Part shown: one piece after another, positions 1 to 64,000 of the stretch
Position numbering within the stretch: the first letter of the stretch is position 1
Layout of the letters: every line of letters begins with the position of its first letter
NCBI GenBank assembly: GCA_029838195.1
Contig: JALGVJ010000042.1
Location: forward strand, 1 to 64,000
Direction of reading: 5' to 3'
From: Promethearchaeota archaeon
GTDB taxonomy: Archaea; Asgardarchaeota; Lokiarchaeia; Sigyniarchaeales; SOKP01
DNA: 64,000 nt
Notes under the pieces: model-generated
Seen by the model: only the letters and a program-made list of their open reading frames with translations
Database searches by the model: none
Told to the model about the DNA's origin: nothing
Program-made: the position numbers and the translations under genes

Positions 1-525
1 GAACAATTTAACATGATCTCGCTTCCTACCTCGTTTTCGGGGTGCCCTTCGGGGGACGCTATATAAGAGTTTCATCGCCGTCCTGTATTCTTTTGGAATG
101 TTCATCCGAAAAACTTGTATTTTAGGAGTAGAGAGGTAATCCGTGAGCTGCATTTGGATGACCGAGGGCTTTTTTTTATATTTTAAGATGAGCAACTGTT
201 TTCCTCGTGTTTTTAAGATCCTTAATCATGGGGCTCTTTTAAATGTTTTGGTACGATTCTGACCCTGAATTGACATTTTCCATTTAATAAAAATTTTCAT
301 TTATTTTTTTTTCAAATTTAAAAAAGCTAAGGTAGAGCAAGGATGGTACATGAGATTTTCAGCCCTTTAGAAACGTGATTTTCCGAGGGGGCGACGAAAT
401 CAGATGGGGTATAATTGAGGGTTTTGTCGGAATGAGATTTAAAAAACTTAAAAAACAAGCTATATTATAAACTTAAAAATACCCTCAACTATTGATTTAA
501 ATAATTAATAGAAAGGATTAGTTTT

Positions 526-1107
526 TTATGCGGCACTTTGCTCATTCACTTTCGCAATTTTATTGCTCCAATTGATTCCACCAGCAGTTATGAATAGCCC
601 GAAGATCAAATAAAGGCTAGTTATAGCGTACAAAAACACCCAGAATGCTAGTAATATAAAGGAAGAATAATGTGAATCCCACACGATTTCTTTAAAAAGA
701 ATTGAACCACTGTCAAGAGGAATAGGGGTATTCGCAACAACAACGAGGTATTCTAAATGAGTAAATGAATTCACTAACACGAAAATTCCTAAAATAATGA
801 TGAATTTTGCCAGCACTAACGGTTTTATTTCTTTTTTGTGTTTTAGTCCAAAAAAGATAAGTCCGATTCCAAAATAGATGCAATTTAAGACTAAAATAAT
901 TATCCAACTGAGAGTTCGATAAAAGGATACGTTGCCACTATTAAAAAAAATGTCCCAAATCAAGATCTCTTCATTTTCGATTATAAAACTACTGCTCATT
1001 AATAAGAAAAAATCAAGGAACTCCAAAACAACTCCAATAAAGAAGCTGATATAGAAAAACGTGAGGTACTTAGATAATTCTTCTGAGGCCATCATGACAA
1101 TTGACAC
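526..1107 (-). CDS. Hypothetical multi-pass membrane protein (about 4 TM)
   Basis: 193-aa ORF with four long hydrophobic segments; no recognisable family motif. Confidence 0.7.
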   Translation of the reverse strand: MSIVMMASEELSKYLTFFYISFFIGVVLEFLDFFLLMSSSFIIENEEILIWDIFFNSGNVSFYRTLSWIIILVLNCIYFGIGLIFFGLKHKKEIKPLVLAKFIIILGIFVLVNSFTHLEYLVVVANTPIPLDSGSILFKEIVWDSHYSSFILLAFWVFLYAITSLYLIFGLFITAGGINWSNKIAKVNEQSAA

Positions 1108-1475
1108 CTATTGATAATATATAATTTAACTCCTTTTCTTAAAAACTTTCATACTTGATGATTAAAAATTCCTAACTTAAATGGTAAATTAGGATTATTT
1201 GAAAAAGTGGAATCCATAAGAAATTAAACTGGTAAATGCATCGATATTTCAGAAATTACCATGGTCCATGAAATTACCTCATTTCTTCATCCGAAATTAG
1301 CGAAGAACGGAAAAACGTGAATTAGAATATTAAAATCAAAACAAGGGTCATTTCGCTGTAATTTCGTGAGGTCTTTCCGGAAAATCCTTTTTTAACCCAA
1401 ACAAAAAAAAATTTAAATAAATAATGGTTTTATTTTTAGGAATTTATTCAATTAATTTCATGGAATCATGTAAAT

Positions 1476-2489
1476 TTGAGGGATCCATTGAGAAAATCAA
1501 ATTCGAAAGAAAGAAGGGATGTTGAATGTCAACATTCTCATGTTAAATCGAAAGGGGGATATATTGTCTGTGAAGATTGTGGTCTTATTTTAAATGAAGA
1601 AGCCATTTTTAACGATACCCGGTATCCGACTGAAATTTATAAGGATTCTCAAATCGAATATGAAAAAGAAATTCAAAGGAAAAATTATCGGGCGATTCAA
1701 GATCCAAAAATCAAGGAAAAGTTTGAACGAATCAAAACCTTGAACACGTGGTACCGAGATCCCAGAACGGTGTTCATGGAACAAAAAAAAACGTTAGAAT
1801 TGTTGAAAAATTACTTCCCGGGATTAAAGATTGATTCGACCAAATTTCAAGAAATTAAAAAGCGATATCAACGATATTATCGAAAACATAAAAAAACCTA
1901 TCAAAACATGGTAATTATATTCTTAGCGATTGTTTGGATGGAGATTAAAGATACGACAAATATTCGACTGGAACATTTCATTAAAGCTTGTAATGAATTG
2001 GGCCATAAAATTAATAAAAGAATGTTAAGTAAAGCAATGACAAGAATTAGAAAAACGGAACAAAACGAAAGTACAGAAAGGCTAAAAAAAATGAAAAAAC
2101 AAGCTTTTAAAATCAAAGATACTTTAGAACATGAAATTAAATCAGAGATAAAAATTCTCTTTCAGCAAAATCTTAATAATGTCCCGTATAAAGAGGTAAA
2201 ACACGTGGTTGATGATGAACAAGAATTTGAACGATTGAAAATGGAAATGTCATTGGCCGTGGATAGAATTTTAAATTTAATCCCCTATGACTCCCTTAAA
2301 AACTTAAATTATAAAGCTTTCACGGCAGGACTTCTTTATTATGCGGGAAAAATCTTTAAAAAGGGAAAAACAAACCTCTTCACCCAACATCAAGTTCAAA
2401 AAGCGACCAATTTCTCAAGCACGACGATTAGAAAGAAATATCACTTCTTAGTCCGCATATTGGGAGAGCCGGAGAAGTTCATGCGGTAA
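1476..2489 (+). CDS. Divergent transcription factor B (TFIIB/TFB) paralogue
   Basis: N-terminal Zn ribbon (CQH...GYIVCEDCGLIL), two cyclin-like repeats, C-terminal HTH (FTQHQVQKATNFSSTTIRKKY, cf. canonical TQREVAEVAGVTEVTIRNRY). Confidence 0.8.
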   Translation: MRDPLRKSNSKERRDVECQHSHVKSKGGYIVCEDCGLILNEEAIFNDTRYPTEIYKDSQIEYEKEIQRKNYRAIQDPKIKEKFERIKTLNTWYRDPRTVFMEQKKTLELLKNYFPGLKIDSTKFQEIKKRYQRYYRKHKKTYQNMVIIFLAIVWMEIKDTTNIRLEHFIKACNELGHKINKRMLSKAMTRIRKTEQNESTERLKKMKKQAFKIKDTLEHEIKSEIKILFQQNLNNVPYKEVKHVVDDEQEFERLKMEMSLAVDRILNLIPYDSLKNLNYKAFTAGLLYYAGKIFKKGKTNLFTQHQVQKATNFSSTTIRKKYHFLVRILGEPEKFMR

Positions 2490-2619
2490 CCGTCATTTTC
2501 ATTTATCCTATAAATGAAATTAAAAAGGCTTTTATTATCATAATCTATTAATAATATAATTAAATTCATGAAAATTACCATGAATTCATGAAATTAAATA
2601 ATCAATAGCCTCGAAAATC

Positions 2620-3546
2620 ATGAATGAAAATCAATCTGTAGTGGAACTTTCCAAGTTTAAATCATTTCTTAAAAAATATGGAGCTATCATTTTCATTTCG
2701 ACCATTATTGCTATATTTATTTTTCTCGCGGTGAGCGGGATTAATTTTGGTCAGTGGCTTGCGAATTTAGTCATGAATTATTATAATACGTATGGGGATA
2801 TAGGGATCTATATTGGAGTGTTTTTAATTTCTATTTTTGGCAACTTTACCATAATTTTTCCGGTACCCTATACCATTGCGTTAATAGTAATATCTGCCGT
2901 AGTACCTGGCGTAAATCCCGTTTTTCTAGGCATAGTGGGGGGTTTAGGTGCAAGTATTGGCGAAGTAAGTGCATGGCTAATTGGTAGGGGCTCAAAAGAA
3001 ATGATTGGCGATTCGAAATCAATAGAACGCATGAAAAAATATGTAGATGCGGGTTGGGCTCCTTTATTCATTATATTTTTCGCTGCAACTCCCCTTCCTG
3101 ATGATGCTTTTCTCATTGTATTAGGAATCGCTCAATACAGTCTCATTAAGGCACTGGTATATTGTTTCATTGGAAAGTTCATTTTATGTTTTTTATGTAG
3201 TGCCCTTCCCATTTGGTTTGCTAATACTCCAATTGGAGATTTTCTTTTTGGACTCTTTGGAATTAATTTAGAAGCCGCTCGTACGGGCGTCATTCCACCA
3301 AGCACGACAGCAGAATTAATCCAAAGTTCAGTAATATGGTCAGCAACGATCATAATCATGTTTCTCCTCGTGTACGTAGATTGGGGAACGGTAATTAGAA
3401 AAATAAAGAAACCACGAAACAATAGAGATGTTAAATTTATTGAGAAATCGGGAAACCATGAATATTTATTCGTATGTTTTAAAAGGTATTTAGACAAATT
3501 TTTATTATTCATTCATGGATTAAATAGCCATGACACCTTTTCTTGA
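2620..3546 (+). CDS. VTT/DedA (SNARE-associated Golgi protein-like) membrane protein
   Basis: GGLGASIGEVSAWLIGRG and FAATPLPDD motifs typical of the DedA/YqaA family. Confidence 0.8.
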   Translation: MNENQSVVELSKFKSFLKKYGAIIFISTIIAIFIFLAVSGINFGQWLANLVMNYYNTYGDIGIYIGVFLISIFGNFTIIFPVPYTIALIVISAVVPGVNPVFLGIVGGLGASIGEVSAWLIGRGSKEMIGDSKSIERMKKYVDAGWAPLFIIFFAATPLPDDAFLIVLGIAQYSLIKALVYCFIGKFILCFLCSALPIWFANTPIGDFLFGLFGINLEAARTGVIPPSTTAELIQSSVIWSATIIIMFLLVYVDWGTVIRKIKKPRNNRDVKFIEKSGNHEYLFVCFKRYLDKFLLFIHGLNSHDTFS

Positions 3547-3799
3547 TATTTTACTCGAATTGGGATGGAATGATCCATGATTTCCTATTCTCTTTATCTT
3601 TTTTTATTAAAATTAACATGAATTTTATAGGAATGAGAGCTGAATTAACAAGTTCATTATATCTTTTTAAAATTATTCAGAAGGAGATTCTATAAAATAA
3701 TTTCTCATGAAGAAAGTGATAAATTTTATTATACGATTTTTTCATGGTATAGTTATATAATTATTTTAAAATTTACAAAAATAGTATCGATTAAAAGAC

Positions 3800-6685
3800 A
3801 TGTCAATGAACTCCTATTATAAAGATAGTATCGATGATCTTGTTAAAAAACTTAATACTAATATCACTAAGGGCTTAACTTCTGAAGAGGCTGCAGCTAG
3901 ACTTGAGAAATACGGGCCAAATATTCTTCCTGAAGTCTCAAAAGGATTTATTAAGATATATTTGGCTCCTCTTTTTAATTGGCTCATTGTAATTTATTTG
4001 GCTTGTTCTTTAGTAATGTTTTTTGCAAGTTTTTTCGGGGAAGAGAGTAATTTATCGATGATTATTATAACTTTAGGAATTGTTGGAGTAAATTGTATCA
4101 TTGCTATTTTTCAACAATATAGGGCCACAAAAAAACTTGAAGCATTGAAAAAATTATCCGCGCCCACGGCTACTATTATAAGAGATGGAAAAAAACAAGA
4201 AGTTCCCACGGAAAACATCGTCATGGGAGACATTCTAGTTTTAAATCAAGGAGATAAAATTGCTGCAGATGCGAGAATTATTGAGGGCGCCAATTTAGAA
4301 ACAAATGAAGCATCTCTAACAGGCGAGAGCGAACCCGTAAAAAAATTCAACGATGGGAGGGCCATTTCAGTGGAAGGAGAACTTCCCATTTCGGAACGAA
4401 AGAACATGGTCTTTTATGGGACATTTATTACCATGGGAAGCGGAAAATCGATCGTAGTGAAAACGGGTGCAAATACAGAGATTGGAAAGATTTCAGTAGG
4501 ATTGGAACAAGCTGGAACAAGTGAAATACCCATAAGAAATAAGATGAATAATTTTGGCAAGTGGTTAGGACTCGTGATCGTGGCGTTATGGGTGGCAACT
4601 TTAATTCTTAAACTTATAACTGTAGGAGTATTAAACATCGTAGGAAGTTTAAATGCGGCCTTAGATTTAATGCCCATCAATTTACCTTTACTAGTAACCA
4701 TCATCCTTCTCACGGGGGTACTTGCAATGGCACGTTATGGAGTAATCGTTCGGAATATTGCTTCTGTGGACAGCTTGGGTCGTGTTAGCGTGGTATGTTC
4801 GGATAAAACGGGAACATTAACGAAGAATCAAATGTGCGTTCAGCACGTGTGGACTAATGGACACGTGTTTAAAGTAACGGGAAGTGGATATTCTCCCGAA
4901 GGCAGAATTATTAAAATAGATGATAAAAAAAATCCGGAATACATCACGCATATCGAAAATTTTCCTCAGTTGAAATTATTGTTGATTAGTGGATTTTTGA
5001 ACAACAATTCTGCCTTGGTAAAGAATACGATAAAAGCAGCAAATAGAAATATTGATACATGGGATGTCATTGGATCGCCTACCGAAGGGGCTTTAATGGT
5101 ATTGTTTCAAAAAGGTATGGGCGATTATCTTTTAGAAGATTTCGAACAAGTAAAAGAATTCCCATTTAGCTCTTCCTTGAAGCGGATGACGAAGATCTTC
5201 AGGCACGAGGAAAAATACTTTTCATTTACTAAAGGAGCGAGCGAAATATTAATTCCCCTTTGTTCAAAAATATTATATAAAGATGCGAGCATAGAATTCA
5301 ATGACAAGTTAAAAAACGAAGTGATGGAAAAAATTAATGAGTATGCTGGAAAAGGATATCGGGTTTTAAGTTTTTGTTATAAGGAATTCTACATGTTACC
5401 ATCCGATATAGATGAGTTAAGAGACCAATTTGAATCAGACATGACTTATTTAGGATTTGTCACCATCCTTGATCCCCCACGAGAAGGAGTGGAAAAATCG
5501 GTAGAACAATGTCATGAGGCAGGCATAGATGTAGTAATGATAACAGGAGATTCTCCAGCTACCGCAAAATCAATAGCCCAACAAATTTCAATCATCAATA
5601 GTGAAGATGAATTAGTGGTGGAAGGAAAAGATATAGAACAAGCTATTGCCCGACCAAATTTCGATAAGATTAAAGTATTTGCCCGTGTCTCTCCAGAACA
5701 TAAGGAAAAAATAATCAAGAAATATAAAGCGGAAAATAAAGTGGTGGCAATGACCGGAGATGGTGTTAATGACGCCTTAGCGTTAAATTTAGCCGATGCC
5801 GGCATGGCCATGGGGATTACGGGAACGGATATCGCCAAAGAAGCTTCTGACATGGTAATTTCAGACGATTCATTTAACTCTATAGTTAAAGGTATCCAAC
5901 AAGGTAGAGGAATCTTTACTAAAGTTCGAGCCGTGGTGTTTTTTTACATTTGTATTAATGTTTTCGAAGGACTCGTCGCTTTTATTTTAGCTGTAATTTT
6001 AGGTTATCCGTGGTGGCAAGATCCGGCTTCACCTTATTACATGCAGTGGATTTTTCTTTCCATCACGCTCCATATCTTTCCTGGGTTAATTTTAACGTTT
6101 GATACCATTTCAGATGATGTGATGAAAGAAAAGCCAAGAGATGAGGAGGAAATACTTTCAAAAAAAACAATTCTTCTCATGTGCTTATATGGTGGGCTTT
6201 TAGCAATTTCGATGATCATCACGTATTTCCTTGCTCTTACGGGTTCATATCCTGTAGTTCCCTCTAATCATGAATTAGGAATGTGGAATGAGGCGTACCT
6301 GTATACATCAGCAACCATGCATTTAACACCCACTGTCAAATTAAATGAAGCAAAAGCATTAACCATGCTTATGGTTACTCTTTATTTCTGTGAATCATTT
6401 CTAGTCCTTCAAATTAGACGCCCAAATAAATCCTTAATTGCAAGTATTAGAGAAGATAGCAATAAATTCATGTATTTTCTCTTGGGAATTCTATTCGTGG
6501 CCTTTATTTCCATCATGTACATACCCGGATTTCAAATCGGATTGGCTACTGTTACGGGATTAAATTTCATGTTCATGTATTTGACGGCGCTAGATTGGCT
6601 CGTGTGCTTCTTGATTTCACTCATTTGCATTGTTTCTTTCGAAGGAATTAAATATTATCTTAGAATGAAAAATATTGTTTTATAA
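3800..6685 (+). CDS. Cation-transporting P-type ATPase (type II-like)
   Basis: GLTSEEAAARLEKYGPN, LTGES, CSDKTGTLT phosphorylation site, KGASE, DPPR, MITGD, TGDGVND. Confidence 0.95.
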   Translation: MSMNSYYKDSIDDLVKKLNTNITKGLTSEEAAARLEKYGPNILPEVSKGFIKIYLAPLFNWLIVIYLACSLVMFFASFFGEESNLSMIIITLGIVGVNCIIAIFQQYRATKKLEALKKLSAPTATIIRDGKKQEVPTENIVMGDILVLNQGDKIAADARIIEGANLETNEASLTGESEPVKKFNDGRAISVEGELPISERKNMVFYGTFITMGSGKSIVVKTGANTEIGKISVGLEQAGTSEIPIRNKMNNFGKWLGLVIVALWVATLILKLITVGVLNIVGSLNAALDLMPINLPLLVTIILLTGVLAMARYGVIVRNIASVDSLGRVSVVCSDKTGTLTKNQMCVQHVWTNGHVFKVTGSGYSPEGRIIKIDDKKNPEYITHIENFPQLKLLLISGFLNNNSALVKNTIKAANRNIDTWDVIGSPTEGALMVLFQKGMGDYLLEDFEQVKEFPFSSSLKRMTKIFRHEEKYFSFTKGASEILIPLCSKILYKDASIEFNDKLKNEVMEKINEYAGKGYRVLSFCYKEFYMLPSDIDELRDQFESDMTYLGFVTILDPPREGVEKSVEQCHEAGIDVVMITGDSPATAKSIAQQISIINSEDELVVEGKDIEQAIARPNFDKIKVFARVSPEHKEKIIKKYKAENKVVAMTGDGVNDALALNLADAGMAMGITGTDIAKEASDMVISDDSFNSIVKGIQQGRGIFTKVRAVVFFYICINVFEGLVAFILAVILGYPWWQDPASPYYMQWIFLSITLHIFPGLILTFDTISDDVMKEKPRDEEEILSKKTILLMCLYGGLLAISMIITYFLALTGSYPVVPSNHELGMWNEAYLYTSATMHLTPTVKLNEAKALTMLMVTLYFCESFLVLQIRRPNKSLIASIREDSNKFMYFLLGILFVAFISIMYIPGFQIGLATVTGLNFMFMYLTALDWLVCFLISLICIVSFEGIKYYLRMKNIVL

Positions 6686-6995
6686 TATCTTTTTATTATT
6701 TTTTTTATGGATTGCATTTTTTAAACTAATTTTCGACACGTTCATTTAAATTAGCATTTTCTTTAATACAATCATCGATTTTTCTTCTATGATTTACCGT
6801 GTTCGTGCCATGTACGTTGATTTTTTTCATGCAAGAAGCTTCTTTCTCATTCTTATAGAATTCACATTCTTTTTATATTGAAATTTGTACTATTTTTAGG
6901 AGTATTATAAAAATCCAAAATTTAGTTTGCAAGGGTTTACTTTTTTAAAGAAAAATTATTGTATTTTCATAAAAAAGTCTTAATAAAGTGATTCC

Positions 6996-8318
6996 ATGAA
7001 TAAATATTTAGTGTCAATCGTAAAATATGAAAGACCTCATGAATCGGTAAGAAAAGCGGTAGAACTCTGTAAAGGATTAGACCACTTGCCGGAAAAAGCA
7101 AGAGTATTCATCAAACCTAATATCGTGTATTGGACTAAAGAATGTGATTTTCCTAAATGGGGCGTGTTGACTACCACCCGAGTTGTTGAAGATGTAATAG
7201 AGATTTTAAAAGAAAAAGAGATTGACGATATCACGATAGGAGAAGGTATTATTACAGAAGATCCAAAAGATAAAGAAACGCCTGCAGATGCTTTTGAAAA
7301 ATTAGGTTATAATAAACTTGCAGATAAATATGGCGTCAAAATATATAATACATTCGAACGACCCTTTGAAAAAATTAATTTAACGGATGACGTTACGGTA
7401 AAAATGAATGCAGACATGTTGCATTCTGATTTTCTCGTTGATCTTCCCGTTTTAAAAACTCATGCCCAATGTGTTGTTAGCTTGGGAATCAAAAATTTGA
7501 AAGGATTAATAAGCATACCTTCAAGAAAAAAGTTTCATAGCGCAGATCCCATTAAAAATCTTGATTATAATGTTGCTCAATTAGCTAATAAAATTCCTCC
7601 AAGTCTTACGGTTATTGATGGTATTTACACGCTTGAACGAGGGCCGGCCATGGATGGAAAAGCTCATCGAAGCAACATTTTAGTCGCTTCAGCAGATATT
7701 TTATCAGCCGATCTTGTAGGGGCAAATTTATTAGGGATTGATGCTTCCAGCGTGCCCCACTTGGTGCAAGCTGCTAAAGATCGAAATCGACCTACCGATT
7801 TATCGGACATCGAAATCGTAGGAGAGAAAATTGAAGATCTTGCGAGCCCTCATGAATGGGATTATATTTATTACGGAGAGAATGACATTCCCCTTGCTTA
7901 TCAGAGAGCAGGCATTACAGGAATCAGGTATCATAAATATGATAAGACCATGTGTACCTATTGCTCAGTCTTAAACGGATTATTATTAATGGCAATAAAG
8001 ACGGCTTGGAAAGGCGAGCCCTTTGATAATATTGAGGTGTTAACAGGTAAAGTAATGGAGCCCTCTCCCGGCATGAACAAAACGATTTTGGTTGGACAAT
8101 GTCAAGTAAATAAAAATAAAGAGCATCCCAATATTAAGGAATTAATCATGATTAAAGGGTGCCCTCCCAACAAGGAAGAAATAAGAGATGCTTTGAGAAA
8201 AGCGGGAATAAGAGTTCCGGGCTATTTTTTCAAGAATTTGGATAAAGGTCCAATGTTATTTATGCAACGATACCAAGGAAAACCGGAATTTGTTGAAGAA
8301 TTTTATACCGTACCTTAA
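6996..8318 (+). CDS. DUF362-domain protein with C-terminal Cys (probable Fe-S) motifs
   Basis: IKPN, LPVLKTH, LGIKNLKG, VIDG...GP; C-terminal CTYC, GQC, GCPP. Confidence 0.85.
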   Translation: MNKYLVSIVKYERPHESVRKAVELCKGLDHLPEKARVFIKPNIVYWTKECDFPKWGVLTTTRVVEDVIEILKEKEIDDITIGEGIITEDPKDKETPADAFEKLGYNKLADKYGVKIYNTFERPFEKINLTDDVTVKMNADMLHSDFLVDLPVLKTHAQCVVSLGIKNLKGLISIPSRKKFHSADPIKNLDYNVAQLANKIPPSLTVIDGIYTLERGPAMDGKAHRSNILVASADILSADLVGANLLGIDASSVPHLVQAAKDRNRPTDLSDIEIVGEKIEDLASPHEWDYIYYGENDIPLAYQRAGITGIRYHKYDKTMCTYCSVLNGLLLMAIKTAWKGEPFDNIEVLTGKVMEPSPGMNKTILVGQCQVNKNKEHPNIKELIMIKGCPPNKEEIRDALRKAGIRVPGYFFKNLDKGPMLFMQRYQGKPEFVEEFYTVP

Positions 8319-8661
8319 AAAAAATTACAAATATTTCAATTTAATTCCCAGCATTTTTTTAAATTTTTTTATCCTTTGATTTTAAAAAAATCTTTATCGC
8401 TAATTTTTTTGCTTGAACAATCAATAAATGATGAATTTAAAAAATTTTCACATCATTTAAAAAATCTTTCGGATCTTTTAAATTTGAATTATAACATGTA
8501 AAGATTAATTTCATTCTTAAGTATTAAATAAATTAAAAAATATTCAAGCAAAATTATTGATAGAAATGTTTATAAAGGTAATTTTATTCACATACTTTAA
8601 GCAAAAATAAATAAGATAAGAATTCTTATTTAAATTATTCATTAAATTTAAAAAAGAGGGT

Positions 8662-9081
8662 TTGATCATTAAGAATATTAGCATTAGTCTTCCGGATTTA
8701 TATATCGAATTATTGGATAAATTAGGTAAAGAAAGAAAGATTTCTCGTTCCTTTCTTTTGAGAATAGCAATTGAAGAAAGAATAAACGCCGATTTAGCTT
8801 TCAAAAAGACGATAAAAGACCTCTATCCCAACCTGAAAAAAGAAATGATAGAAAAGAGAATAAACGATTTTCACAGGTATTGCATAGCTTGTAACAAGAA
8901 ATTAAAAAATTCAAAGAATATTAAGGAAATAAGGGATGATAACATGATTGAGGTTCCTTTTTGTGCGGATTGTTATAAAATTCATGAAAACGATGCCATT
9001 GACAAGTTGCCAGAAGCTATTCGAGAAAAAATTCAAACGTATTTAAATGATTGTAAAGAATTAGGTTTCAAAAACCATTAA
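8662..9081 (+). CDS. Ribbon-helix-helix (CopG/MetJ-like) regulator with CxxC...CxxC zinc finger
   Basis: NISISLPDLYIELLDKL...ISRSFLLRIAIEE RHH pattern; CIAC and CADC. Confidence 0.75.
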   Translation: MIIKNISISLPDLYIELLDKLGKERKISRSFLLRIAIEERINADLAFKKTIKDLYPNLKKEMIEKRINDFHRYCIACNKKLKNSKNIKEIRDDNMIEVPFCADCYKIHENDAIDKLPEAIREKIQTYLNDCKELGFKNH

Positions 9082-9390
9082 TTTATTTATTCTTTTTTTT
9101 AACTAATTAATTGGTTTTATAAGGAAGGAGGAGGGGCATCATTTATTTAATAATAAGTCTCTATTAAATGATTAATGAATCCCCTTAATGGACTGGATTA
9201 AAAACTTTTTTAAAAACGATTTTAAATTTTTTCAATACTCGAGGAAATTTAAATGATAAATGTATTTTTCCATGTTCATTAGAAAATTAGGTTGAATTTT
9301 TTAGATTTAAAAAATTCTCTTTAATCCAAGAAATCTAAGAAAAAATATTTATTTAAAATAATAATATCATTTTAAAAAGGAAGTTTAATC

Positions 9391-10515
9391 ATGGACATTT
9401 CAGACCTTAAAATTGGCACGGAAGGAAGTTTTGTAGGAGATATTAATAAAGGGGTACAATCAATAAAACGAATCGAAGAATTAGGATATGATTCAATATG
9501 GTTTGCGGATCATCTAATGGGATTTACTCCTGAATCCATCTGGACTCCTTCTATCATAGATGCTGCGAACATCCAACCTTCACCGCACATTTTTCATTCG
9601 GTAATCTCAACCATGACTTTAACCGCGTGGAATACACATAAACTTTTATTTGGAACGAGCGTGACGGAACCATTTAGAAGACATCCCGCAGTTTTAGCGC
9701 AAGATTTCCTTACCTTGCATAATCTCTCAAAAGGAAGGGTAATTCTTGGAATTGGAGCCGGAGAAGGAGAAAATAACATTCCTTATGGAATTGAAATGAA
9801 TAGACCTGTTCAGAGATTAAAAGAAGCAATTGAAATCATTAAATTATTGTGGAAAAATGGTGATAAAATAAGTTATGAAGGTAAAATTTGGACCTTAAAA
9901 GATGCCATTTTGGCACTTAAGCCTTTTGAAAAAGGTAAATATCCTCCTATTTGGATCGCAGCACACGGTCCTAAAATGCTTGAATTGACTGCTTCTTTAG
10001 GAGATGGGTGGATTCCTCTTTATTTTACTCCTAAAAAATATAAAGAAAAATTAAACACTATAATAAAAATAGCTAAAAAAAAAGGACGAGATCCAGAAGA
10101 AATCACACCAGCACTTTTTTGCTACTTAGTTATTGATGAGAACCATGATACCTGTGATCAACTAATTAATAAACCCGTTATAAAAAATCAGTTATTCTTG
10201 CTACCCGATTCGATCTTTAAAAAATATGGAACATCACATCCCTTAGGGGAAAATTTTTATGGCCTAGTCCATTACATTCCGCCAAAATATTCCAGAGAAG
10301 AGATTCTAATGGCTTTAAACAAAATTCCTAAAAACATGATGGAAGAATATATCATCCATGGAACTCCTGATGAGATCATTGCGAAAATCGAGAATTACGC
10401 TAGAGCAGGTCTTAAACATGTAATTTTTTATAATACCACGTATTTAGCCGATACGAGTAAAATTAAAAGCTCATTCACTTGTTTAAAAAAGGTATTAGCC
10501 TATTATAAAGATTAA
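9391..10515 (+). CDS. LLM-class flavin (probably F420)-dependent oxidoreductase
   Basis: GYDSIWFADH, RRHPAVLAQ, GRVILGIGAG, PPIWIAAHGPKML, GDGWIP. Confidence 0.92.
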   Translation: MDISDLKIGTEGSFVGDINKGVQSIKRIEELGYDSIWFADHLMGFTPESIWTPSIIDAANIQPSPHIFHSVISTMTLTAWNTHKLLFGTSVTEPFRRHPAVLAQDFLTLHNLSKGRVILGIGAGEGENNIPYGIEMNRPVQRLKEAIEIIKLLWKNGDKISYEGKIWTLKDAILALKPFEKGKYPPIWIAAHGPKMLELTASLGDGWIPLYFTPKKYKEKLNTIIKIAKKKGRDPEEITPALFCYLVIDENHDTCDQLINKPVIKNQLFLLPDSIFKKYGTSHPLGENFYGLVHYIPPKYSREEILMALNKIPKNMMEEYIIHGTPDEIIAKIENYARAGLKHVIFYNTTYLADTSKIKSSFTCLKKVLAYYKD

Positions 10516-10587
10516 ATTAATTCTCGAATTTAAAAAATTAACATTATTGAACTAATAAAAAAATTAACTTTATTTCATTGCATATGA

Positions 10588-10809
10588 GGGGTAAAAACGT
10601 GCGAAAAATGCAAGAAGTTAGCTAAAAAAGGAAAAAAATTCTGCTTGATCCACGCATATTTAATCCCTTCTAATAAAGCAATACCCTTAATTGAAGTTGA
10701 TTTAAAGAATAAAAGAATCATGGCAGACTTTGACATACTTCAAGTATTTGAAAATGAGGCGGAAGTAAAACGCCATGCAAGGGCCCATTCCATTAAAATA
10801 GTAGTTTAA
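10588..10809 (+). CDS. Small CxxC protein missed by the ORF track; start codon unresolved
   Basis: Open frame GVKTCEKCKKLAKKGKKFCLIHAYLIPSNKAIPLIEVDLKNKRIMADFDILQVFENEAEVKRHARAHSIKIVV*; preceded in frame by TGA (10585-10587) and out of frame by ATG (10584). Confidence 0.55.
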   Translation, partial: GVKTCEKCKKLAKKGKKFCLIHAYLIPSNKAIPLIEVDLKNKRIMADFDILQVFENEAEVKRHARAHSIKIVV

Positions 10810-10923
10810 ATTAAAGTCCCCGCATTAAGCAATTTGCCTAATTTTTTTTAGAATATTTTTTTCTAATCTCTCTTAATATCAAATTTAAAATAAATTTAAG
10901 GATGAAAATTTCCTGTTTAATTT

Positions 10924-11697
10924 TTATTTAAATCCTTGACAAAATGCATTACAATTAATACCTAACACCTCATGATTATATCCGCCTTCAAGAAGAGCAA
11001 ATCGGCGGCCTTTACACGCTTTTTCCGAATAATATTTCATTAATTCCCCTAATTGCGTATAATCTTCTGGTGCTAATAGATTGCCCCAATCGTCTATTCC
11101 CTGGTCAAATCCAGCTGATGCGGCAAAAATATCTATATTTTTAAGAGATTGCATGTATTCTTCCACTTCTCTCAAATAATCTGCACGCGTGCTCGAACTT
11201 GGGTTTAGAATTTCTACCTTAAATCCATCAGTTCGATTCATTAAAATATTAATGTTTCCATCACCCGTATGGAGATCAAAATCAAGAATAAATGCCGATT
11301 TAATTTTCTTATCATGGAATAATTGTAGCAAGCTAATGCTCATATTGTTGAAATAGCAAAACCCCCAACAAGAATCGGCTGAAGCATGATGCCCGGGAGG
11401 GCGTATCAGGGCAAATGTGGGGGTACCCTCAAAGGCAAGTTCCGCTGCTAAAATTGCACCTCCCGCTGCTAAAGAAGCCAATTCAAATAATAGAGAATCC
11501 CGTTTAATGTAATTTAGATGGCGTTCGGTATGAGCTCGGAGGATTTGTTCTTCCGTGGCAGGAGCGGGGGTGATGAATTCATAATCTTTTTTATTTTTTA
11601 GAAGGATATTCATGATACTCTCAATTCTTCCCGGAGCAGCGGCAGGATCCATCGCATAATTAGAATTGTAAAATTTTTCATGAAAAACAATTTTCAT
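10924..11697 (-). CDS. Histone deacetylase / acetylpolyamine amidohydrolase family protein
   Basis: RPPGHHA, GFCYFNN, DFDLHTGDG, SAGFD, LEGGY. Confidence 0.93.
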   Translation of the reverse strand: MKIVFHEKFYNSNYAMDPAAAPGRIESIMNILLKNKKDYEFITPAPATEEQILRAHTERHLNYIKRDSLLFELASLAAGGAILAAELAFEGTPTFALIRPPGHHASADSCWGFCYFNNMSISLLQLFHDKKIKSAFILDFDLHTGDGNINILMNRTDGFKVEILNPSSSTRADYLREVEEYMQSLKNIDIFAASAGFDQGIDDWGNLLAPEDYTQLGELMKYYSEKACKGRRFALLEGGYNHEVLGINCNAFCQGFK

Positions 11698-11833
11698 TTT
11701 GCAAACCTCTAAATAATTTATAATGCTTAATATTTATCGTCTTAAACCAAAAAATAAATTTTGCATGTATCTAGAAATAATCACGAATATATGGTTTTTT
11801 TTAAAAAAAAATTTTAAAATTAAAAAAGAAAAA

Positions 11834-12427
11834 CTAAACCGGTTTGGCTAAAATAGCCTTCACTCGAAGTTTATCAAATGCACTAGTAGGAGCGGGTTTG
11901 ATGAGGCAGGCGGTGTCTGCGCCCCGTCCAGTTCCGGCTATGCAGATAATATCTCGATCTAAGTCTGGAATTAACCCAGCATCAGCAACCATGCTTGCTA
12001 TTTCAATGCATACTTTAGTACCTTGGCTAAATTGTTCACGGATATATTTAGCCATAAGGTCTACGAAGCACCATTGTTTCAAGGAAGTGCGAATGTTTCT
12101 CTCAATTCCACTCATCGCGTGAGTTGCTGTTAAAATCTTTGCTCCTTTACTTCTTAATTGTTCCATTTTAGTCTCATCGAACTCTTGTCGAGTCTTAATA
12201 TTGACAAAATAATAGCAATGAGTTACGATTATTAAATTATATTTGGCAGGATCAAATACGTTTAGAGCTTTTTCGGCAACCATTCCCCCGGTACTCGCTA
12301 CTACGATATCCTTGATATTTAGTTGATCTGCATGTTTTTTTGCTATTTCAAGGGTTGCATCCGTATTGTGAGGGCCGGCTTTCTCAAAACACGTTATTTC
12401 TAATTTAAGATCGGGCATTTTTTTCAT
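11834..12427 (-). CDS. Stand-alone pyruvate-kinase C-terminal (alpha/beta) domain protein
   Basis: GPHNTDATL, IVVASTGG, IIVTH, THAMSGIER, SQGTKVCIEIASMVADAG, IAGTGRGADTA. Confidence 0.85.
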   Translation of the reverse strand: MKKMPDLKLEITCFEKAGPHNTDATLEIAKKHADQLNIKDIVVASTGGMVAEKALNVFDPAKYNLIIVTHCYYFVNIKTRQEFDETKMEQLRSKGAKILTATHAMSGIERNIRTSLKQWCFVDLMAKYIREQFSQGTKVCIEIASMVADAGLIPDLDRDIICIAGTGRGADTACLIKPAPTSAFDKLRVKAILAKPV

Positions 12428-12894
12428 AAACCTCGTTTATTTAATAATTCATGGGTATAGTAATGAAAAATGATAAAAGAATTATTAAAGTATTTAAATC
12501 CGTTTTATGTGGAGATATTTATTAAATCTTTTAATTTTTATGAGAGGAATGGGTTTTTCCTTATCAATTAAACATTTTGAAGTGTTAATTAATCATATAA
12601 CGCATTAAAATAAGTACATTCGATTTTAATGATTGATATACGTTATAGTTGAACATTGAGAGAAATTTTAACTTTTAATGATAAGAAGAAAAGGGAATAA
12701 TTAATCATGAGAGTTTCTTGAAACTGCGTACTCTCGCGAATTTGTATTACTAAGAGAGAGGAATTAAATTTATTAATTATTTTTACCATATGAAGATAAA
12801 AATTAAAAAAAATATTTTTTTTTAGAGGAAGAGCAATGCTATGTAAAAAGCTCTTTTTCTAATTTATTTACATGCTTGAAAATAAACGGTACTA

Positions 12895-14454
12895 ATGAAT
12901 GGGCTGGTATTAAGTTATTTCGATAATATATTGGGTCCAAGGGTATTTTTAAAGGCGCCCGAATCAATAAGTAATTCTGATCTTGAAATATTACCTTCCT
13001 TAATGGACTTAAATGAAAATGGATTTTTTGTCCACATAACGGATAAATTTAAAAGCGTAAATTTAATTTTTAATATTTTTAGTGAATATGCTCGGGGAAA
13101 GAAAGAAATTTTATTAATTTCAATAGTCACGGATATCAATAACGAGATAAATCTCAAGTTATCGCGAGAATTACTAGAAGCTTTTGCCAAGCAAATTAAA
13201 AACGTGAAAGAAGGATATAAAGCCTTTCATAGCAATACTTCTCGACATGAATTTGATGCGGAAAAGTTGCAGGAAATTAAACAAATTTTTTATACGTTTT
13301 ATAACTCGTTCGAGCCCTCTCTTAATGCATTAAAAGAAGCAGAACTTAGGTATAAAACATTATTTGACCGGGCACGGGATGCAATTATCATTATTAATTA
13401 TAAAACCGAGCAAGTTATAGATATGAATCATGAAGCAGAAAAGATCTTAGGATTAAACAGGTATGAGGTAAGGGGTCTAAAACCTTCAATTTTTCATTTT
13501 GAGGACGACTATGAAGAAATTAAGAAAAATATTATTGATATGGCAAGAAGGGGCGATGCTCCTCCTTTAGAAAGTCGCATTAAGAATTCAAGAGGCGAGT
13601 CTATTCCGGTGGAATATAACGCTTCAAGAGTAAAGATTGGAGAAGAAAGATTAGTCCAAGTAATATTTAGAGACATTACAGAGCGAAAATTAGCAGAACG
13701 AGAGATGAAAAAGAAAGAACGCGAATTATTTGACGAAAATAAGAAACTAAGTGCTTTATACGGTATTTCTAAGTTAGCAGAAAACATGCATCTTTCCTTA
13801 CCCGAAATTTTTGAAATTACTTTAAAACTAGTTCAAGGAGCTTTTAATTCTCCTGAACAAGCGGGTATAAAACTCAAATTTAAGGGAAATGAATATAAAA
13901 CGCATAATTTTATTGAAGGACAAGAATTAATTACATCGTCAATCAAAATAAATGGTGATTTTTTAGAACTTCAAGCTTCTTATCCTTTAAACAAAAAATT
14001 TACTGATGAGGAAAATTACATTCTTTATGATATTTCGAACCGATTAAAACAAATTTTAATAATTAGAGAGATTGCGTTAGAAAGGGAGCGAACTAAAAAG
14101 AAAATTTTGGACATTAAAAAACAGTATCATATGATTTTAGAAAACACCTCCGATGGAATATGGATCGTGGATACGAAGGGCATGGTAATCTTTATGAATT
14201 CAACGATGCTAAATATATTGGGATATGAGAAAAAAGATGTTATAAAAAAGTCGTTTTTTAACCTTTTAAAAGATGGAAATAAGAAACACCTTCAAAATGT
14301 ATTAAATAATTGGACAAAAAAAACTAAAAATCAATATGATTTTCTACTAAAATCTAAAGAAGGGAACACCATTCCCGTTCACGTGGAAAGCTATTTCATA
14401 CCTGATAAATCAAGAGAAAATGATAATATCATGGTATTTTTCTTAAAAAAATAA
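12895..14454 (+). CDS. uDENN/longin-like N-terminal domain fused to two PAS domains; no kinase domain
   Basis: N-terminal SYFDNILGPRV; PAS S-boxes RYKTLFDRARDAIII...IFRDITERK and YHMILENTSDGIWIVD; no H-box. Confidence 0.8.
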   Translation: MNGLVLSYFDNILGPRVFLKAPESISNSDLEILPSLMDLNENGFFVHITDKFKSVNLIFNIFSEYARGKKEILLISIVTDINNEINLKLSRELLEAFAKQIKNVKEGYKAFHSNTSRHEFDAEKLQEIKQIFYTFYNSFEPSLNALKEAELRYKTLFDRARDAIIIINYKTEQVIDMNHEAEKILGLNRYEVRGLKPSIFHFEDDYEEIKKNIIDMARRGDAPPLESRIKNSRGESIPVEYNASRVKIGEERLVQVIFRDITERKLAEREMKKKERELFDENKKLSALYGISKLAENMHLSLPEIFEITLKLVQGAFNSPEQAGIKLKFKGNEYKTHNFIEGQELITSSIKINGDFLELQASYPLNKKFTDEENYILYDISNRLKQILIIREIALERERTKKKILDIKKQYHMILENTSDGIWIVDTKGMVIFMNSTMLNILGYEKKDVIKKSFFNLLKDGNKKHLQNVLNNWTKKTKNQYDFLLKSKEGNTIPVHVESYFIPDKSRENDNIMVFFLKK

Positions 14455-14798
14455 AGTGAGATATGGTTTTAAAATCCTCATTCTTTTATTAACCATTAAT
14501 TTAACCTTTATCTGGTTTAATTTTTAATCATGAAATGGTAATTAATTCTCGCCTTCTAAAATCTCTCAAGATCAATTAAAGACAAAATTTTACGATAGAA
14601 AACGTTTTCTAAATAAAATATTTCCATTTTCATGCTCCAATTTCAGAGAGAGAAAATAAAATAGAATAATGTCGGAATTCTGTCGTGTTAAAATACTTTA
14701 AATTAAATATCTTTACGCAAAAACAAAAATAATTAATAAGATGATAACCATAAGAAATATGATGGAAGAATAAAACTTTATCACAAAAAAATTTCAAC

Positions 14799-15287
14799 AT
14801 GACCTCCGAAAAAGAAAATATATTAATAAATAAATTTTATGAAGAAACCGGTAAACATGCCATATGGGGCGATAGAATAACTAAGCAATACAAGGAATGG
14901 AAACGAAGTCAAATTAATTCGCTAAAAATAGAAAAAATTTTTTCAAAATTGAAAGATATTGAACATCGATTATCCGTTTTAGAAAATCACCTTTTTCCTT
15001 CTTCTAAAAAGACAATATCAAAAGAAGTTTCTCAAGAACACTTTTTGCGCATTCTTCGGGTGGTTTACGATTCATGCGAGAAAAAACTTGGCGATTTTAT
15101 TCCCATTTCAGATTTAACGGAGAAAATTAAAGAATATTTGCCCTTGACAACGGACTCCATTCATGAACATTTATATGAGCTATTCATGGAATATGAAATC
15201 GATTTACAACCGGGAAAGAATACTTTTGGAGGAAAACCACTTGTCCAAGATGGCAAGACCTTTGTTTGGTTTAAATTTAAAAATTAA
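14799..15287 (+). CDS. Small protein with coiled coil and C-terminal winged-helix-like domain
   Basis: FIPISDLTEKIKEYLPLTTDSIHEHLYELFMEYEIDLQPG pattern; 34 bp upstream of an ATPase gene. Confidence 0.65.
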   Translation: MTSEKENILINKFYEETGKHAIWGDRITKQYKEWKRSQINSLKIEKIFSKLKDIEHRLSVLENHLFPSSKKTISKEVSQEHFLRILRVVYDSCEKKLGDFIPISDLTEKIKEYLPLTTDSIHEHLYELFMEYEIDLQPGKNTFGGKPLVQDGKTFVWFKFKN

Positions 15288-15321
15288 GGTTTATAAAAAT
15301 TATTTTTAAGAAAAAAGAATC

Positions 15322-17460
15322 ATGACTTTAGAAGAAATTAAAGAAACAAAGAGTTGGGTAAAAAATTGCACCAGTATTTTATTAGATCCTAAAAATCCTA
15401 ATCCCTTTCCTACGCCTCCCTTCGCTACTAACTTTTACAACAATCCCCCGCAGTTTTGTTTAGGAAGAGAAAAATATGAACAAGAGTTATTGAAAGCAAT
15501 ATTAAAAAGCATGGAATCTCCCCAGCCTCAACTGATTCGCATCATGGGAAAACAAGGTATTGGAAAATCCACGCTAATTTGCTGGAGCGCTAAAAAATTG
15601 AGTGAAATGCACCCTGTCCCGATTATCTACATGGAAACAAGTGCTCAATCGGAAGATTTTAACATGCGTTCTCTTTACAGGCAGATGATCGATAAAATGG
15701 AAAAATCAGGATTTAGTGAACAATTACTCATCAATTCGATTAAAAAGTTTTTCACCATATCTAAAGAAAACCAAACGCTTTACAAGCAATTAATAGAGCA
15801 ATTCTCTAATGAAACGATTGAAAAATTAATAGAGGATTCGAACTTTATTAAAAATAAAATTTTCGAGGAAGAATTTAATTCTCTCCTTTTAAAAGTAGTG
15901 AATGGAAATGCTATAATGTTAACAAAATTCCTTCCTTTTGATCTATCCATTCTTTTAATTTTTTGGAAGGCTCATGTACAAAATCCCGATGCATTGAAAG
16001 CTTTAAATGCTTTCAAGGGTACTGCTAATTTTGACGGTTATACCGTGGAAACGGATAATGATGCATCAAAATACATTGATGCATTATTAGAATTCATACG
16101 CTGGGCGTTTGATGAGACCACGACAACCATTATCATATTCGATCATTTAGAAGCCGGCATCTCCCAGGACAAGGAAGCCGTTTTCTCCAATTTATTTAGT
16201 TTATTATTAAATTTGCGACAAAAAAAATATTTGACAATCATTCTTTCAGGCACTTTGGATGCGTATTTTACATTTGATGAGATTTTACAAGAAGATCAAC
16301 GCTTACAATTAGATAATTGGTCAACCACCATAGCATTACAGACCTTAGAACCGGAAGAAGTTATCGAAATCATTAATAAATATTTGATGAATTTTTGGGA
16401 ACAATTTGAAGATTCTCCGCCCCCTGCTAAATCTTTATTTCCGTTTGGAATGAATAGTATCAAGTATCTATATGAAAATCATGCCCAAGATCTCCGTCGT
16501 ACTTTAAAATTTTTATATACGTTAATTGAAAAATATCGCAAGAATCGAAAACTGGAGTATATTGACAATTTTTTTAAAGCTTTCAGAGCCTTTCGCCAAA
16601 GAAATGATTTATTGCTCTCCTATATCGAGAAAAAGGAGTTGAAAACCTTAATATTAAACTCTCCATACCATGACGAGGAGAAAAATGCTTTAATCTTACG
16701 GAAATTGGGAGAATTTTTCAAAATTTTGAGCTCTCATCCAGACTATTCTTTTATAAAACACGTTTCTGTATCGCCGTTTGGCATGAGTGTGGAATTTTTA
16801 ATATCAGAAAAGAGTGGGGAAACTAAAAAATTAGGGTTTTTAACAAATATTTCAGCTACTTCAAGCACCATGACTAAGAATGCCATCCTTCGTGCTCATG
16901 AATTTTTAAAGACCCACGAGGTAGATTATTTAACATGGTTGACAACGGTAAAATCTCAGTTAGATATTGATTTCGGGACCTCAAAAAATTCTCATGTCCA
17001 CGTTCTAAGGAAATCTCCTTTAACGGATTTAGAATTGGCATATTTATCTTTCATCCTCTTTTTTGAAGATATTCAAGAAAGAGCGCCTAATATTGAGGAA
17101 ATTGAATTTATATTGAATAAACTTGATTTATCTCCCTTGAAATTAAAAATTAAATTAACAGAAATACTGCCCACGGAGGAGGATTTAAACCTCGAGGAGA
17201 TGGAAGTAAAACAAGAGACTCGTCCCGTCCAAGCGTTTGAAATCGGTCCTGAAGAAATAAAAACCGCCGTAGAAAAATACCTTAAAGAAAAAGCAACCAC
17301 CTATAAGAAAATCATATCCTCTACAACAATCAAAGAAATAAAGATGAGGTTAAATTTAGACATTCACGATACTCAATGGGATGAAGATATATGGAATATC
17401 ACGATGGATTTAAGTAAGGACATGTGTAAAAAACAGACCCCGAAGTCAATTTATTTTTAA
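15322..17460 (+). CDS. P-loop AAA+-type ATPase
   Basis: Walker A GKQGIGKS, Walker B IIIFDHLE, downstream LFPF and DLRRTL sensor-like motifs. Confidence 0.85.
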   Translation: MTLEEIKETKSWVKNCTSILLDPKNPNPFPTPPFATNFYNNPPQFCLGREKYEQELLKAILKSMESPQPQLIRIMGKQGIGKSTLICWSAKKLSEMHPVPIIYMETSAQSEDFNMRSLYRQMIDKMEKSGFSEQLLINSIKKFFTISKENQTLYKQLIEQFSNETIEKLIEDSNFIKNKIFEEEFNSLLLKVVNGNAIMLTKFLPFDLSILLIFWKAHVQNPDALKALNAFKGTANFDGYTVETDNDASKYIDALLEFIRWAFDETTTTIIIFDHLEAGISQDKEAVFSNLFSLLLNLRQKKYLTIILSGTLDAYFTFDEILQEDQRLQLDNWSTTIALQTLEPEEVIEIINKYLMNFWEQFEDSPPPAKSLFPFGMNSIKYLYENHAQDLRRTLKFLYTLIEKYRKNRKLEYIDNFFKAFRAFRQRNDLLLSYIEKKELKTLILNSPYHDEEKNALILRKLGEFFKILSSHPDYSFIKHVSVSPFGMSVEFLISEKSGETKKLGFLTNISATSSTMTKNAILRAHEFLKTHEVDYLTWLTTVKSQLDIDFGTSKNSHVHVLRKSPLTDLELAYLSFILFFEDIQERAPNIEEIEFILNKLDLSPLKLKIKLTEILPTEEDLNLEEMEVKQETRPVQAFEIGPEEIKTAVEKYLKEKATTYKKIISSTTIKEIKMRLNLDIHDTQWDEDIWNITMDLSKDMCKKQTPKSIYF

Positions 17461-17561
17461 TCCATTTTTCCGTTATTTCTGCCTTTTTTTCATGAATTTG
17501 CGAGGATAATTCTAAAATTATTTCCTAATTTTTTATATACATTAAATTCGTTTAAACGATC

Positions 17562-19964
17562 ATGAAAAACACGATTACACAATTTTATGGTCAAGTTCTA
17601 TTAGAACCAACTGGAGAATTCATCGCAGGTACGCATGCGACATTCCATCTTAAATATATTGCAGGAAAATATGGAATGGATGATCTTGGCGGGCTCAAAA
17701 TATTATTTCGATTTGCTTGCGATCAAAGTCCCCTTCAAACGACACATCCAAAAGAACTGGGATATATTAGTGCTTGGGCTTCAAATGGAGCTGGTCTCGA
17801 ATTATCTTATCATGCAAGAGAAGGAGAAAGACCATGGTATAAGGTACTTCGAGTTAGGATTGTCGGAAAGGGATTGAAAGAAGGAGACGAAATTAATTTA
17901 ATTTTAGGAGATAAATCAAAGGGATCGCCGGGAATGCGCTTGCAAACTTTTTGTGAACCCTTTTTCGAATTTCGAACCATGGTGGATGCCTTTTCAACAA
18001 ATGTTTTCATACCAGTTCCAAGTCCAAAAATTTCTTTAATAAGTGGTCCGCCTTATCAATGGCGTGCATATCTTCCCACGGTCATTCATGAAAAGGAAGT
18101 TTTTTCGCTTAAATTCAGAGCTGAAGATAAATGGGGAAATCCCACGGATAAAGCAAACTTAAAAATTTTTTTTAAATCTACTCATCCAATCAAGGGACTT
18201 CCTCGTTCTTACCATATAAAAGAAGGAAATTTCGGTCACATTATTGAGGGCTTACAACTAGGTAAGGACCTTCCGGTATTTCAATCTTTTGAGGATCAAA
18301 TTATTTATATCGATCTTTTTGATTCTAACTCTAATCATCTCGCAAGAACTAATCCCATGGTGTTCATTACCAAAAATAAAGAATATTTCAAGCATTATTG
18401 GGGAGATCTTCACGCCCAGTCCGAAGAAACCATTGGAACTAATTCAGCCGAAATGTTTTTCAAATTTGCAAGAGATCATGCTTTTTTGGACATTATAGGC
18501 CATCAAGGGAATGATTTTCAAATAACAAAAGAATTATGGCGTGAATTAAATGAACTTTCGAATAATTATCACGAAAAAAATAAATTTATTCCGCTTTTTG
18601 GATATGAATATTCCGCAAATACTTCTTTAGGTGGCGATCATAATGTCTATTTCTTAAAACCCCACCAGCAAATCCATCGCTCCTCTCATGCGTTGATTTC
18701 AGATAAAGATGATTTAGAATCCGATTGTCTCACGGCCTCTGAATTATTCTCTACATTATTATCGGAACACCCAACTGGTCAAAAATCAATGATTGTCATT
18801 CCTCACGTAGGAGGACGATATGCAGATATTACCCATCATTTTGAGAGAAAAATTGAGCCTTCCATTGAAATTCATTCTGCGTGGGGAACTTTTGAATGGC
18901 TTTTACATGATGCCTTTGACATGGGGTATCGAGTGGGAATAGTCGCAAATAGCGATGACCACAAGGGACGTCCGGGAATAGGGTATCCCGGAGCATCAAA
19001 ATTCGGCACGCAAGGAGGATTAACATGCTTTCTTACTTCTGAATTAACCCGTGAAAGCATTTTTAAAGCCTTATCCTTACGAAAGCATTATGCAACTACT
19101 GGCGAGCGGATATTTTTAGATATAAGAGGTACATTAAATTGTCCATGCAGATATCATGAACAAGATCCTTTAGCTGGTCTATCCGATGCTTCTGAACCAA
19201 AATTAGTCAAGGAAGTCATGATGGGGGATATTATTGAGATTCCTGAAAATAAAAATATCACGGTAAATTTATCAATTCTAATTGCGAGCGCTACACCAAT
19301 CGAAAGAATTGAAATTTTTAATGGGAAATCTTTATTAAAAACAATTCGACCCTATTTATCGGCAAGTAAAACTGAGGAATACTTAAAAATTAATACAGAT
19401 TCGACCAAAACAAACTCTATTTTCCAAGTACACGATACTGATCTGCCCGAGAATTTCCCAAGAATTAGAATTCAATGGCAAGGAGCAGAGTTTCGTGCTC
19501 GCAAACGAAATTGCATGTGGAAAGGCACGATTGAATTTGTCGGAAACGAGATTCTCTCTACTCATCCTTTTAATTTTTGGAATCAAGACTCTCCCTTGCA
19601 AATCGTCTCGAAAAACAAAATTTCATGGAATACATATACGGCAGGAAATATTCAAGGATTTTATGTTGATCTTTTCCAACCCTTTAAAGGTAAGCTGTTA
19701 TTTACTTCCAATCAAATTGATTTTGAATTACCCCTTCAAGAGATCTCTTTAAATGATACCATTTTTAAAATTGAGGGAGGAATTGATAAAAAGGTATCGC
19801 TTAACCGATATCCGAAAATTAATCCCCATTGTAATTTTAAAACAAAAATAGATTTGCCAATTAACCCGAAAATCAATCAAGACCATAGAATTTTCGTGAA
19901 AATCACGTTGGAAAACGGACATCAAGCATGGTCAAGTCCAATTTATTTTATCAAAAAATCATGA
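17562..19964 (+). CDS. DUF3604-family PHP-like metallohydrolase
   Basis: YWGDLHAQSEET, GYEYSAN...GGDHNV, IPHVGGR, EIHSAWG, NSDDHKGRPG, YATTG, AWSSPI. Confidence 0.85.
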   Translation: MKNTITQFYGQVLLEPTGEFIAGTHATFHLKYIAGKYGMDDLGGLKILFRFACDQSPLQTTHPKELGYISAWASNGAGLELSYHAREGERPWYKVLRVRIVGKGLKEGDEINLILGDKSKGSPGMRLQTFCEPFFEFRTMVDAFSTNVFIPVPSPKISLISGPPYQWRAYLPTVIHEKEVFSLKFRAEDKWGNPTDKANLKIFFKSTHPIKGLPRSYHIKEGNFGHIIEGLQLGKDLPVFQSFEDQIIYIDLFDSNSNHLARTNPMVFITKNKEYFKHYWGDLHAQSEETIGTNSAEMFFKFARDHAFLDIIGHQGNDFQITKELWRELNELSNNYHEKNKFIPLFGYEYSANTSLGGDHNVYFLKPHQQIHRSSHALISDKDDLESDCLTASELFSTLLSEHPTGQKSMIVIPHVGGRYADITHHFERKIEPSIEIHSAWGTFEWLLHDAFDMGYRVGIVANSDDHKGRPGIGYPGASKFGTQGGLTCFLTSELTRESIFKALSLRKHYATTGERIFLDIRGTLNCPCRYHEQDPLAGLSDASEPKLVKEVMMGDIIEIPENKNITVNLSILIASATPIERIEIFNGKSLLKTIRPYLSASKTEEYLKINTDSTKTNSIFQVHDTDLPENFPRIRIQWQGAEFRARKRNCMWKGTIEFVGNEILSTHPFNFWNQDSPLQIVSKNKISWNTYTAGNIQGFYVDLFQPFKGKLLFTSNQIDFELPLQEISLNDTIFKIEGGIDKKVSLNRYPKINPHCNFKTKIDLPINPKINQDHRIFVKITLENGHQAWSSPIYFIKKS

Positions 19965-20287
19965 ACGAAATAAATATTTCTTGAGAGAAGTAAATTAGGA
20001 ATAAAATAAATCCTAAAAAAATAAATGAGATTATTTTTCATTTTAACAGAAAAAAGCTTCTTTCTTTAACATAAACTATCTTTAATTTAGAAAATTTAAA
20101 CGAATCAGTTGCTATAGACATTGTAATGATGGGATTATATATAATGTAATTCATGAATCAGAATTTTTAAGAAAAGTGGAAAATAAAAATAGTTAATAAA
20201 AATTTCAGAGTGCAATAAAAATTAGATTCTTAAATCATTACACGTTTGATTTTTTAAAAAAAAATTACATGAACTGCTAAAAAATCA

Positions 20288-21157
20288 ATGTTTCGTAGTC
20301 AAGATTGGATAAATCAAGCCAAATCCGATTTAAATGCCATGGAAAATCTATTTCATTCTCAAAATTATTCTTGGTCGTGTTTCTTAGCTCAACAAGCTGC
20401 AGAAAAAGCAATTAAAGGATTGGGAGAAGTTTATAATTTAGCTTTATGGAGTCATGACTTAATCGACCTTCTAAAACAATTAGAAGAATTTATCGAAATT
20501 CCAAATAACATGATGGACCATTGTAGTATCTTAAATTTATATCATATCGCAACAAGATATCATGATCCTTTCACAAGTGGATATCCTTCTGAAAAATTTT
20601 CGAAATATCAAGCTGAACAAGCCATAAATTATGTAAAAGAGGTTGTTGTTTTTGTTGAAAAAAAATACAATATTATAGAAAAAATCTTGATAAAACATCC
20701 AAAAAAAGATAATTTAATTGATTTTTTAAATGCTTTCTTCTCTTCTTTTTCTGCTGAATTCATTATCCTTTTTGGATCAAGTGCGAAAGGCAATTATAAT
20801 TATAGAAGTGATTTGGATTTATTAATTATAAGCGATATGATTACTGGAAATTATTTTGATAGATTATATAAATTACAAAAAATAAGCCCTGGTGGTATTG
20901 ATTTCTTTATATATAATAAGGCAGAATTCGACCAAATGGTAAAAAATTATCACCTAATTGCTTTAGAAGCTCTTTCAGAAGGAATTATCTTATATGATAA
21001 TAATAGATTGGGAAAGAAATATAAAAATGAAATAAAGAAAAGGAGAGATGAAAAAATAATTCAAAAATGCACGAGAGGCTGGAAAATTAATCGCGACTTT
21101 ATAAATAAAAAATATTTTCTATTAGAAACAAGGTTTTTAAAATACAGAAAAATTTAG
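20288..21157 (+). CDS. HEPN domain fused to minimal nucleotidyltransferase (HEPN-MNT toxin-antitoxin-like)
   Basis: CFLAQQAAEKAIK, SHDL, TRY (HEPN); ILFGSSAKGNYNYRSDLDL (MNT GSx10DxD); junction lies on an A8 run at 20658-20665. Confidence 0.88.
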   Translation: MFRSQDWINQAKSDLNAMENLFHSQNYSWSCFLAQQAAEKAIKGLGEVYNLALWSHDLIDLLKQLEEFIEIPNNMMDHCSILNLYHIATRYHDPFTSGYPSEKFSKYQAEQAINYVKEVVVFVEKKYNIIEKILIKHPKKDNLIDFLNAFFSSFSAEFIILFGSSAKGNYNYRSDLDLLIISDMITGNYFDRLYKLQKISPGGIDFFIYNKAEFDQMVKNYHLIALEALSEGIILYDNNRLGKKYKNEIKKRRDEKIIQKCTRGWKINRDFINKKYFLLETRFLKYRKI

Positions 21158-21259
21158 CTGAAACTGAAATTCTTTTTTAATGCCTCATTGTATTTATTTC
21201 AATTCCGAAATAAAAAGGAAAAAACTTTAAAGTTAATGAGTTAGAGTTTTTTTTAAAGA

Positions 21260-22657
21260 TTAAAGATTTAGTTCGAGGAGTCTCTGTTTATTTTTTTTGA
21301 CGATCTCTGGTTTTAATTCATAAACACGCCACATGAAAAGAAATCCAATGCTATAAAAAAATGCAGGAACGGCAAACATTCCAAAATTAATGCCCCATTG
21401 AGCTTGAGATGTTTGAATCAAAGAAGTAGGGTCGAAATTTGTTAAGGGATGAATTATACCGAAGGTGACCGCTTGAATTACGATGCTCATACGTCCAAAA
21501 AAAGTTCGAAAGCCGTAATACACGCCCTCATCCCTCTTTCCCGTTTTTACGACAATATCATCGATTACGTCACTAAAACAAGCATATATTAGTGTCCAAG
21601 TTGCCCCCATTGAAAATCCTATTAATGCCATGCCTATAAACGTGAACGTGAAGTCTCTAATGAACATTGTAATAATTAAAAAAAGAGCAGTGCCTCCTGT
21701 TCCACACATGTAGCCAACTCTGTTTCCATATTTTCTTGCAACTTTCACCCATAAAGGAGATGAGCTCACGGCTGCTAAAAGAAAAACTAATAATAAGGCG
21801 GTCTCTGCGAATGGATCATTTACTTTTACAACATATTGAAGCCAATAGGGTACAGAAGCAAGCATCAATGCCATGACGGTGGTTTGAGCTAAATAGGCGA
21901 AAAGATAGGCGATATAATTCTTTTGCTTTAATCCAAATACTAATTTTCGCCAATATTTATCTCGTTGAGCACGGCTTTCACGGATGAATAAAGTTCTTTT
22001 GATCATTTGCTCATCCTCTCTCATGCCAGGAATCATGAAAAATACAACAGTTAAACATGTAATAGATACGAATAAGGCCACCTCCACGTAGGACGCCACG
22101 TTGGTTCCCGGAGGGCCTCTAGATATGAGGAGGAGAGGAACTAAAATGCCAAGCAAGAGTCCCGTGAGAGAGCATAAAATTTGTGTGCCAGCCACTTTTG
22201 TCCGTTCTTTTTGAGAACGAAATTTATCCGGAAATATCCCTTGCCAATTAATGAGAGCAAAACTAAAAAGAGTATCGAATAGGCATAAAGTAAATAACAG
22301 CCATGCAAAACCCTCAATGCCATTACCCGGGGGTAAATAAATTAATGCATAAACTAAAGTACAAGGGATCGCCGCCAAAATGAACCACGAAAATCTTCTT
22401 CCAAATCGCCTCATGAAATTAAAAGATTTTCCTGAAACGTGTCCTGCTAAGGGATCATTCACGGCATTCCAAATTCCATAGATAATAATCGCAGTACTAA
22501 TAAAAGCTACGGGGAGAAAAATTTCTGTCTCGTAGAATTTAAAGACCCACGTACTCAACACGGTCGCAATGAAATCATCTAAAAAACTCCCAAGGGCATA
22601 CGATACATGAATGGGCGTGGTATAATTGAACGCTTCTTCTTCAAATTTTTCTTGCAT
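21260..22657 (-). CDS. MFS transporter, GPH (MelB-like) family
   Basis: WNAVNDPLAGHVS, RFGRR, SDVIDD...TGKRDEGVYYG; about 12 TM. Confidence 0.9.
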   Translation of the reverse strand: MQEKFEEEAFNYTTPIHVSYALGSFLDDFIATVLSTWVFKFYETEIFLPVAFISTAIIIYGIWNAVNDPLAGHVSGKSFNFMRRFGRRFSWFILAAIPCTLVYALIYLPPGNGIEGFAWLLFTLCLFDTLFSFALINWQGIFPDKFRSQKERTKVAGTQILCSLTGLLLGILVPLLLISRGPPGTNVASYVEVALFVSITCLTVVFFMIPGMREDEQMIKRTLFIRESRAQRDKYWRKLVFGLKQKNYIAYLFAYLAQTTVMALMLASVPYWLQYVVKVNDPFAETALLLVFLLAAVSSSPLWVKVARKYGNRVGYMCGTGGTALFLIITMFIRDFTFTFIGMALIGFSMGATWTLIYACFSDVIDDIVVKTGKRDEGVYYGFRTFFGRMSIVIQAVTFGIIHPLTNFDPTSLIQTSQAQWGINFGMFAVPAFFYSIGFLFMWRVYELKPEIVKKNKQRLLELNL

Positions 22658-22872
22658 TTTTAATTCTCGAAATTAATTTGCGTAATTATATATATTATAG
22701 ATTATTTAGAATTTAAAGAAAAGATTTAGGAAAATCCTGTTATTTTTTTCGTTTAATGAAAAATTAGAAAGTTAAGCATTAATAAATCAATATATTATTA
22801 TCTTCATTTTTTTATTAAGTACCATTGGTTTCATAAATTATTTTAAATATATCACATGTATTCCAATTGATG

Positions 22873-22893
22873 ATATATCGAAGATTGATATAT
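22873..22893. promoter_or_regulatory. Inverted repeat ATATATC-N7-GATATAT, candidate PadR operator
   Basis: Perfect 7-bp dyad about 42 bp upstream of the PadR start. Confidence 0.45.
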
Positions 22894-22935
22894 TAATACA
22901 TTCTTAAGTTACACGATTAATGATTCGTTTTTAAC

Positions 22936-23499
22936 ATGGCAGAGCAGATTGCAGAAAATTTTGAAAACTTGATGAAAAAAGGATTCATCTCCACGCTGAT
23001 CTTATTGGTTCTTGAAAATAAGGCTTCTCATGGATATGAAATCGGGAAATTCATTAAAGAGAGAACGTTAGGTATTTGGGATCTTCCATCGTCCACCATT
23101 TATACGATTCTTAAAGACATGACAGAAAAAGGCTTGCTTGACTATCATGTGTCAAGAGAAGAAGGACGAGAAAGAAAAGTTTATAAAATCACCCCTAAAG
23201 GACTAAAAACATTAAAAATGATCTTACAAAAACATCAAATCATAAAAGATACGTTTACCTCTCTAAAAGCAGCGATGCTAGATGATGAGGCTAAGGTACC
23301 TCTAAAATTTTTTCCGAAATTAATGCCTGCCTTGTTAATCGAACGCCTAGATAAAAAAACCGATGAAGAAAAGTTAGAATTTTTGGAAGTCCAAAAAAGA
23401 GGACTTTCAATGGAAATTACCCGATTAAATTGGCTCCTTAAAAAAATAGATGAAATAATTGAGAAATTAAAGAAAAAAATGGAGGTAAAATTAGATTGA
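22936..23499 (+). CDS. PadR-family transcriptional regulator
   Basis: SHGYEI, STIYTILKDMTEKGLL, RERKVYKITPKG. Confidence 0.92.
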   Translation: MAEQIAENFENLMKKGFISTLILLVLENKASHGYEIGKFIKERTLGIWDLPSSTIYTILKDMTEKGLLDYHVSREEGRERKVYKITPKGLKTLKMILQKHQIIKDTFTSLKAAMLDDEAKVPLKFFPKLMPALLIERLDKKTDEEKLEFLEVQKRGLSMEITRLNWLLKKIDEIIEKLKKKMEVKLD

Positions 23500-24827
23500 G
23501 TGAAAATATCATTGAAGTTAAAAACTTGACTAAAATCTATAAACAAGGAAATGTTCTTGCTGTTGATGACGTGAGTTTTTCCATTCGAAAAGGAGAAGTT
23601 TTTGCATTGCTTGGTCCTAATGGCGCCGGAAAAACCACGACAATCAGTATTTTGGCTACTATTTTACACCCAACAAGCGGTGTGATTAAGGTAAACTCTC
23701 ATGACGTTTTAAAAGACCCCGATAAAGTAAGAAAAAGCATCGGCATCGTGTTTCAAGAATCCGCTGTCGATTCCGAAATGACGGGATGGGAAAATCTTGA
23801 ACTCCACGCCATTTTATACGGCATTCCTAAAAAGGAGCGAAAACAGAAAATCAAGGAAGTATTAAAATTAGTGGATCTTGAAGATAAGGCTAATTTATAC
23901 GTTAAAAATTATTCCGGTGGAATGAAAAGACGCTTGGAGATTGCCCGGGGATTAATTCATGAGCCTAAAATCTTGTTCCTTGACGAACCAACATTAGGCC
24001 TCGACCCACAAACCCGGAGAAAGATTTGGGAAAAAATAAAAGAATTGAATCAAGGGCCATCGCACATGACAATCTTAATTACGACTCATTACATGGAAGA
24101 AGCAGATGAACTTGCCCATAGAATATGCATCATGGATAAAGGAAAAATCATTGCCCTGGATACCTCAGAAAACCTTAAAAAACAAATCTCGGGGGATATC
24201 ATAGATATCCAATTTGAGAAAATTAAAAACCCGGGGATCTTGCCCAAAATCATTTCACAATTAAAGCAAGTTGAGGGAATCAAGAATATCTCTCTCGTGG
24301 ATTCTTCGGCTTCAAAAGATTTCATGCAAATGAACATGAATTTACCGCCAGGCATGAAAAACATTAATCCTCAAATGATACGGGCACGCATGCAAGAACT
24401 CATGTCAGATCCGAAAAAATTAATTAAAGCATGGAAGAAATTTCCCATGGCCTCTCAAATGTTTCTAAATGCTCCGTTAGAAGCCAAAAAAAGGATTGCT
24501 AATTTATTTACCCCAGACTTGATCGAACAGGTACCTGAACCAATTAAAGAAATCATCCTTAAAATTCAAAAGGATGAGTATATAGAAGAAACATCATCAA
24601 AGTTCGAGCCAAAAATATCGATTTCATGCGAAAATGGAAGTCGGCAACTTCCCCCGCTTATTTTAAAAATTAATGATTTACATTTACAAATAAAAAATAT
24701 TAACATGCATCAACCTACGTTAGAAGACGTGTTTCTACATTACACGGGCAGTGCTATCAGAGAAGAAACTTCGACTCCCACGAAAGAAATTAAAAAATTT
24801 ATTCAAATGAGAAAATTAAGGAAGTGA
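23496..24827 (+). CDS. ABC exporter ATP-binding subunit (DrrA-like) with a C-terminal insertion
   Basis: GPNGAGKT, YSGGMKRR, LFLDEPT, TTHYMEEA, PTLEDVF. Confidence 0.93.
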   Translation: MSENIIEVKNLTKIYKQGNVLAVDDVSFSIRKGEVFALLGPNGAGKTTTISILATILHPTSGVIKVNSHDVLKDPDKVRKSIGIVFQESAVDSEMTGWENLELHAILYGIPKKERKQKIKEVLKLVDLEDKANLYVKNYSGGMKRRLEIARGLIHEPKILFLDEPTLGLDPQTRRKIWEKIKELNQGPSHMTILITTHYMEEADELAHRICIMDKGKIIALDTSENLKKQISGDIIDIQFEKIKNPGILPKIISQLKQVEGIKNISLVDSSASKDFMQMNMNLPPGMKNINPQMIRARMQELMSDPKKLIKAWKKFPMASQMFLNAPLEAKKRIANLFTPDLIEQVPEPIKEIILKIQKDEYIEETSSKFEPKISISCENGSRQLPPLILKINDLHLQIKNINMHQPTLEDVFLHYTGSAIREETSTPTKEIKKFIQMRKLRK

Positions 24828-24834
24828 GGTAAAA

Positions 24835-25635
24835 ATGACTGAATTGGTTGAATTTAATATAAAATTACGATTAGCTGTAATTTGGGTATTAGCACGCCGA
24901 GAGATTCTTGATTTTTGGCGAAGTAAAACAAGGATTATAACATCCTTCGTGCAAGGATTAATGTTTTTGATCGTTTTTAGTGGAGGCTTTTCATCATTCC
25001 AAATCTCGATACAAGGGGTACAAATTGACTCTAGTGCGTTCGTTGCTTCAGGGATTTGCGCCATGAGCATCTTATTCTCTGGAATTTTTGGTGGCATGGG
25101 CGTCATGCGGGATAAAATGTTTGGTTTCATGAAAGAATTAATAGTTGCACCCATTCGACGTCAAATGCTAATGGTTGGAAGAACCGTGGGCATCGCCTTA
25201 CAGACATTAATTCAAAGTTTAATCATTTTTTTCATTAGCTTTGCATTCGGATATTTTGGGTATGATTGGAGACTAATTTGGCGCATTTTATTGTACGTTC
25301 CCGTAGCACTGTTGGCAAGCTTGGGAATTGTGGGTTTAGGATTGACAATTGGATCAAGGATGAGGGATTTTCAATCGTTTGGATTAATCCAGACATTTAT
25401 CGTGATGCCCATGTTCTGGTTTTCAGGAGCTTTCTTTGCTTTTAGCACGGTGCCACCTTACATGCAAATTGCGATGTATTTCAATCCATTCGCATATTCC
25501 GTGGATTTATTTCGATTCGTTCTTTTTAGCGTGTCATTTATACCGGTATGGTTAGATCTTTTAGTTATGAGTCTTTTTGGGCTCACGTTTATAATTATTG
25601 GCGCGCGATCGTTTAATAAGATGGAAGTAACATGA
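24835..25635 (+). CDS. ABC-2 type exporter permease (DrrB-like)
   Basis: DKMFGFMKELIVAPI, PMFWFSGAFF, NPFAYSVD; 6 TM; in operon with the ATPase. Confidence 0.9.
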   Translation: MTELVEFNIKLRLAVIWVLARREILDFWRSKTRIITSFVQGLMFLIVFSGGFSSFQISIQGVQIDSSAFVASGICAMSILFSGIFGGMGVMRDKMFGFMKELIVAPIRRQMLMVGRTVGIALQTLIQSLIIFFISFAFGYFGYDWRLIWRILLYVPVALLASLGIVGLGLTIGSRMRDFQSFGLIQTFIVMPMFWFSGAFFAFSTVPPYMQIAMYFNPFAYSVDLFRFVLFSVSFIPVWLDLLVMSLFGLTFIIIGARSFNKMEVT

Positions 25636-25816
25636 TTAAATGGATTATTCTTAAAAGAAATCCTAAATCTTTTATCTTTTTTATAACTTTTTAGTTGATT
25701 TCTATATACATTTTATTAGAAAATTTTAAAAAAGGAAATCCAACAAAACGGATTCCTTCCCGGAAAAACAAAATAAAATCTAACTATTTTTAATGGTTGA
25801 AGATAAGGGAAAAAAA

Positions 25817-26053
25817 CTAATTTTTCTGTTTGGTTACTTTCCGACTTGAAGATACATGATATAGAAAGATTGACATGAAAATTGTGCCGATGGGAAGGAG
25901 GATGATTCCGATTAGAATGGAATTTAAAGCGGTTGGTAAGGGTTCATTAAATTGATTTAACAAAATGATTCCGAACACGAGTAGATTTAGCCTGATTATC
26001 GTGATTATAAGAAAGAGCGCGCCAAGATAGAGATTAATTTTAAATTTGCTCAT
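25817..26053 (-). CDS. Small two-TM membrane protein
   Basis: 78 aa, two hydrophobic helices, basic C-terminus. Confidence 0.5.
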   Translation of the reverse strand: MSKFKINLYLGALFLIITIIRLNLLVFGIILLNQFNEPLPTALNSILIGIILLPIGTIFMSIFLYHVSSSRKVTKQKN

Positions 26054-26445
26054 AATCTGAAAACATAATAAGAATAAAAAAAAGATTTGTGTTTAAGATC
26101 GCAAATGAAAGATTTTTCTTGTAATGAACACGTTTTTGGTATATTAATCCCCTTAACAGCATTCTTTTATAAATTTGAAAGTAGAGTAAAAAATTTAAAA
26201 AAAATTCCTTGCGAACTAAAGTTCGCTTCTAATCACTAAAATTTTTTCCTTTAATTATAAGATGGATTATATCAAGGAAAAAAAAAATAAAAATAAATAC
26301 TATAAAGGTCATATTTTTATTCAGATATTTCCATGGAAATTAATGAAATGAAAAGAAAGAACGGCGATTTATTTTGAAATAGTTGCAAGTGAATGAAAAG
26401 AAAATCAAAATAAATTTCATTAATAAATAAAAAGAGTTTAAAAAC

Positions 26446-27699
26446 ATGATTCAAGGTATTTTAACTTTTCAATTTATTTTAAATCAAACTGAAAGTGGAG
26501 AAATTCATCCAGAATTTCGACCAATTGAGCTCGTTTTTGGAGAAAGCGGATTTAACGAAGAAAATTATTTAGAGTTAATTTCGGAAAATGACATATTTGC
26601 TATTTTTTATAATCATACCACGGGAATTCAAAGGGGGACAGAAAAACTTAGAAATTTTTTCTCCGGCCGTTTAAAAGAAAAACCTTATCAAGTCATATCT
26701 TTTTATAAACAAGAAGAGGGTGGCTCTCAATTCTTAACGATCTCCGTTTTTAATTTAACGGATGAACTTGATATCTTTGAAGATTTAATTAATAAGATGG
26801 CGCTCCGCATGGATCCTTTATTTAAAGCTTTAGAGACTGCGGTTAAGACGAATCAAATGTCCATTTTAACTAACATTCGAACAAGAATTCGAAACGAATT
26901 AGAGTTCACGTTATTTCAAGTCATGCGATTGTCAAATCTGGATAAAACGCAAAAAGCAGCGTCTATTTTTACAAGCGATGAGAGACTTGAAATATTGAAG
27001 ATTTTAAGAGAACGCCCAATTTCGAAAGTAGAACTAAAGGAGATTCTTGAAACAATAAAGGAAAATGCCAATATAGAAATCTTACTTGAACCCTTTTTAG
27101 AATTAAACTTGATACGACGGGATTGGATTGAAGGAAGCCGGGATAAAAAAACGGGACGAATCACGCACCGCGGAGAATATTTATTTTTAGTAAAAGACAT
27201 TATTTTAGCCCGTGTTCCCAATTTAAAACTTTTAGAAAGTTTAAAAGACTTTCGAGAGGATCTTCATGAAAAATTTGAAAAACGATTGACTTCTTATTTT
27301 GAAAAGTATGACCCAATAACTCAATCCATTGAAGAAACAAAGCAATTAGCCTCTCTTCTTTTAGACCCCGATATTTATGACAATATTGCGTTAATGAGGA
27401 GTAAATTTTATCCCAGAGATAAAATTCCGAATGTTTTCTCAGATTTTGCCGATACGGAAAAAATGCTTGAAAGATTAAAAGAAATGGATATAATCACCGA
27501 AATTCGGGATAATAAAAATAGACAATGGTTATTTCTAATGTGTGATATTAAACCAATCATAATATTTCCCGAATACCTCATGCCAAAAATTAGGGAGGCC
27601 TATAAGGGGGAAAAGAAGGAAAGCACGATTACATTAGAAATCGCCAAAAAAGCATATGATTTATTAGAAACCACCTATAATGAAAAAGTAGAATTTTAA
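26446..27699 (+). CDS. Hypothetical protein: longin/uDENN-like N-terminus plus tandem winged helices (inferred)
   Basis: 417-aa soluble ORF; two internal wHTH-like repeats ending EYLFLVKDI and QWLFLMCDI. Confidence 0.6.
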   Translation: MIQGILTFQFILNQTESGEIHPEFRPIELVFGESGFNEENYLELISENDIFAIFYNHTTGIQRGTEKLRNFFSGRLKEKPYQVISFYKQEEGGSQFLTISVFNLTDELDIFEDLINKMALRMDPLFKALETAVKTNQMSILTNIRTRIRNELEFTLFQVMRLSNLDKTQKAASIFTSDERLEILKILRERPISKVELKEILETIKENANIEILLEPFLELNLIRRDWIEGSRDKKTGRITHRGEYLFLVKDIILARVPNLKLLESLKDFREDLHEKFEKRLTSYFEKYDPITQSIEETKQLASLLLDPDIYDNIALMRSKFYPRDKIPNVFSDFADTEKMLERLKEMDIITEIRDNKNRQWLFLMCDIKPIIIFPEYLMPKIREAYKGEKKESTITLEIAKKAYDLLETTYNEKVEF

Positions 27700-27781
27700 A
27701 TTTTTTCAGAAATTTTTTCTAATTCAAATTCAAGATTTCTCTATTTCTAACTGAAGGAAAAATTGTAAAATTTCTTGATGA

Positions 27782-29419
27782 TTAATAAGCGAATCTTAGA
27801 TTCTTAATATATTCAATCATGGTCTGAACTTGTCTGAAGATTTCTAATTTAAAATCATCACTTAATTGGAATAAAAATATGGAGAAATCTTTTTCTTCCA
27901 GTTCTTCATCAAGCTCTAATTGATGAATTAAATCTGAATAAGTGGTATCTGAAGCCACACGAAATCCTATCGAAATAACTTTATTTTTCTTAATTTTATT
28001 GAAAAGTTTGTGGAGGATTTCTTTCAATTCGGAAATGTCTTGGACATTTTCCCTCGCATCGAAAATGCATAAAATCCCATCAGAATCCGTAATTTTAAAA
28101 GAATAAAAGTCTTGACTCTCTAAGACCAATCCAAAAGGATACTTGATGATTTTTTTATTCTTTTTTTCTTTAATTAGTGTTTTATCATTGATCGGAAACA
28201 ATTCTGTAAATAATTGTAATCCCGGACTCCAGGCAAGATCTTTATTCAAAAAAGTCAGGATCAGCTCCCCCTTATCCTCGAGAATGATATTGATGTTTTC
28301 TTTAATAAGAGAACGTAATCGTTTATTTTCCAATTCTTCAAATCTTTGAATAAAATGATATGAAAGAAAGGTAAAGGCTTCATGAATATTTTCACCCGTT
28401 AATGCACTAGTTTCGATAAAAGAAATCCTCGTTTTAGTGCCCTTACTGAACCGGGATAAATCGGAAAACGGTGTCAAATCTGATTTTATACTAAAAGTAG
28501 CAAGTTCAGAGAGTTCCTTAGCTAAATTAGCACCCTCTTCAAAAGATACTTCACGCTGCTCTTTTAAATCAATCTTATTCCCGATAATGATGATGGGTAA
28601 ATCCTTATTTTGAGCGAACTCCATCAACTCATTATACCACGTTTTAACGTTTTCAAAACTTTTACGTGATGTCGTATCAAAAACCACGAAAGCTGCTTGC
28701 GTTCCATTATAATATGTCTTTCTAAAACGCTTGAAATACTCTTGCGCACCAATATCCCACAAGAGGATATTAATTCTATTACCAAATACTTCGAAATCAT
28801 GACTTAATACGTTTAATCCAATCGTAGTTCGATAATCTTGCTGGAATCTCTTTTCTATGAAGCGTCGGATAATAGATGTCTTGCCTACTTGATGGTCTCC
28901 TAAGATTATGAATTTAAATTGAAAATTATATCCCGTGCTTAAATCTTTTTTATAGATTTGGTTTCTCAGATATTTCATGAAGTCGCCCCTTGAAGATTCA
29001 TGGACCAAATTAGGAAGGATTAATTGATTTTCATCAATCGATTCCTCTGAAAGAATTTGAGCCACTTTTTCTGCAAGTAGATATGCAAATGGTGCTATTT
29101 TATCGATAGAACCCATGGCCATCATTACTAAACTCAATGTAGTGGATTCATCTATAGAAATGAATAATAAGCGGTGGTCTTCCGTATCAAAACTGGCTGT
29201 GCCAAATTTTTTAAACTCAAATTCATTTCTAATTCTGTCTAAAATGGGATTTACTATAGCTGTCAAAAACGAAACTAATTCAATATCGATATTTCTACTT
29301 TTCTCTCCTGCAAGAATCAAGCCCTGGTCATCCGATACAATGACTGCTTCCACGTCCTTATTGATCTCTAAAAAACTTTTTAATAATTTCGTAAAAAAGT
29401 AATTTTTATTTACTACCAA
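27782..29419 (-). CDS. Roadblock/LC7 domain + Rab-like small GTPase + degenerate GTPase-like C-terminal domain
   Basis: VEAVIVSDDQGLILA (Roadblock); G1 GDHQVGKT, G2 YRTTIG, G3 WDIGAQ, G4 GNKID, G5 ETSAL; C-terminal SDGILCIFDA. Confidence 0.9.
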   Translation of the reverse strand: MVVNKNYFFTKLLKSFLEINKDVEAVIVSDDQGLILAGEKSRNIDIELVSFLTAIVNPILDRIRNEFEFKKFGTASFDTEDHRLLFISIDESTTLSLVMMAMGSIDKIAPFAYLLAEKVAQILSEESIDENQLILPNLVHESSRGDFMKYLRNQIYKKDLSTGYNFQFKFIILGDHQVGKTSIIRRFIEKRFQQDYRTTIGLNVLSHDFEVFGNRINILLWDIGAQEYFKRFRKTYYNGTQAAFVVFDTTSRKSFENVKTWYNELMEFAQNKDLPIIIIGNKIDLKEQREVSFEEGANLAKELSELATFSIKSDLTPFSDLSRFSKGTKTRISFIETSALTGENIHEAFTFLSYHFIQRFEELENKRLRSLIKENINIILEDKGELILTFLNKDLAWSPGLQLFTELFPINDKTLIKEKKNKKIIKYPFGLVLESQDFYSFKITDSDGILCIFDARENVQDISELKEILHKLFNKIKKNKVISIGFRVASDTTYSDLIHQLELDEELEEKDFSIFLFQLSDDFKLEIFRQVQTMIEYIKNLRFAY

Positions 29420-29494
29420 AATTGATCTCAGCTTTCTATTTTTTAAAAAAATAGTAGAAAATTAAATAAATAAATTTTGTTTAATTTCTTTTCT

Positions 29495-32400
29495 TTACAA
29501 TTCGTCAGGATTCTGAGAGTCGTCAATAAAAACATCGGTATCTTTTAATTCTCCTTGTCCCATGGATTGCTCTAGTGCCGATTTCTCTTCTTCCGTGGCT
29601 TTCACTTTTACACCCTTCAGTTTTGGCCTCAGAATTTTTGCCAACACGCCTAATTGTTTCTCATATTCTTCTTTTAACAATGTTTCTCTGGTTTTTATTT
29701 CAAGATCGGGCATTTGTTTCTTTTTTAGCATTTTCCTAAATTTCCGAAGTTTTCGAATGGGTTTGGGATATTTTAAAACTTTCTGATAAGCAACAAGATA
29801 GGAGCTTAATCCAACCACGCCTCCAATGGCTAACCCAAGATATATTTGAAACAATAAAACATTTTCTTCGGGACTTTGCACGTTCAAGGTTATTTTAAAA
29901 CGCTCAAAATCATACTCATCTGCACCATATACCGTAATCGTTATCGTATACACGCCATCAGGCACGTTAGTATTAGTTATTAGGGCTTGATAAATACCAT
30001 CTCCATCAGGATCTTCGAGAGTTCCTTGCCCTCGCTCCCATGTATAATTCACCGTGGCGCCTTTAATTCTGCCTCCGAAATCTAAATCTTTTAATTCAAT
30101 AGTAAGATTAATATTTTCACCTGGTTCTATTGTTACGGTGGTGTTTTGATTAATTAAGGCAATTTCAGTTTGAATTCTCTTTACATTAATGGTAATCCGA
30201 ATTGTTTGAGATTCATAATTACCTTTAGTTGCTATAATGCTTAAAAATCTGGTTCCTATATCTAAAGTTTCAGATTTTATTCCAATAGAATAAACTTCAG
30301 AAGTTGGATCCTCATCTAAAATTTCATCAATATCTTCTCCCGTAATATTAACTTCAGTACCAGTAATAAAGGCATCCAAGTCTTTGTCTAGATATTCTAT
30401 TTCTATCGTAATTCGTTTTCCATAGGGGATATCAATGGATGGTTTGGATGTTTTTTCCGCCCCATTCAGATATAATTTTAATAGAGTCTCTCTGTGCGTT
30501 ATTTCCACTCTGAAGAGAATTGATTGCGATTCATAATTCGTTTTTTCAGCAATCAATGTAAGATAAAACACTCCAACCCCGAAAACAGCAGAGTTGATGA
30601 CTTTAGTGTATCTTTGATTAATTGCATTTAATTGATCTGAATATCCTCCTCCTTCAATTGAAAGATTAGCGGACGCGATATTTTTCTTATTTGCATCTCT
30701 ATAATAAGCAGTAATATTTATCAGTTCATTATATGCTGAAGTAATAGATATATCCGTCTCGCTTGACATGTTTTTTCCATTTAAAAATAAATCTAATGTA
30801 GAATTTTTCGCTATAACTTCAAATTTAATAGTAATGGTTTGAGGCTCATAATATGAATATTTGGTTCCAAATTGTCGGAGAATCCAGGTCCCGTTAAATT
30901 TACCGTTGCATCGGGGATAAGAACAGGGGGTTCCTGGTCTATATCTATATACTCCAAAGTGATGTTATATATATCGCCGGGAGTAAATGGATCTGCTTCT
31001 ATAATGACCCCTGTTAAAGATTGATGGGTACCGTTAATATACAATTTTAATTGGGTCTTTCGTTGCGTGACTTCCACTCTGAAGAGAATTGATTGCGCTT
31101 CATAATTCGTTTTTTCAGCTATCAATGTAAGATAAAACACTCCAACCCCGAAAACTGCAGAATTGATGACTTTAGTATATCTTTGATTAATTGCATTTAA
31201 TTGATCTGAATACCCTCCTCCTTCAATTGAAAGATTAGCGGAAGCGATGTTCTCCCTATTAGTATCTCTATAATATGCTGTAATATTTATCAGCTCATTA
31301 TATGCTAAAGTAATAGATATATCCGTCTCGCTTGACATGTTTTTTCCATTTAAAAATAAATCTAATGTAGAATTTTTCGCTATAACTTCAAATTTAATAG
31401 TAATGGTTTGAGGCTCATAATTTTGTGCCAAGATTGATAAATAGTTCACGCCCCAATTTAAATCTTCGGAATTTAATATCACGGAATAATTATTATGGAT
31501 ATTGGGAAGTAATTTGTCGGAAAATCCAGGTCCCGTTAAATTTACCGTTGCATCGGGGATAAGAACATGGGGTTCCTGGTCTATATCTATATACTCCAAA
31601 GTGATGTTATATATATCGCCGGGAGTAAATGGATCTGCCTCTACAATAACTCCTGTCAAAGATTGGCGCGTCCCGTTAATATATAATCTTAGTTCTGTTT
31701 GGGTCTGAACGATTTCTATGGTAATGAAAACTATTTGAGGTAAACAAGTATCATTTTGAGCATAGATGGTAAAAAAATTAACGCCTTGATTCAATAGTGA
31801 TGTATTTATGGGAATAGAATAATTTTCCGTGCCAAAAGAGCGTAGAACATCGGAGATGCCAGAACCATTAATAGTAACATGCGCTCCTTCTATAAAATCC
31901 CCTGTTTGTTTCTCGAAATATGTCATGTTAATATTAATTGTTTTATTAACGGTACATGCAATATAAGTAGTTTGAGTCCCATTTAGATAAATCATTTTAT
32001 CAGTACTTTTAGCGTAAATAACTACGGTTATTGTTGCTGAATCTATGGTATAATTTTCTTTTTCAGCTGAGATGGATAAATAAGAAACCCCTTCGCTCAA
32101 AATTGATGTATCTAAGGTAATATTATATTGATTAAAGCCCGATTTATTATTTAAATTACCCAAAAAATTTGTTCCTTCCCATAATTTTACGGTGGCATTG
32201 TCAATAAAAGTAGTAGTAGATTGATCTATATAATTAACGGTTATATTAAGAGGATCTCCCGAACCTAAACTGATTGATGTCTGTTCCGTGCCATTTAAAT
32301 AAACCTTTTCAATAGACGCATTTCTATTCGAAACTCGTACCCGAAAGGTCTTTTCTATTACCTCATAATACCGTCTATAAGCCCTAATTGTTAAATATTT

Positions 32401-34017
32401 ATCACCAAATCCTAAGGGGCCCGTATCAATTGTTCGATTATATTGATTAAATTGAGGATGGGGGTCTAAAGTTGTATCCAGTCCGGCTCCTTTTAGCGTG
32501 ACGGTGGCACCATCGATGAAATCTCCTGTTAAATTAGTATAAATAAAAGTAATGTTGAGAGGGTCTCCAATTCCTACTTCGATTTCTAAAGGTAACGTTT
32601 TATTAATTCCATTTAATAATAAATCATATTTCGTATCAATTGGCGCTGTATAAACGCTATACCACACGATTAATGACACATTATCGATGGAAATATTTAT
32701 TCGATGATCCAAGCTAAACTCATCTGCTATGAAAACTTGAATGGAAAGATTAATGAACTCATCAACATCAACAAATGGAGTCACGTCTACCCCTTGAGAA
32801 TCGAATTTCTGCCAGTCAAGCTTAGAATCGTTCAATTTAACGGTTTGAATAAGTTTATATCCATTAATGTAAATTCGAAATTCGGAATTTGGAGACTTGG
32901 TCGCATCCCACCACGTCTCATTAATCCTATATTCGAAATTCAGAGTGGCATTTATAATCGATTTATCGGCGCCCTCAATTTTCGTACCTTGTTGGTTCCA
33001 AGATTCTGAGGAGAATTCATTAATTATCTTTTCATAAGTAAAGGTTAAATTAAGAGATAGGATACGTAATTCAGTCCAATCATCATAATCCTGCCATTGA
33101 TAGTTATCTTCGCAATGAACTTCCATTCCAACAATAATAGTAAAATTATCGTGCTCCGGATCTTTATTTAAAACTTGAGTTAGATAATAAATAAGATCTT
33201 GTTCAGTTCCTTGAGATTCAATAGTTTTTTCATTAATTGTATAAAATCCTGTATCATCTCTTCCTAAATCGTTAGTTTGATTATATGCAACCCTATAATA
33301 ATTATTTAAGTTTAGATCTGAGATTTCTATATAAAATATCGCATGATCGTAAATACCTCGTTGATCTAAAGTATCTGATCCTCTTCCAGCATCGCTATCA
33401 TATTGAGTATCTATATTCCAATTAACATTAGCATACATCGTTGCATTTAGAAAAGCTGAAGTAATATTGTATTCTGACATATCTATTCCATCCATGCTTA
33501 CATTGTATCTCCAAGTAATAGTGGCTACTTGATCTGAAGCATCGTCATGCCATGAATGGCTCACGTGAAAACCCTCATCATCAATTTCACAAGTATCAGG
33601 ATTAATAGCAGGTTCACTTTTATTGAATGCCACCCAACTACTACTATGGGCTATATCAATTGGGTCATCTATTTTTTTAACGTGCGATTCTCCCATTATC
33701 TCATAATTTGCGTGTCCTCCGCTAATCGAGGAATTAATATCGGAATCATCTCCGCTCGTTTCATTTTGCCAATGTGCGTATCCTTGTGAGAAATTTCCAT
33801 TTGATATGGCATCAATAGATTTATAATCATATTCAGAAGAGCGAATTGAATGCGAATTTTCATGATCAATAGGAGTGCTCAATTCCTCCGATTGCTCATT
33901 CATATTTATCGTGAAGTCATTGAAAGGTAACGTGAAGAGGCCCAAATTTAACAAAACGATAAAAGCGATAGTGATAATTAACTTTTTATTTTTGGATATT
34001 AATTTACGTAAATTCAT
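29495..34017 (-). pseudogene. Large cell-surface protein with Ig-like repeats, frameshifted into ORFs 30811..34017 and 29495..30769
   Basis: N-terminal signal/TM, repeated LYLNG...INITxxY...GAxV...Y units, C-terminal TM plus basic tail; restoring a 73-bp deletion at 30852/30853 gives one 1531-aa frame. Confidence 0.8.
30503..31690. repeat. Near-identical 642-bp intragenic tandem duplication (two Ig-like domains per unit)
   Basis: gagtaaatgg at 30981 and 31623 (offset 642); ttccactctgaagag at 30503 and 31072 (offset 569 = 642 - 73). Confidence 0.95.
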
Positions 34018-34293
34018 GGATTCGCCTCTTTATTTTAATATTCGTGAGTTTAATAATAATTTTTTATTTAATTAGATGAAATGATTGGAAGAATAATAAA
34101 TACTTATTGATCAAGATTAAATAAATACTTAAATATATCTTTTTATAGGGATAATGTGAGTGAAAATAAATATTTAAAATTATAGTAACAATTTTTACTT
34201 CAATGTAAAAAAGGAGAGAATTGAATTAATCAATTATAAGAGAGATTAAACCATGTTCAATTATTCAAATACATGTTTACTTAGTTTTGGAGC

Positions 34294-36438
34294 GTGAGCT
34301 GTATCGTGGAGGATAAAGAAGAAATTGAAGTATCAGTAAAGTGTAAGTCTTGCATGGAGGATGTTATATTTAGATTCACGACAGAAGAATATGAAGATTT
34401 CAAGAGTTTTCCCATTCGAAAGGAAGACATTCATGGAGAGCCACGGCATAAACTGATCGTGTATTTTGATAAATTTTTAACGGTAGAAAGATTCGAAGTG
34501 GAAGAGGTATTAGAAAAAGAAATTTCACATGCTGAAGAGCTTACGAAACAGGTATTGAGAGAATTAGGTTTAACGGATGCAGAAATTGAGTTGTATTTTC
34601 TTTCCACGGGGCGGGATGTAGTATCTTTAGGAGAAATGGCATTACTCATAGATAAAACTAAAGAAGAGTGTCAAGAAATTGCTAAAAAATTCGTGGAGAA
34701 AGGATTATTTAAAGAAATCGTGGGAATCACTCCTCATTATGCACCATTGCCCCCCTACGCCGCTTTAATGAATCAATTAAAAAGATTTCATGCCTTTATT
34801 TCAGAAATTAAAACAAGGGTACCAGTTGAATTAAATCAATCGTTCTTTGAATTAGAAAACAAGGCGAAGGGAATTAATCAGTTGAAAGAATATGTCGATT
34901 TCATGGAAGGGTTAAAAGATACCATGCAAGCTCACATGGCAGAACAAAAAGAGGATTTTGAGAATACGATTTCAAATATTTTACAAATAGAGAACATCAT
35001 GCAAGTAATGGCGGGTTTGGAGCAGGAGATGAGAGAGATATTAGAGCTTCAAATTGCAGACCTCATTCAGCAATTCCAAGATATTAAAGAAAGAATATCT
35101 AAAAACCTTGAAAAGTTACGATTAGGCGTGATCCAGCAAACGGTAGAAAAAGCAATTGCCACGGTTTTTGAAGATGGTATTAAAAAAATCACGGAGAGTC
35201 TAAATAAGAGTATCATGGTAAAGTTAAATTCATTATTAAAACATATCGAAGCCAATATTGAGGAAATTACGCTCTCGAGCGTTACTTCCGCTCAAAAAAT
35301 CAAACAATCGTTTGGAGCGATAAGCGATGATTTTAATAATGCGGTCAAGCAATCAGAAGAAAAAATTACGGGTATTTCAGATACCATATTAAAATCGTTT
35401 AATGTTTTAAAAGATCTTTTTTCTTCAGAAGTCATTGATACGTTACAATCTGTATTGGGAAATATATTAAGTAGATTGGAAGAAAGCGAAAATACTACCC
35501 AAGAATTTTGGGAAAGAGCTAAGCGTGCTTCTATTTTAACGATGAAGGATATTTGGTTTATTCGATCAATGGAAGCTGCAAAAGCAAGCATAAATGAACA
35601 ACTTACCAGAGCAAAAATGCGCGTTTTAATCGTTGCGCCTCATCTAACGGACATTGATGTTGATTTAATTAAAAAATGTCCCTCTCATGTCAATATTAGA
35701 ATTGCGACTAATATAGATTTTACTTCTCCAGAACATGAAAGAATTTTAGATCTTCTTGATGAGATGCCTAATATTTCTTATAGATCCAGGGAAAGAACCG
35801 ATATTTGGGGAATAAATAGGGATTATGAAGAAGTGATCATCTGCGTGTTATCTAAAACTGAAATTCGAGGCAAGGAATACATTGAAATAGCTGGAATCGG
35901 AAGTGTCATAGAAGAACATATCAAAATATTTGTTCCTATTTTAGAAGAAACATGGATGAACTCAAGAAAAGAAGTCCAAAGACCGAAAAAGAGACCAAAA
36001 ATCACCATTCCCCAAGAACTTCCAAAAAGAGAGGAAAAGATTAAAGTTCCGGAAATTCAAACCCCTCCTAAATTAAAAATGAAACCACTAATACAAGAAT
36101 CAACTGAAACTATATCAGGATCAGCTACGCTAAGCACCTCCCCAGAAATAAAGCCCCCGGTTCCAGAATTCCATTCGTTACCAGGAGATAAAGATAGTGA
36201 TTTAAAAGTAAAATTTGATGAATTAATTATAAATTTAGATAAATTCACGGAGAAAGAACTTTCATATGCTTTAAACCAATTGAAAAGCGATATTCAAGCT
36301 ATTTTAGGATATTCAAGCGTATTAGATCAAATTGAGCTCGCAGCTTCTTCGTTAGTTAAAGATAATCCGTTAGAGAAAAAAGAAATAGAAGAATTAAAGA
36401 AAAAAATTAATTTCTGGGGAAAGAAGTTAAAAATCTGA
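34294..36438 (+). CDS. TrmB-like HTH regulator with long coiled coil and PLD-like effector domain
   Basis: LRELGLTDAEIELYF...FVEKGLF...YAPLPP (TrmB HTH); heptad-rich middle; RAKMRVLIVAP...NRDYEEVII; N-terminal CxxC...H...H. Confidence 0.7.
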   Translation: MSCIVEDKEEIEVSVKCKSCMEDVIFRFTTEEYEDFKSFPIRKEDIHGEPRHKLIVYFDKFLTVERFEVEEVLEKEISHAEELTKQVLRELGLTDAEIELYFLSTGRDVVSLGEMALLIDKTKEECQEIAKKFVEKGLFKEIVGITPHYAPLPPYAALMNQLKRFHAFISEIKTRVPVELNQSFFELENKAKGINQLKEYVDFMEGLKDTMQAHMAEQKEDFENTISNILQIENIMQVMAGLEQEMREILELQIADLIQQFQDIKERISKNLEKLRLGVIQQTVEKAIATVFEDGIKKITESLNKSIMVKLNSLLKHIEANIEEITLSSVTSAQKIKQSFGAISDDFNNAVKQSEEKITGISDTILKSFNVLKDLFSSEVIDTLQSVLGNILSRLEESENTTQEFWERAKRASILTMKDIWFIRSMEAAKASINEQLTRAKMRVLIVAPHLTDIDVDLIKKCPSHVNIRIATNIDFTSPEHERILDLLDEMPNISYRSRERTDIWGINRDYEEVIICVLSKTEIRGKEYIEIAGIGSVIEEHIKIFVPILEETWMNSRKEVQRPKKRPKITIPQELPKREEKIKVPEIQTPPKLKMKPLIQESTETISGSATLSTSPEIKPPVPEFHSLPGDKDSDLKVKFDELIINLDKFTEKELSYALNQLKSDIQAILGYSSVLDQIELAASSLVKDNPLEKKEIEELKKKINFWGKKLKI

Positions 36439-36548
36439 TTTTATCCTTAAGCGATAAATGTGATTCCTTATTTTAAAAAAAAATTCTCATTCTATTTTAA
36501 AAATGAGGTAAAAAAGAATCTTTTTCGAAAAAATTATATTTCACCTGC

Positions 36549-37436
36549 TCAGTTTTTATAGTTTGATAATCTGAAAAAGAATTTGTTGTAAAAGTACAAA
36601 AATATCAATCCAACTCCAAAAAAAACCATGAAAAGGTAAGTATATTCTTCCGGAACGGAGATAAGATATAATCCCAGATTTACAAATATTATTTCTAATA
36701 ATAGCAATAGCCCTAAGCACATTCCTACAATAACGATGCCAAGAAAAAAATAACCGACTAAATCATGCATGAGATAAGAATATGCTATGCTATCTTTTAG
36801 TTTTCCCTTTAATTTAATTTTAGAGGTTTTTCCTTTTTTTAGATTAACTTTTAACGCTTTAACATGAAGTAATTGTTCAAAATCAATGGGGTTATAATGC
36901 TGTTCTAACCGATGTTCCAATCTTTTTTCTTCACTATTAAGACGTGTGAGTAACATGGAATTTATGTAATCTTTTTTAGGAGTTGCAGTCTTTAAATTTG
37001 AAGAAACTTCATGAAACGCTTGAAAAGGGGTTAGATTCCAATATAAATCTTCCCGAAATTCTGAAGTTATATCGGGGATCTCAATTTTTCGTAATTCATA
37101 ATAGAGATTGATTAAAAATTTCAAGTAATCTTTTGATAAATACCCCTCTTTTCTTAAGAATTCAAGTTCGATACCTCGAAGGATTTCAACCGTCAAGTCT
37201 TTAAAGAGATGAAAATGGAAGGCATGGTTCACGAATTGATCGATAAAATTCATGTATTCATGAAGCTTTTCGTTAACTTCTTTTTTCCGAGGTCTTAGAC
37301 CTAAATGAATAGCAATTACATGTAATTCGTTGTTTATCAAGCTCATGAGGACAACCGCTAATTTTTTATAATCATGCGTTTTATTACATGTTTTAACTAA
37401 TTCAATCAATTTTTTATCCACGAGAGTTAGGGTCAT
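36549..37436 (-). CDS. Hypothetical protein with two C-terminal TM helices
   Basis: 295 aa; helical soluble N-terminus; abuts the upstream gene (operon). Confidence 0.7.
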   Translation of the reverse strand: MTLTLVDKKLIELVKTCNKTHDYKKLAVVLMSLINNELHVIAIHLGLRPRKKEVNEKLHEYMNFIDQFVNHAFHFHLFKDLTVEILRGIELEFLRKEGYLSKDYLKFLINLYYELRKIEIPDITSEFREDLYWNLTPFQAFHEVSSNLKTATPKKDYINSMLLTRLNSEEKRLEHRLEQHYNPIDFEQLLHVKALKVNLKKGKTSKIKLKGKLKDSIAYSYLMHDLVGYFFLGIVIVGMCLGLLLLLEIIFVNLGLYLISVPEEYTYLFMVFFGVGLIFLYFYNKFFFRLSNYKN

Positions 37437-38255
37437 TCATTTTCCCTCCTTGTTTTCCTGAAATAACCATAATTTTCCTTCTTCTTCAGCAATTAACTTG
37501 TCAAAATCAATTTCATCGCCATGTAAATATATTAAATTCTCAATTTTTGAAGCATTTTCATTTTTTTCTTGTTCAAAAGTTATTTGAATGAAATAATAAT
37601 GTAAAAAATAAGGAAATACTAAAATAAAAGAGAAAACCATTAAATAATAACCTAATCCAACTGAATAATGATAATAAAATGTAGTTCCTCCAATTTCCGT
37701 GGAGATTATTGCAAAAGGAAAATAGAAATTATTTAATATTAGATGTTTTAAAGGAAAAATTACAATATAATATCCCATTAGGAATAATAATACAATATTG
37801 CTATAAGCATGGATTTTTAATGGTTCTAAATTCTCAGAATTTTCTATATCTCTGAAAATTAATTGAAATAAAGAGAATAGGGTTAATATTAATACTGAAA
37901 AAGGTAATATCAAGGGATTATCCAGGTTTTGCGGGTAAGCAATTATATTATCCTTATTGTTTTTTGAATACCATCCATTTAATAGAGAAAACCTCCATTC
38001 TACGATTAATACATTTCCTTCCAGAACTTTAAGTGCATACCAATCGGAACAGATAGAAATTATACAAGAAAGGAGCCCTAAAGCCGTTAAAAATTTAAAC
38101 ACCTCGCTAATTTTAAAATTTCTTACGAGTTTCATTTTAGAACTTTTCTCTTTTCTTATTTTTTTTAATATTTTTCGTTCCATGTTCGAATTTAACCTTA
38201 TAATATTGCTAAAATTTCTTGAAAACACTACTAAATTATGACTTAATGCTAACAT
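37437..38255 (-). CDS. Four-TM membrane protein with claudin/PMP22-like topology
   Basis: TM1-SDWY...SLLNGWY loop-TM2-TM3-loop-YSVGLGYYL-TM4. Confidence 0.65.
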   Translation of the reverse strand: MLALSHNLVVFSRNFSNIIRLNSNMERKILKKIRKEKSSKMKLVRNFKISEVFKFLTALGLLSCIISICSDWYALKVLEGNVLIVEWRFSLLNGWYSKNNKDNIIAYPQNLDNPLILPFSVLILTLFSLFQLIFRDIENSENLEPLKIHAYSNIVLLFLMGYYIVIFPLKHLILNNFYFPFAIISTEIGGTTFYYHYSVGLGYYLMVFSFILVFPYFLHYYFIQITFEQEKNENASKIENLIYLHGDEIDFDKLIAEEEGKLWLFQENKEGK

Positions 38256-38287
38256 TCAATTTAGAAACTATTAAATTAAAGATACCC

Positions 38288-39499
38288 TCATGGCTTCCTT
38301 AAGATATTGATTTTCCTTGTTCTATTTTTTTGATAAATAAAAGGAATCTCCCCTGAATTATTAAAAATAAAAAACTCTTTTTTTAAATTTGATTTCCCGA
38401 TTTCAAATAAAAATTGACTGAGTAAAGGTTCAGGCAGCTCATTTTGGAGCATGTATATATCCTCTTGCTTTAATTCCATATTAGAATTTGGGAAAAGGTT
38501 CTCTTCAAGTAAGATTTTCTTGAATTGGAGCCAAATCTTTAGATGTTTAAATAGAAAAATCATTAGTAAGAGACAATAAGATAACAGAATTCCAATAAAT
38601 GTATTGAAAAAACTACTTATAAAGAATGGATTAAACCTTAATAAAATAAAATAAATGATTCCCAGAGCTAATATTGGTACTGAAATATATCTTATATTTG
38701 ATAAAAATGAAGGATAAGAATATAGAAACTTGTTTCTTAAGATTTTTCTCTGAGATAAAGATTCATGTAATTGAATTTCTTGCAATAAGTATTTGAGAAA
38801 GTTTTTTAATTGATTGATTTCGATCACGTGAAGATTTGAATTCCGTTGATAACTAAATGGTATCCTGGCATCAAAAGTGTTAACCTTAGTAAGCGTGAGA
38901 AGAATCGGGCACGTGAGCTTTATATATCTTACTGCTCCAATCTTCACGTGATTTTTCTTGGTATCCATCAATTTTTTAAGGATTTTGGGGCAGGTAGAAA
39001 GCTCATCTTGAGAATTTCCAATTTTCATGAGATTAGATCCAATACATTTCGAAAAAAATTCATAATTAAAAACCCCATATAATGGCTGATATTCTGATAA
39101 ATCGCTTAACTCATTTTTCTCCTTTTTTTTAATCCATGATTTGATTCTATCATTTTTTATGATAAGAGGTAGCTTAACAATGCAAGATATGATCGGCACG
39201 AGCAAAATTATTATATAATTAAAAGCAACTTCAATTTTCGTTAATCCTATTAAGATTAAATTAGTCTCGTCAAGCATGCAATCATTATTTTCCTGACTTA
39301 AATCAATAATTTCAATTCCTAATTCTGTTAAATCTTGTCGAGCACGATCAATTAATATTTTTTTTTCTTCTAATGTAAGCATGTATTGTTGGGCTCCAAT
39401 ATTCTTGTTATCATGACCTTGATTAGCGATTCTCCCTTGTAATGCATTAAAATTCTCGCTTGATATATTTTCCCTATTTAAATTATCTCCAATTATCAT
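38288..39499 (-). CDS. Hypothetical membrane protein
   Basis: 403 aa with two TM helices near the C-terminus; first gene of an apparent 3-gene operon. Confidence 0.65.
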   Translation of the reverse strand: MIIGDNLNRENISSENFNALQGRIANQGHDNKNIGAQQYMLTLEEKKILIDRARQDLTELGIEIIDLSQENNDCMLDETNLILIGLTKIEVAFNYIIILLVPIISCIVKLPLIIKNDRIKSWIKKKEKNELSDLSEYQPLYGVFNYEFFSKCIGSNLMKIGNSQDELSTCPKILKKLMDTKKNHVKIGAVRYIKLTCPILLTLTKVNTFDARIPFSYQRNSNLHVIEINQLKNFLKYLLQEIQLHESLSQRKILRNKFLYSYPSFLSNIRYISVPILALGIIYFILLRFNPFFISSFFNTFIGILLSYCLLLMIFLFKHLKIWLQFKKILLEENLFPNSNMELKQEDIYMLQNELPEPLLSQFLFEIGKSNLKKEFFIFNNSGEIPFIYQKNRTRKINILRKP

Positions 39500-39524
39500 C
39501 TCATTAAAATATTATAGCTGAAAA

Positions 39525-39541
39525 TATAAAAAGAAAAAATG
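39525..39541 (-). promoter_or_regulatory. Shared non-canonical promoter CATTTTTTCTTTTTATA
   Basis: TATA part about 26 bp upstream of ATG 39499; identical inverted copy at 39667. Confidence 0.65.
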
Positions 39542-39666
39542 AGAATTTTTTTTCAGGCTCATGCATTAAAATTAAGACGCTTTCACGATTCGTTCGACAA
39601 AATTAGAAAAATAGTACTGTCTCCTTTTTTATTAATCATTTGAAATTTTAAGGAACGTGAGAAATC

Positions 39667-39683
39667 CATTTTTTCTTTTTATA
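39667..39683 (+). promoter_or_regulatory. Shared non-canonical promoter CATTTTTTCTTTTTATA
   Basis: About 35 bp upstream of ORF 39718; identical 17-mer to 39525-39541(-). Confidence 0.65.
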
Positions 39684-39717
39684 AAAAGAAATTAATTAAA
39701 TTATAAAATTATAAAAA

Positions 39718-39942
39718 TTGAAAAAAACAACGAGCATGATAAGAAAAAATAAAAATCTTCAATATATTTCTTTAGAAAAAAGAGTTGAACAATCCTTTCA
39801 AGAAGAATTATTAAAGATTCTTGTATCTTTTAACTCTCTAAACAATAATGAAGATAAAATGGAAGAAAGTGATACTTCTTCTAATAATTTACCTGATGAT
39901 GTAAAAAAAACTCTCATGCAAGAATATTTTCAACTAATTTAA
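39718..39942 (+). CDS. Small hypothetical protein
   Basis: 74-aa ORF downstream of the shared promoter motif. Confidence 0.55.
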   Translation: MKKTTSMIRKNKNLQYISLEKRVEQSFQEELLKILVSFNSLNNNEDKMEESDTSSNNLPDDVKKTLMQEYFQLI

Positions 39943-40055
39943 GCCTTTTTTATTAAAAAATCATCCTTTCTTCTTATTCAATCAATGAAATAAAAAAAAA
40001 GGCTTCTAAAGGTTATTAAAACATTAAAAAAAATTTTTAAGTATGCCTAATTCAT

Positions 40056-43000
40056 TTATTTCTGCCTATTCTTCTTTAGAATTGTAGAGAGTCCAATTAT
40101 GGCACAAGGAGAAATTAAGAAAATTAACCCAAAAGCAATCTGAGATAAACCAATTATACTTGATTGATTTGTTAGGGACGTATCTAAAGATTGTTCTTCC
40201 TCATTTTTTGGGTTAGATTCCTCTTTAGGAGTGTTTTCTATAATTGTTGGTTGCGTGGTATTGTAATGAATGATTTTATAGACAAATACGATTTCTTCAT
40301 CCAAATTTCCCGCAGTATCATTGACTTGAAAAATAATGTTAATAGTATCATTTTGGAACAAATTCCACGATACTTGGTCTATGATTCCCGCATGCGTGAT
40401 TTGGGAGCCATTGTTTTGGAAAAGTGAGAAATTTAAATAATTAAAGGGGGACGAATAAGTTCCATTTGATAAAAAATACCATCCCGAATCAACATGAAGT
40501 TCCTCTATAAATATTTGAAATTGAGGAGGTTGCTCATGAAATAACTCGGCTTGTAAGGGTTGGATAATGGAGATTTTCGGAAGCGTAGTATCTTTATAAA
40601 TTTTAAGCATCTTAGTTCCTAAATTTCCCAGACTATCATTTGCAAAGAACGTGATATTTATTAACCCATCATTCATTTCTTCCCAAATATTCTGAGAAAT
40701 GAAAATGTCAGATGAATTCTCAAAATAAACGGGCCCTCGAATGTGAATACCATCATCCAAAACATACCACGCATCTTCTAGATATGCATTAGCTAAAGAA
40801 CTGTTAATTTCAACTTCACAGTGAGGCGCTATTTGACCATGAATTTTTTCGTCGGCTGGATTTATGATGTTAATTAGGGGAGGACTTAAATTTTTATTAA
40901 TGATGATAGTCTCATCATCTTGATTTCCCTGAGTATCATTCACGTGAAATGTAATATAAATGGAGCCATTATCAAGAGTGTTCCAGGCTGGTTCATTTAT
41001 CGTCCCATTCTCAATAAAAGGATATGTTAAAAGATTATTCTCAATTGTATACCAGATCTTACTTAAATTCTCAATTCTTACATCTAAGACAAAAAATGGT
41101 GGATTTTCACCAAATATCTCAAAAGGTGGAGGCGATAAAATATTCATAAAAATTTCTTTAATAGTAAATAAATAAATTGGGCTTGATTCGAAGTCGTTCA
41201 CGATATAAATTTCAAAACGATAAGTTCCGGCTTCTGGAACTGTATAATTTAAATAATATTCACTATAATTTCCTTGATGAGTAAAATTAGGTTGTAGGGT
41301 TTTAATTAAAACATTGTTTCTCGATAAATTAACATGTACGAATGATTCAGAAAGATCATGAGTATTAAAGCCCGTTACAATGGAAATGTTAAAATAAATT
41401 AGCAGATTATTGGAATTTTTTAAATGAGACTCTTGATATTCAATCTCATAAGTTGTATTAAAAAAGATTTCCACTTCTTCTTGGAATTCTAAATTATTAT
41501 ATACTTTAATCATTCCACTAATTATAGGATAATTTTGAGAAGAATACGGTACAAAAATTTGTGCCTCATGGCATCCATTAGGTTGCTTAACTAGAGGAAT
41601 GAGACCTAATTGAGGGCTTTCAAATTTCATCGTTATATTTTCACGATTTTCAAGCATTACCATATTAAAATACCCCGCTGTAAGCGTATTTGAAGCCTCC
41701 AGAGGAATGGTTTTAGAATAAATAACATGGAGTTTTGGAGGACTATTCATTGCCATTTCAGTTAACCAAGCAAGATATTCATGGTGTACATCACTACTTG
41801 AGGGCGTTTTGAGAAATTCATGCTGAGATTCTGAATATAAAGATGTTACTAATGCTCGTAATGCAGTATAATTAAATTCAAGATTTAGATTCAGTAGTTG
41901 GGAAATTTTATAAGAATAATATACATTTTCAAGATTCTCATAATTCAATACTCGTTCTAGATAATTTTTTATCTTTGTGGAATTTAAATCATATCTGTCA
42001 AGAATTCTTAAAATCCATGTAAAATAATAAGTGGTTTTCAAGATTTCCGTAGTTGTATTCGTGTAAAAAGGTTGAAAACAAAAGATGGTCGAATTTTCAA
42101 ACCCATGATGTAAGATATAGGTGGTTAAAGCATCCATATCAAGAGGCAAGTCCGTAACATTACCTATTCCTAAAAATGTTGCTAATAAATCTAACGATTT
42201 AATGACATAAAATGCATGTTCAGGATATACATATTTGTTTTGAAGGGAAGGGTCCAGATATCGCATGAGGTTATCGGGAAAAAATCCTCCATTATTGGGG
42301 TATTGGGAATCTAAAAATTGACATTCTATAAGACCGTTCATTAAAGCAGTTAAATTTGCATTCGAAGCAAAAGCATCTAAACTTCCAATCTTATTAAGAG
42401 TATCTAGGGCTAAAAATGTAGATTCGGGATTATGGACCATGTTAATCTCATGAAAATGTTCATGGGTTCCCAAGCTATAATATTCAATTGGAAATGTTTG
42501 AAAATATTCTTCATCAGAATCAAAATTTGTATACATATAGAAATATTGATTATTTAAAATGGGGATTGTTTTATAAGAATTCATGATATTGGAATAAATG
42601 TAAGAAAGATTCAATTGTTCTAATTGATCATGATAATCAAAAACAGTAATTAATGAGTTATAAAGTACTTGCGAGGGATAGTCCTGGGAGAGAAGGGCAT
42701 ATCCATGTTGAGAATGATAAAGGTCGAGAGCATTATATATTTGATTTTTGTCTACGGTTGATAAGGAATTAATTAATCCTGAATTTCTTAGAGCTTGGAG
42801 CACGTGATAAGTATAGAAAATTTCATGATGAGATATTGCTGAGGATTTATCCCAGATTCCAAGAGAATTCCGATGATTTACTAAATATTCTCCTACTTGC
42901 GAAGCATTAATTTGGAAACACGCGGTTAAGTTTAATAGTTCTAATCCAATTGCAGTTGCTAAAATTCCCCAATAATCAAAAGAAAAATATTTATTTTGAG

Positions 43001-43973
43001 GACCAACACGAAAATGATTATCGATGGGATCAAATAAATAATTCAAATACGCATGAAAATTTTCCATGTTTATAGAATTAAGGGAATCGAGTAATGCTAA
43101 AGCTTTAAGTGAATAAAATGATGCATATAAATTAGTTTCATCAATCTGCATGGTGTTAAATTCTTCATCGAGGTCATTAAAAAAACCTCCTAAATGTTTT
43201 CCCTGATCATTATATTGTAAACTCTGCAGAAATTGAATGAGTTCATTTCTTTGAGTCGTGTAGTTCAGCCAATCTTCTAATAAAAGATCCAAAACCTTAA
43301 TGGCGTAATACGTGTTATCTGCTGTCGAGAGGTTTAAGAAATTCCCTAGATTTTCGTTATAAGGCATACCAATGAATCCAGAGCTCATGGGATTATAGCA
43401 ACTCCAGATGAAATCAATCATTTTTTGAGAGTTAATTTGATCTAATTCTTCTAGAAGATCTAAGGATAAAATAGCATAACAATTAATTTCTAAGGGGGAG
43501 CTTAACCAGTAATACTTGTTTTTATCAGGGTCCATGTCTAAATATCGTTTTGAGCATGAATCTGAAAAGATTCCTGAAATGGGATCATAAAAGGATAAAA
43601 GATAACTCGTGATTTTTGACTTGTTGACGAGATCTAATTTATCAATATCATGATAAATAGATAAAGCATAATACGTTGCTTGTATCGTAGTGGGATGGTT
43701 CTCCGGATAATATCCTAATTCTTCGAAATCATTTAATTTTGTTAAACGCACATCTTCCATTATTTCATTTGTATAATTGAAAAAACTACTAGAGGAAGTT
43801 TTTAGCTCATTATTTATTTTATGGCGCTCCTCATTATAATTAATGGGGTTTATAAGTGTTTCATTATCGGGGGCTTGAAAGTTAGAACTTACGGGAGATC
43901 CATAAGGAATCGAGAAAATTAAAAAATAATTAAGGATTATTGTAAAAACTAAAATTCTTTTTTTACGGTTCAT
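40056..43973 (-). CDS. Membrane-anchored surface protein with prenyltransferase/squalene-oxidase-type alpha/alpha repeats and Ig-like domains
   Basis: Signal peptide; repeats SSGF...TADNTYYAIKVL, GGFF...NLYASFYSLKAL, GGFF...EHAFYVIKSL; three NDxxGN Ig-like units; C-terminal TM. Confidence 0.82.
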   Translation of the reverse strand: MNRKKRILVFTIILNYFLIFSIPYGSPVSSNFQAPDNETLINPINYNEERHKINNELKTSSSSFFNYTNEIMEDVRLTKLNDFEELGYYPENHPTTIQATYYALSIYHDIDKLDLVNKSKITSYLLSFYDPISGIFSDSCSKRYLDMDPDKNKYYWLSSPLEINCYAILSLDLLEELDQINSQKMIDFIWSCYNPMSSGFIGMPYNENLGNFLNLSTADNTYYAIKVLDLLLEDWLNYTTQRNELIQFLQSLQYNDQGKHLGGFFNDLDEEFNTMQIDETNLYASFYSLKALALLDSLNSINMENFHAYLNYLFDPIDNHFRVGPQNKYFSFDYWGILATAIGLELLNLTACFQINASQVGEYLVNHRNSLGIWDKSSAISHHEIFYTYHVLQALRNSGLINSLSTVDKNQIYNALDLYHSQHGYALLSQDYPSQVLYNSLITVFDYHDQLEQLNLSYIYSNIMNSYKTIPILNNQYFYMYTNFDSDEEYFQTFPIEYYSLGTHEHFHEINMVHNPESTFLALDTLNKIGSLDAFASNANLTALMNGLIECQFLDSQYPNNGGFFPDNLMRYLDPSLQNKYVYPEHAFYVIKSLDLLATFLGIGNVTDLPLDMDALTTYILHHGFENSTIFCFQPFYTNTTTEILKTTYYFTWILRILDRYDLNSTKIKNYLERVLNYENLENVYYSYKISQLLNLNLEFNYTALRALVTSLYSESQHEFLKTPSSSDVHHEYLAWLTEMAMNSPPKLHVIYSKTIPLEASNTLTAGYFNMVMLENRENITMKFESPQLGLIPLVKQPNGCHEAQIFVPYSSQNYPIISGMIKVYNNLEFQEEVEIFFNTTYEIEYQESHLKNSNNLLIYFNISIVTGFNTHDLSESFVHVNLSRNNVLIKTLQPNFTHQGNYSEYYLNYTVPEAGTYRFEIYIVNDFESSPIYLFTIKEIFMNILSPPPFEIFGENPPFFVLDVRIENLSKIWYTIENNLLTYPFIENGTINEPAWNTLDNGSIYITFHVNDTQGNQDDETIIINKNLSPPLINIINPADEKIHGQIAPHCEVEINSSLANAYLEDAWYVLDDGIHIRGPVYFENSSDIFISQNIWEEMNDGLINITFFANDSLGNLGTKMLKIYKDTTLPKISIIQPLQAELFHEQPPQFQIFIEELHVDSGWYFLSNGTYSSPFNYLNFSLFQNNGSQITHAGIIDQVSWNLFQNDTINIIFQVNDTAGNLDEEIVFVYKIIHYNTTQPTIIENTPKEESNPKNEEEQSLDTSLTNQSSIIGLSQIAFGLIFLISPCAIIGLSTILKKNRQK

Positions 43974-44019
43974 GTTTTAAATCCTTGAATTTATTCCTAT
44001 AGGAAGAATACCCCGAATA

Positions 44020-44038
44020 TATTTAAAGAAAAAATGAG
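44020..44038 (-). promoter_or_regulatory. Shared non-canonical promoter CTCATTTTTTCTTTAAATA
   Basis: About 47 bp upstream of ATG 43973, correct orientation. Confidence 0.65.
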
Positions 44039-44057
44039 ATCTAATAGGAAAATATCA

Positions 44058-44414
44058 TTAATGATATCCTCTTAAAATACCTTCATTCATCTCCGAAAAA
44101 AATATGAAAAAATCTAGGTTTAATAAAATAGCACCCAAAAAAAGCAGAAGAAAACCTCTAACCATTGTTTTTAAGCCCCTTGAAGATTGAGTGCAAAAAA
44201 TAGAGATGAGTCCCCATATCAGCATGAATCCTCCTATAATCATTATTATTCTCGCAATTGACGATATAAAATTCTCAATTAATGAATTTGGTAAAAATCC
44301 AAAATTATTTCTCCATGTTTTCTCCAAAATGGGATAAAAAATAATAAAAATAACTACGATTAAAAAAAAAATCCAAATGTAATGCCTTTTCTTTTTGGTA
44401 CTATTAGAATTCAA
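44058..44414 (-). CDS. Small three-TM membrane protein (pilin-like hairpin possible)
   Basis: 118 aa; TM, amphipathic helix, then TM-short basic loop-TM. Confidence 0.7.
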   Translation of the reverse strand: MNSNSTKKKRHYIWIFFLIVVIFIIFYPILEKTWRNNFGFLPNSLIENFISSIARIIMIIGGFMLIWGLISIFCTQSSRGLKTMVRGFLLLFLGAILLNLDFFIFFSEMNEGILRGYH

Positions 44415-44476
44415 TTAGATTCCCTTATTAATTTATTAATATTTCTTTTTTCATCAATAGCAATTAATCATGAAAT

Positions 44477-44492
44477 TATTTAAAGAAAAAAC
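44477..44492 (-). promoter_or_regulatory. Shared non-canonical promoter GTTTTTTCTTTAAATA
   Basis: About 63 bp upstream of start 44414, correct orientation. Confidence 0.6.
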
Positions 44493-44517
44493 AGTATTCA
44501 AGGCAAAAGTTTTCAGT

Positions 44518-44730
44518 CAAAATTAGCAATATTCGGTGAATAGTTGTCCTACAAGAAAAATCTGTATTTCCGCATCATTCTCCGAAATCATTCACTGTTC
44601 CTTGAATCATTCGAGCACCATTCCTAAACTCTTCAATGGCAATTGCATTTGCTATGCCAGAACCATCATGTGCATGAATGCCAAGGGGGATCTTTCCGAT
44701 AAATTCTCTTACTTCTTTGAAAAGGGTTGA
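44518..44730 (-). pseudogene. Relic of a DRE-TIM metallolyase (citramalate / isopropylmalate synthase family)
   Basis: Minus-strand translation IPLGIHAHDGSGIANAIAIEEFRNGARMIQGTVNDFGE*CGNTD matches family motif GIHAHND...QGTINGxGERCGN; R replaced by TGA at 44575-44577. Confidence 0.8.
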
Positions 44731-45132
44731 ATTTTATGAGAATTTTTAAAATTAGAATTTCTTTCATTTACTAACTTAAAATAGTTAAATTGATATTATT
44801 TATCGAAATGAGGTCTTGAAATAACTAATATACATAGCTATACCTTTTTATTAATAATAATTTATTTTAGAAATTCTAATTCATAAAAATAGGACTATAA
44901 ATGATTTATTAATTTAATTTAATATTCTAAAATTAAAAATTGAGATATTTGATAAATTAAAAAAAAGTAAGAGTGATTAGAATCAAATAACAAATTTTTA
45001 TCCTAAATGTGGTAATAAAGTAGATTCTGATGTTAAATTTTATAGTTATTGTAGAACTATCTTAACAAGTAACCAAATACGAGAAGAATTTCCGGTTCAC
45101 AGAATCGATTTGGTTTCTTTATGCACTCCTTA

Positions 45133-46000
45133 CTAATCATCTCCCGAGACACAAATCTCTGAAACAAAATTACCGGTGAGATATGCTGACTTTAGAGAGC
45201 GATTTATTGCTTTCATTATTGAAACTGCTTCCTCAGTTTTAAAAGCTAATTCCGCATCATATAAATAATTCCAAGTATGGAAATACCCAGCTTCTCTTCG
45301 AGGAAAAATAATCATATTGTAAGATTTTTATTGATTTGCCCGTTTTTTCATCTCGCGCTATATATGCGGGATGATCTTCATAAATGCGGTTAGGATTTTG
45401 ATATCCTTTAACTTATTGTACAGATACTAAAACAGTATCCACATTAGAATTATGCGGAGAATTTAAGGCCGTGATTAAACCTGGAGCATATTGTCCCTCT
45501 TGAAAGAGTAGGCAATTGCTTCTTTTTTCAAGAATACCCAGTGCTTTTAAAGATTCATTCGCAAGTTTTAAATTCATTTCAAAAACATCTTGAGGATATG
45601 CGTAAAAAAGTTGGCTGTAATGCAATACGCACATTAATTTCATTTGATTTCTTTCTAATAATTTATTAGTAAGTTCCTCAATCTCTCCATATTCAGAATC
45701 CGTGTAAATTTTTAACATCATTTCAGCTTCACATTCTATTGTAAATTTCCAATTAGGATGCCTATCATAGAGTTTTAATAAATCATAATTTGGCTCTCTG
45801 ATTATTTTTTCTTCTACCTCTTCTAATCCTAAACGATAATCGATATTAAAGTGATAAAACAAGGTTGTACATCTTGGAAGTAGACTTGGGAACCCTTTGA
45901 TGTTTCCAATTACAATTAAATTCAAAATACTAAAAATAATAAAAGAAATAGCAATTTTATGGTATAAATTCTTCTTTTTTTTCTTTTAGGACTATTCACA
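45133..46000 (-). pseudogene. Glycoside hydrolase family 57-like pseudogene
   Basis: YHFN, WKFTIE, HYSQ, FQEGQY; premature TAA at 45413-45415, frameshift in a T-run near 45304, frameshifted N-terminus, truncated. Confidence 0.65.
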
Positions 46001-46083
46001 ACATTATATTAGATCTAAAAAAAATTAATATGTTTTCCCCTAATTTAATTTTATCCTTTACTTGCCATCTTGCCAAATAAACT

Positions 46084-46608
46084 TTAAATAATTCCCCAAA
46101 ATTTAACTTCTTCTTTATATTTTTCATATTCTTCTCCAAATTTCTCAAGGTTAACTTGTTCTTCCCATTTTGAACTAAAAATGCATAAAATGAAAGAAAT
46201 GATCATAAAAATGATGGTAAAATATGAGGGAATCCAGATTAATACGCCTATATTGGCAATAGCACATCCGAAATACATGGGATGACGCATGTATTTAAAC
46301 CATCCTTTTTTAATGACAATCGTAGTATTTTCCCAATTTTTTCCTTGACCGAACTTTTTCATTATGATAAGTTGGCTGATAAAAATAAAAAATCCAACAG
46401 CGATTATCAAGAGACCGAATATTGTTGTAATACTATTCTGATAAAATTTATTAAAATATTGTCCAATGAATGACCCCGTGAAATAAAAAATCAATGCTAA
46501 AGCAGCAGTTATCTCATATTTAATCTTCATTTTTATTCCATTAAGTAACCAGTGGAGACAAAATCCCATCATTATTATCCATGCAATAAGCGGAAATAAA
46601 TCAAACAT
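46084..46608 (-). CDS. Isoprenylcysteine carboxyl methyltransferase / PEMT-family membrane protein
   Basis: GWFKYMRHPMYFG and EE...KFGEEYEKYKEEV. Confidence 0.88.
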   Translation of the reverse strand: MFDLFPLIAWIIMMGFCLHWLLNGIKMKIKYEITAALALIFYFTGSFIGQYFNKFYQNSITTIFGLLIIAVGFFIFISQLIIMKKFGQGKNWENTTIVIKKGWFKYMRHPMYFGCAIANIGVLIWIPSYFTIIFMIISFILCIFSSKWEEQVNLEKFGEEYEKYKEEVKFWGII

Positions 46609-46777
46609 TTAACATTCTCACCTCATTTTTTCTTATTTTAAAATTTTTAATTAATATAATTTAAATAGTCAGAGCTAAATATTTAAACTTCATCATTCAG
46701 ATTGAAATATTTAAATTAAATGTTGCATAATTATTAATAAAAAATAGGATGATAGGTAAATTTAAATAAAATATGCC

Positions 46778-47413
46778 ATGGTAAAAAAGAGATTTACACC
46801 GCTAAAGACATTTATTTTAGGCGTTTTTATAACTTATAATAAGGAAATGAGCGGTTATGAATTAATTAAAACTGCTGAAGAATGGCGTTATGATCATTTT
46901 ATCAATGCTACTAAAGCTTCTTTTTATTATACACTCAAAAAATTGCAAAAAGAAGGCTATATTAAAGAAAAAGAAATTAAAAAAGAGGGAAATCGTCCCG
47001 AACAGACAATTTATACATTAAATCCTAAAGGAAGAAAAGAATTCGAAAAACAAATGGAGTATTTTCTTAATAAAGTTGAAGAATTATATTTTGACCTCGA
47101 TGTAATTACCCCATTTATTCTTCTTTTCGGTTTTTCTAAAAGTAAGGAATATCTTATTAATGCTTTAAATAAACAAATCAAAACAAGGAAAAAGTATAAT
47201 CAACATATTAATGAGGGAAAAAGATATGTTCAATCCCATGAATTGTATGGTTTGAATCCATTTATGATATTACCCATTCAGCATTTTGAACTCCATAATA
47301 ATGCCGAAATACAATGGTTAATTCAATTTCGCGAATTAATAAAAAATATTGATTTTGAAGCAAACATTAAAAAAATAATGAAAAAAAAGTCTAAAGGTGT
47401 CATTATTTCTTAA
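46778..47413 (+). CDS. PadR-family transcriptional regulator
   Basis: MSGYEL, ASFYYTLKKLQKEGYI, GNRPEQTIYTLNPKG, AEIQWL. Confidence 0.9.
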   Translation: MVKKRFTPLKTFILGVFITYNKEMSGYELIKTAEEWRYDHFINATKASFYYTLKKLQKEGYIKEKEIKKEGNRPEQTIYTLNPKGRKEFEKQMEYFLNKVEELYFDLDVITPFILLFGFSKSKEYLINALNKQIKTRKKYNQHINEGKRYVQSHELYGLNPFMILPIQHFELHNNAEIQWLIQFRELIKNIDFEANIKKIMKKKSKGVIIS

Positions 47414-47843
47414 TAACAAGGCAATTTAATTTTCAAAAAGATAACCACTTCAATATTTAAATATTATAATAATAAAAAATATCTTTTAAAGAATCCATAA
47501 AAAAAACCGAAAAATTATTTTGTATGTGGTGGAAAAATAATATTTCATTCTAATAAAGAGCATTATAAATGCCAAAAATGTAATACTATTATTTCCTCGG
47601 AAATATTTAGAAAACCTCTTAACTCTAAAAAAAATGCGAAATAGAACTTTCCGCTTCTAAAACTTTTGTTTGCAATGCTTGGAGCAACTTATTTATTTTA
47701 TCTTTTAATGAGAATCTTTATTTTTTAAAAAATGAGATCTCATAAAGTAGATCATTATTAATTCATTTAAATTTAATTAATGAATCATCTTTAATTGAAT
47801 TAATCATGTTATTTATTTAAATTAAACGAGGAGATTTATTAAA

Positions 47844-48409
47844 ATGAGCTATGTTTTAGATACTATTATCGCGATTTCTAGCGGTTGTGTCAGTAATTTA
47901 GGGGTTCTTTTTCAAAAAAAAGTAATTAATGATTATAAAAACAATCCGGAATTTCTAAAAAATTTAATAAAAAGTCCAATTTAGATATTTGGACTCATAT
48001 TGCAGCTTATCATAGGAGGAGTAATTTTGTATATGATTGCTCAAGTATTTTTAAGCCCCACTCCCGTTCCGGGTTTAATGAGCGCCGGATTAATTGTTTT
48101 AGTGTTAGGATCAATAAAAATCATTAAGGAAAAATTTCGAATAATAGAATTATTAGGTAGCATTCTCATGGGGATCGGTATATTAATGCTTAATTTAAGT
48201 AGACTATCCATTGACATGTCAGCGTACAACATTTTAGAGCTTGATTTTGTAATCAGAATAACGATTTTTACACTTTTAATATTTATCATCATATTCTCGA
48301 TTCAATATATATCAAAGTATTATATAAAAGGGAGAGGAGTCTGTTTTCCCATAAAATCCGGATTTAGCTACTCCTTAGGTTCTATTTGGATTGGACCTAT
48401 CATTACTTT
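47844..48409 (+). pseudogene. DMT/NIPA-like transporter pseudogene
   Basis: ATG 47844 MSYVLDTIIAISSGCVSNLGVLFQKK...KSPI*IFGL is in frame with ORF 48000; TAG at 47982-47984 where Trp is expected; 3' end cut by an IS relic. Confidence 0.75.
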
Positions 48410-48630
48410 TATAACTATTTATGATGCATTAAATAATTTCGTAAAATTGCACTGCGTTTTAATTTCCGTGGAGGCATGTTTATATTTTCTAATAAATTTA
48501 AAGATTGCCCGTTGAAATTCCTTAAACGTGCTAAAAAAAGTATCATGGGTGACTTTTTTGCGTAAAAACTTCCAAAACCACTCCATTTAAAGTTTTAGCG
48601 TAATGCGCACGAGCATTATCCAAATCAGTT
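48410..48630 (-). mobile_element. IS630-family transposase remnant (3' end, internally deleted)
   Basis: Minus strand encodes LDNARAHYAK and, in another frame, EWFWKFLRKKVTHDTFFSTFKEFQRAIFKF...FNAS*; ends at TATA (48410), consistent with a TA target. Confidence 0.8.
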
Positions 48631-48760
48631 CTGGTACTTATTAATCAAAAATATTCATTTAACGAATCAAAAAAAAAGTCATAAAAAAATTAAACTTCAT
48701 TTATGATTTGTAAAAGCTATAAAGCATTTGGAGGAGATAATTCAAATACTACAAAATATG

Positions 48761-49120
48761 TTAATTTCCCTCTAAAATCATTAAAATATTTTCTTTAATT
48801 TCTTCTATATTTTGTATTTTCAAGGATTTTTTTGAGTTTGAAAGGTCTGATCTCATGGGTTTATTATAAGGTCTATTGTTTTTTTGGAGTAATTCCGTGA
48901 TAATGAAAAAATTTAGGAGGTCCTGATTTGAAATTTCTCCGGATTGTTTTTTCTTTCCTAAAAGTTTTAAATTCTTGCCTTGATTCCCCCGTTTTTTTAA
49001 TCTTAAGAACAAATATAATCCTAAACCGAGAACTATAATAATTAATGTTCCTACAGGATTTTCCTGATAATAAATGAAAAGTGCAATGAAGAGCATTACA
49101 TAACAAAAGAATTTATCCAT
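48761..49120 (-). CDS. Small membrane protein (two N-terminal TM)
   Basis: 119 aa; aggtga SD-like sequence upstream. Confidence 0.7.
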   Translation of the reverse strand: MDKFFCYVMLFIALFIYYQENPVGTLIIIVLGLGLYLFLRLKKRGNQGKNLKLLGKKKQSGEISNQDLLNFFIITELLQKNNRPYNKPMRSDLSNSKKSLKIQNIEEIKENILMILEGN

Positions 49121-49526
49121 TTCTTAGATTTCACCTTTTTTAAAATTTTATTGAGTAAAGGTAAAAAGCCAAATATATTCTTTTTGTATTAGTAGATGTT
49201 TGTTTGATTTTTATTTTTAGAAGCATGTTTAAAATGAACTTTAAAATTCTTTCCATGATAAAAAATAGTTTTAAATATATTTAATAAAAAAACAAAAAAT
49301 TCACGATAAATCAAAAAATTCACGGATAGTACTTTTTTAAATAGCATCCATGATTTTCATGATCGTTAAATCGTTTTCACGATTTAGGAAATGAAAGGGA
49401 TATTGTTAAAAGATAGATTTAAATTCCGAGATCATTATCTCGAAATCCGATTAAAATCAGGTTTATCATGTACTCATCCATTTAGAAACAATTCAAGATA
49501 ATTTTTAGTTAAAATGGTGGAAAAAA

Positions 49527-50492
49527 ATGATGGTTAAAAATAATAAAAAAATTATGAATTTCATGATCGATTCTCATTTAGAATGTGATCAATGCGGTTC
49601 TAAGAACATAATTGAAACTGAAGAAGGCTATGCATGTCGTGACTGTGGAATCGTGTTAGCGCTCCAACGAATAAAAAACTATTTACCATTTGATGAGAAA
49701 CAGCTTCAAAATGCACCTCCAGGCTCAACTCAAATAGGCTTCAAACAAGAGCGCATGCAGTCTCCTCGAGTGCTACAATTCAATCGAATGGTAAAATTAA
49801 ATGCAATAAAAAGAAGTGAGGAGAGAGCAATGAAAATTGCTGAAAAAGAAATCAGCCGGATTCTCGAAGCCTTACAAATCAATTTTGATGAGAGGGAAAA
49901 AAGAAATATCCTTGAACACGTGATGAGAATAAGACAAAATATAAAAAAAGGTACTAAATATCGTAATTTGGAGAAACTGGTTCCCATTATTTTACACGTG
50001 TATTGCAAACTTCATAATATTTCTATTAATAGTAAAGAGTTATTAGAAATCTCGAACATCACTAAAAATGAATTTACTTCTTTTTTAAGACAAATTCATT
50101 ATTATTTTCCAAGATATCAATCAAGAAATCGCCAAAAATATATTGCTCAAAAGATCTTAGAAGTCACCGAACATTTCAAGTTGGGAATGAATTTTTATCA
50201 TCAAGCTATGAGGTTAATGAAGGTACTATGGAATTCAATTCAATTTACTAAAGATGATGTGATTGCAGGTATTGTTTGCTCAATTACAGTTCTTTGTAAT
50301 TATAGAGATTGCGTGAAAGTAAAATATATCTGTGATAAATTAAATATTCGCATGAGTACCATTCAAGCCCAAATTAAGAGGAACATCTTTGAAAAAATGA
50401 AAATCGACGGATTTACATCCCTCATCCAATCTGCAGATCTCTTAAAAAATGTAATGAATGAAGCAGGGTACTTAAACGTTCATAAAAAATAA
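49527..50492 (+). CDS. Divergent TFB (TFIIB) paralogue
   Basis: Zn ribbon CDQCGS...GYACRDCG; cyclin repeats (EISRILEALQI, EKLVPIILHVYCK, DVIAGIVC); altered HTH VKVKYICDKLNIRMSTIQAQIKR. Confidence 0.85.
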   Translation: MMVKNNKKIMNFMIDSHLECDQCGSKNIIETEEGYACRDCGIVLALQRIKNYLPFDEKQLQNAPPGSTQIGFKQERMQSPRVLQFNRMVKLNAIKRSEERAMKIAEKEISRILEALQINFDEREKRNILEHVMRIRQNIKKGTKYRNLEKLVPIILHVYCKLHNISINSKELLEISNITKNEFTSFLRQIHYYFPRYQSRNRQKYIAQKILEVTEHFKLGMNFYHQAMRLMKVLWNSIQFTKDDVIAGIVCSITVLCNYRDCVKVKYICDKLNIRMSTIQAQIKRNIFEKMKIDGFTSLIQSADLLKNVMNEAGYLNVHKK

Positions 50493-50575
50493 ATTAATGA
50501 TTTTTTCATTTATAAATTAAAAATATTTTAATGTTTAATTGAAAAAAAAAACCAAAATCATCAAAATATCTTTTT

Positions 50576-50797
50576 TTACTGGTTAATTTCAAAATTGGTA
50601 AAATTAGAAGGATGATTATAATTATTTTTAATTTTTAATTTTTGTCTTTTCTTTTGAAACTCCGGGCAAATTTGACATGTTTGGACTTTACAAAATAGAG
50701 GGTTTTTTGGTAATATACAACTATCGTGAAAAGGACAATTTAATATTATATTTTCTATTTCCTTGTTCTCTATATTGCTCATGATTACGCTTACCAT
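50576..50797 (-). CDS. Small cysteine-rich protein
   Basis: CPFHDSC...FCKVQTCQICPEF (5 Cys). Confidence 0.6.
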   Translation of the reverse strand: MVSVIMSNIENKEIENIILNCPFHDSCILPKNPLFCKVQTCQICPEFQKKRQKLKIKNNYNHPSNFTNFEINQ

Positions 50798-51182
50798 TTT
50801 TGATTCAAGGTTTTATCTATTTCTTTAAGTGATTGCGCGATAAAAAAGTGAAGAATCTTTATTTTTACATTCATTTTTCGCTCTTAAAATGAATTTAACA
50901 ATGATTAAATAATATTTTCATTTAGAATTACGATCATATTGTTTCAATTCTTTATTAAGAGCACAACTCTGAAGATTTATCGTTATTTCAAAATTAAAAA
51001 AGAATATAGAATATCTTTAAAATAAATTCTTGTTCTTTAAATTTTAAATATCCAATGTTTCTATTAATATGATTCCAATAAGAGGAAGTCCAATGAATAC
51101 CATCAAAATTCATGAATTCTCGTGAATTATTAACGCCCAAATTAAAGATTTGTTCATTCATGAAAGAAATTACCTTTCTTTT

Positions 51183-51235
51183 TATTTAAAGAAAAAATCC
51201 TCTTCTCTTTCTATTCTTAATTTTTTCTTTAAATA
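51183..51235. promoter_or_regulatory. Back-to-back pair of the shared promoter ATTTTTTCTTTAAATA (perfect 16-bp inverted repeat)
   Basis: TATTTAAAGAAAAAAT at 51183-51198 and ATTTTTTCTTTAAATA at 51220-51235; the plus copy precedes GNAT gene 51299. Confidence 0.7.
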
Positions 51236-51298
51236 GAATGGAGGGATCTAATCTTCAAGAAAAAATTAATTAAAAATACATCAAATAGAGAAATTTAA

Positions 51299-52516
51299 AT
51301 GACAATAGAAACCCCCATCGAAATTCCTCTCAATGATTTATACTTCAATTATATTGATACTCTTTCGAATAAGTTTCATTACATCACTCCTGATTTAGAG
51401 GAGGGAATGTCGCTCCCTTTTGAACTAATTAAGCAAGGAGGGAAGCAAAAAATTAATCCCGTGATACAAGCTGCTCGACCAGAACATGCACGGGAAATTG
51501 TAAAAATTTATAAAGAGATTTACCACGGAACTTATCCTTATAAAGAAATGGAGGATGAATTAGAAGTAAAACACATGATAGAACAAAATGACCATTCTTT
51601 TCTCATATTTAAAGATAATAAAGGTACTATAATGGGATGCTTCACGTTTGTTTTTAATTTTGAGGAGAAACGAGCTTATTTACGGGGCTATAATGTAAGG
51701 CCAAAATATCAAAAATATTTTGATGTCATAAAGGGATTTCTAGGGTCTTTAATTGGCATACTGTATTTGTATCGAAATAAGATTCTTGTTTGGTATGCTG
51801 AGAATCGCACGGCTCATGCTGCGTCTCAATATTTTTGTCAAGTTGCGGGAGTGAAAAACGTGGCGTTTCTTCCTAATAAAGATATTTTCTTTCGAAAAAT
51901 AGAGTCTGACATGTTGCATGTGGGATATAATAAAGACGCATTAACAACCTTTAGATCAAGGGAAATTCCTCAAATTATTCCAAGTATTATTAATTGTTAC
52001 GCCTTTTCTAATAAAAGATATTCATTAGGGAAAGCCGATATTGTCAATCCTAAACTCATTCTTAAAGATCAAGTGATGTGGGAGCTTAAAAGCAAGATCA
52101 ATGTAAGAATTAAAAAGAAAAAGTTTAATTATCAGATAATTAAATTTACCCTCTCAAATACGGATAGTTATTTAAAATGTTTATATACACCCATGGTTAA
52201 AAATATTGAAAAAATAGAATATAACATCGATAAATTGGAAGAATTACATGTATTTCTAACTGAATTAAATAAATTTTGTCGCTTAAAAAATATCCGTTAT
52301 GCTGAATGCTTGGTTTCTGCTCACGAACCTTCTCACCAACAAATTTTTTTAAAAGCAGGTTTTCAACCTCGCGGGTATATTCCTAGCTGGAAATATAATA
52401 GTGTAGAGAAAAAATTCACGGATCATGTCATGTTTAATTGGTTTGTGCCACCCTTGAGTAAAAATATCCAACTTATTGAGGAGGGATGGGAATTATTGAA
52501 ATATTTAAATTTATAA
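51299..52516 (+). CDS. GNAT-family N-acetyltransferase-like protein (two domains)
   Basis: ARPEHAREIVKIYKEIYHGTYPY, GYNVRPKYQ, ENRTAHAASQ, GFQPRGYIP. Confidence 0.8.
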   Translation: MTIETPIEIPLNDLYFNYIDTLSNKFHYITPDLEEGMSLPFELIKQGGKQKINPVIQAARPEHAREIVKIYKEIYHGTYPYKEMEDELEVKHMIEQNDHSFLIFKDNKGTIMGCFTFVFNFEEKRAYLRGYNVRPKYQKYFDVIKGFLGSLIGILYLYRNKILVWYAENRTAHAASQYFCQVAGVKNVAFLPNKDIFFRKIESDMLHVGYNKDALTTFRSREIPQIIPSIINCYAFSNKRYSLGKADIVNPKLILKDQVMWELKSKINVRIKKKKFNYQIIKFTLSNTDSYLKCLYTPMVKNIEKIEYNIDKLEELHVFLTELNKFCRLKNIRYAECLVSAHEPSHQQIFLKAGFQPRGYIPSWKYNSVEKKFTDHVMFNWFVPPLSKNIQLIEEGWELLKYLNL

Positions 52517-52869
52517 ATGATTTTTCAAGTAAATCTTTTTAAATTGTATTGGTTATTCTCTTAGTCCTTGATTTTTTACTCTTAATTCTTTTGTTCTCGT
52601 TTAGATTAGTTTTATTCCAGAGAATTTTTTTGATAATCTCTAAATTCATTCTTATAAATATCGGAACCACCTCTTAAATTGGTTTTATTAAATTTACCAT
52701 GAATTACTTGTAATTTATCAATAAAAAGGGCAATATTTTCAGGGAAAAAGTAATGCGCCGAATAAATGAAATGATGAAATTCATTCGTATTGCTTTTTCT
52801 ACAACTTGTTAAAGGGGAACTTTTTAATAAGAAGAAAAAAATCGATATCCTTCCATTTAATCCCTACAT

Positions 52870-52885
52870 GTTTTTTCTTTATATA
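52870..52885 (+). promoter_or_regulatory. Shared non-canonical promoter GTTTTTTCTTTATATA
   Basis: About 58 bp upstream of the probable true start ATG 52943. Confidence 0.6.
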
Positions 52886-52942
52886 GTTCTAAATTATTTA
52901 AATGATAGAATTAGAAAATCAATTAACTTTATTAATGCTCTC

Positions 52943-53986
52943 ATGACCAAGTTTCCCATAAAATTATTTAGCAGCTTTTTTTTAATTTCAATCTTATTTC
53001 TATTTAATATTTTTCCTTCCGTACGAGCGAATTCTAATTATCTCATTAATGACGTGTTCACATTTCAAGAACCTTATCATGAATTAATTCATGGTCTCTC
53101 TTTAAATAAAGGAAAAGAATATAACATCCATTTTGAAATTGTAAGTCCCCATAATTGCACCATGGCGATAAATCTTGCTGATCCTCAAGGTTCCATTTAC
53201 GAGCTTTTTAGAATTAGTTTGAATTTTCCAAACGGTTTCGGATTTTCGAAAGATTTCTCTCATGTAGCTGCGATGACCGGATTACATTATTTAATTGTAA
53301 AAGTTTGGACAGAAGAAAACATTAATATTCATTTATCCGTTGAAGATCGGGGGGATTTTAAATTCGAGAGCGAATTCACGAATAAAACCGTAGAAACAAC
53401 AATCGAAAAGGTTCATGATGGATATTCACGCCAATTCACCCGTGATTTCAAAAAGAATTATTTATACGAATTTATCTTTAAAAGGGTTTCGCCCATTCGA
53501 GGAGATTTTAATATCTTTGCTACAATTGAATTTTGGATTCAAACATCTCCTCCAAACCAAACTCGGTTTGTTCTATTGGCAAATGAAACTCTGCCGGATG
53601 TAATGCAGTTAATTTCCACCCAATTTGGTACTGCCATCAACGATACATATACTTGTAATTATACCATTCATTCGAATATTGAACCTTTTAATTTAGTTCA
53701 CGGAATCGTGGAAAAATATTTAATCTCAGAAAATGCCGGGAGTGAGTCATCTCTAAAGAACGAAACGGAAGATTCTATTCCGGAAGAAAATGATTCTTCG
53801 AGTAATTCATCCTCTACCAATGAAACGGAACCTTCAACTAATTATTCCGCGAGATTGGGAGATAATTCATCCATTTTTGTTTCTCAGCAACAATTTCTTG
53901 GAACCCTTACTGTTGCGGGAGGAGGAACCTTGATCATCATGGTAATTTTTTATTCATATAAAAAAAAGAACAAGATTACCATTTAA
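52943..53986 (+). CDS. Secreted beta-sandwich protein with C-terminal TM anchor (start corrected from 52790)
   Basis: In-frame ATG 52943 yields signal peptide MTKFPIKLFSSFFLISILFLFNIFPSVRA; Ser/Thr/Glu linker; TM followed by KKKNK. Confidence 0.75.
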   Translation: MTKFPIKLFSSFFLISILFLFNIFPSVRANSNYLINDVFTFQEPYHELIHGLSLNKGKEYNIHFEIVSPHNCTMAINLADPQGSIYELFRISLNFPNGFGFSKDFSHVAAMTGLHYLIVKVWTEENINIHLSVEDRGDFKFESEFTNKTVETTIEKVHDGYSRQFTRDFKKNYLYEFIFKRVSPIRGDFNIFATIEFWIQTSPPNQTRFVLLANETLPDVMQLISTQFGTAINDTYTCNYTIHSNIEPFNLVHGIVEKYLISENAGSESSLKNETEDSIPEENDSSSNSSSTNETEPSTNYSARLGDNSSIFVSQQQFLGTLTVAGGGTLIIMVIFYSYKKKNKITI

Positions 53987-54125
53987 AATCGTTTTTTTTA
54001 ACAAAATTCACTCGCATTCTTAAAAAATTTGAAATCGGATTTCCGTGTAAAACGTTTTAATTAAAAGTTTTTGTTTAAATAGTTTAATACCGAAGAAATT
54101 TTAAACATTTAAAATGTTTAGCCGC

Positions 54126-54281
54126 ATGAAGAAAAAGAGATTGAATGAGAGTTCTTTTTTGAGCAGCTTGAATATCTCCGAATTATCTTGGCTTTCTCTT
54201 TTTAAGAATGATGAGTTAATTTTTAAAATCTTAACAGAGAAAAAGAAAAAACAAGGTTTAACAACTGAAATAGTTGGTTAA
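54126..54281 (+). CDS. Possible 51-aa protein upstream of the TFB-like gene
   Basis: ATG-started frame MKKKRLNESSFLSSLNISELSWLSLFKNDELIFKILTEKKKKQGLTTEIVG*; below the ORF-track cut-off. Confidence 0.3.
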   Translation: MKKKRLNESSFLSSLNISELSWLSLFKNDELIFKILTEKKKKQGLTTEIVG

Positions 54282-54342
54282 AAAATGAAAATAGCTTGTT
54301 GTAATTACAATTTAAAAAACCCAATTAATTGAATCACTAATA

Positions 54343-55077
54343 TTGACCATGATTGTAATCGAATGTCAAAAAGAGGTTTCAAGTAGCCAAAAAAATAAAG
54401 CAGAGCGAATAAAAATGCTTTTTATCAAAATCATCAAGGATTTCACGAGAGAATTTCCCGTTGATCTTCGAAAGAAAATTTTGCTTTATTCTTTGTATAA
54501 AGAAATTAAACCGCAGATAAAACATCATTTTACAGCCGGAAAACGCTTTTATAATTTAATTCTTGTATATATTTTAATGCTTTTGAAAAAACAACTTCAA
54601 TGTTATGTAAATGATACGGATTGCGAAGAAGAAATTGTACTTGATTGGTTCATTTTACATGAAAATTATTATAAATTTTTTACTCAGCATTTTAAAAGAA
54701 CCTTAAAAGGAAATTACAGGGATTATGTATTAGAAATTGCAAGAAATAATTCATTCAAGAATTTCAGTAGAACAATTAAACTTTTTAACAGCCCCTTACC
54801 ATTGGATAGATGCAAATTAAAATTAAAAACTCTTAAAGAGATCTTGCCTACAACGATATATCTAAAAACTGCGGAAATCCTAACCGATTTAGAATCTAAA
54901 GGATATTCATTTAGAGGGAAAAATGTATATAGTATATTAGCTGTTACACTATATTTCGTGGCACGTAAAAATAATATGTATATTAGTGAAGCAAAAGCTT
55001 GCAACCTCTTTTCCATTTCATCTAATACGTTCAAAAGACGAAAAAATGAAATAAAACAATATGTATTGCAAATGTAA
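54343..55077 (+). CDS. TFB-like cyclin-repeat protein lacking the Zn ribbon
   Basis: FRGKNVYSILAVTLYFVARKNNMYISEAKACNLFSISSNTFKRRKNEI matches the TFB C-terminal repeat. Confidence 0.75.
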   Translation: MTMIVIECQKEVSSSQKNKAERIKMLFIKIIKDFTREFPVDLRKKILLYSLYKEIKPQIKHHFTAGKRFYNLILVYILMLLKKQLQCYVNDTDCEEEIVLDWFILHENYYKFFTQHFKRTLKGNYRDYVLEIARNNSFKNFSRTIKLFNSPLPLDRCKLKLKTLKEILPTTIYLKTAEILTDLESKGYSFRGKNVYSILAVTLYFVARKNNMYISEAKACNLFSISSNTFKRRKNEIKQYVLQM

Positions 55078-55345
55078 TGAAAATGCTCAATTCTAATATT
55101 TTTATCCTATATTTTTTTAATTAATCTCAAGTTCTGAAAAGATTATTATTTTGTCGAACTTATTGATTTTCCAATAATCTCTTTACTTGAATTATAAATA
55201 ATAAATAACTAATTTTTGTCGTTTAATTATTAAAAAACAAACATTTAAATTAGTAAATTTCTGATTATAAATTAGGGGTTGTAAATCTCCCCTTTACTAT
55301 CCAATAAATTAAAATAGTATTTAAAAAGGAGGTAGAAAGTAATAA

Positions 55346-55945
55346 ATGACGGAAGTTAAAGATGATAAAAAGATTGAGATAAAACAAGAAGAGAATCCTG
55401 AAATGAAAAACGATGCTAAGACTAAAAAGAAATCTAAAACTAAGCAGAAAAGTAAAGACATTCAATTAAGAAGAAATAGAGCATTAACTTCATTGAGCCC
55501 CATGACTAGATTCTTTAATGAAATAACTCGATTTTTTGATGAATATTTCTGGCGACCTTTTGATTTTTTCTTTCCCGAGGCTTTTGATTTAGCTTTAATG
55601 GAAGATAAACCCTTTTTCAGAACGCCTTTGGCTAACATTGTAGAGAAGGGGGATAGGTATGAAATTAAAGCTGAACTTCCGGGATTGGACAAGGGAGATT
55701 TAGAAATTACTATTCATGATGGGATGTTGGAGATTAAAGGTGAGAAAAAAGAAGAACATGAAGAGAAAAAGAAAGGATATTTAAGAAGAGAATACTCTAG
55801 TTCGAGCTATTTCCGGTGCTTTAAATTACCCGATAACATTGACGAAGACAAAATCGATGCTTCGCTAAAACAAGGGTTGTTAAAGATAACGCTTCCCAAA
55901 AAAGAAATCGAGCAAAAAGAAAAGAAAAAAATAAATGTGAAATGA
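55346..55945 (+). CDS. hsp20: Hsp20 / alpha-crystallin small heat-shock protein
   Basis: IKAELPGLDK, LEIKGEK, YFRCFKLP, DASLKQGLLKITLPK. Confidence 0.95.
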   Translation: MTEVKDDKKIEIKQEENPEMKNDAKTKKKSKTKQKSKDIQLRRNRALTSLSPMTRFFNEITRFFDEYFWRPFDFFFPEAFDLALMEDKPFFRTPLANIVEKGDRYEIKAELPGLDKGDLEITIHDGMLEIKGEKKEEHEEKKKGYLRREYSSSSYFRCFKLPDNIDEDKIDASLKQGLLKITLPKKEIEQKEKKKINVK

Positions 55946-55990
55946 TTTTTTTTCTATCTTTATTAATTTAGATTATTAATCGTATAGAAA

Positions 55991-56563
55991 TCAATATATT
56001 TTATAAATTGATTGGTCAACACTCTTTTTAGGAACATGCATTGTACCGGATTCATCTTTCCAATACTTAAAAGAATCAATATATGGTTCAACTATTGATT
56101 CTTCATCAGGGTAACCTAAACTAATGACTTGTTTAATTTCATATTGCTCTGGAATGTGTAATAATTCACGTATTTTATTTCTCTCGATAGCTCCCATCCA
56201 ACAGCTACCTAATCCATAATAAGTTGCTCCTAGTAGAATATTTTCCACGGAAGCTCCTACATCGAAATCTGCAAATTTCTTGATGTTTGTATTATTTAAT
56301 ACGATGATATAAGCGGTGGGCCTTCTATTTTCCTCAGGAGTACGTTGATTTCGGGGAAGGGCAGAGGCCCAATTCAAGAAGGGAAATAATTGTTCCCTCA
56401 TTTTGGCATCTGTAATTATAATATATTCTAAGCTCTGAACATTCATTCCGGCGGGTGCTAACCGTGCAAAATCGATTAATTCCTTTAAAATCTCTAAAGA
56501 AATTTCTTTTTGAGTAAATCTTCGAATGGTCCTTCTTTTTTGAATTACTGCTTTAAAATCCAT
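55991..56563 (-). CDS. Nitroreductase family protein
   Basis: RRTIRRF, LAPAGMNVQ, ENILLGA...GLGSCW, ISLGYP. Confidence 0.93.
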   Translation of the reverse strand: MDFKAVIQKRRTIRRFTQKEISLEILKELIDFARLAPAGMNVQSLEYIIITDAKMREQLFPFLNWASALPRNQRTPEENRRPTAYIIVLNNTNIKKFADFDVGASVENILLGATYYGLGSCWMGAIERNKIRELLHIPEQYEIKQVISLGYPDEESIVEPYIDSFKYWKDESGTMHVPKKSVDQSIYKIY

Positions 56564-56783
56564 TTTTCCTCTTTCTTGTTTACTTTATAATGGATAGATA
56601 CATTGATAACATGTTTTTAATTAATCAATGAAATATTATTCAAAATCCTTTTTAAATGACAAGAAAATCAAGGAGAATTATAAAATTTATTAAACCTTAA
56701 AATGAATTAGATATAATTCTATTATTTTAGAATAAATTTCGATTAAATATTGATTTTTATCCTTATATGATTAGGTATTAGAT

Positions 56784-57146
56784 TCATGACTTGGCTTCTC
56801 TTTCTAAATAAGATTCAAGTTTCTCATATTTCAACTTGTAAATCGAAATCCACGTTTTAAATTCCTCAGGAGAGATTAAATGAATTTCAAATACATGACT
56901 AAGTGGTAATCCCGCAGTTTCCTCTAAATTTGCCAGGATCGCAGCTCTCTCAGTTAGACTATTCGGCACATCCGCTACAATTAGAATATCAATATCACTT
57001 CCCCCTACGAGTTTTCCTTCTAAAATGCTTCCAAATATATAGGATTTCGATTGAGGCAACAATTTAACGCGTGCTTCTTCGATTTTCTTTAAATACTCAT
57101 TCCTGTGCTTCATCATTTCCATTCTATTTTTCATCATTTCTAGCAC
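56784..57146 (-). CDS. Minimal nucleotidyltransferase (MNT antitoxin-like)
   Basis: YIFGSILEGKLVGGSDIDILI; FEIHLISPEEF; overlaps the HEPN gene. Confidence 0.88.
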   Translation of the reverse strand: MLEMMKNRMEMMKHRNEYLKKIEEARVKLLPQSKSYIFGSILEGKLVGGSDIDILIVADVPNSLTERAAILANLEETAGLPLSHVFEIHLISPEEFKTWISIYKLKYEKLESYLEREAKS

Positions 57147-57516
57147 GATTTACTGCCTCCATGATTTTTTCCATTATTTTTATTGCATTGAATGCATCTT
57201 CTCTCGTATATATATTATAAATATATCTTGAATTTAAATAAGAGGACTCGAGAAGTAGCAAATCATTACGATTGTATTTTAAATTATCATCATTTGTTAG
57301 ATTATATAGTAATGTTATTAATTTTCGAATTGAGTGCCCTCGAGGCATTTCTCCCGTGAGTTCTAATATTCTTGCTCTTAAAAAAAGTTGAACAGCTTGT
57401 TCTGCCATGAAACACGCTAAATCCCAATCTTCTTCTTTAATTCTTTCTTTTGCTACTAATGAGAAATTTTTGGCTCGCTGGAAAAAGAGATCTACCTCAT
57501 TTTTATGCATTTTCAT
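57124..57516 (-). CDS. HEPN-domain protein
   Basis: LACFMAEQAVQLFLRA, PRGHSIRKL, LESSYLNSRY. Confidence 0.88.
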   Translation of the reverse strand: MKMHKNEVDLFFQRAKNFSLVAKERIKEEDWDLACFMAEQAVQLFLRARILELTGEMPRGHSIRKLITLLYNLTNDDNLKYNRNDLLLLESSYLNSRYIYNIYTREDAFNAIKIMEKIMEAVNRARNDEK

Positions 57517-57768
57517 TCCTCGTTATCAATTTAGTAAGAACGAAACCCTTCAATTAACTCTATTTATATTATTGCCAATTCGGATTGTTGAAATGAAGTC
57601 AATCTCTTAATATAAATATTTCAATTCATAATATAGAATTTACTCATTCGAATTTTGATTGGAAACTAAAATTTCATGTAGATAAAGAGAATAAGAAATG
57701 GGGTATTGTTCGTGAAACTAAACTTTCACGTTTAAACATCCATGTTTCGGTGATATTTGAATCAAGAG

Positions 57769-57928
57769 TGGGAAAGGAGGGATATATTCCTTCCAAAAGC
57801 TTGTTTTGGAAAATTGAACCCCCGACCTCTTGGTCTCTCGCTGAAAATCAATGACTTTCGGTTCCGAACCAAGAATCATTTCAGGAATCTTTAGAATGAT
57901 AATTCTTACCAAGCTAGACTACTTTCCC
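57769..57928 (-). tRNA. tRNA-Pro(CGG) with three introns (21/22, 37/38, 58/59); CCA not encoded
   Basis: Spliced 74-nt cloverleaf GGGAAAG TA GTCT AGCTTGGTA TGAT T CTTGG TTCGGAA CCAAG AGGTC GGGGG TTCAAAT CCCTC CTTTCCC A; introns 57879-57906, 57835-57862 and 57784-57813 each fold into a bulge-helix-bulge. Confidence 0.9.
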
Positions 57929-57949
57929 ACGGATTTAAGATAGGAATTC

Positions 57950-58240
57950 TTAATTATCTTTGATCTTTTCTAAGATTGATAAAATTCGATAAATGGTGGT
58001 TCTCGAGTGAAAAGGAATGTTAGGATCTAACGTTAAGTCATCAACCATGTACATCACGTTTGAAGAGAGGATACCAGGGGTTTCATCTCTCCGGGATAAT
58101 TCCTCAATGGCATTTTGGGCAATACGTTTAATATTTCTTGGGACGGAGCGGTCTTTAAGCATTCCTTCTAATAAGGTTATTACATTGGCGAAAGCTTTTT
58201 CTACTTCTTCACTAAATTTAATCTCTTCAGTCATTCTCAT
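57950..58240 (-). CDS. UPF0147 family protein
   Basis: DRSVPRNIKR and DPNIPFHSRTTIY motifs. Confidence 0.9.
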   Translation of the reverse strand: MRMTEEIKFSEEVEKAFANVITLLEGMLKDRSVPRNIKRIAQNAIEELSRRDETPGILSSNVMYMVDDLTLDPNIPFHSRTTIYRILSILEKIKDN

Positions 58241-58356
58241 ACTTACCCCTTTTTTTAATTATTTGGAAAGAATTGCTTTTGAAGTTGAAAAAGTTAAGAT
58301 ATAGAGAAATAATATTGTGAAACAAAATAATCCAATAAATTTATTTTTTTTGAATT

Positions 58357-61287
58357 TTAGATATAGTATTTTATTCCGAATTCTCTAATATTTCGGACTA
58401 GAGATGGGATTTTAGTATTGAATTCCTTAATTTTCTTATTGTATTGTTCAAACAACTCTTCATAATTTACAATATTTCCTTGATCGATTTTTTCTACGAA
58501 TTTATGAGATATTTGGTGGATATCGCTGAAAATGGAGTCAAATTCTTTTTTATAATGTAGTAGTTTGGGATTTACATTTTTTCGTTGTTTTCTCACCATG
58601 TTTCGCAACCTTCCCCGTGGAATCCGAATTTTTTCAATTAATTCATCACATTCGTTTAAGAAACTATATGCATTTTGTTTTAATTCTTGATTTTCTATTA
58701 ATTTTGATTCTATGATTTCCGTTCGCCACGTGTTGATTTTACCTTTTGCGAATGTATCGAAGTTTAAAGAGATGGAATCAATACCTTCTCGAACGAGGAA
58801 GCGTAAGAATTCCGGATCGTCGCTGGGAGCTTGTCCACAGATGCCGACGGATTTTTCATTTTCATGAGCTACTTTAATTAAATGAGAAATTGATCTTCTG
58901 ATAGCTTCGCTATTTGTAATATAATTATATTTATTCGATAGGGGAATTAATTTTTCATTATCTCGTCCACACCCGTATATTAATTGAGTTAGATCATTTG
59001 AACCAATAGAAAAGCCATCAAAGTATTCACAAAAGATATCGGCTAATAAAATATTGGACGGTATTTCTGCCATGCAGTAGATTTTTAATCCATCTTTTCC
59101 CCTGACTAATCCTTCTTTTTCCATGAGTTCATTAATCGCTTTAGCTTCCTCAGGAGTTCTACAGAAGGGAATCATGGGAATGATATTTTTTAAGCCCCAC
59201 GATCGTGCCAATGCTATGGCTTTTAATTCTAAAATGAAGGCATTTTGGAAATCTTCAGAAACATATCGAGAGGCACCTCGAAAGCCAAGCATGGGATTAT
59301 TCTCGTCACTTTCGTATAACCATCCCCCAATTAAATTATAATATTCATTTGTTTTAAAATCAGAGAAGCGCACGACACAAGGAGCAATAGACCCATCGGG
59401 TAATTCTTTCCAAACCCCTGCAGCAATGGTGGCAATCCCTTCAGCGAGTTTTTCTACATAATATTCTTCCTTGTTTTCATAACCGGTTGTTAATTCTCGG
59501 ATCTTATCCAAGGTTTGTTTGAGTTTTAAAATTTGCTGATTTAATGGGTCTTTAGGGTGCAAATCGGATTTTTTCATTTGCTCAATACGTTTTCTTTGTT
59601 CCAAGAGGATGTCATATCTCATGACGAGAGAATCGAATTCGATTAGAGCATTGGGATGAATCTGTATGACATCATTTATGATAAATTCTAAGCGGGCGAG
59701 GCCCGTTCCATCAGGATGCTTGCCGGCGGATAAAGCTCCTTTGGGGATGCCTAAGTTTACCAGGACTTTAGTTCTTGTACGGGGTAATTGGGCAAATTCA
59801 ATCACGTCATAATCATATTCAACTCCTTTTAGCCAAATGCGTGGTTCTCCTTCACTACAATCGATAGTTATTTCTTCAATATTTTGTTCTCTTTGTTTTT
59901 CTTTAAGTATTTCTATAATATTATCGGCCCCTACGATGGATGCTATGTTTAATTCTCTCGATACTATAGCAGCATGACAAGTAGGCCCTCCTCTTTCAGT
60001 AATTACACCGCCTAAATTTTGCATGTAAGATGTCCAATCAGGATTGGTTTCTTCCGTGACTAAAATATCTCCTTCTTCCAACTTGTAAGCATCATTGATG
60101 GATTCAATTATTTTTAACTTCCCATAGCCAATGCGTCTTCCAATAGCCGTTCCAGAATTAGGAATATATAACCCTTCCTCCATTAGCTTTTCCGGATCTT
60201 CTAATAAATAAAAAATCTCTTCAGTATCTCCTTTTTGACTATGGACTGTTTCGGGGCGAGCTTGAACAATATATATTTTTCCATCATTACCCAATGCCCA
60301 TTCAATATCCATTCGTCTTCCGTAATGTTCTCGAATTTTTATCGCATATTTTGCCAAGGTTAATACTTGTTCCTTTGTAAGACAATATTCCATCTGTTTT
60401 TCTTCAGGAACTGGAACGACTTTTGTTCCTTGCTTTTCAGTGTCAAATACCATCATCCGTTCTTTTCGAATTAACTCTCGACTGATGATTCGAAGTTGCT
60501 TTGGGTCATGTTTAAATACAATGAATTCATCGCCTTTTTCCACGCCTTGTACGATTAATTCTCCCAATCCCCACGTGCCCCGAATGGCCACGACATTTGG
60601 ATTTCCTGAATCGGGATCTTCAGTAAACATTACGCCTGAAGCTCTGACTCCCTCTGTTCCTCCCGCTATTTCTTGAACACCTACGGATAATTTAACCGCA
60701 AAATGATCAAATCCCGCTCTTTCTCGATATGCCGTAGCACGAGTCGTGAACACGGAAGCCATGTCTTTTAAAATATATTCTAATACTTGCTCTTCACCCG
60801 TAATGTTTAAATGCGTATCTTGTTGTCCGGCAAATGAAGCATCAGGAAGATCTTCCGCAGTAGCTGAACTCCTTATCGCAAATGTCGTTTCATGACCAAT
60901 TTTTTCTATTAATTTTTCATAAGCATCAATAATTTCGTCCCTCAAGGAATCGGGAATTTTTGCTTGCTCAATATGAGTTCTTATGTTTGCACAGATTTTA
61001 TCAACGGTTTGGATGGATTGTATATCTTCTTTCTTAAGTTCATTAGAAATCTTGTGGATTTGTTCTCTGATGTATTCTTTTAAAGAAACGAGCCGCCCAT
61101 CGTATAAAATGTCATTCGATTCTAAAACATAATCAAACGCATTCGCTAAAACAGCAAAGCCTAAAGGCACGGGAATGCCAAAGCTTAATAGTTCTCCTAG
61201 GGAAGCATTTTTACCTCCCACGGTATTTACATGATTTGCCCTTAATTCTTCAAAAAATTTAATGTAGCGATATTTATTTTCAGCCAT
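58357..61287 (-). CDS. ppsA: Phosphoenolpyruvate synthase (pyruvate, water dikinase)
   Basis: VGGKNASLGE, RSSATAEDLPDASFAGQQ, DIEWA, QARPET, GGPTCHAAIVSRE (phospho-His), FSIGSNDLTQ, GICGQAPSD. Confidence 0.96.
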   Translation of the reverse strand: MAENKYRYIKFFEELRANHVNTVGGKNASLGELLSFGIPVPLGFAVLANAFDYVLESNDILYDGRLVSLKEYIREQIHKISNELKKEDIQSIQTVDKICANIRTHIEQAKIPDSLRDEIIDAYEKLIEKIGHETTFAIRSSATAEDLPDASFAGQQDTHLNITGEEQVLEYILKDMASVFTTRATAYRERAGFDHFAVKLSVGVQEIAGGTEGVRASGVMFTEDPDSGNPNVVAIRGTWGLGELIVQGVEKGDEFIVFKHDPKQLRIISRELIRKERMMVFDTEKQGTKVVPVPEEKQMEYCLTKEQVLTLAKYAIKIREHYGRRMDIEWALGNDGKIYIVQARPETVHSQKGDTEEIFYLLEDPEKLMEEGLYIPNSGTAIGRRIGYGKLKIIESINDAYKLEEGDILVTEETNPDWTSYMQNLGGVITERGGPTCHAAIVSRELNIASIVGADNIIEILKEKQREQNIEEITIDCSEGEPRIWLKGVEYDYDVIEFAQLPRTRTKVLVNLGIPKGALSAGKHPDGTGLARLEFIINDVIQIHPNALIEFDSLVMRYDILLEQRKRIEQMKKSDLHPKDPLNQQILKLKQTLDKIRELTTGYENKEEYYVEKLAEGIATIAAGVWKELPDGSIAPCVVRFSDFKTNEYYNLIGGWLYESDENNPMLGFRGASRYVSEDFQNAFILELKAIALARSWGLKNIIPMIPFCRTPEEAKAINELMEKEGLVRGKDGLKIYCMAEIPSNILLADIFCEYFDGFSIGSNDLTQLIYGCGRDNEKLIPLSNKYNYITNSEAIRRSISHLIKVAHENEKSVGICGQAPSDDPEFLRFLVREGIDSISLNFDTFAKGKINTWRTEIIESKLIENQELKQNAYSFLNECDELIEKIRIPRGRLRNMVRKQRKNVNPKLLHYKKEFDSIFSDIHQISHKFVEKIDQGNIVNYEELFEQYNKKIKEFNTKIPSLVRNIREFGIKYYI

Positions 61288-61737
61288 TATCTGTCACTGG
61301 AAATACGATATTATTTTAAAATCTTTTATTCCATTATTTGTGAATTAAACATTTTAGAAAAAACTTGTAGTTTTTATAAACATTATTTAATGTTCTTCCA
61401 AAAATCTAAAAAAAAATACTAAAAATAAAACAATATCTAATAAATTCAGTTAATATTTAAAAATATTTTAATTAAAGGAGATATAACCATTTCTTTTTGA
61501 AAATTAGAAAATCCGAGGTCTTAATTTCGAAATGCAAAATCTCTAAATCAAAAATGAGAGAAGCCGTTCCCTGCCAAGTAAATTTAATCAATTGATTTCC
61601 CTCATCATCATTAATTTTTATTTTATTAACATGTTGCTACACTTTTTTTCTTTAGAAAATGCCTTAACCAAGGAGAGAAGCGAGTACATAAATCAAATTA
61701 AGGAATAAACCAAAAACAGAAATAATAAAAAATTAAA

Positions 61738-62256
61738 TCATTTTAATTCTTTTTCAAAAACATCAAAATCTGCTTTAGTATAAAGGCAAAAAATAACTTC
61801 CTCGATTTGAGTAGCGCCACTTAAATATTCTTTCACGGTAGAAATCATTACTTTAGCACAGCGGTCAATTGGATATCCAAAAATACCGGTAGAGATGGCA
61901 GGAAAAGCGATTGATTTTAATCCATGTTCATCCATTAATTTCAGACTATTTAAAGTTGCATTCCGCAATTTTTCATCCTCATTTCCCTCTCCCATGCGGG
62001 GTCCTACAGCGTGAATTACATGTTTGGCTTTAAGATTACCCCCCGTTGTGATTACAGCACCACCCACGTGAGTACCACCTATTTTATTGCATTCTTCTTG
62101 AATTTTTGGTCCTCCTTTTCTCCTTATAGCTCCCGCAACCCCCCCTCCCAAAATTAATTGGGCATTTGCGGCATTCACGATAACATCCGTGCTAAGCTCA
62201 GTGATATCTCCTTGAACGAGCTTAATCCAAGAATTTTTTACTTTCAATTCTCTCAT
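61738..62256 (-). CDS. Macrodomain protein (O-acetyl-ADP-ribose deacetylase-like)
   Basis: GDIT, IVNAAN, GGGVAGAI, VIHAVGP, AFPAISTGIFGYP. Confidence 0.95.
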   Translation of the reverse strand: MRELKVKNSWIKLVQGDITELSTDVIVNAANAQLILGGGVAGAIRRKGGPKIQEECNKIGGTHVGGAVITTGGNLKAKHVIHAVGPRMGEGNEDEKLRNATLNSLKLMDEHGLKSIAFPAISTGIFGYPIDRCAKVMISTVKEYLSGATQIEEVIFCLYTKADFDVFEKELK

Positions 62257-62379
62257 TAATTTTCCCTCTTTTTATTTTTAAGTTCTTAAAAATTCTATAA
62301 TTAAAAATACAATCTTACTTAAAGAAAAATTTTAGGATAATAATTAAATAAAAAAAGAGCTTATTAAATAACTTCAATT

Positions 62380-63255
62380 TTACTTTACAGAATAATCTAT
62401 TAGCGTAAATTCTGAATCATCTTCATTAAAAAACCCTTTTATTATTCCAGAACCAATTAAATCAAAAATAATTCCAATTATTTCTTTTTCTGTAAGATTT
62501 ACATGTTCTGTTATATATTTAATTTTAACATTGCTTTTTGCAATAATAATCCCTAAGATTCGTTTTTCGATTTCCTCTTTATTTGAAGGTGTAATTCCTT
62601 TTTTTTCTTGTATTATAATCCCATTTGAACTCATCATGGCATTTTCAAGTCCGTTCTTTTCAGTTACATTTTCTCTTGAAAAATGCTTAATTCCTTCTTT
62701 TATAAGAGAACCCGCCACTTTTCCAGAAATATCTCCTAATTCTTCAATATTAGTCATATTTGAAACCTGATCTTTTACGATTTCTTTTGCAATATCCCCT
62801 ACGTGCTTAGAAGCGATTTTTGAACTTTTTTTTAAAATAGTTTTGAATTTTGAAGGAATTACATCTTTATACTTATTTTTCTTTTTTTCAATCATTAATT
62901 TCTGTGTCAATTTGTATTGTTCAAATAATTTTTGATATTGATCTTTTAAATCTAGTTTTAATGCTAAATTCATTGCATTTTCATATTGTTGTAAAGCATC
63001 TTGAAAATCTTGTTGGTCAAATTTTTTAGAGGCTTCGGCTAAGGATTTTTCAAAAACTTTAATATCACTTAAAACTTCTAATGGAAGACTTTTCAAAATT
63101 AATCCATTAATTTTCTTATACTCATGATCATTGGTTCTTAAGAAAGAGGGTATTTTTTTAAATAAAAAATAAGCTTTAACATAATTTTCTGACTTAATGA
63201 GTGAAAACAATTCTTCTTTTAGATCATCATCATTTCGCTTGCTATTATTTTGCAT
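62380..63255 (-). CDS. Hypothetical protein; TPR-like hairpin and C-terminal PCI/wHTH-like domain
   Basis: FQDALQQYENAMNLA; IIGIIFDLIGSGIIKGFFNEDDSEF. Confidence 0.6.
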   Translation of the reverse strand: MQNNSKRNDDDLKEELFSLIKSENYVKAYFLFKKIPSFLRTNDHEYKKINGLILKSLPLEVLSDIKVFEKSLAEASKKFDQQDFQDALQQYENAMNLALKLDLKDQYQKLFEQYKLTQKLMIEKKKNKYKDVIPSKFKTILKKSSKIASKHVGDIAKEIVKDQVSNMTNIEELGDISGKVAGSLIKEGIKHFSRENVTEKNGLENAMMSSNGIIIQEKKGITPSNKEEIEKRILGIIIAKSNVKIKYITEHVNLTEKEIIGIIFDLIGSGIIKGFFNEDDSEFTLIDYSVK

Positions 63256-63504
63256 CTAAAACACGTCAATAATATTTTGTCAACTTGGATTTTTAAGAAT
63301 TTCTAATGGGTATAATAATAAATTGGGTTTTAAAAAATAAAGTTCATGAATTTATATATATTTATTGAACGATCATTCATTATTGAATAAGAAAATTCTA
63401 AAAACAAATTATTTGTGAATAATTAGATAAACCCAAGAAAAATGTAAAAAAATAAGAAGAGAAATAAGTAAAAAGTATTAAAAAATTAAAATAGGAGCGT
63501 AAAA

Positions 63505-64000
63505 TCATACCGGATTAGGTTCTTGTTTAATACTTTTTCCCAGAATCTCATCCAATTTTTTCCTATCTTCTTCGGAAAGCTTTGACATGGTTTCCATTTG
63601 TTGTTTCATGAGATCCATCATTATTTTTCGGGTTACTACTTGATTTAGTACTGGTAGTGCAATTCTAATGCGCGTGAGCTCGTAGTTCATGGTCTTTGCT
63701 GTATCTCTCATGTTTTTTAATTCTTCCTTGCTCATGCCTTCTTGACCAATTCCGGGACATTCTACATCGACCACGCTAAAGTTTTTTCCGTCAAATTCGA
63801 GTGGATACGTTCGGCAACTTAATGGGCGATTATCATAGATCAAGCATTTCTTTTGATCTTTATTATAAAGCGGGCATTTTTCCTCTAATAATTCTTCAAT
63901 AGGCGTCTCTTTTAAGGGATCTTCTTGCGCACCAGTTTCACTTCCCTCTTTGGGAGGAGGCAAGGGTTTCAAGATGAGATCAAAACTTCCATCGGGTTTT
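63505..64000 (-). CDS. YkgJ-family Cys-cluster (Zn/Fe-S) protein, 5'-truncated by the window edge
   Basis: CPLY...CLIYDNRPLSCRTYP...CPGIG; the frame continues to the window end. Confidence 0.85.
   Translation of the reverse strand, partial: KPDGSFDLILKPLPPPKEGSETGAQEDPLKETPIEELLEEKCPLYNKDQKKCLIYDNRPLSCRTYPLEFDGKNFSVVDVECPGIGQEGMSKEELKNMRDTAKTMNYELTRIRIALPVLNQVVTRKIMMDLMKQQMETMSKLSEEDRKKLDEILGKSIKQEPNPV

Follow-up and report, generated by a model that had tools for sequence, protein, structure and literature searches.

A candidate T-run/TATA promoter class in accessory islands of a Lokiarchaeial family that encode divergent TFB-like proteins

Introduction

That paralogues of TFB can serve as sigma-like factors is an established idea in the archaeal field. 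Haloarchaea carry multiple TFBs, and TFB3 of the Sulfolobales, which is without the cyclin core and acts with TFB1, is associated with the UV response, Ups pili and Ced DNA import. A 64,000-nucleotide stretch of contig JALGVJ010000042.1 from an Asgard archaeon (hereafter the window) raises the question of whether a recurring T-run/TATA element marks a promoter class of its own and, if so, which protein reads it. An initial annotation had proposed a regulon spanning 36549-53986, driven by a TFB paralogue encoded within it and devoted to a cell-surface programme. No published description of such an island or promoter system was found in a literature search.

Results

Seven oriented motif copies in the window

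An exact scan for RTTTTTTCTTTWWATA recovered seven matches at the positions initially reported and none elsewhere in the window, against a chance expectation of 0.03 (dinucleotide shuffles of the window; 0/100 shuffles reached seven). The motif comprises a TATA box (TTTWWATA) preceded by six Ts plus C and an upstream purine, which occupy the position of the archaeal BRE. All seven copies have a same-strand start codon 21-63 nt downstream, measured from the 3′ end of the TATA box, confirming that they aim at nearby open reading frames, and both proposed divergent pairs (39525/39668 and 51183/51220) are real.

39525..39540, minus strand: promoter copy 1, ATTTTTTCTTTTTATA; 25 nt to ATG 39499
39668..39683, plus strand: promoter copy 2, divergent with copy 1; 52 nt to ATG 39736, 34 nt to TTG 39718
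44020..44035, minus strand: promoter copy 3; 46 nt to ATG 43973
44477..44492, minus strand: promoter copy 4; 62 nt to TTG 44414
51183..51198, minus strand: promoter copy 5; 21 nt to ATG 51161
51220..51235, plus strand: promoter copy 6, divergent with copy 5; 63 nt to ATG 51299
52870..52885, plus strand: promoter copy 7; 57 nt to ATG 52943
54066..54081, plus strand: variant copy, AGTTTTTGTTTAAATA, preceding 54114-54281 and 54349-55077; identical in the closest relative (L020)

Since ATG 39499 lies only 25 nt from its TATA box, the mRNA from copy 1 is probably leaderless, and because copy 7 falls inside an ORF opened at TTG 52790, that ORF is over-extended. Flanks beyond the 16 bp are unconserved, which identifies the motif as a discrete site, not a repeat. 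The reported 2-mismatch copy at 49278-49293 is present, 157 nt from ATG 49120, but is not conserved: the 90 nt that hold it are absent from the L020 contig, and it was left out of the count. Intergenic, oriented and set at a fixed distance from start codons, the seven sites are predicted, as judged from their sequence, to be core promoters that form a class of their own.

Oligo-T tracts are established as signals for termination in archaea, which bears on an alternative that we regard as unlikely, namely that the element is read by the general machinery (TBP plus one of eight canonical TFBs) through DNA shape, or as a terminator or insulator joined to a promoter. The islands described below would then share the element through common descent together with duplication, and the TFB-like protein would be, for example, a repressor or a polymerase-independent factor. 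In keeping with termination, the tandem T-runs hug the upstream gene, as at 44020-44035, 23 nt past the stop codon of 44058-44414; against it, four of the seven copies are divergent or unpreceded and have no upstream transcript to terminate. Moreover, the length of the T-run and its register relative to the TATA box are fixed, spanning exactly the BRE position.

The motif is concentrated in three related islands

Across the 4.5-Mb genome there are 17 exact copies of the motif, 13 of which lie in three related islands that make up 2.4% of the sequence (binomial 2e-18, with bounds drawn after the hits were known). They are C50, which is the window island, C89 and C49; one member of a highly divergent family of TFBs is encoded in each, and the three paralogues are found on precisely the three motif-rich contigs; with MAG contamination at 7.9%, their assignment to one genome presumes correct binning. 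Island matches with at most one mismatch were intergenic in 31 of 34 cases, non-coding DNA being 20% of the genome, and mostly had a same-strand ATG 20-90 nt downstream. A de novo search for 8-mers enriched in island intergenic DNA relative to the rest put sub-words of the motif at the top.

For TATA boxes with a start codon 15-60 nt downstream, positions −7 to −2 held five or more Ts in 16/24 island cases and 13/373 elsewhere (Fisher 3e-15), the same region being slightly A-rich outside the islands. The T-run/TATA element is not the general promoter of this organism, bearing out the view that it is an alternative to the usual one. The roughly 13/373 well-placed boxes outside the islands that are also T-rich upstream, together with the eight canonical TFBs, one or another of which could favour T-tracts, leave some support for reading by the general machinery. 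However, paralogues of island genes located outside the islands are without the T-run: the GNAT/365-aa gene pair on contig C92 is preceded by an A-rich element.

Genes behind the motif

Most of the proteins encoded downstream of the seven copies are membrane or surface proteins, accompanied by a GNAT-like protein, as initially described.

36549..39499, minus strand: three-gene orphan membrane operon (38288-39499, 403 aa; 37437-38255, 272 aa; 36549-37436, 295 aa)
39736..39942, plus strand: small ORF, 68 aa from ATG, 74 aa from TTG 39718
40056..43973, minus strand: 1305-aa surface protein with signal peptide, prenyltransferase-like alpha/alpha toroid and C-terminal membrane anchor
44058..44414, minus strand: 118-aa three-TM protein, paralogous to proteins of C89 and C49
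~44500..48700: mosaic of foreign DNA within the island, free of motif copies
50994..51161, minus strand: 55-aa ThiF/E1-like N-terminal remnant, target of copy 5
51299..52516, plus strand: 405-aa GNAT-like protein (PF00583, E 6e-5)
52943..53986, plus strand: 347-aa secreted protein, C-terminally anchored, with paralogues in C89 and C49

Family searches gave no match for the operon proteins; a paralogue of the 272-aa protein is encoded on C89, and the related locus L018 has a syntenic orthologue of the 403-aa protein (35% identity). L018 also has a weakly similar counterpart of the small ORF in the matching position (35% identity over 43 aa). The 1305-aa protein matches PF00432 (E 8.7e-16) and has a C89 paralogue and an L018 orthologue (47% identical), while the GNAT-like protein has a C89 paralogue (51% identical) that itself has a 1-mismatch motif copy upstream. 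One target listed as a small protein, 50994-51161, proved to be the remnant of a ThiF-type gene: relative to L020, ~2.1 kb holding the rest of ThiF and a 363-aa gene has been deleted. The TFB-like gene has its most constant neighbour in the gene for the 347-aa secreted protein, which is present in 62/101 genomes of the family and lies within ~5-15 kb of the TFB-like gene in >30 of those 62.

The proposed extent and purpose of the regulon stood only in part. Its middle (~44.5-48.7 kb) is foreign and motif-free, containing a PEMT/ICMT-like methyltransferase, a PadR regulator and, at 48412-48587, the end of a multicopy mobile-element repeat. The surface character of the window targets holds, but the system is not confined to the window, and in C89, the largest island, RadA-, XPF-, FEN1- and helicase-type genes lie behind the motif, pointing to recombination and repair.

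A Ced/Ted-type DNA transfer apparatus was considered and rejected. From its set of VirB2-like pilin, VirB6-like channel and ATPase, the only trace was a sub-threshold TrbC/VirB2 hit, the sole family match of the 118-aa protein (E 9e-4, 19.8 bits vs a cut-off of 27.9). For a Ced/Ted-type or conjugation-like apparatus, no VirB4/HerA-type ATPase was recognised in the window, and no Walker A motif was seen by eye in the 403-aa protein. PDB searches with two larger proteins from the C49 and C89 islands found no match.

A divergent TFB-like protein encoded among the copies

49336..49343, plus strand: likely own TATA box of the TFB-like gene, without T-run; from conservation only
49527..50492, plus strand: gene of the divergent TFB-like protein (321 aa), which has a zinc ribbon, a pair of cyclin folds and the helix MSTIQAQ but not the C-terminal tail of the family
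54349..55077, plus strand: second TFB-like protein, 242 aa, without zinc ribbon; helix ISSNTFKRRK

The genome encodes eight canonical and three divergent TFBs together with a single TBP. The recognition helix of the window protein reads RMSTIQAQ, where all eight canonical TFBs have (V/I)TE(V/A)T(I/L/V)R(N/S/M)R, in agreement with the proposed rewriting of the helix-turn-helix. Across 30 family members the four zinc-ribbon cysteines (C20, C23, C37, C40) and the helix pattern M-S-T...Q are invariant; that the family-invariant change sits in the BRE-reading helix argues against reading by the general machinery.

Recognition by sequence is distant. PF08271 is precomputed on some family members, whereas in the window protein PF00382 is absent at E ≤0.01 and NCBIfam NF001658 scores 23.5 bits (cut-off 384). 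Identity to solved TFIIB/TFB structures is ~14-17%, and the family profile reaches the first cyclin repeat of TFIIB/TFB in the PDB (E 2e-4). The AF2 model (pLDDT 79; >90 over residues ~100-300) retrieved exclusively TFIIB, TFB or Brf among its top 40 PDB matches in Foldseek, and superposed on P. woesei TFBc in the TBP/BRE complex (1D3U chain B) with a TM of 0.75 over the target and an rmsd of 3.6 Å. The model thus indicates a TFB/TFIIB fold. With canonical TFB/TFIIB (PDB 1D3U, 1AIS) the protein shares this fold, the zinc ribbon, the two cyclin repeats and the location of the C-terminal helix-turn-helix; it differs in the helix, which in the family follows MSTIQxQ(V/I)K(K/R) in place of TEVTxRxRYKE.

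A predicted complex between the TFB-like core and the single TBP of the genome was weak, scoring 0.39 (best control 0.00), a mark met in calibration by 58/80 solved complexes and 2/110 mismatched pairs, with scores from there up to 0.60 coming from just 7 of the 80 solved complexes and from both passing mismatches. Runs agreed in at least 83% of contacts, with partner pLDDT of at least 86. Because TFB-TBP complexes have already been solved, this score may reflect memorised structures.

The embedded protein is a divergent TFB-like protein, as claimed, but only one of three, and the odd one: most family members carry an extra conserved C-terminal tail of ~100-135 aa ending in KGPP, which the window copy has lost. 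Its B-reader region also departs from canonical TFBs, and with the tail missing, its full competence as an initiation factor is uncertain. A dN/dS of 0.19 against the closest allele shows that the tail-less copy is under purifying selection.

Since archaeal activators and repressors often bind immediately upstream of BRE/TATA, the T-run might instead be the operator of another island-encoded regulator that recruits or blocks basal factors, a reading that we consider improbable. One candidate is the ribbon-less 54349-55077 of the window-type island, where this second cyclin/HTH protein is conserved (PF00382 sub-threshold, E 0.002; L018 orthologue at the same place, 42% identical; otherwise an orphan); an unrecognised DNA-binding protein would be another, given the numerous island proteins without a recognisable family. 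However, the ribbon-less protein has no paralogue in C89 and C49, which hold most motif copies, and its helix retains the canonical-type basic residues KRRK. No further candidate is common to all three islands, the TFB-like protein being the sole predicted DNA-binding protein among the families that they share.

Conservation in relatives

In the related loci L018 and L019, the T-run and TATA box are kept at 5/5 orthologous transcription units, the encoded proteins being 35-59% identical, which supports conservation of the motif upstream of orthologues. In nine other genomes (ten loci, six genera), the 40 kb flanking the TFB-like gene on each side contained 19 exact 15-mers, where the total of each genome predicts 3.2, a ~six-fold enrichment (Poisson 2e-9). 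The proposed co-occurrence of motif and TFB subfamily is thereby seen both on the three motif-rich contigs here and around the gene elsewhere. Per genome, motif copies numbered 5.5 with the TFB-like gene and 1.4 without, a modest difference confounded by relatedness and completeness. Assemblies without a detected TFB-like gene contained island fragments with 23 exact copies in ~139 kb; as every one of these fragments is a short contig or lies at a contig end, the gene may just have escaped assembly there. In another family, a single genome (G022) encodes a distant TFB-like homologue with the helix ASTVYSH and has no motif cluster. Taken together, the T-run promoter class appears, from these comparisons, to belong to an accessory island family of one Lokiarchaeial family.

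It is very unlikely that the islands are integrated viruses or mobile elements, with the motif as the element's promoter and the TFB as a viral-style take-over factor. The islands are indeed patchy within the family (74/101 genomes), their proteins have diverged more quickly than the flanking gene (35-59% vs 69% identity), the window island contains the mobile-element repeat and foreign DNA, and both a strain-level deletion and a recombination boundary are seen. Nevertheless, searches for integrase, capsid and replication genes found none, there was no meaningful PHROG match, and no relative of the TFB family turned up on IMG/VR viral contigs. Furthermore, another species of the genus has the island beside the same flanking gene, and the TFB-like and secreted-protein genes neighbour one another in at least seven genera.

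Discussion

Because the TFB-like gene, its putative targets and the motif travel together as an island, linkage alone cannot name the reader of the T-run. On balance we lean towards the TFB-like protein reading the T-run and activating the island genes. The factor would bind TBP on the TATA box, and its C-terminal helix-turn-helix, in which both base-contacting arginines of canonical TFB are replaced by glutamine (MSTIQxQ), would prefer the A:T tract at the BRE position. The conserved zinc ribbon would recruit RNA polymerase, and the island genes would switch on together once the factor is made. The gene's own putative promoter is of a different kind and is followed by a long leader (~184 nt after TATA 49336..49343) containing a block conserved in relatives, which suggests that the factor would head the cascade.

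Like TFB2, TFB3 and the haloarchaeal TFBs, the protein described here is a paralogue beside general TFBs that is linked to a defined gene group. It is much more divergent, with no Pfam TFIIB match, and its targets are physically clustered with it in an accessory island. Unlike TFB3, it retains the ribbon and the core. For Sulfolobus acidocaldarius TFB2, which acts in the cell-division wave, TATA boxes are near-identical and BREs similar, with spacing alone differing (bioRxiv 10.64898/2026.09.06.749720); here, the BRE position is a T-tract, a different sequence class.

ECF-type and phage sigma factors offer an analogy only, that of a recognition subunit encoded beside genes with distinct promoters; the protein family and mechanism are unrelated. 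If the proposed reading is true, the TFB-like protein would be a dedicated promoter-recognition factor of an Asgard island, akin to a bacterial alternative sigma factor.

A T-run/TATA motif is clustered in three islands

The initial annotation proposed an alternative-TFB regulon of seven T-rich-BRE/TATA promoters, defined by a 16-mer in which a run of six T's and a C is fused to a TATA box (RTTTTTTCTTTWWATA). Exactly seven copies of this motif were found in the window, confined to 39.5-52.9 kb.

Motif copies and TFB-like genes in the window
39525-39540 (-), exact copy
39668-39683 (+), exact copy
44020-44035 (-), exact copy
44477-44492 (-), exact copy
51183-51198 (-), exact copy
51220-51235 (+), exact copy
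52870-52885 (+), exact copy
54066-54081, variant copy AGTTTTTGTTTAAATA, upstream of 54114-54281 and 54349-55077; identical in L020, the contig of the closest relative
49527-50492 (+), TFB-like gene, 321 aa
54349-55077 (+), second TFB-like gene, product without a zinc ribbon

Chance was ruled out as their source by dinucleotide shuffling (0.03 copies expected in the window; 0 of 100 shuffles gave seven), and at two or fewer mismatches the window held 29 matches versus 11 expected. Alignment of 60 nt on either side of the copies revealed nothing conserved beyond the 16 bp, indicating that the motif is a discrete site and not a repeat element. Every copy was aimed at a start codon, as had been proposed, with 21-63 nt between the end of the TATA box and the start. 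For several copies this gap was 21-25 nt; by the established archaeal TATA-to-start spacing such a short gap corresponds to a leaderless mRNA, implying that these transcripts would be leaderless. The two divergent pairs were also real, and they rule out an oligo-T terminator as the sole role of the T-run; in tandem arrangements the tract may additionally terminate the upstream transcript. A further copy with two mismatches (49278-49293) had been put forward, and was left uncounted: it lies 157 nt from its assigned ATG and the 90 nt around it are absent from the closest relative, the variant at 54066-54081 being the better candidate.

Genome-wide (4.52 Mb, 94 contigs, 33% G+C; the window belongs to contig C50), only 17 exact copies were present: eight on C50, five on C89 and one each on C49, C19, C79 and C86. 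Allowing one mismatch gave 116 matches. Three motif-rich stretches, called islands here (C50 36-54.5 kb, C89 1-66 kb and C49 5-28 kb), account for 34 of these matches and for 2.4% of the genome. Judged with crude gene calls covering 80% of the genome, 31 of these 34 were intergenic, most of them 20-90 nt upstream of a same-strand ATG, while among the 82 matches in the remaining 4.4 Mb, 35 were intergenic and ten promoter-like. The motif is not a general promoter; it is rare, clustered in islands and, within them, intergenic and oriented towards starts.

All TATA boxes 15-60 nt before start codons were then compared. At least five T's occupied the six BRE positions in 16 of 24 island boxes versus 13 of 373 elsewhere (Fisher 3e-15; clustering p-values are descriptive, because the island bounds were drawn after the hits were seen). 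Outside the islands these positions were slightly A-rich, the expectation for archaeal BREs. All well-placed TATA boxes served as the reference in place of tRNA genes, which were dropped because aragorn gave only 16 candidates, several of them doubtful. A motif-blind 8-mer comparison of island intergenic DNA with the rest returned TTTAAATA, TTTTTCTT, ATTTTTTC and TTTCTTTA as top words. No second island motif could be defined from the enriched word ATCGTGAA, TCGTGAA being common genome-wide (1097 sites).

In a paralogous GNAT/365-aa pair on contig C92 the TATA box is preceded by an A-rich element, indicating that promoter class tracks the island and not the gene family. Among the four apparently stray exact copies is C50:77806, outside the window; the gene behind it is paralogous (86% identical) to a C89 island gene, which likewise has an exact copy of its own. 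A cassette of about 80 nt, consisting of CTATTTGCGTGATAGAAC, then T7CTTTATATA, then a second TATTTAAATAC box, occurs three times in this genome (G000 C14:18431, C49:16654 and C89:54808). Two of the three stand divergent from full-length TFB-like genes, and the arrangement may be an operator-promoter unit.

Each island encodes a TFB-like protein with an altered recognition helix

A tblastn search of island proteins against the genome located paralogues of the window TFB-like gene at C89:55460-56851 (44% identity) and C49:17306-18664 (42%), on the two other motif-rich contigs; these two are mutually 80% identical. With MAG contamination at 7.9%, placing the paralogues in one genome presumes correct binning, and the differing genomic contexts of the C49 and C89 genes argue for true paralogues.

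The window protein had no PF00382 match at E 0.01 or better and scored 23.5 bits against the NCBIfam TFIIB model (cut-off 384 bits). A phmmer search of the PDB with this sequence alone returned zinc-ribbon noise only, so a family profile was required. Among 5.8 billion proteins 148 relatives were found, typically 405-445 aa, the named ones annotated as Lokiarchaeota/Promethearchaeota. In an alignment of 30 relatives the invariant residues included the four cysteines of the ribbon and, in the C-terminal helix, M276, S277, T278 and Q282. In the PDB, the family profile matched human TFIIB (E 2e-4) and Pyrococcus woesei TFB (E 5e-3) at their first cyclin repeat. The AlphaFold2 model (mean pLDDT 79; >90 over residues about 100-300) had exclusively TFIIB, TFB and Brf chains as its best Foldseek matches. 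Its core superposed on TFBc of 1D3U, the TBP/TFB/BRE-TATA complex, with a TM score of 0.75 over the target and an rmsd of 3.6 A over 211 columns at 16% identity.

The genome encodes eight canonical TFBs and one TBP, the latter on C53. The rewired recognition helix noted by the initial annotation was borne out: all three divergent TFBs read I(R/Q)MST(I/V)Q(A/S)Q versus (V/I)TE(V/A)TxRxR in 8/8 canonical ones, from which their B-reader segments also differ. A 100-135-aa tail with a conserved terminal KGPP motif is missing from the window copy (321 aa) and from its 94% identical relative (309 aa), and no remnant of this tail was found in the genome. By dN/dS between these two (0.19; 23 synonymous and 20 non-synonymous differences), the tail-less copy is under purifying selection. 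A predicted complex of the TFB-like core with TBP scored 0.39 (best control 0.00), giving weak support only, and since TFB-TBP complexes have already been solved this score may reflect likeness and not binding. Contact agreement between runs was at least 83% and partner pLDDT at least 86. Of 80 solved complexes 58 reach the mark for this score, as do 2 of 110 mismatched pairs; at 0.60 or under, only 7 of the 80 reach it, along with both of the passing mismatches.

The simplest account, which we judge moderately probable, treats the divergent TFB and the T-run/TATA promoters as a matched pair, such that production of the factor would express the island as one unit. Consistent with this, the T-run fills exactly the BRE footprint and the family-invariant change falls in the BRE-reading helix, where Arg-to-Gln is the classical direction for turning a guanine contact into an adenine contact. 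Against it stand the linkage, which is that of the whole island, and the missing tail of the window copy. The eight canonical TFBs are also possible alternative readers, and the general machinery might itself read the T-tract promoter; given the helix change and the footprint, we regard this as unlikely. Recognition of the T-run by another island regulator seems very unlikely, as the three islands have no other DNA-binding candidate in common, a point that also favours the matched pair.

The motif was never found before the TFB-like gene itself, the upstream region of which has a different TATA context. Two direct repeats AAAAAATTCACG (49295-49324) lie just upstream of its likely TATA box, and the TATA box and the leader of about 184 nt that follows span 49336-49527. 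The leader holds a block, TTAGGAAATGAAAGGGATATT, conserved in L018, L019 and L020 (contigs of relatives with the orthologous island) and without an Rfam match; together these may form the control region of a master factor. Directly after the gene, on the opposite strand, is a 73-aa Cys-rich ORF (50576-50797; CPFHDSC...CKVQTCQICPEF), also found in L020 and without a T-run promoter. The ribbon-less protein (54349-55077) has a sub-threshold TFIIB repeat match and the helix ISSNTFKRRK, and another species of the genus keeps it in the same place (42% identity). A large protein search returned no homologues beyond its own cluster, and single-sequence folding gave an unusable model (pLDDT 51). Its role could be one of competition for TATA-bound complexes or of cooperation at them.

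The islands extend beyond a surface apparatus

Further families common to the islands are a surface protein of about 1300 aa, a 118-aa three-TM protein and a secreted anchored protein of about 350 aa; a membrane protein of the three-gene operon, a GNAT-like protein and a ThiF-type gene are common to C50 and C89 only. At 70-88% identity, C49 appears to duplicate the left end of the C89 island.

Genes on C89 behind the motif or one-mismatch variants
RadA/Rad51 paralogue with HhH tail
ERCC4/XPF and XPG/FEN1 nucleases
Hel308-like helicase and DEAD helicase
DUF4011 helicase-nuclease and OB-fold protein
ThiF, three DUF169 genes and Arf-like GTPase
C89:6356-8392 (also C49:19763-21787), 678-aa protein with N-terminal HhH DNA-binding domain and C-terminal TM helices

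The window targets are mostly membrane or surface proteins, as the initial annotation noted, but the C89 island places many further genes, among them recombination, repair and helicase genes and a GTPase gene, behind the motif, indicating that the proposed regulon is wider. The 678-aa protein has a long acidic low-complexity linker; its gene adjoins the secreted-protein gene, opposite the 118-aa and ~1300-aa genes, and has no copy in the window island. PHROGs and NCBIfam searches with ten island proteins gave nothing informative beyond the weak TFIIB match, and PDB sequence searches with two large island proteins gave no match. No atlas look-alike at 0.9 or above was found for the 347-aa secreted and 403-aa membrane proteins, nor any Rfam match in window 36-56 kb.

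The promoter class is conserved in relatives

Contigs L018 (another species of the genus) and L019, with 59-61% identical TFB-like orthologues, were syntenic with the window, sharing the order three-gene membrane operon, divergent small ORF, ~1300-aa prenyltransferase-like protein, 118-aa proteins, TFB-like gene and secreted ~350-aa protein. Beyond the secreted-protein gene, L018 continues with the ribbon-less TFB-like protein and the same nitroreductase flank. Identity was 69% for this flanking nitroreductase versus only 35-59% for island proteins. Upstream of orthologues, all five comparable transcription units hold a T-run fused to TATA (T10AAATA in L018, TTTTTCTTTAWAT in L019). That the island is a mobile element or virus seems so improbable as to deserve little weight: it keeps its chromosomal position, integrase, capsid and PHROG matches were all absent in island searches, and the TFB-like family has no relatives on IMG/VR contigs.

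Across 121 genomes of the order, the TFB-like family was present in 74/101 of the same family, 2/14 of a second family (weak matches) and 0/5 others. More than 30 genomes, from at least seven genera, have the secreted-protein gene within about 5-15 kb of the TFB-like gene. Within 40 kb on either side of ten TFB-like loci in nine other genomes (six genera), 19 exact 15-mers were found, where the totals of the individual genomes predict 3.2 (Poisson 2e-9), in agreement with the anticipated co-occurrence; relaxed T-run/TATA words cluster within about 25 kb of such loci. Measured against a reversed-pattern control, exact copies were in excess by 5.5 per genome with the TFB-like gene and by 1.4 without, a comparison that is weak and supportive at most because the latter genomes carry island fragments. 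These are motif-dense short contigs or contig ends (23 exact copies in ~139 kb), and an assembly effect probably explains why they lack the gene. In the single case of a closed genome of the second family, the distant homologue has the helix ASTVYSH and a motif cluster is absent.

The window island is a worn mosaic

Motif copies are absent from 44.5-48.7 kb, a stretch that includes a block of foreign DNA without T-run promoters.

Features of the C22-like block
45225-46037 and 47435-48422, pieces 69-76% identical to C22:57.3-59.3 kb, holding a 170-aa protein and a 171-aa membrane protein
46084-46608, PEMT/ICMT-like methyltransferase, flanked by these pieces
46778-47413, PadR regulator, flanked by these pieces

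A repeat of about 175 bp (48412-48587), 94-98% identical to ends of six contigs (C36, C4 at both ends, C53, C78, C61 and C35), probably represents the end of a multicopy insertion element responsible for breaks in the assembly. Compared with metagenome contig L020, 51025-58300 was 100% identical (7.3 kb), and identity fell to 94.7% over 49299-51045, the part that holds the TFB-like gene. The window lacks about 2.1 kb, comprising a 363-aa gene and most of the ThiF-type gene, of which the promoter and 55 codons are left; about 21 nt at the junction align on both sides. This junction marks a recombination or deletion boundary, and the identity step and deletion indicate that the island varies between near-identical strains. 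Taken together, these features make the island a worn mosaic.

Five metagenomes with DNA matching this stretch are from hydrothermal vents, the best carrying 0.35 of the sampled words. Adjacent large surface-protein genes at 29495-34017 (424 and 1068 aa) share near-identical internal segments, suggesting a split gene or internal duplication in the recent past. Just outside the island, Pfam marks on identical L020 genes identify a nucleotidyltransferase/HEPN pair (56784-57516), a toxin-antitoxin-type module.

Discussion

Alternative TFB regulons are already known, and whether archaeal TFB paralogues choose promoters by sequence, in the style of sigma factors, is a long-standing question. To our knowledge, the best studied paralogue cases show merely subtle differences in BRE or spacing. 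For S. acidocaldarius TFB2, near-identical TATA boxes and similar BREs with differing spacing have been described (bioRxiv 10.64898/2026.09.06.749720). Neither Asgard promoter classes nor T-rich BREs turned up in the literature searches. New here are the three-island layout, the tail-less yet selected window copy, the cross-genus proximity test, the out-of-island paralogue contrast and the strain-level decay.

A fuller reading, quite unlikely as a whole, is that an orthogonal initiation factor, its BRE recognition re-aimed to an A:T tract by Arg-to-Gln, drives an inducible cell-contact or DNA-exchange system. Such a programme would couple a second recombination and repair set (RadA-HhH, XPF, FEN1 and helicases) to a fast-evolving membrane and surface apparatus, including a membrane-anchored HhH DNA-binding protein, and would be functionally comparable to the Sulfolobales TFB3/Ups/Ced response.

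Here both the factor and its presumed sites differ sharply from their housekeeping counterparts; there are few sites, they occur in clusters, and the components are all small soluble proteins. Asgard archaea are the closest known relatives of eukaryotes, in which diversification of the TFIIB family (TFIIB, Brf and Rrn7) underlies the three polymerase systems. The case delimits an accessory programme, coherent and so far unstudied, that comprises surface, membrane and recombination genes. If the fuller reading is true, Asgard archaea would have a sigma-like promoter-specificity switch.
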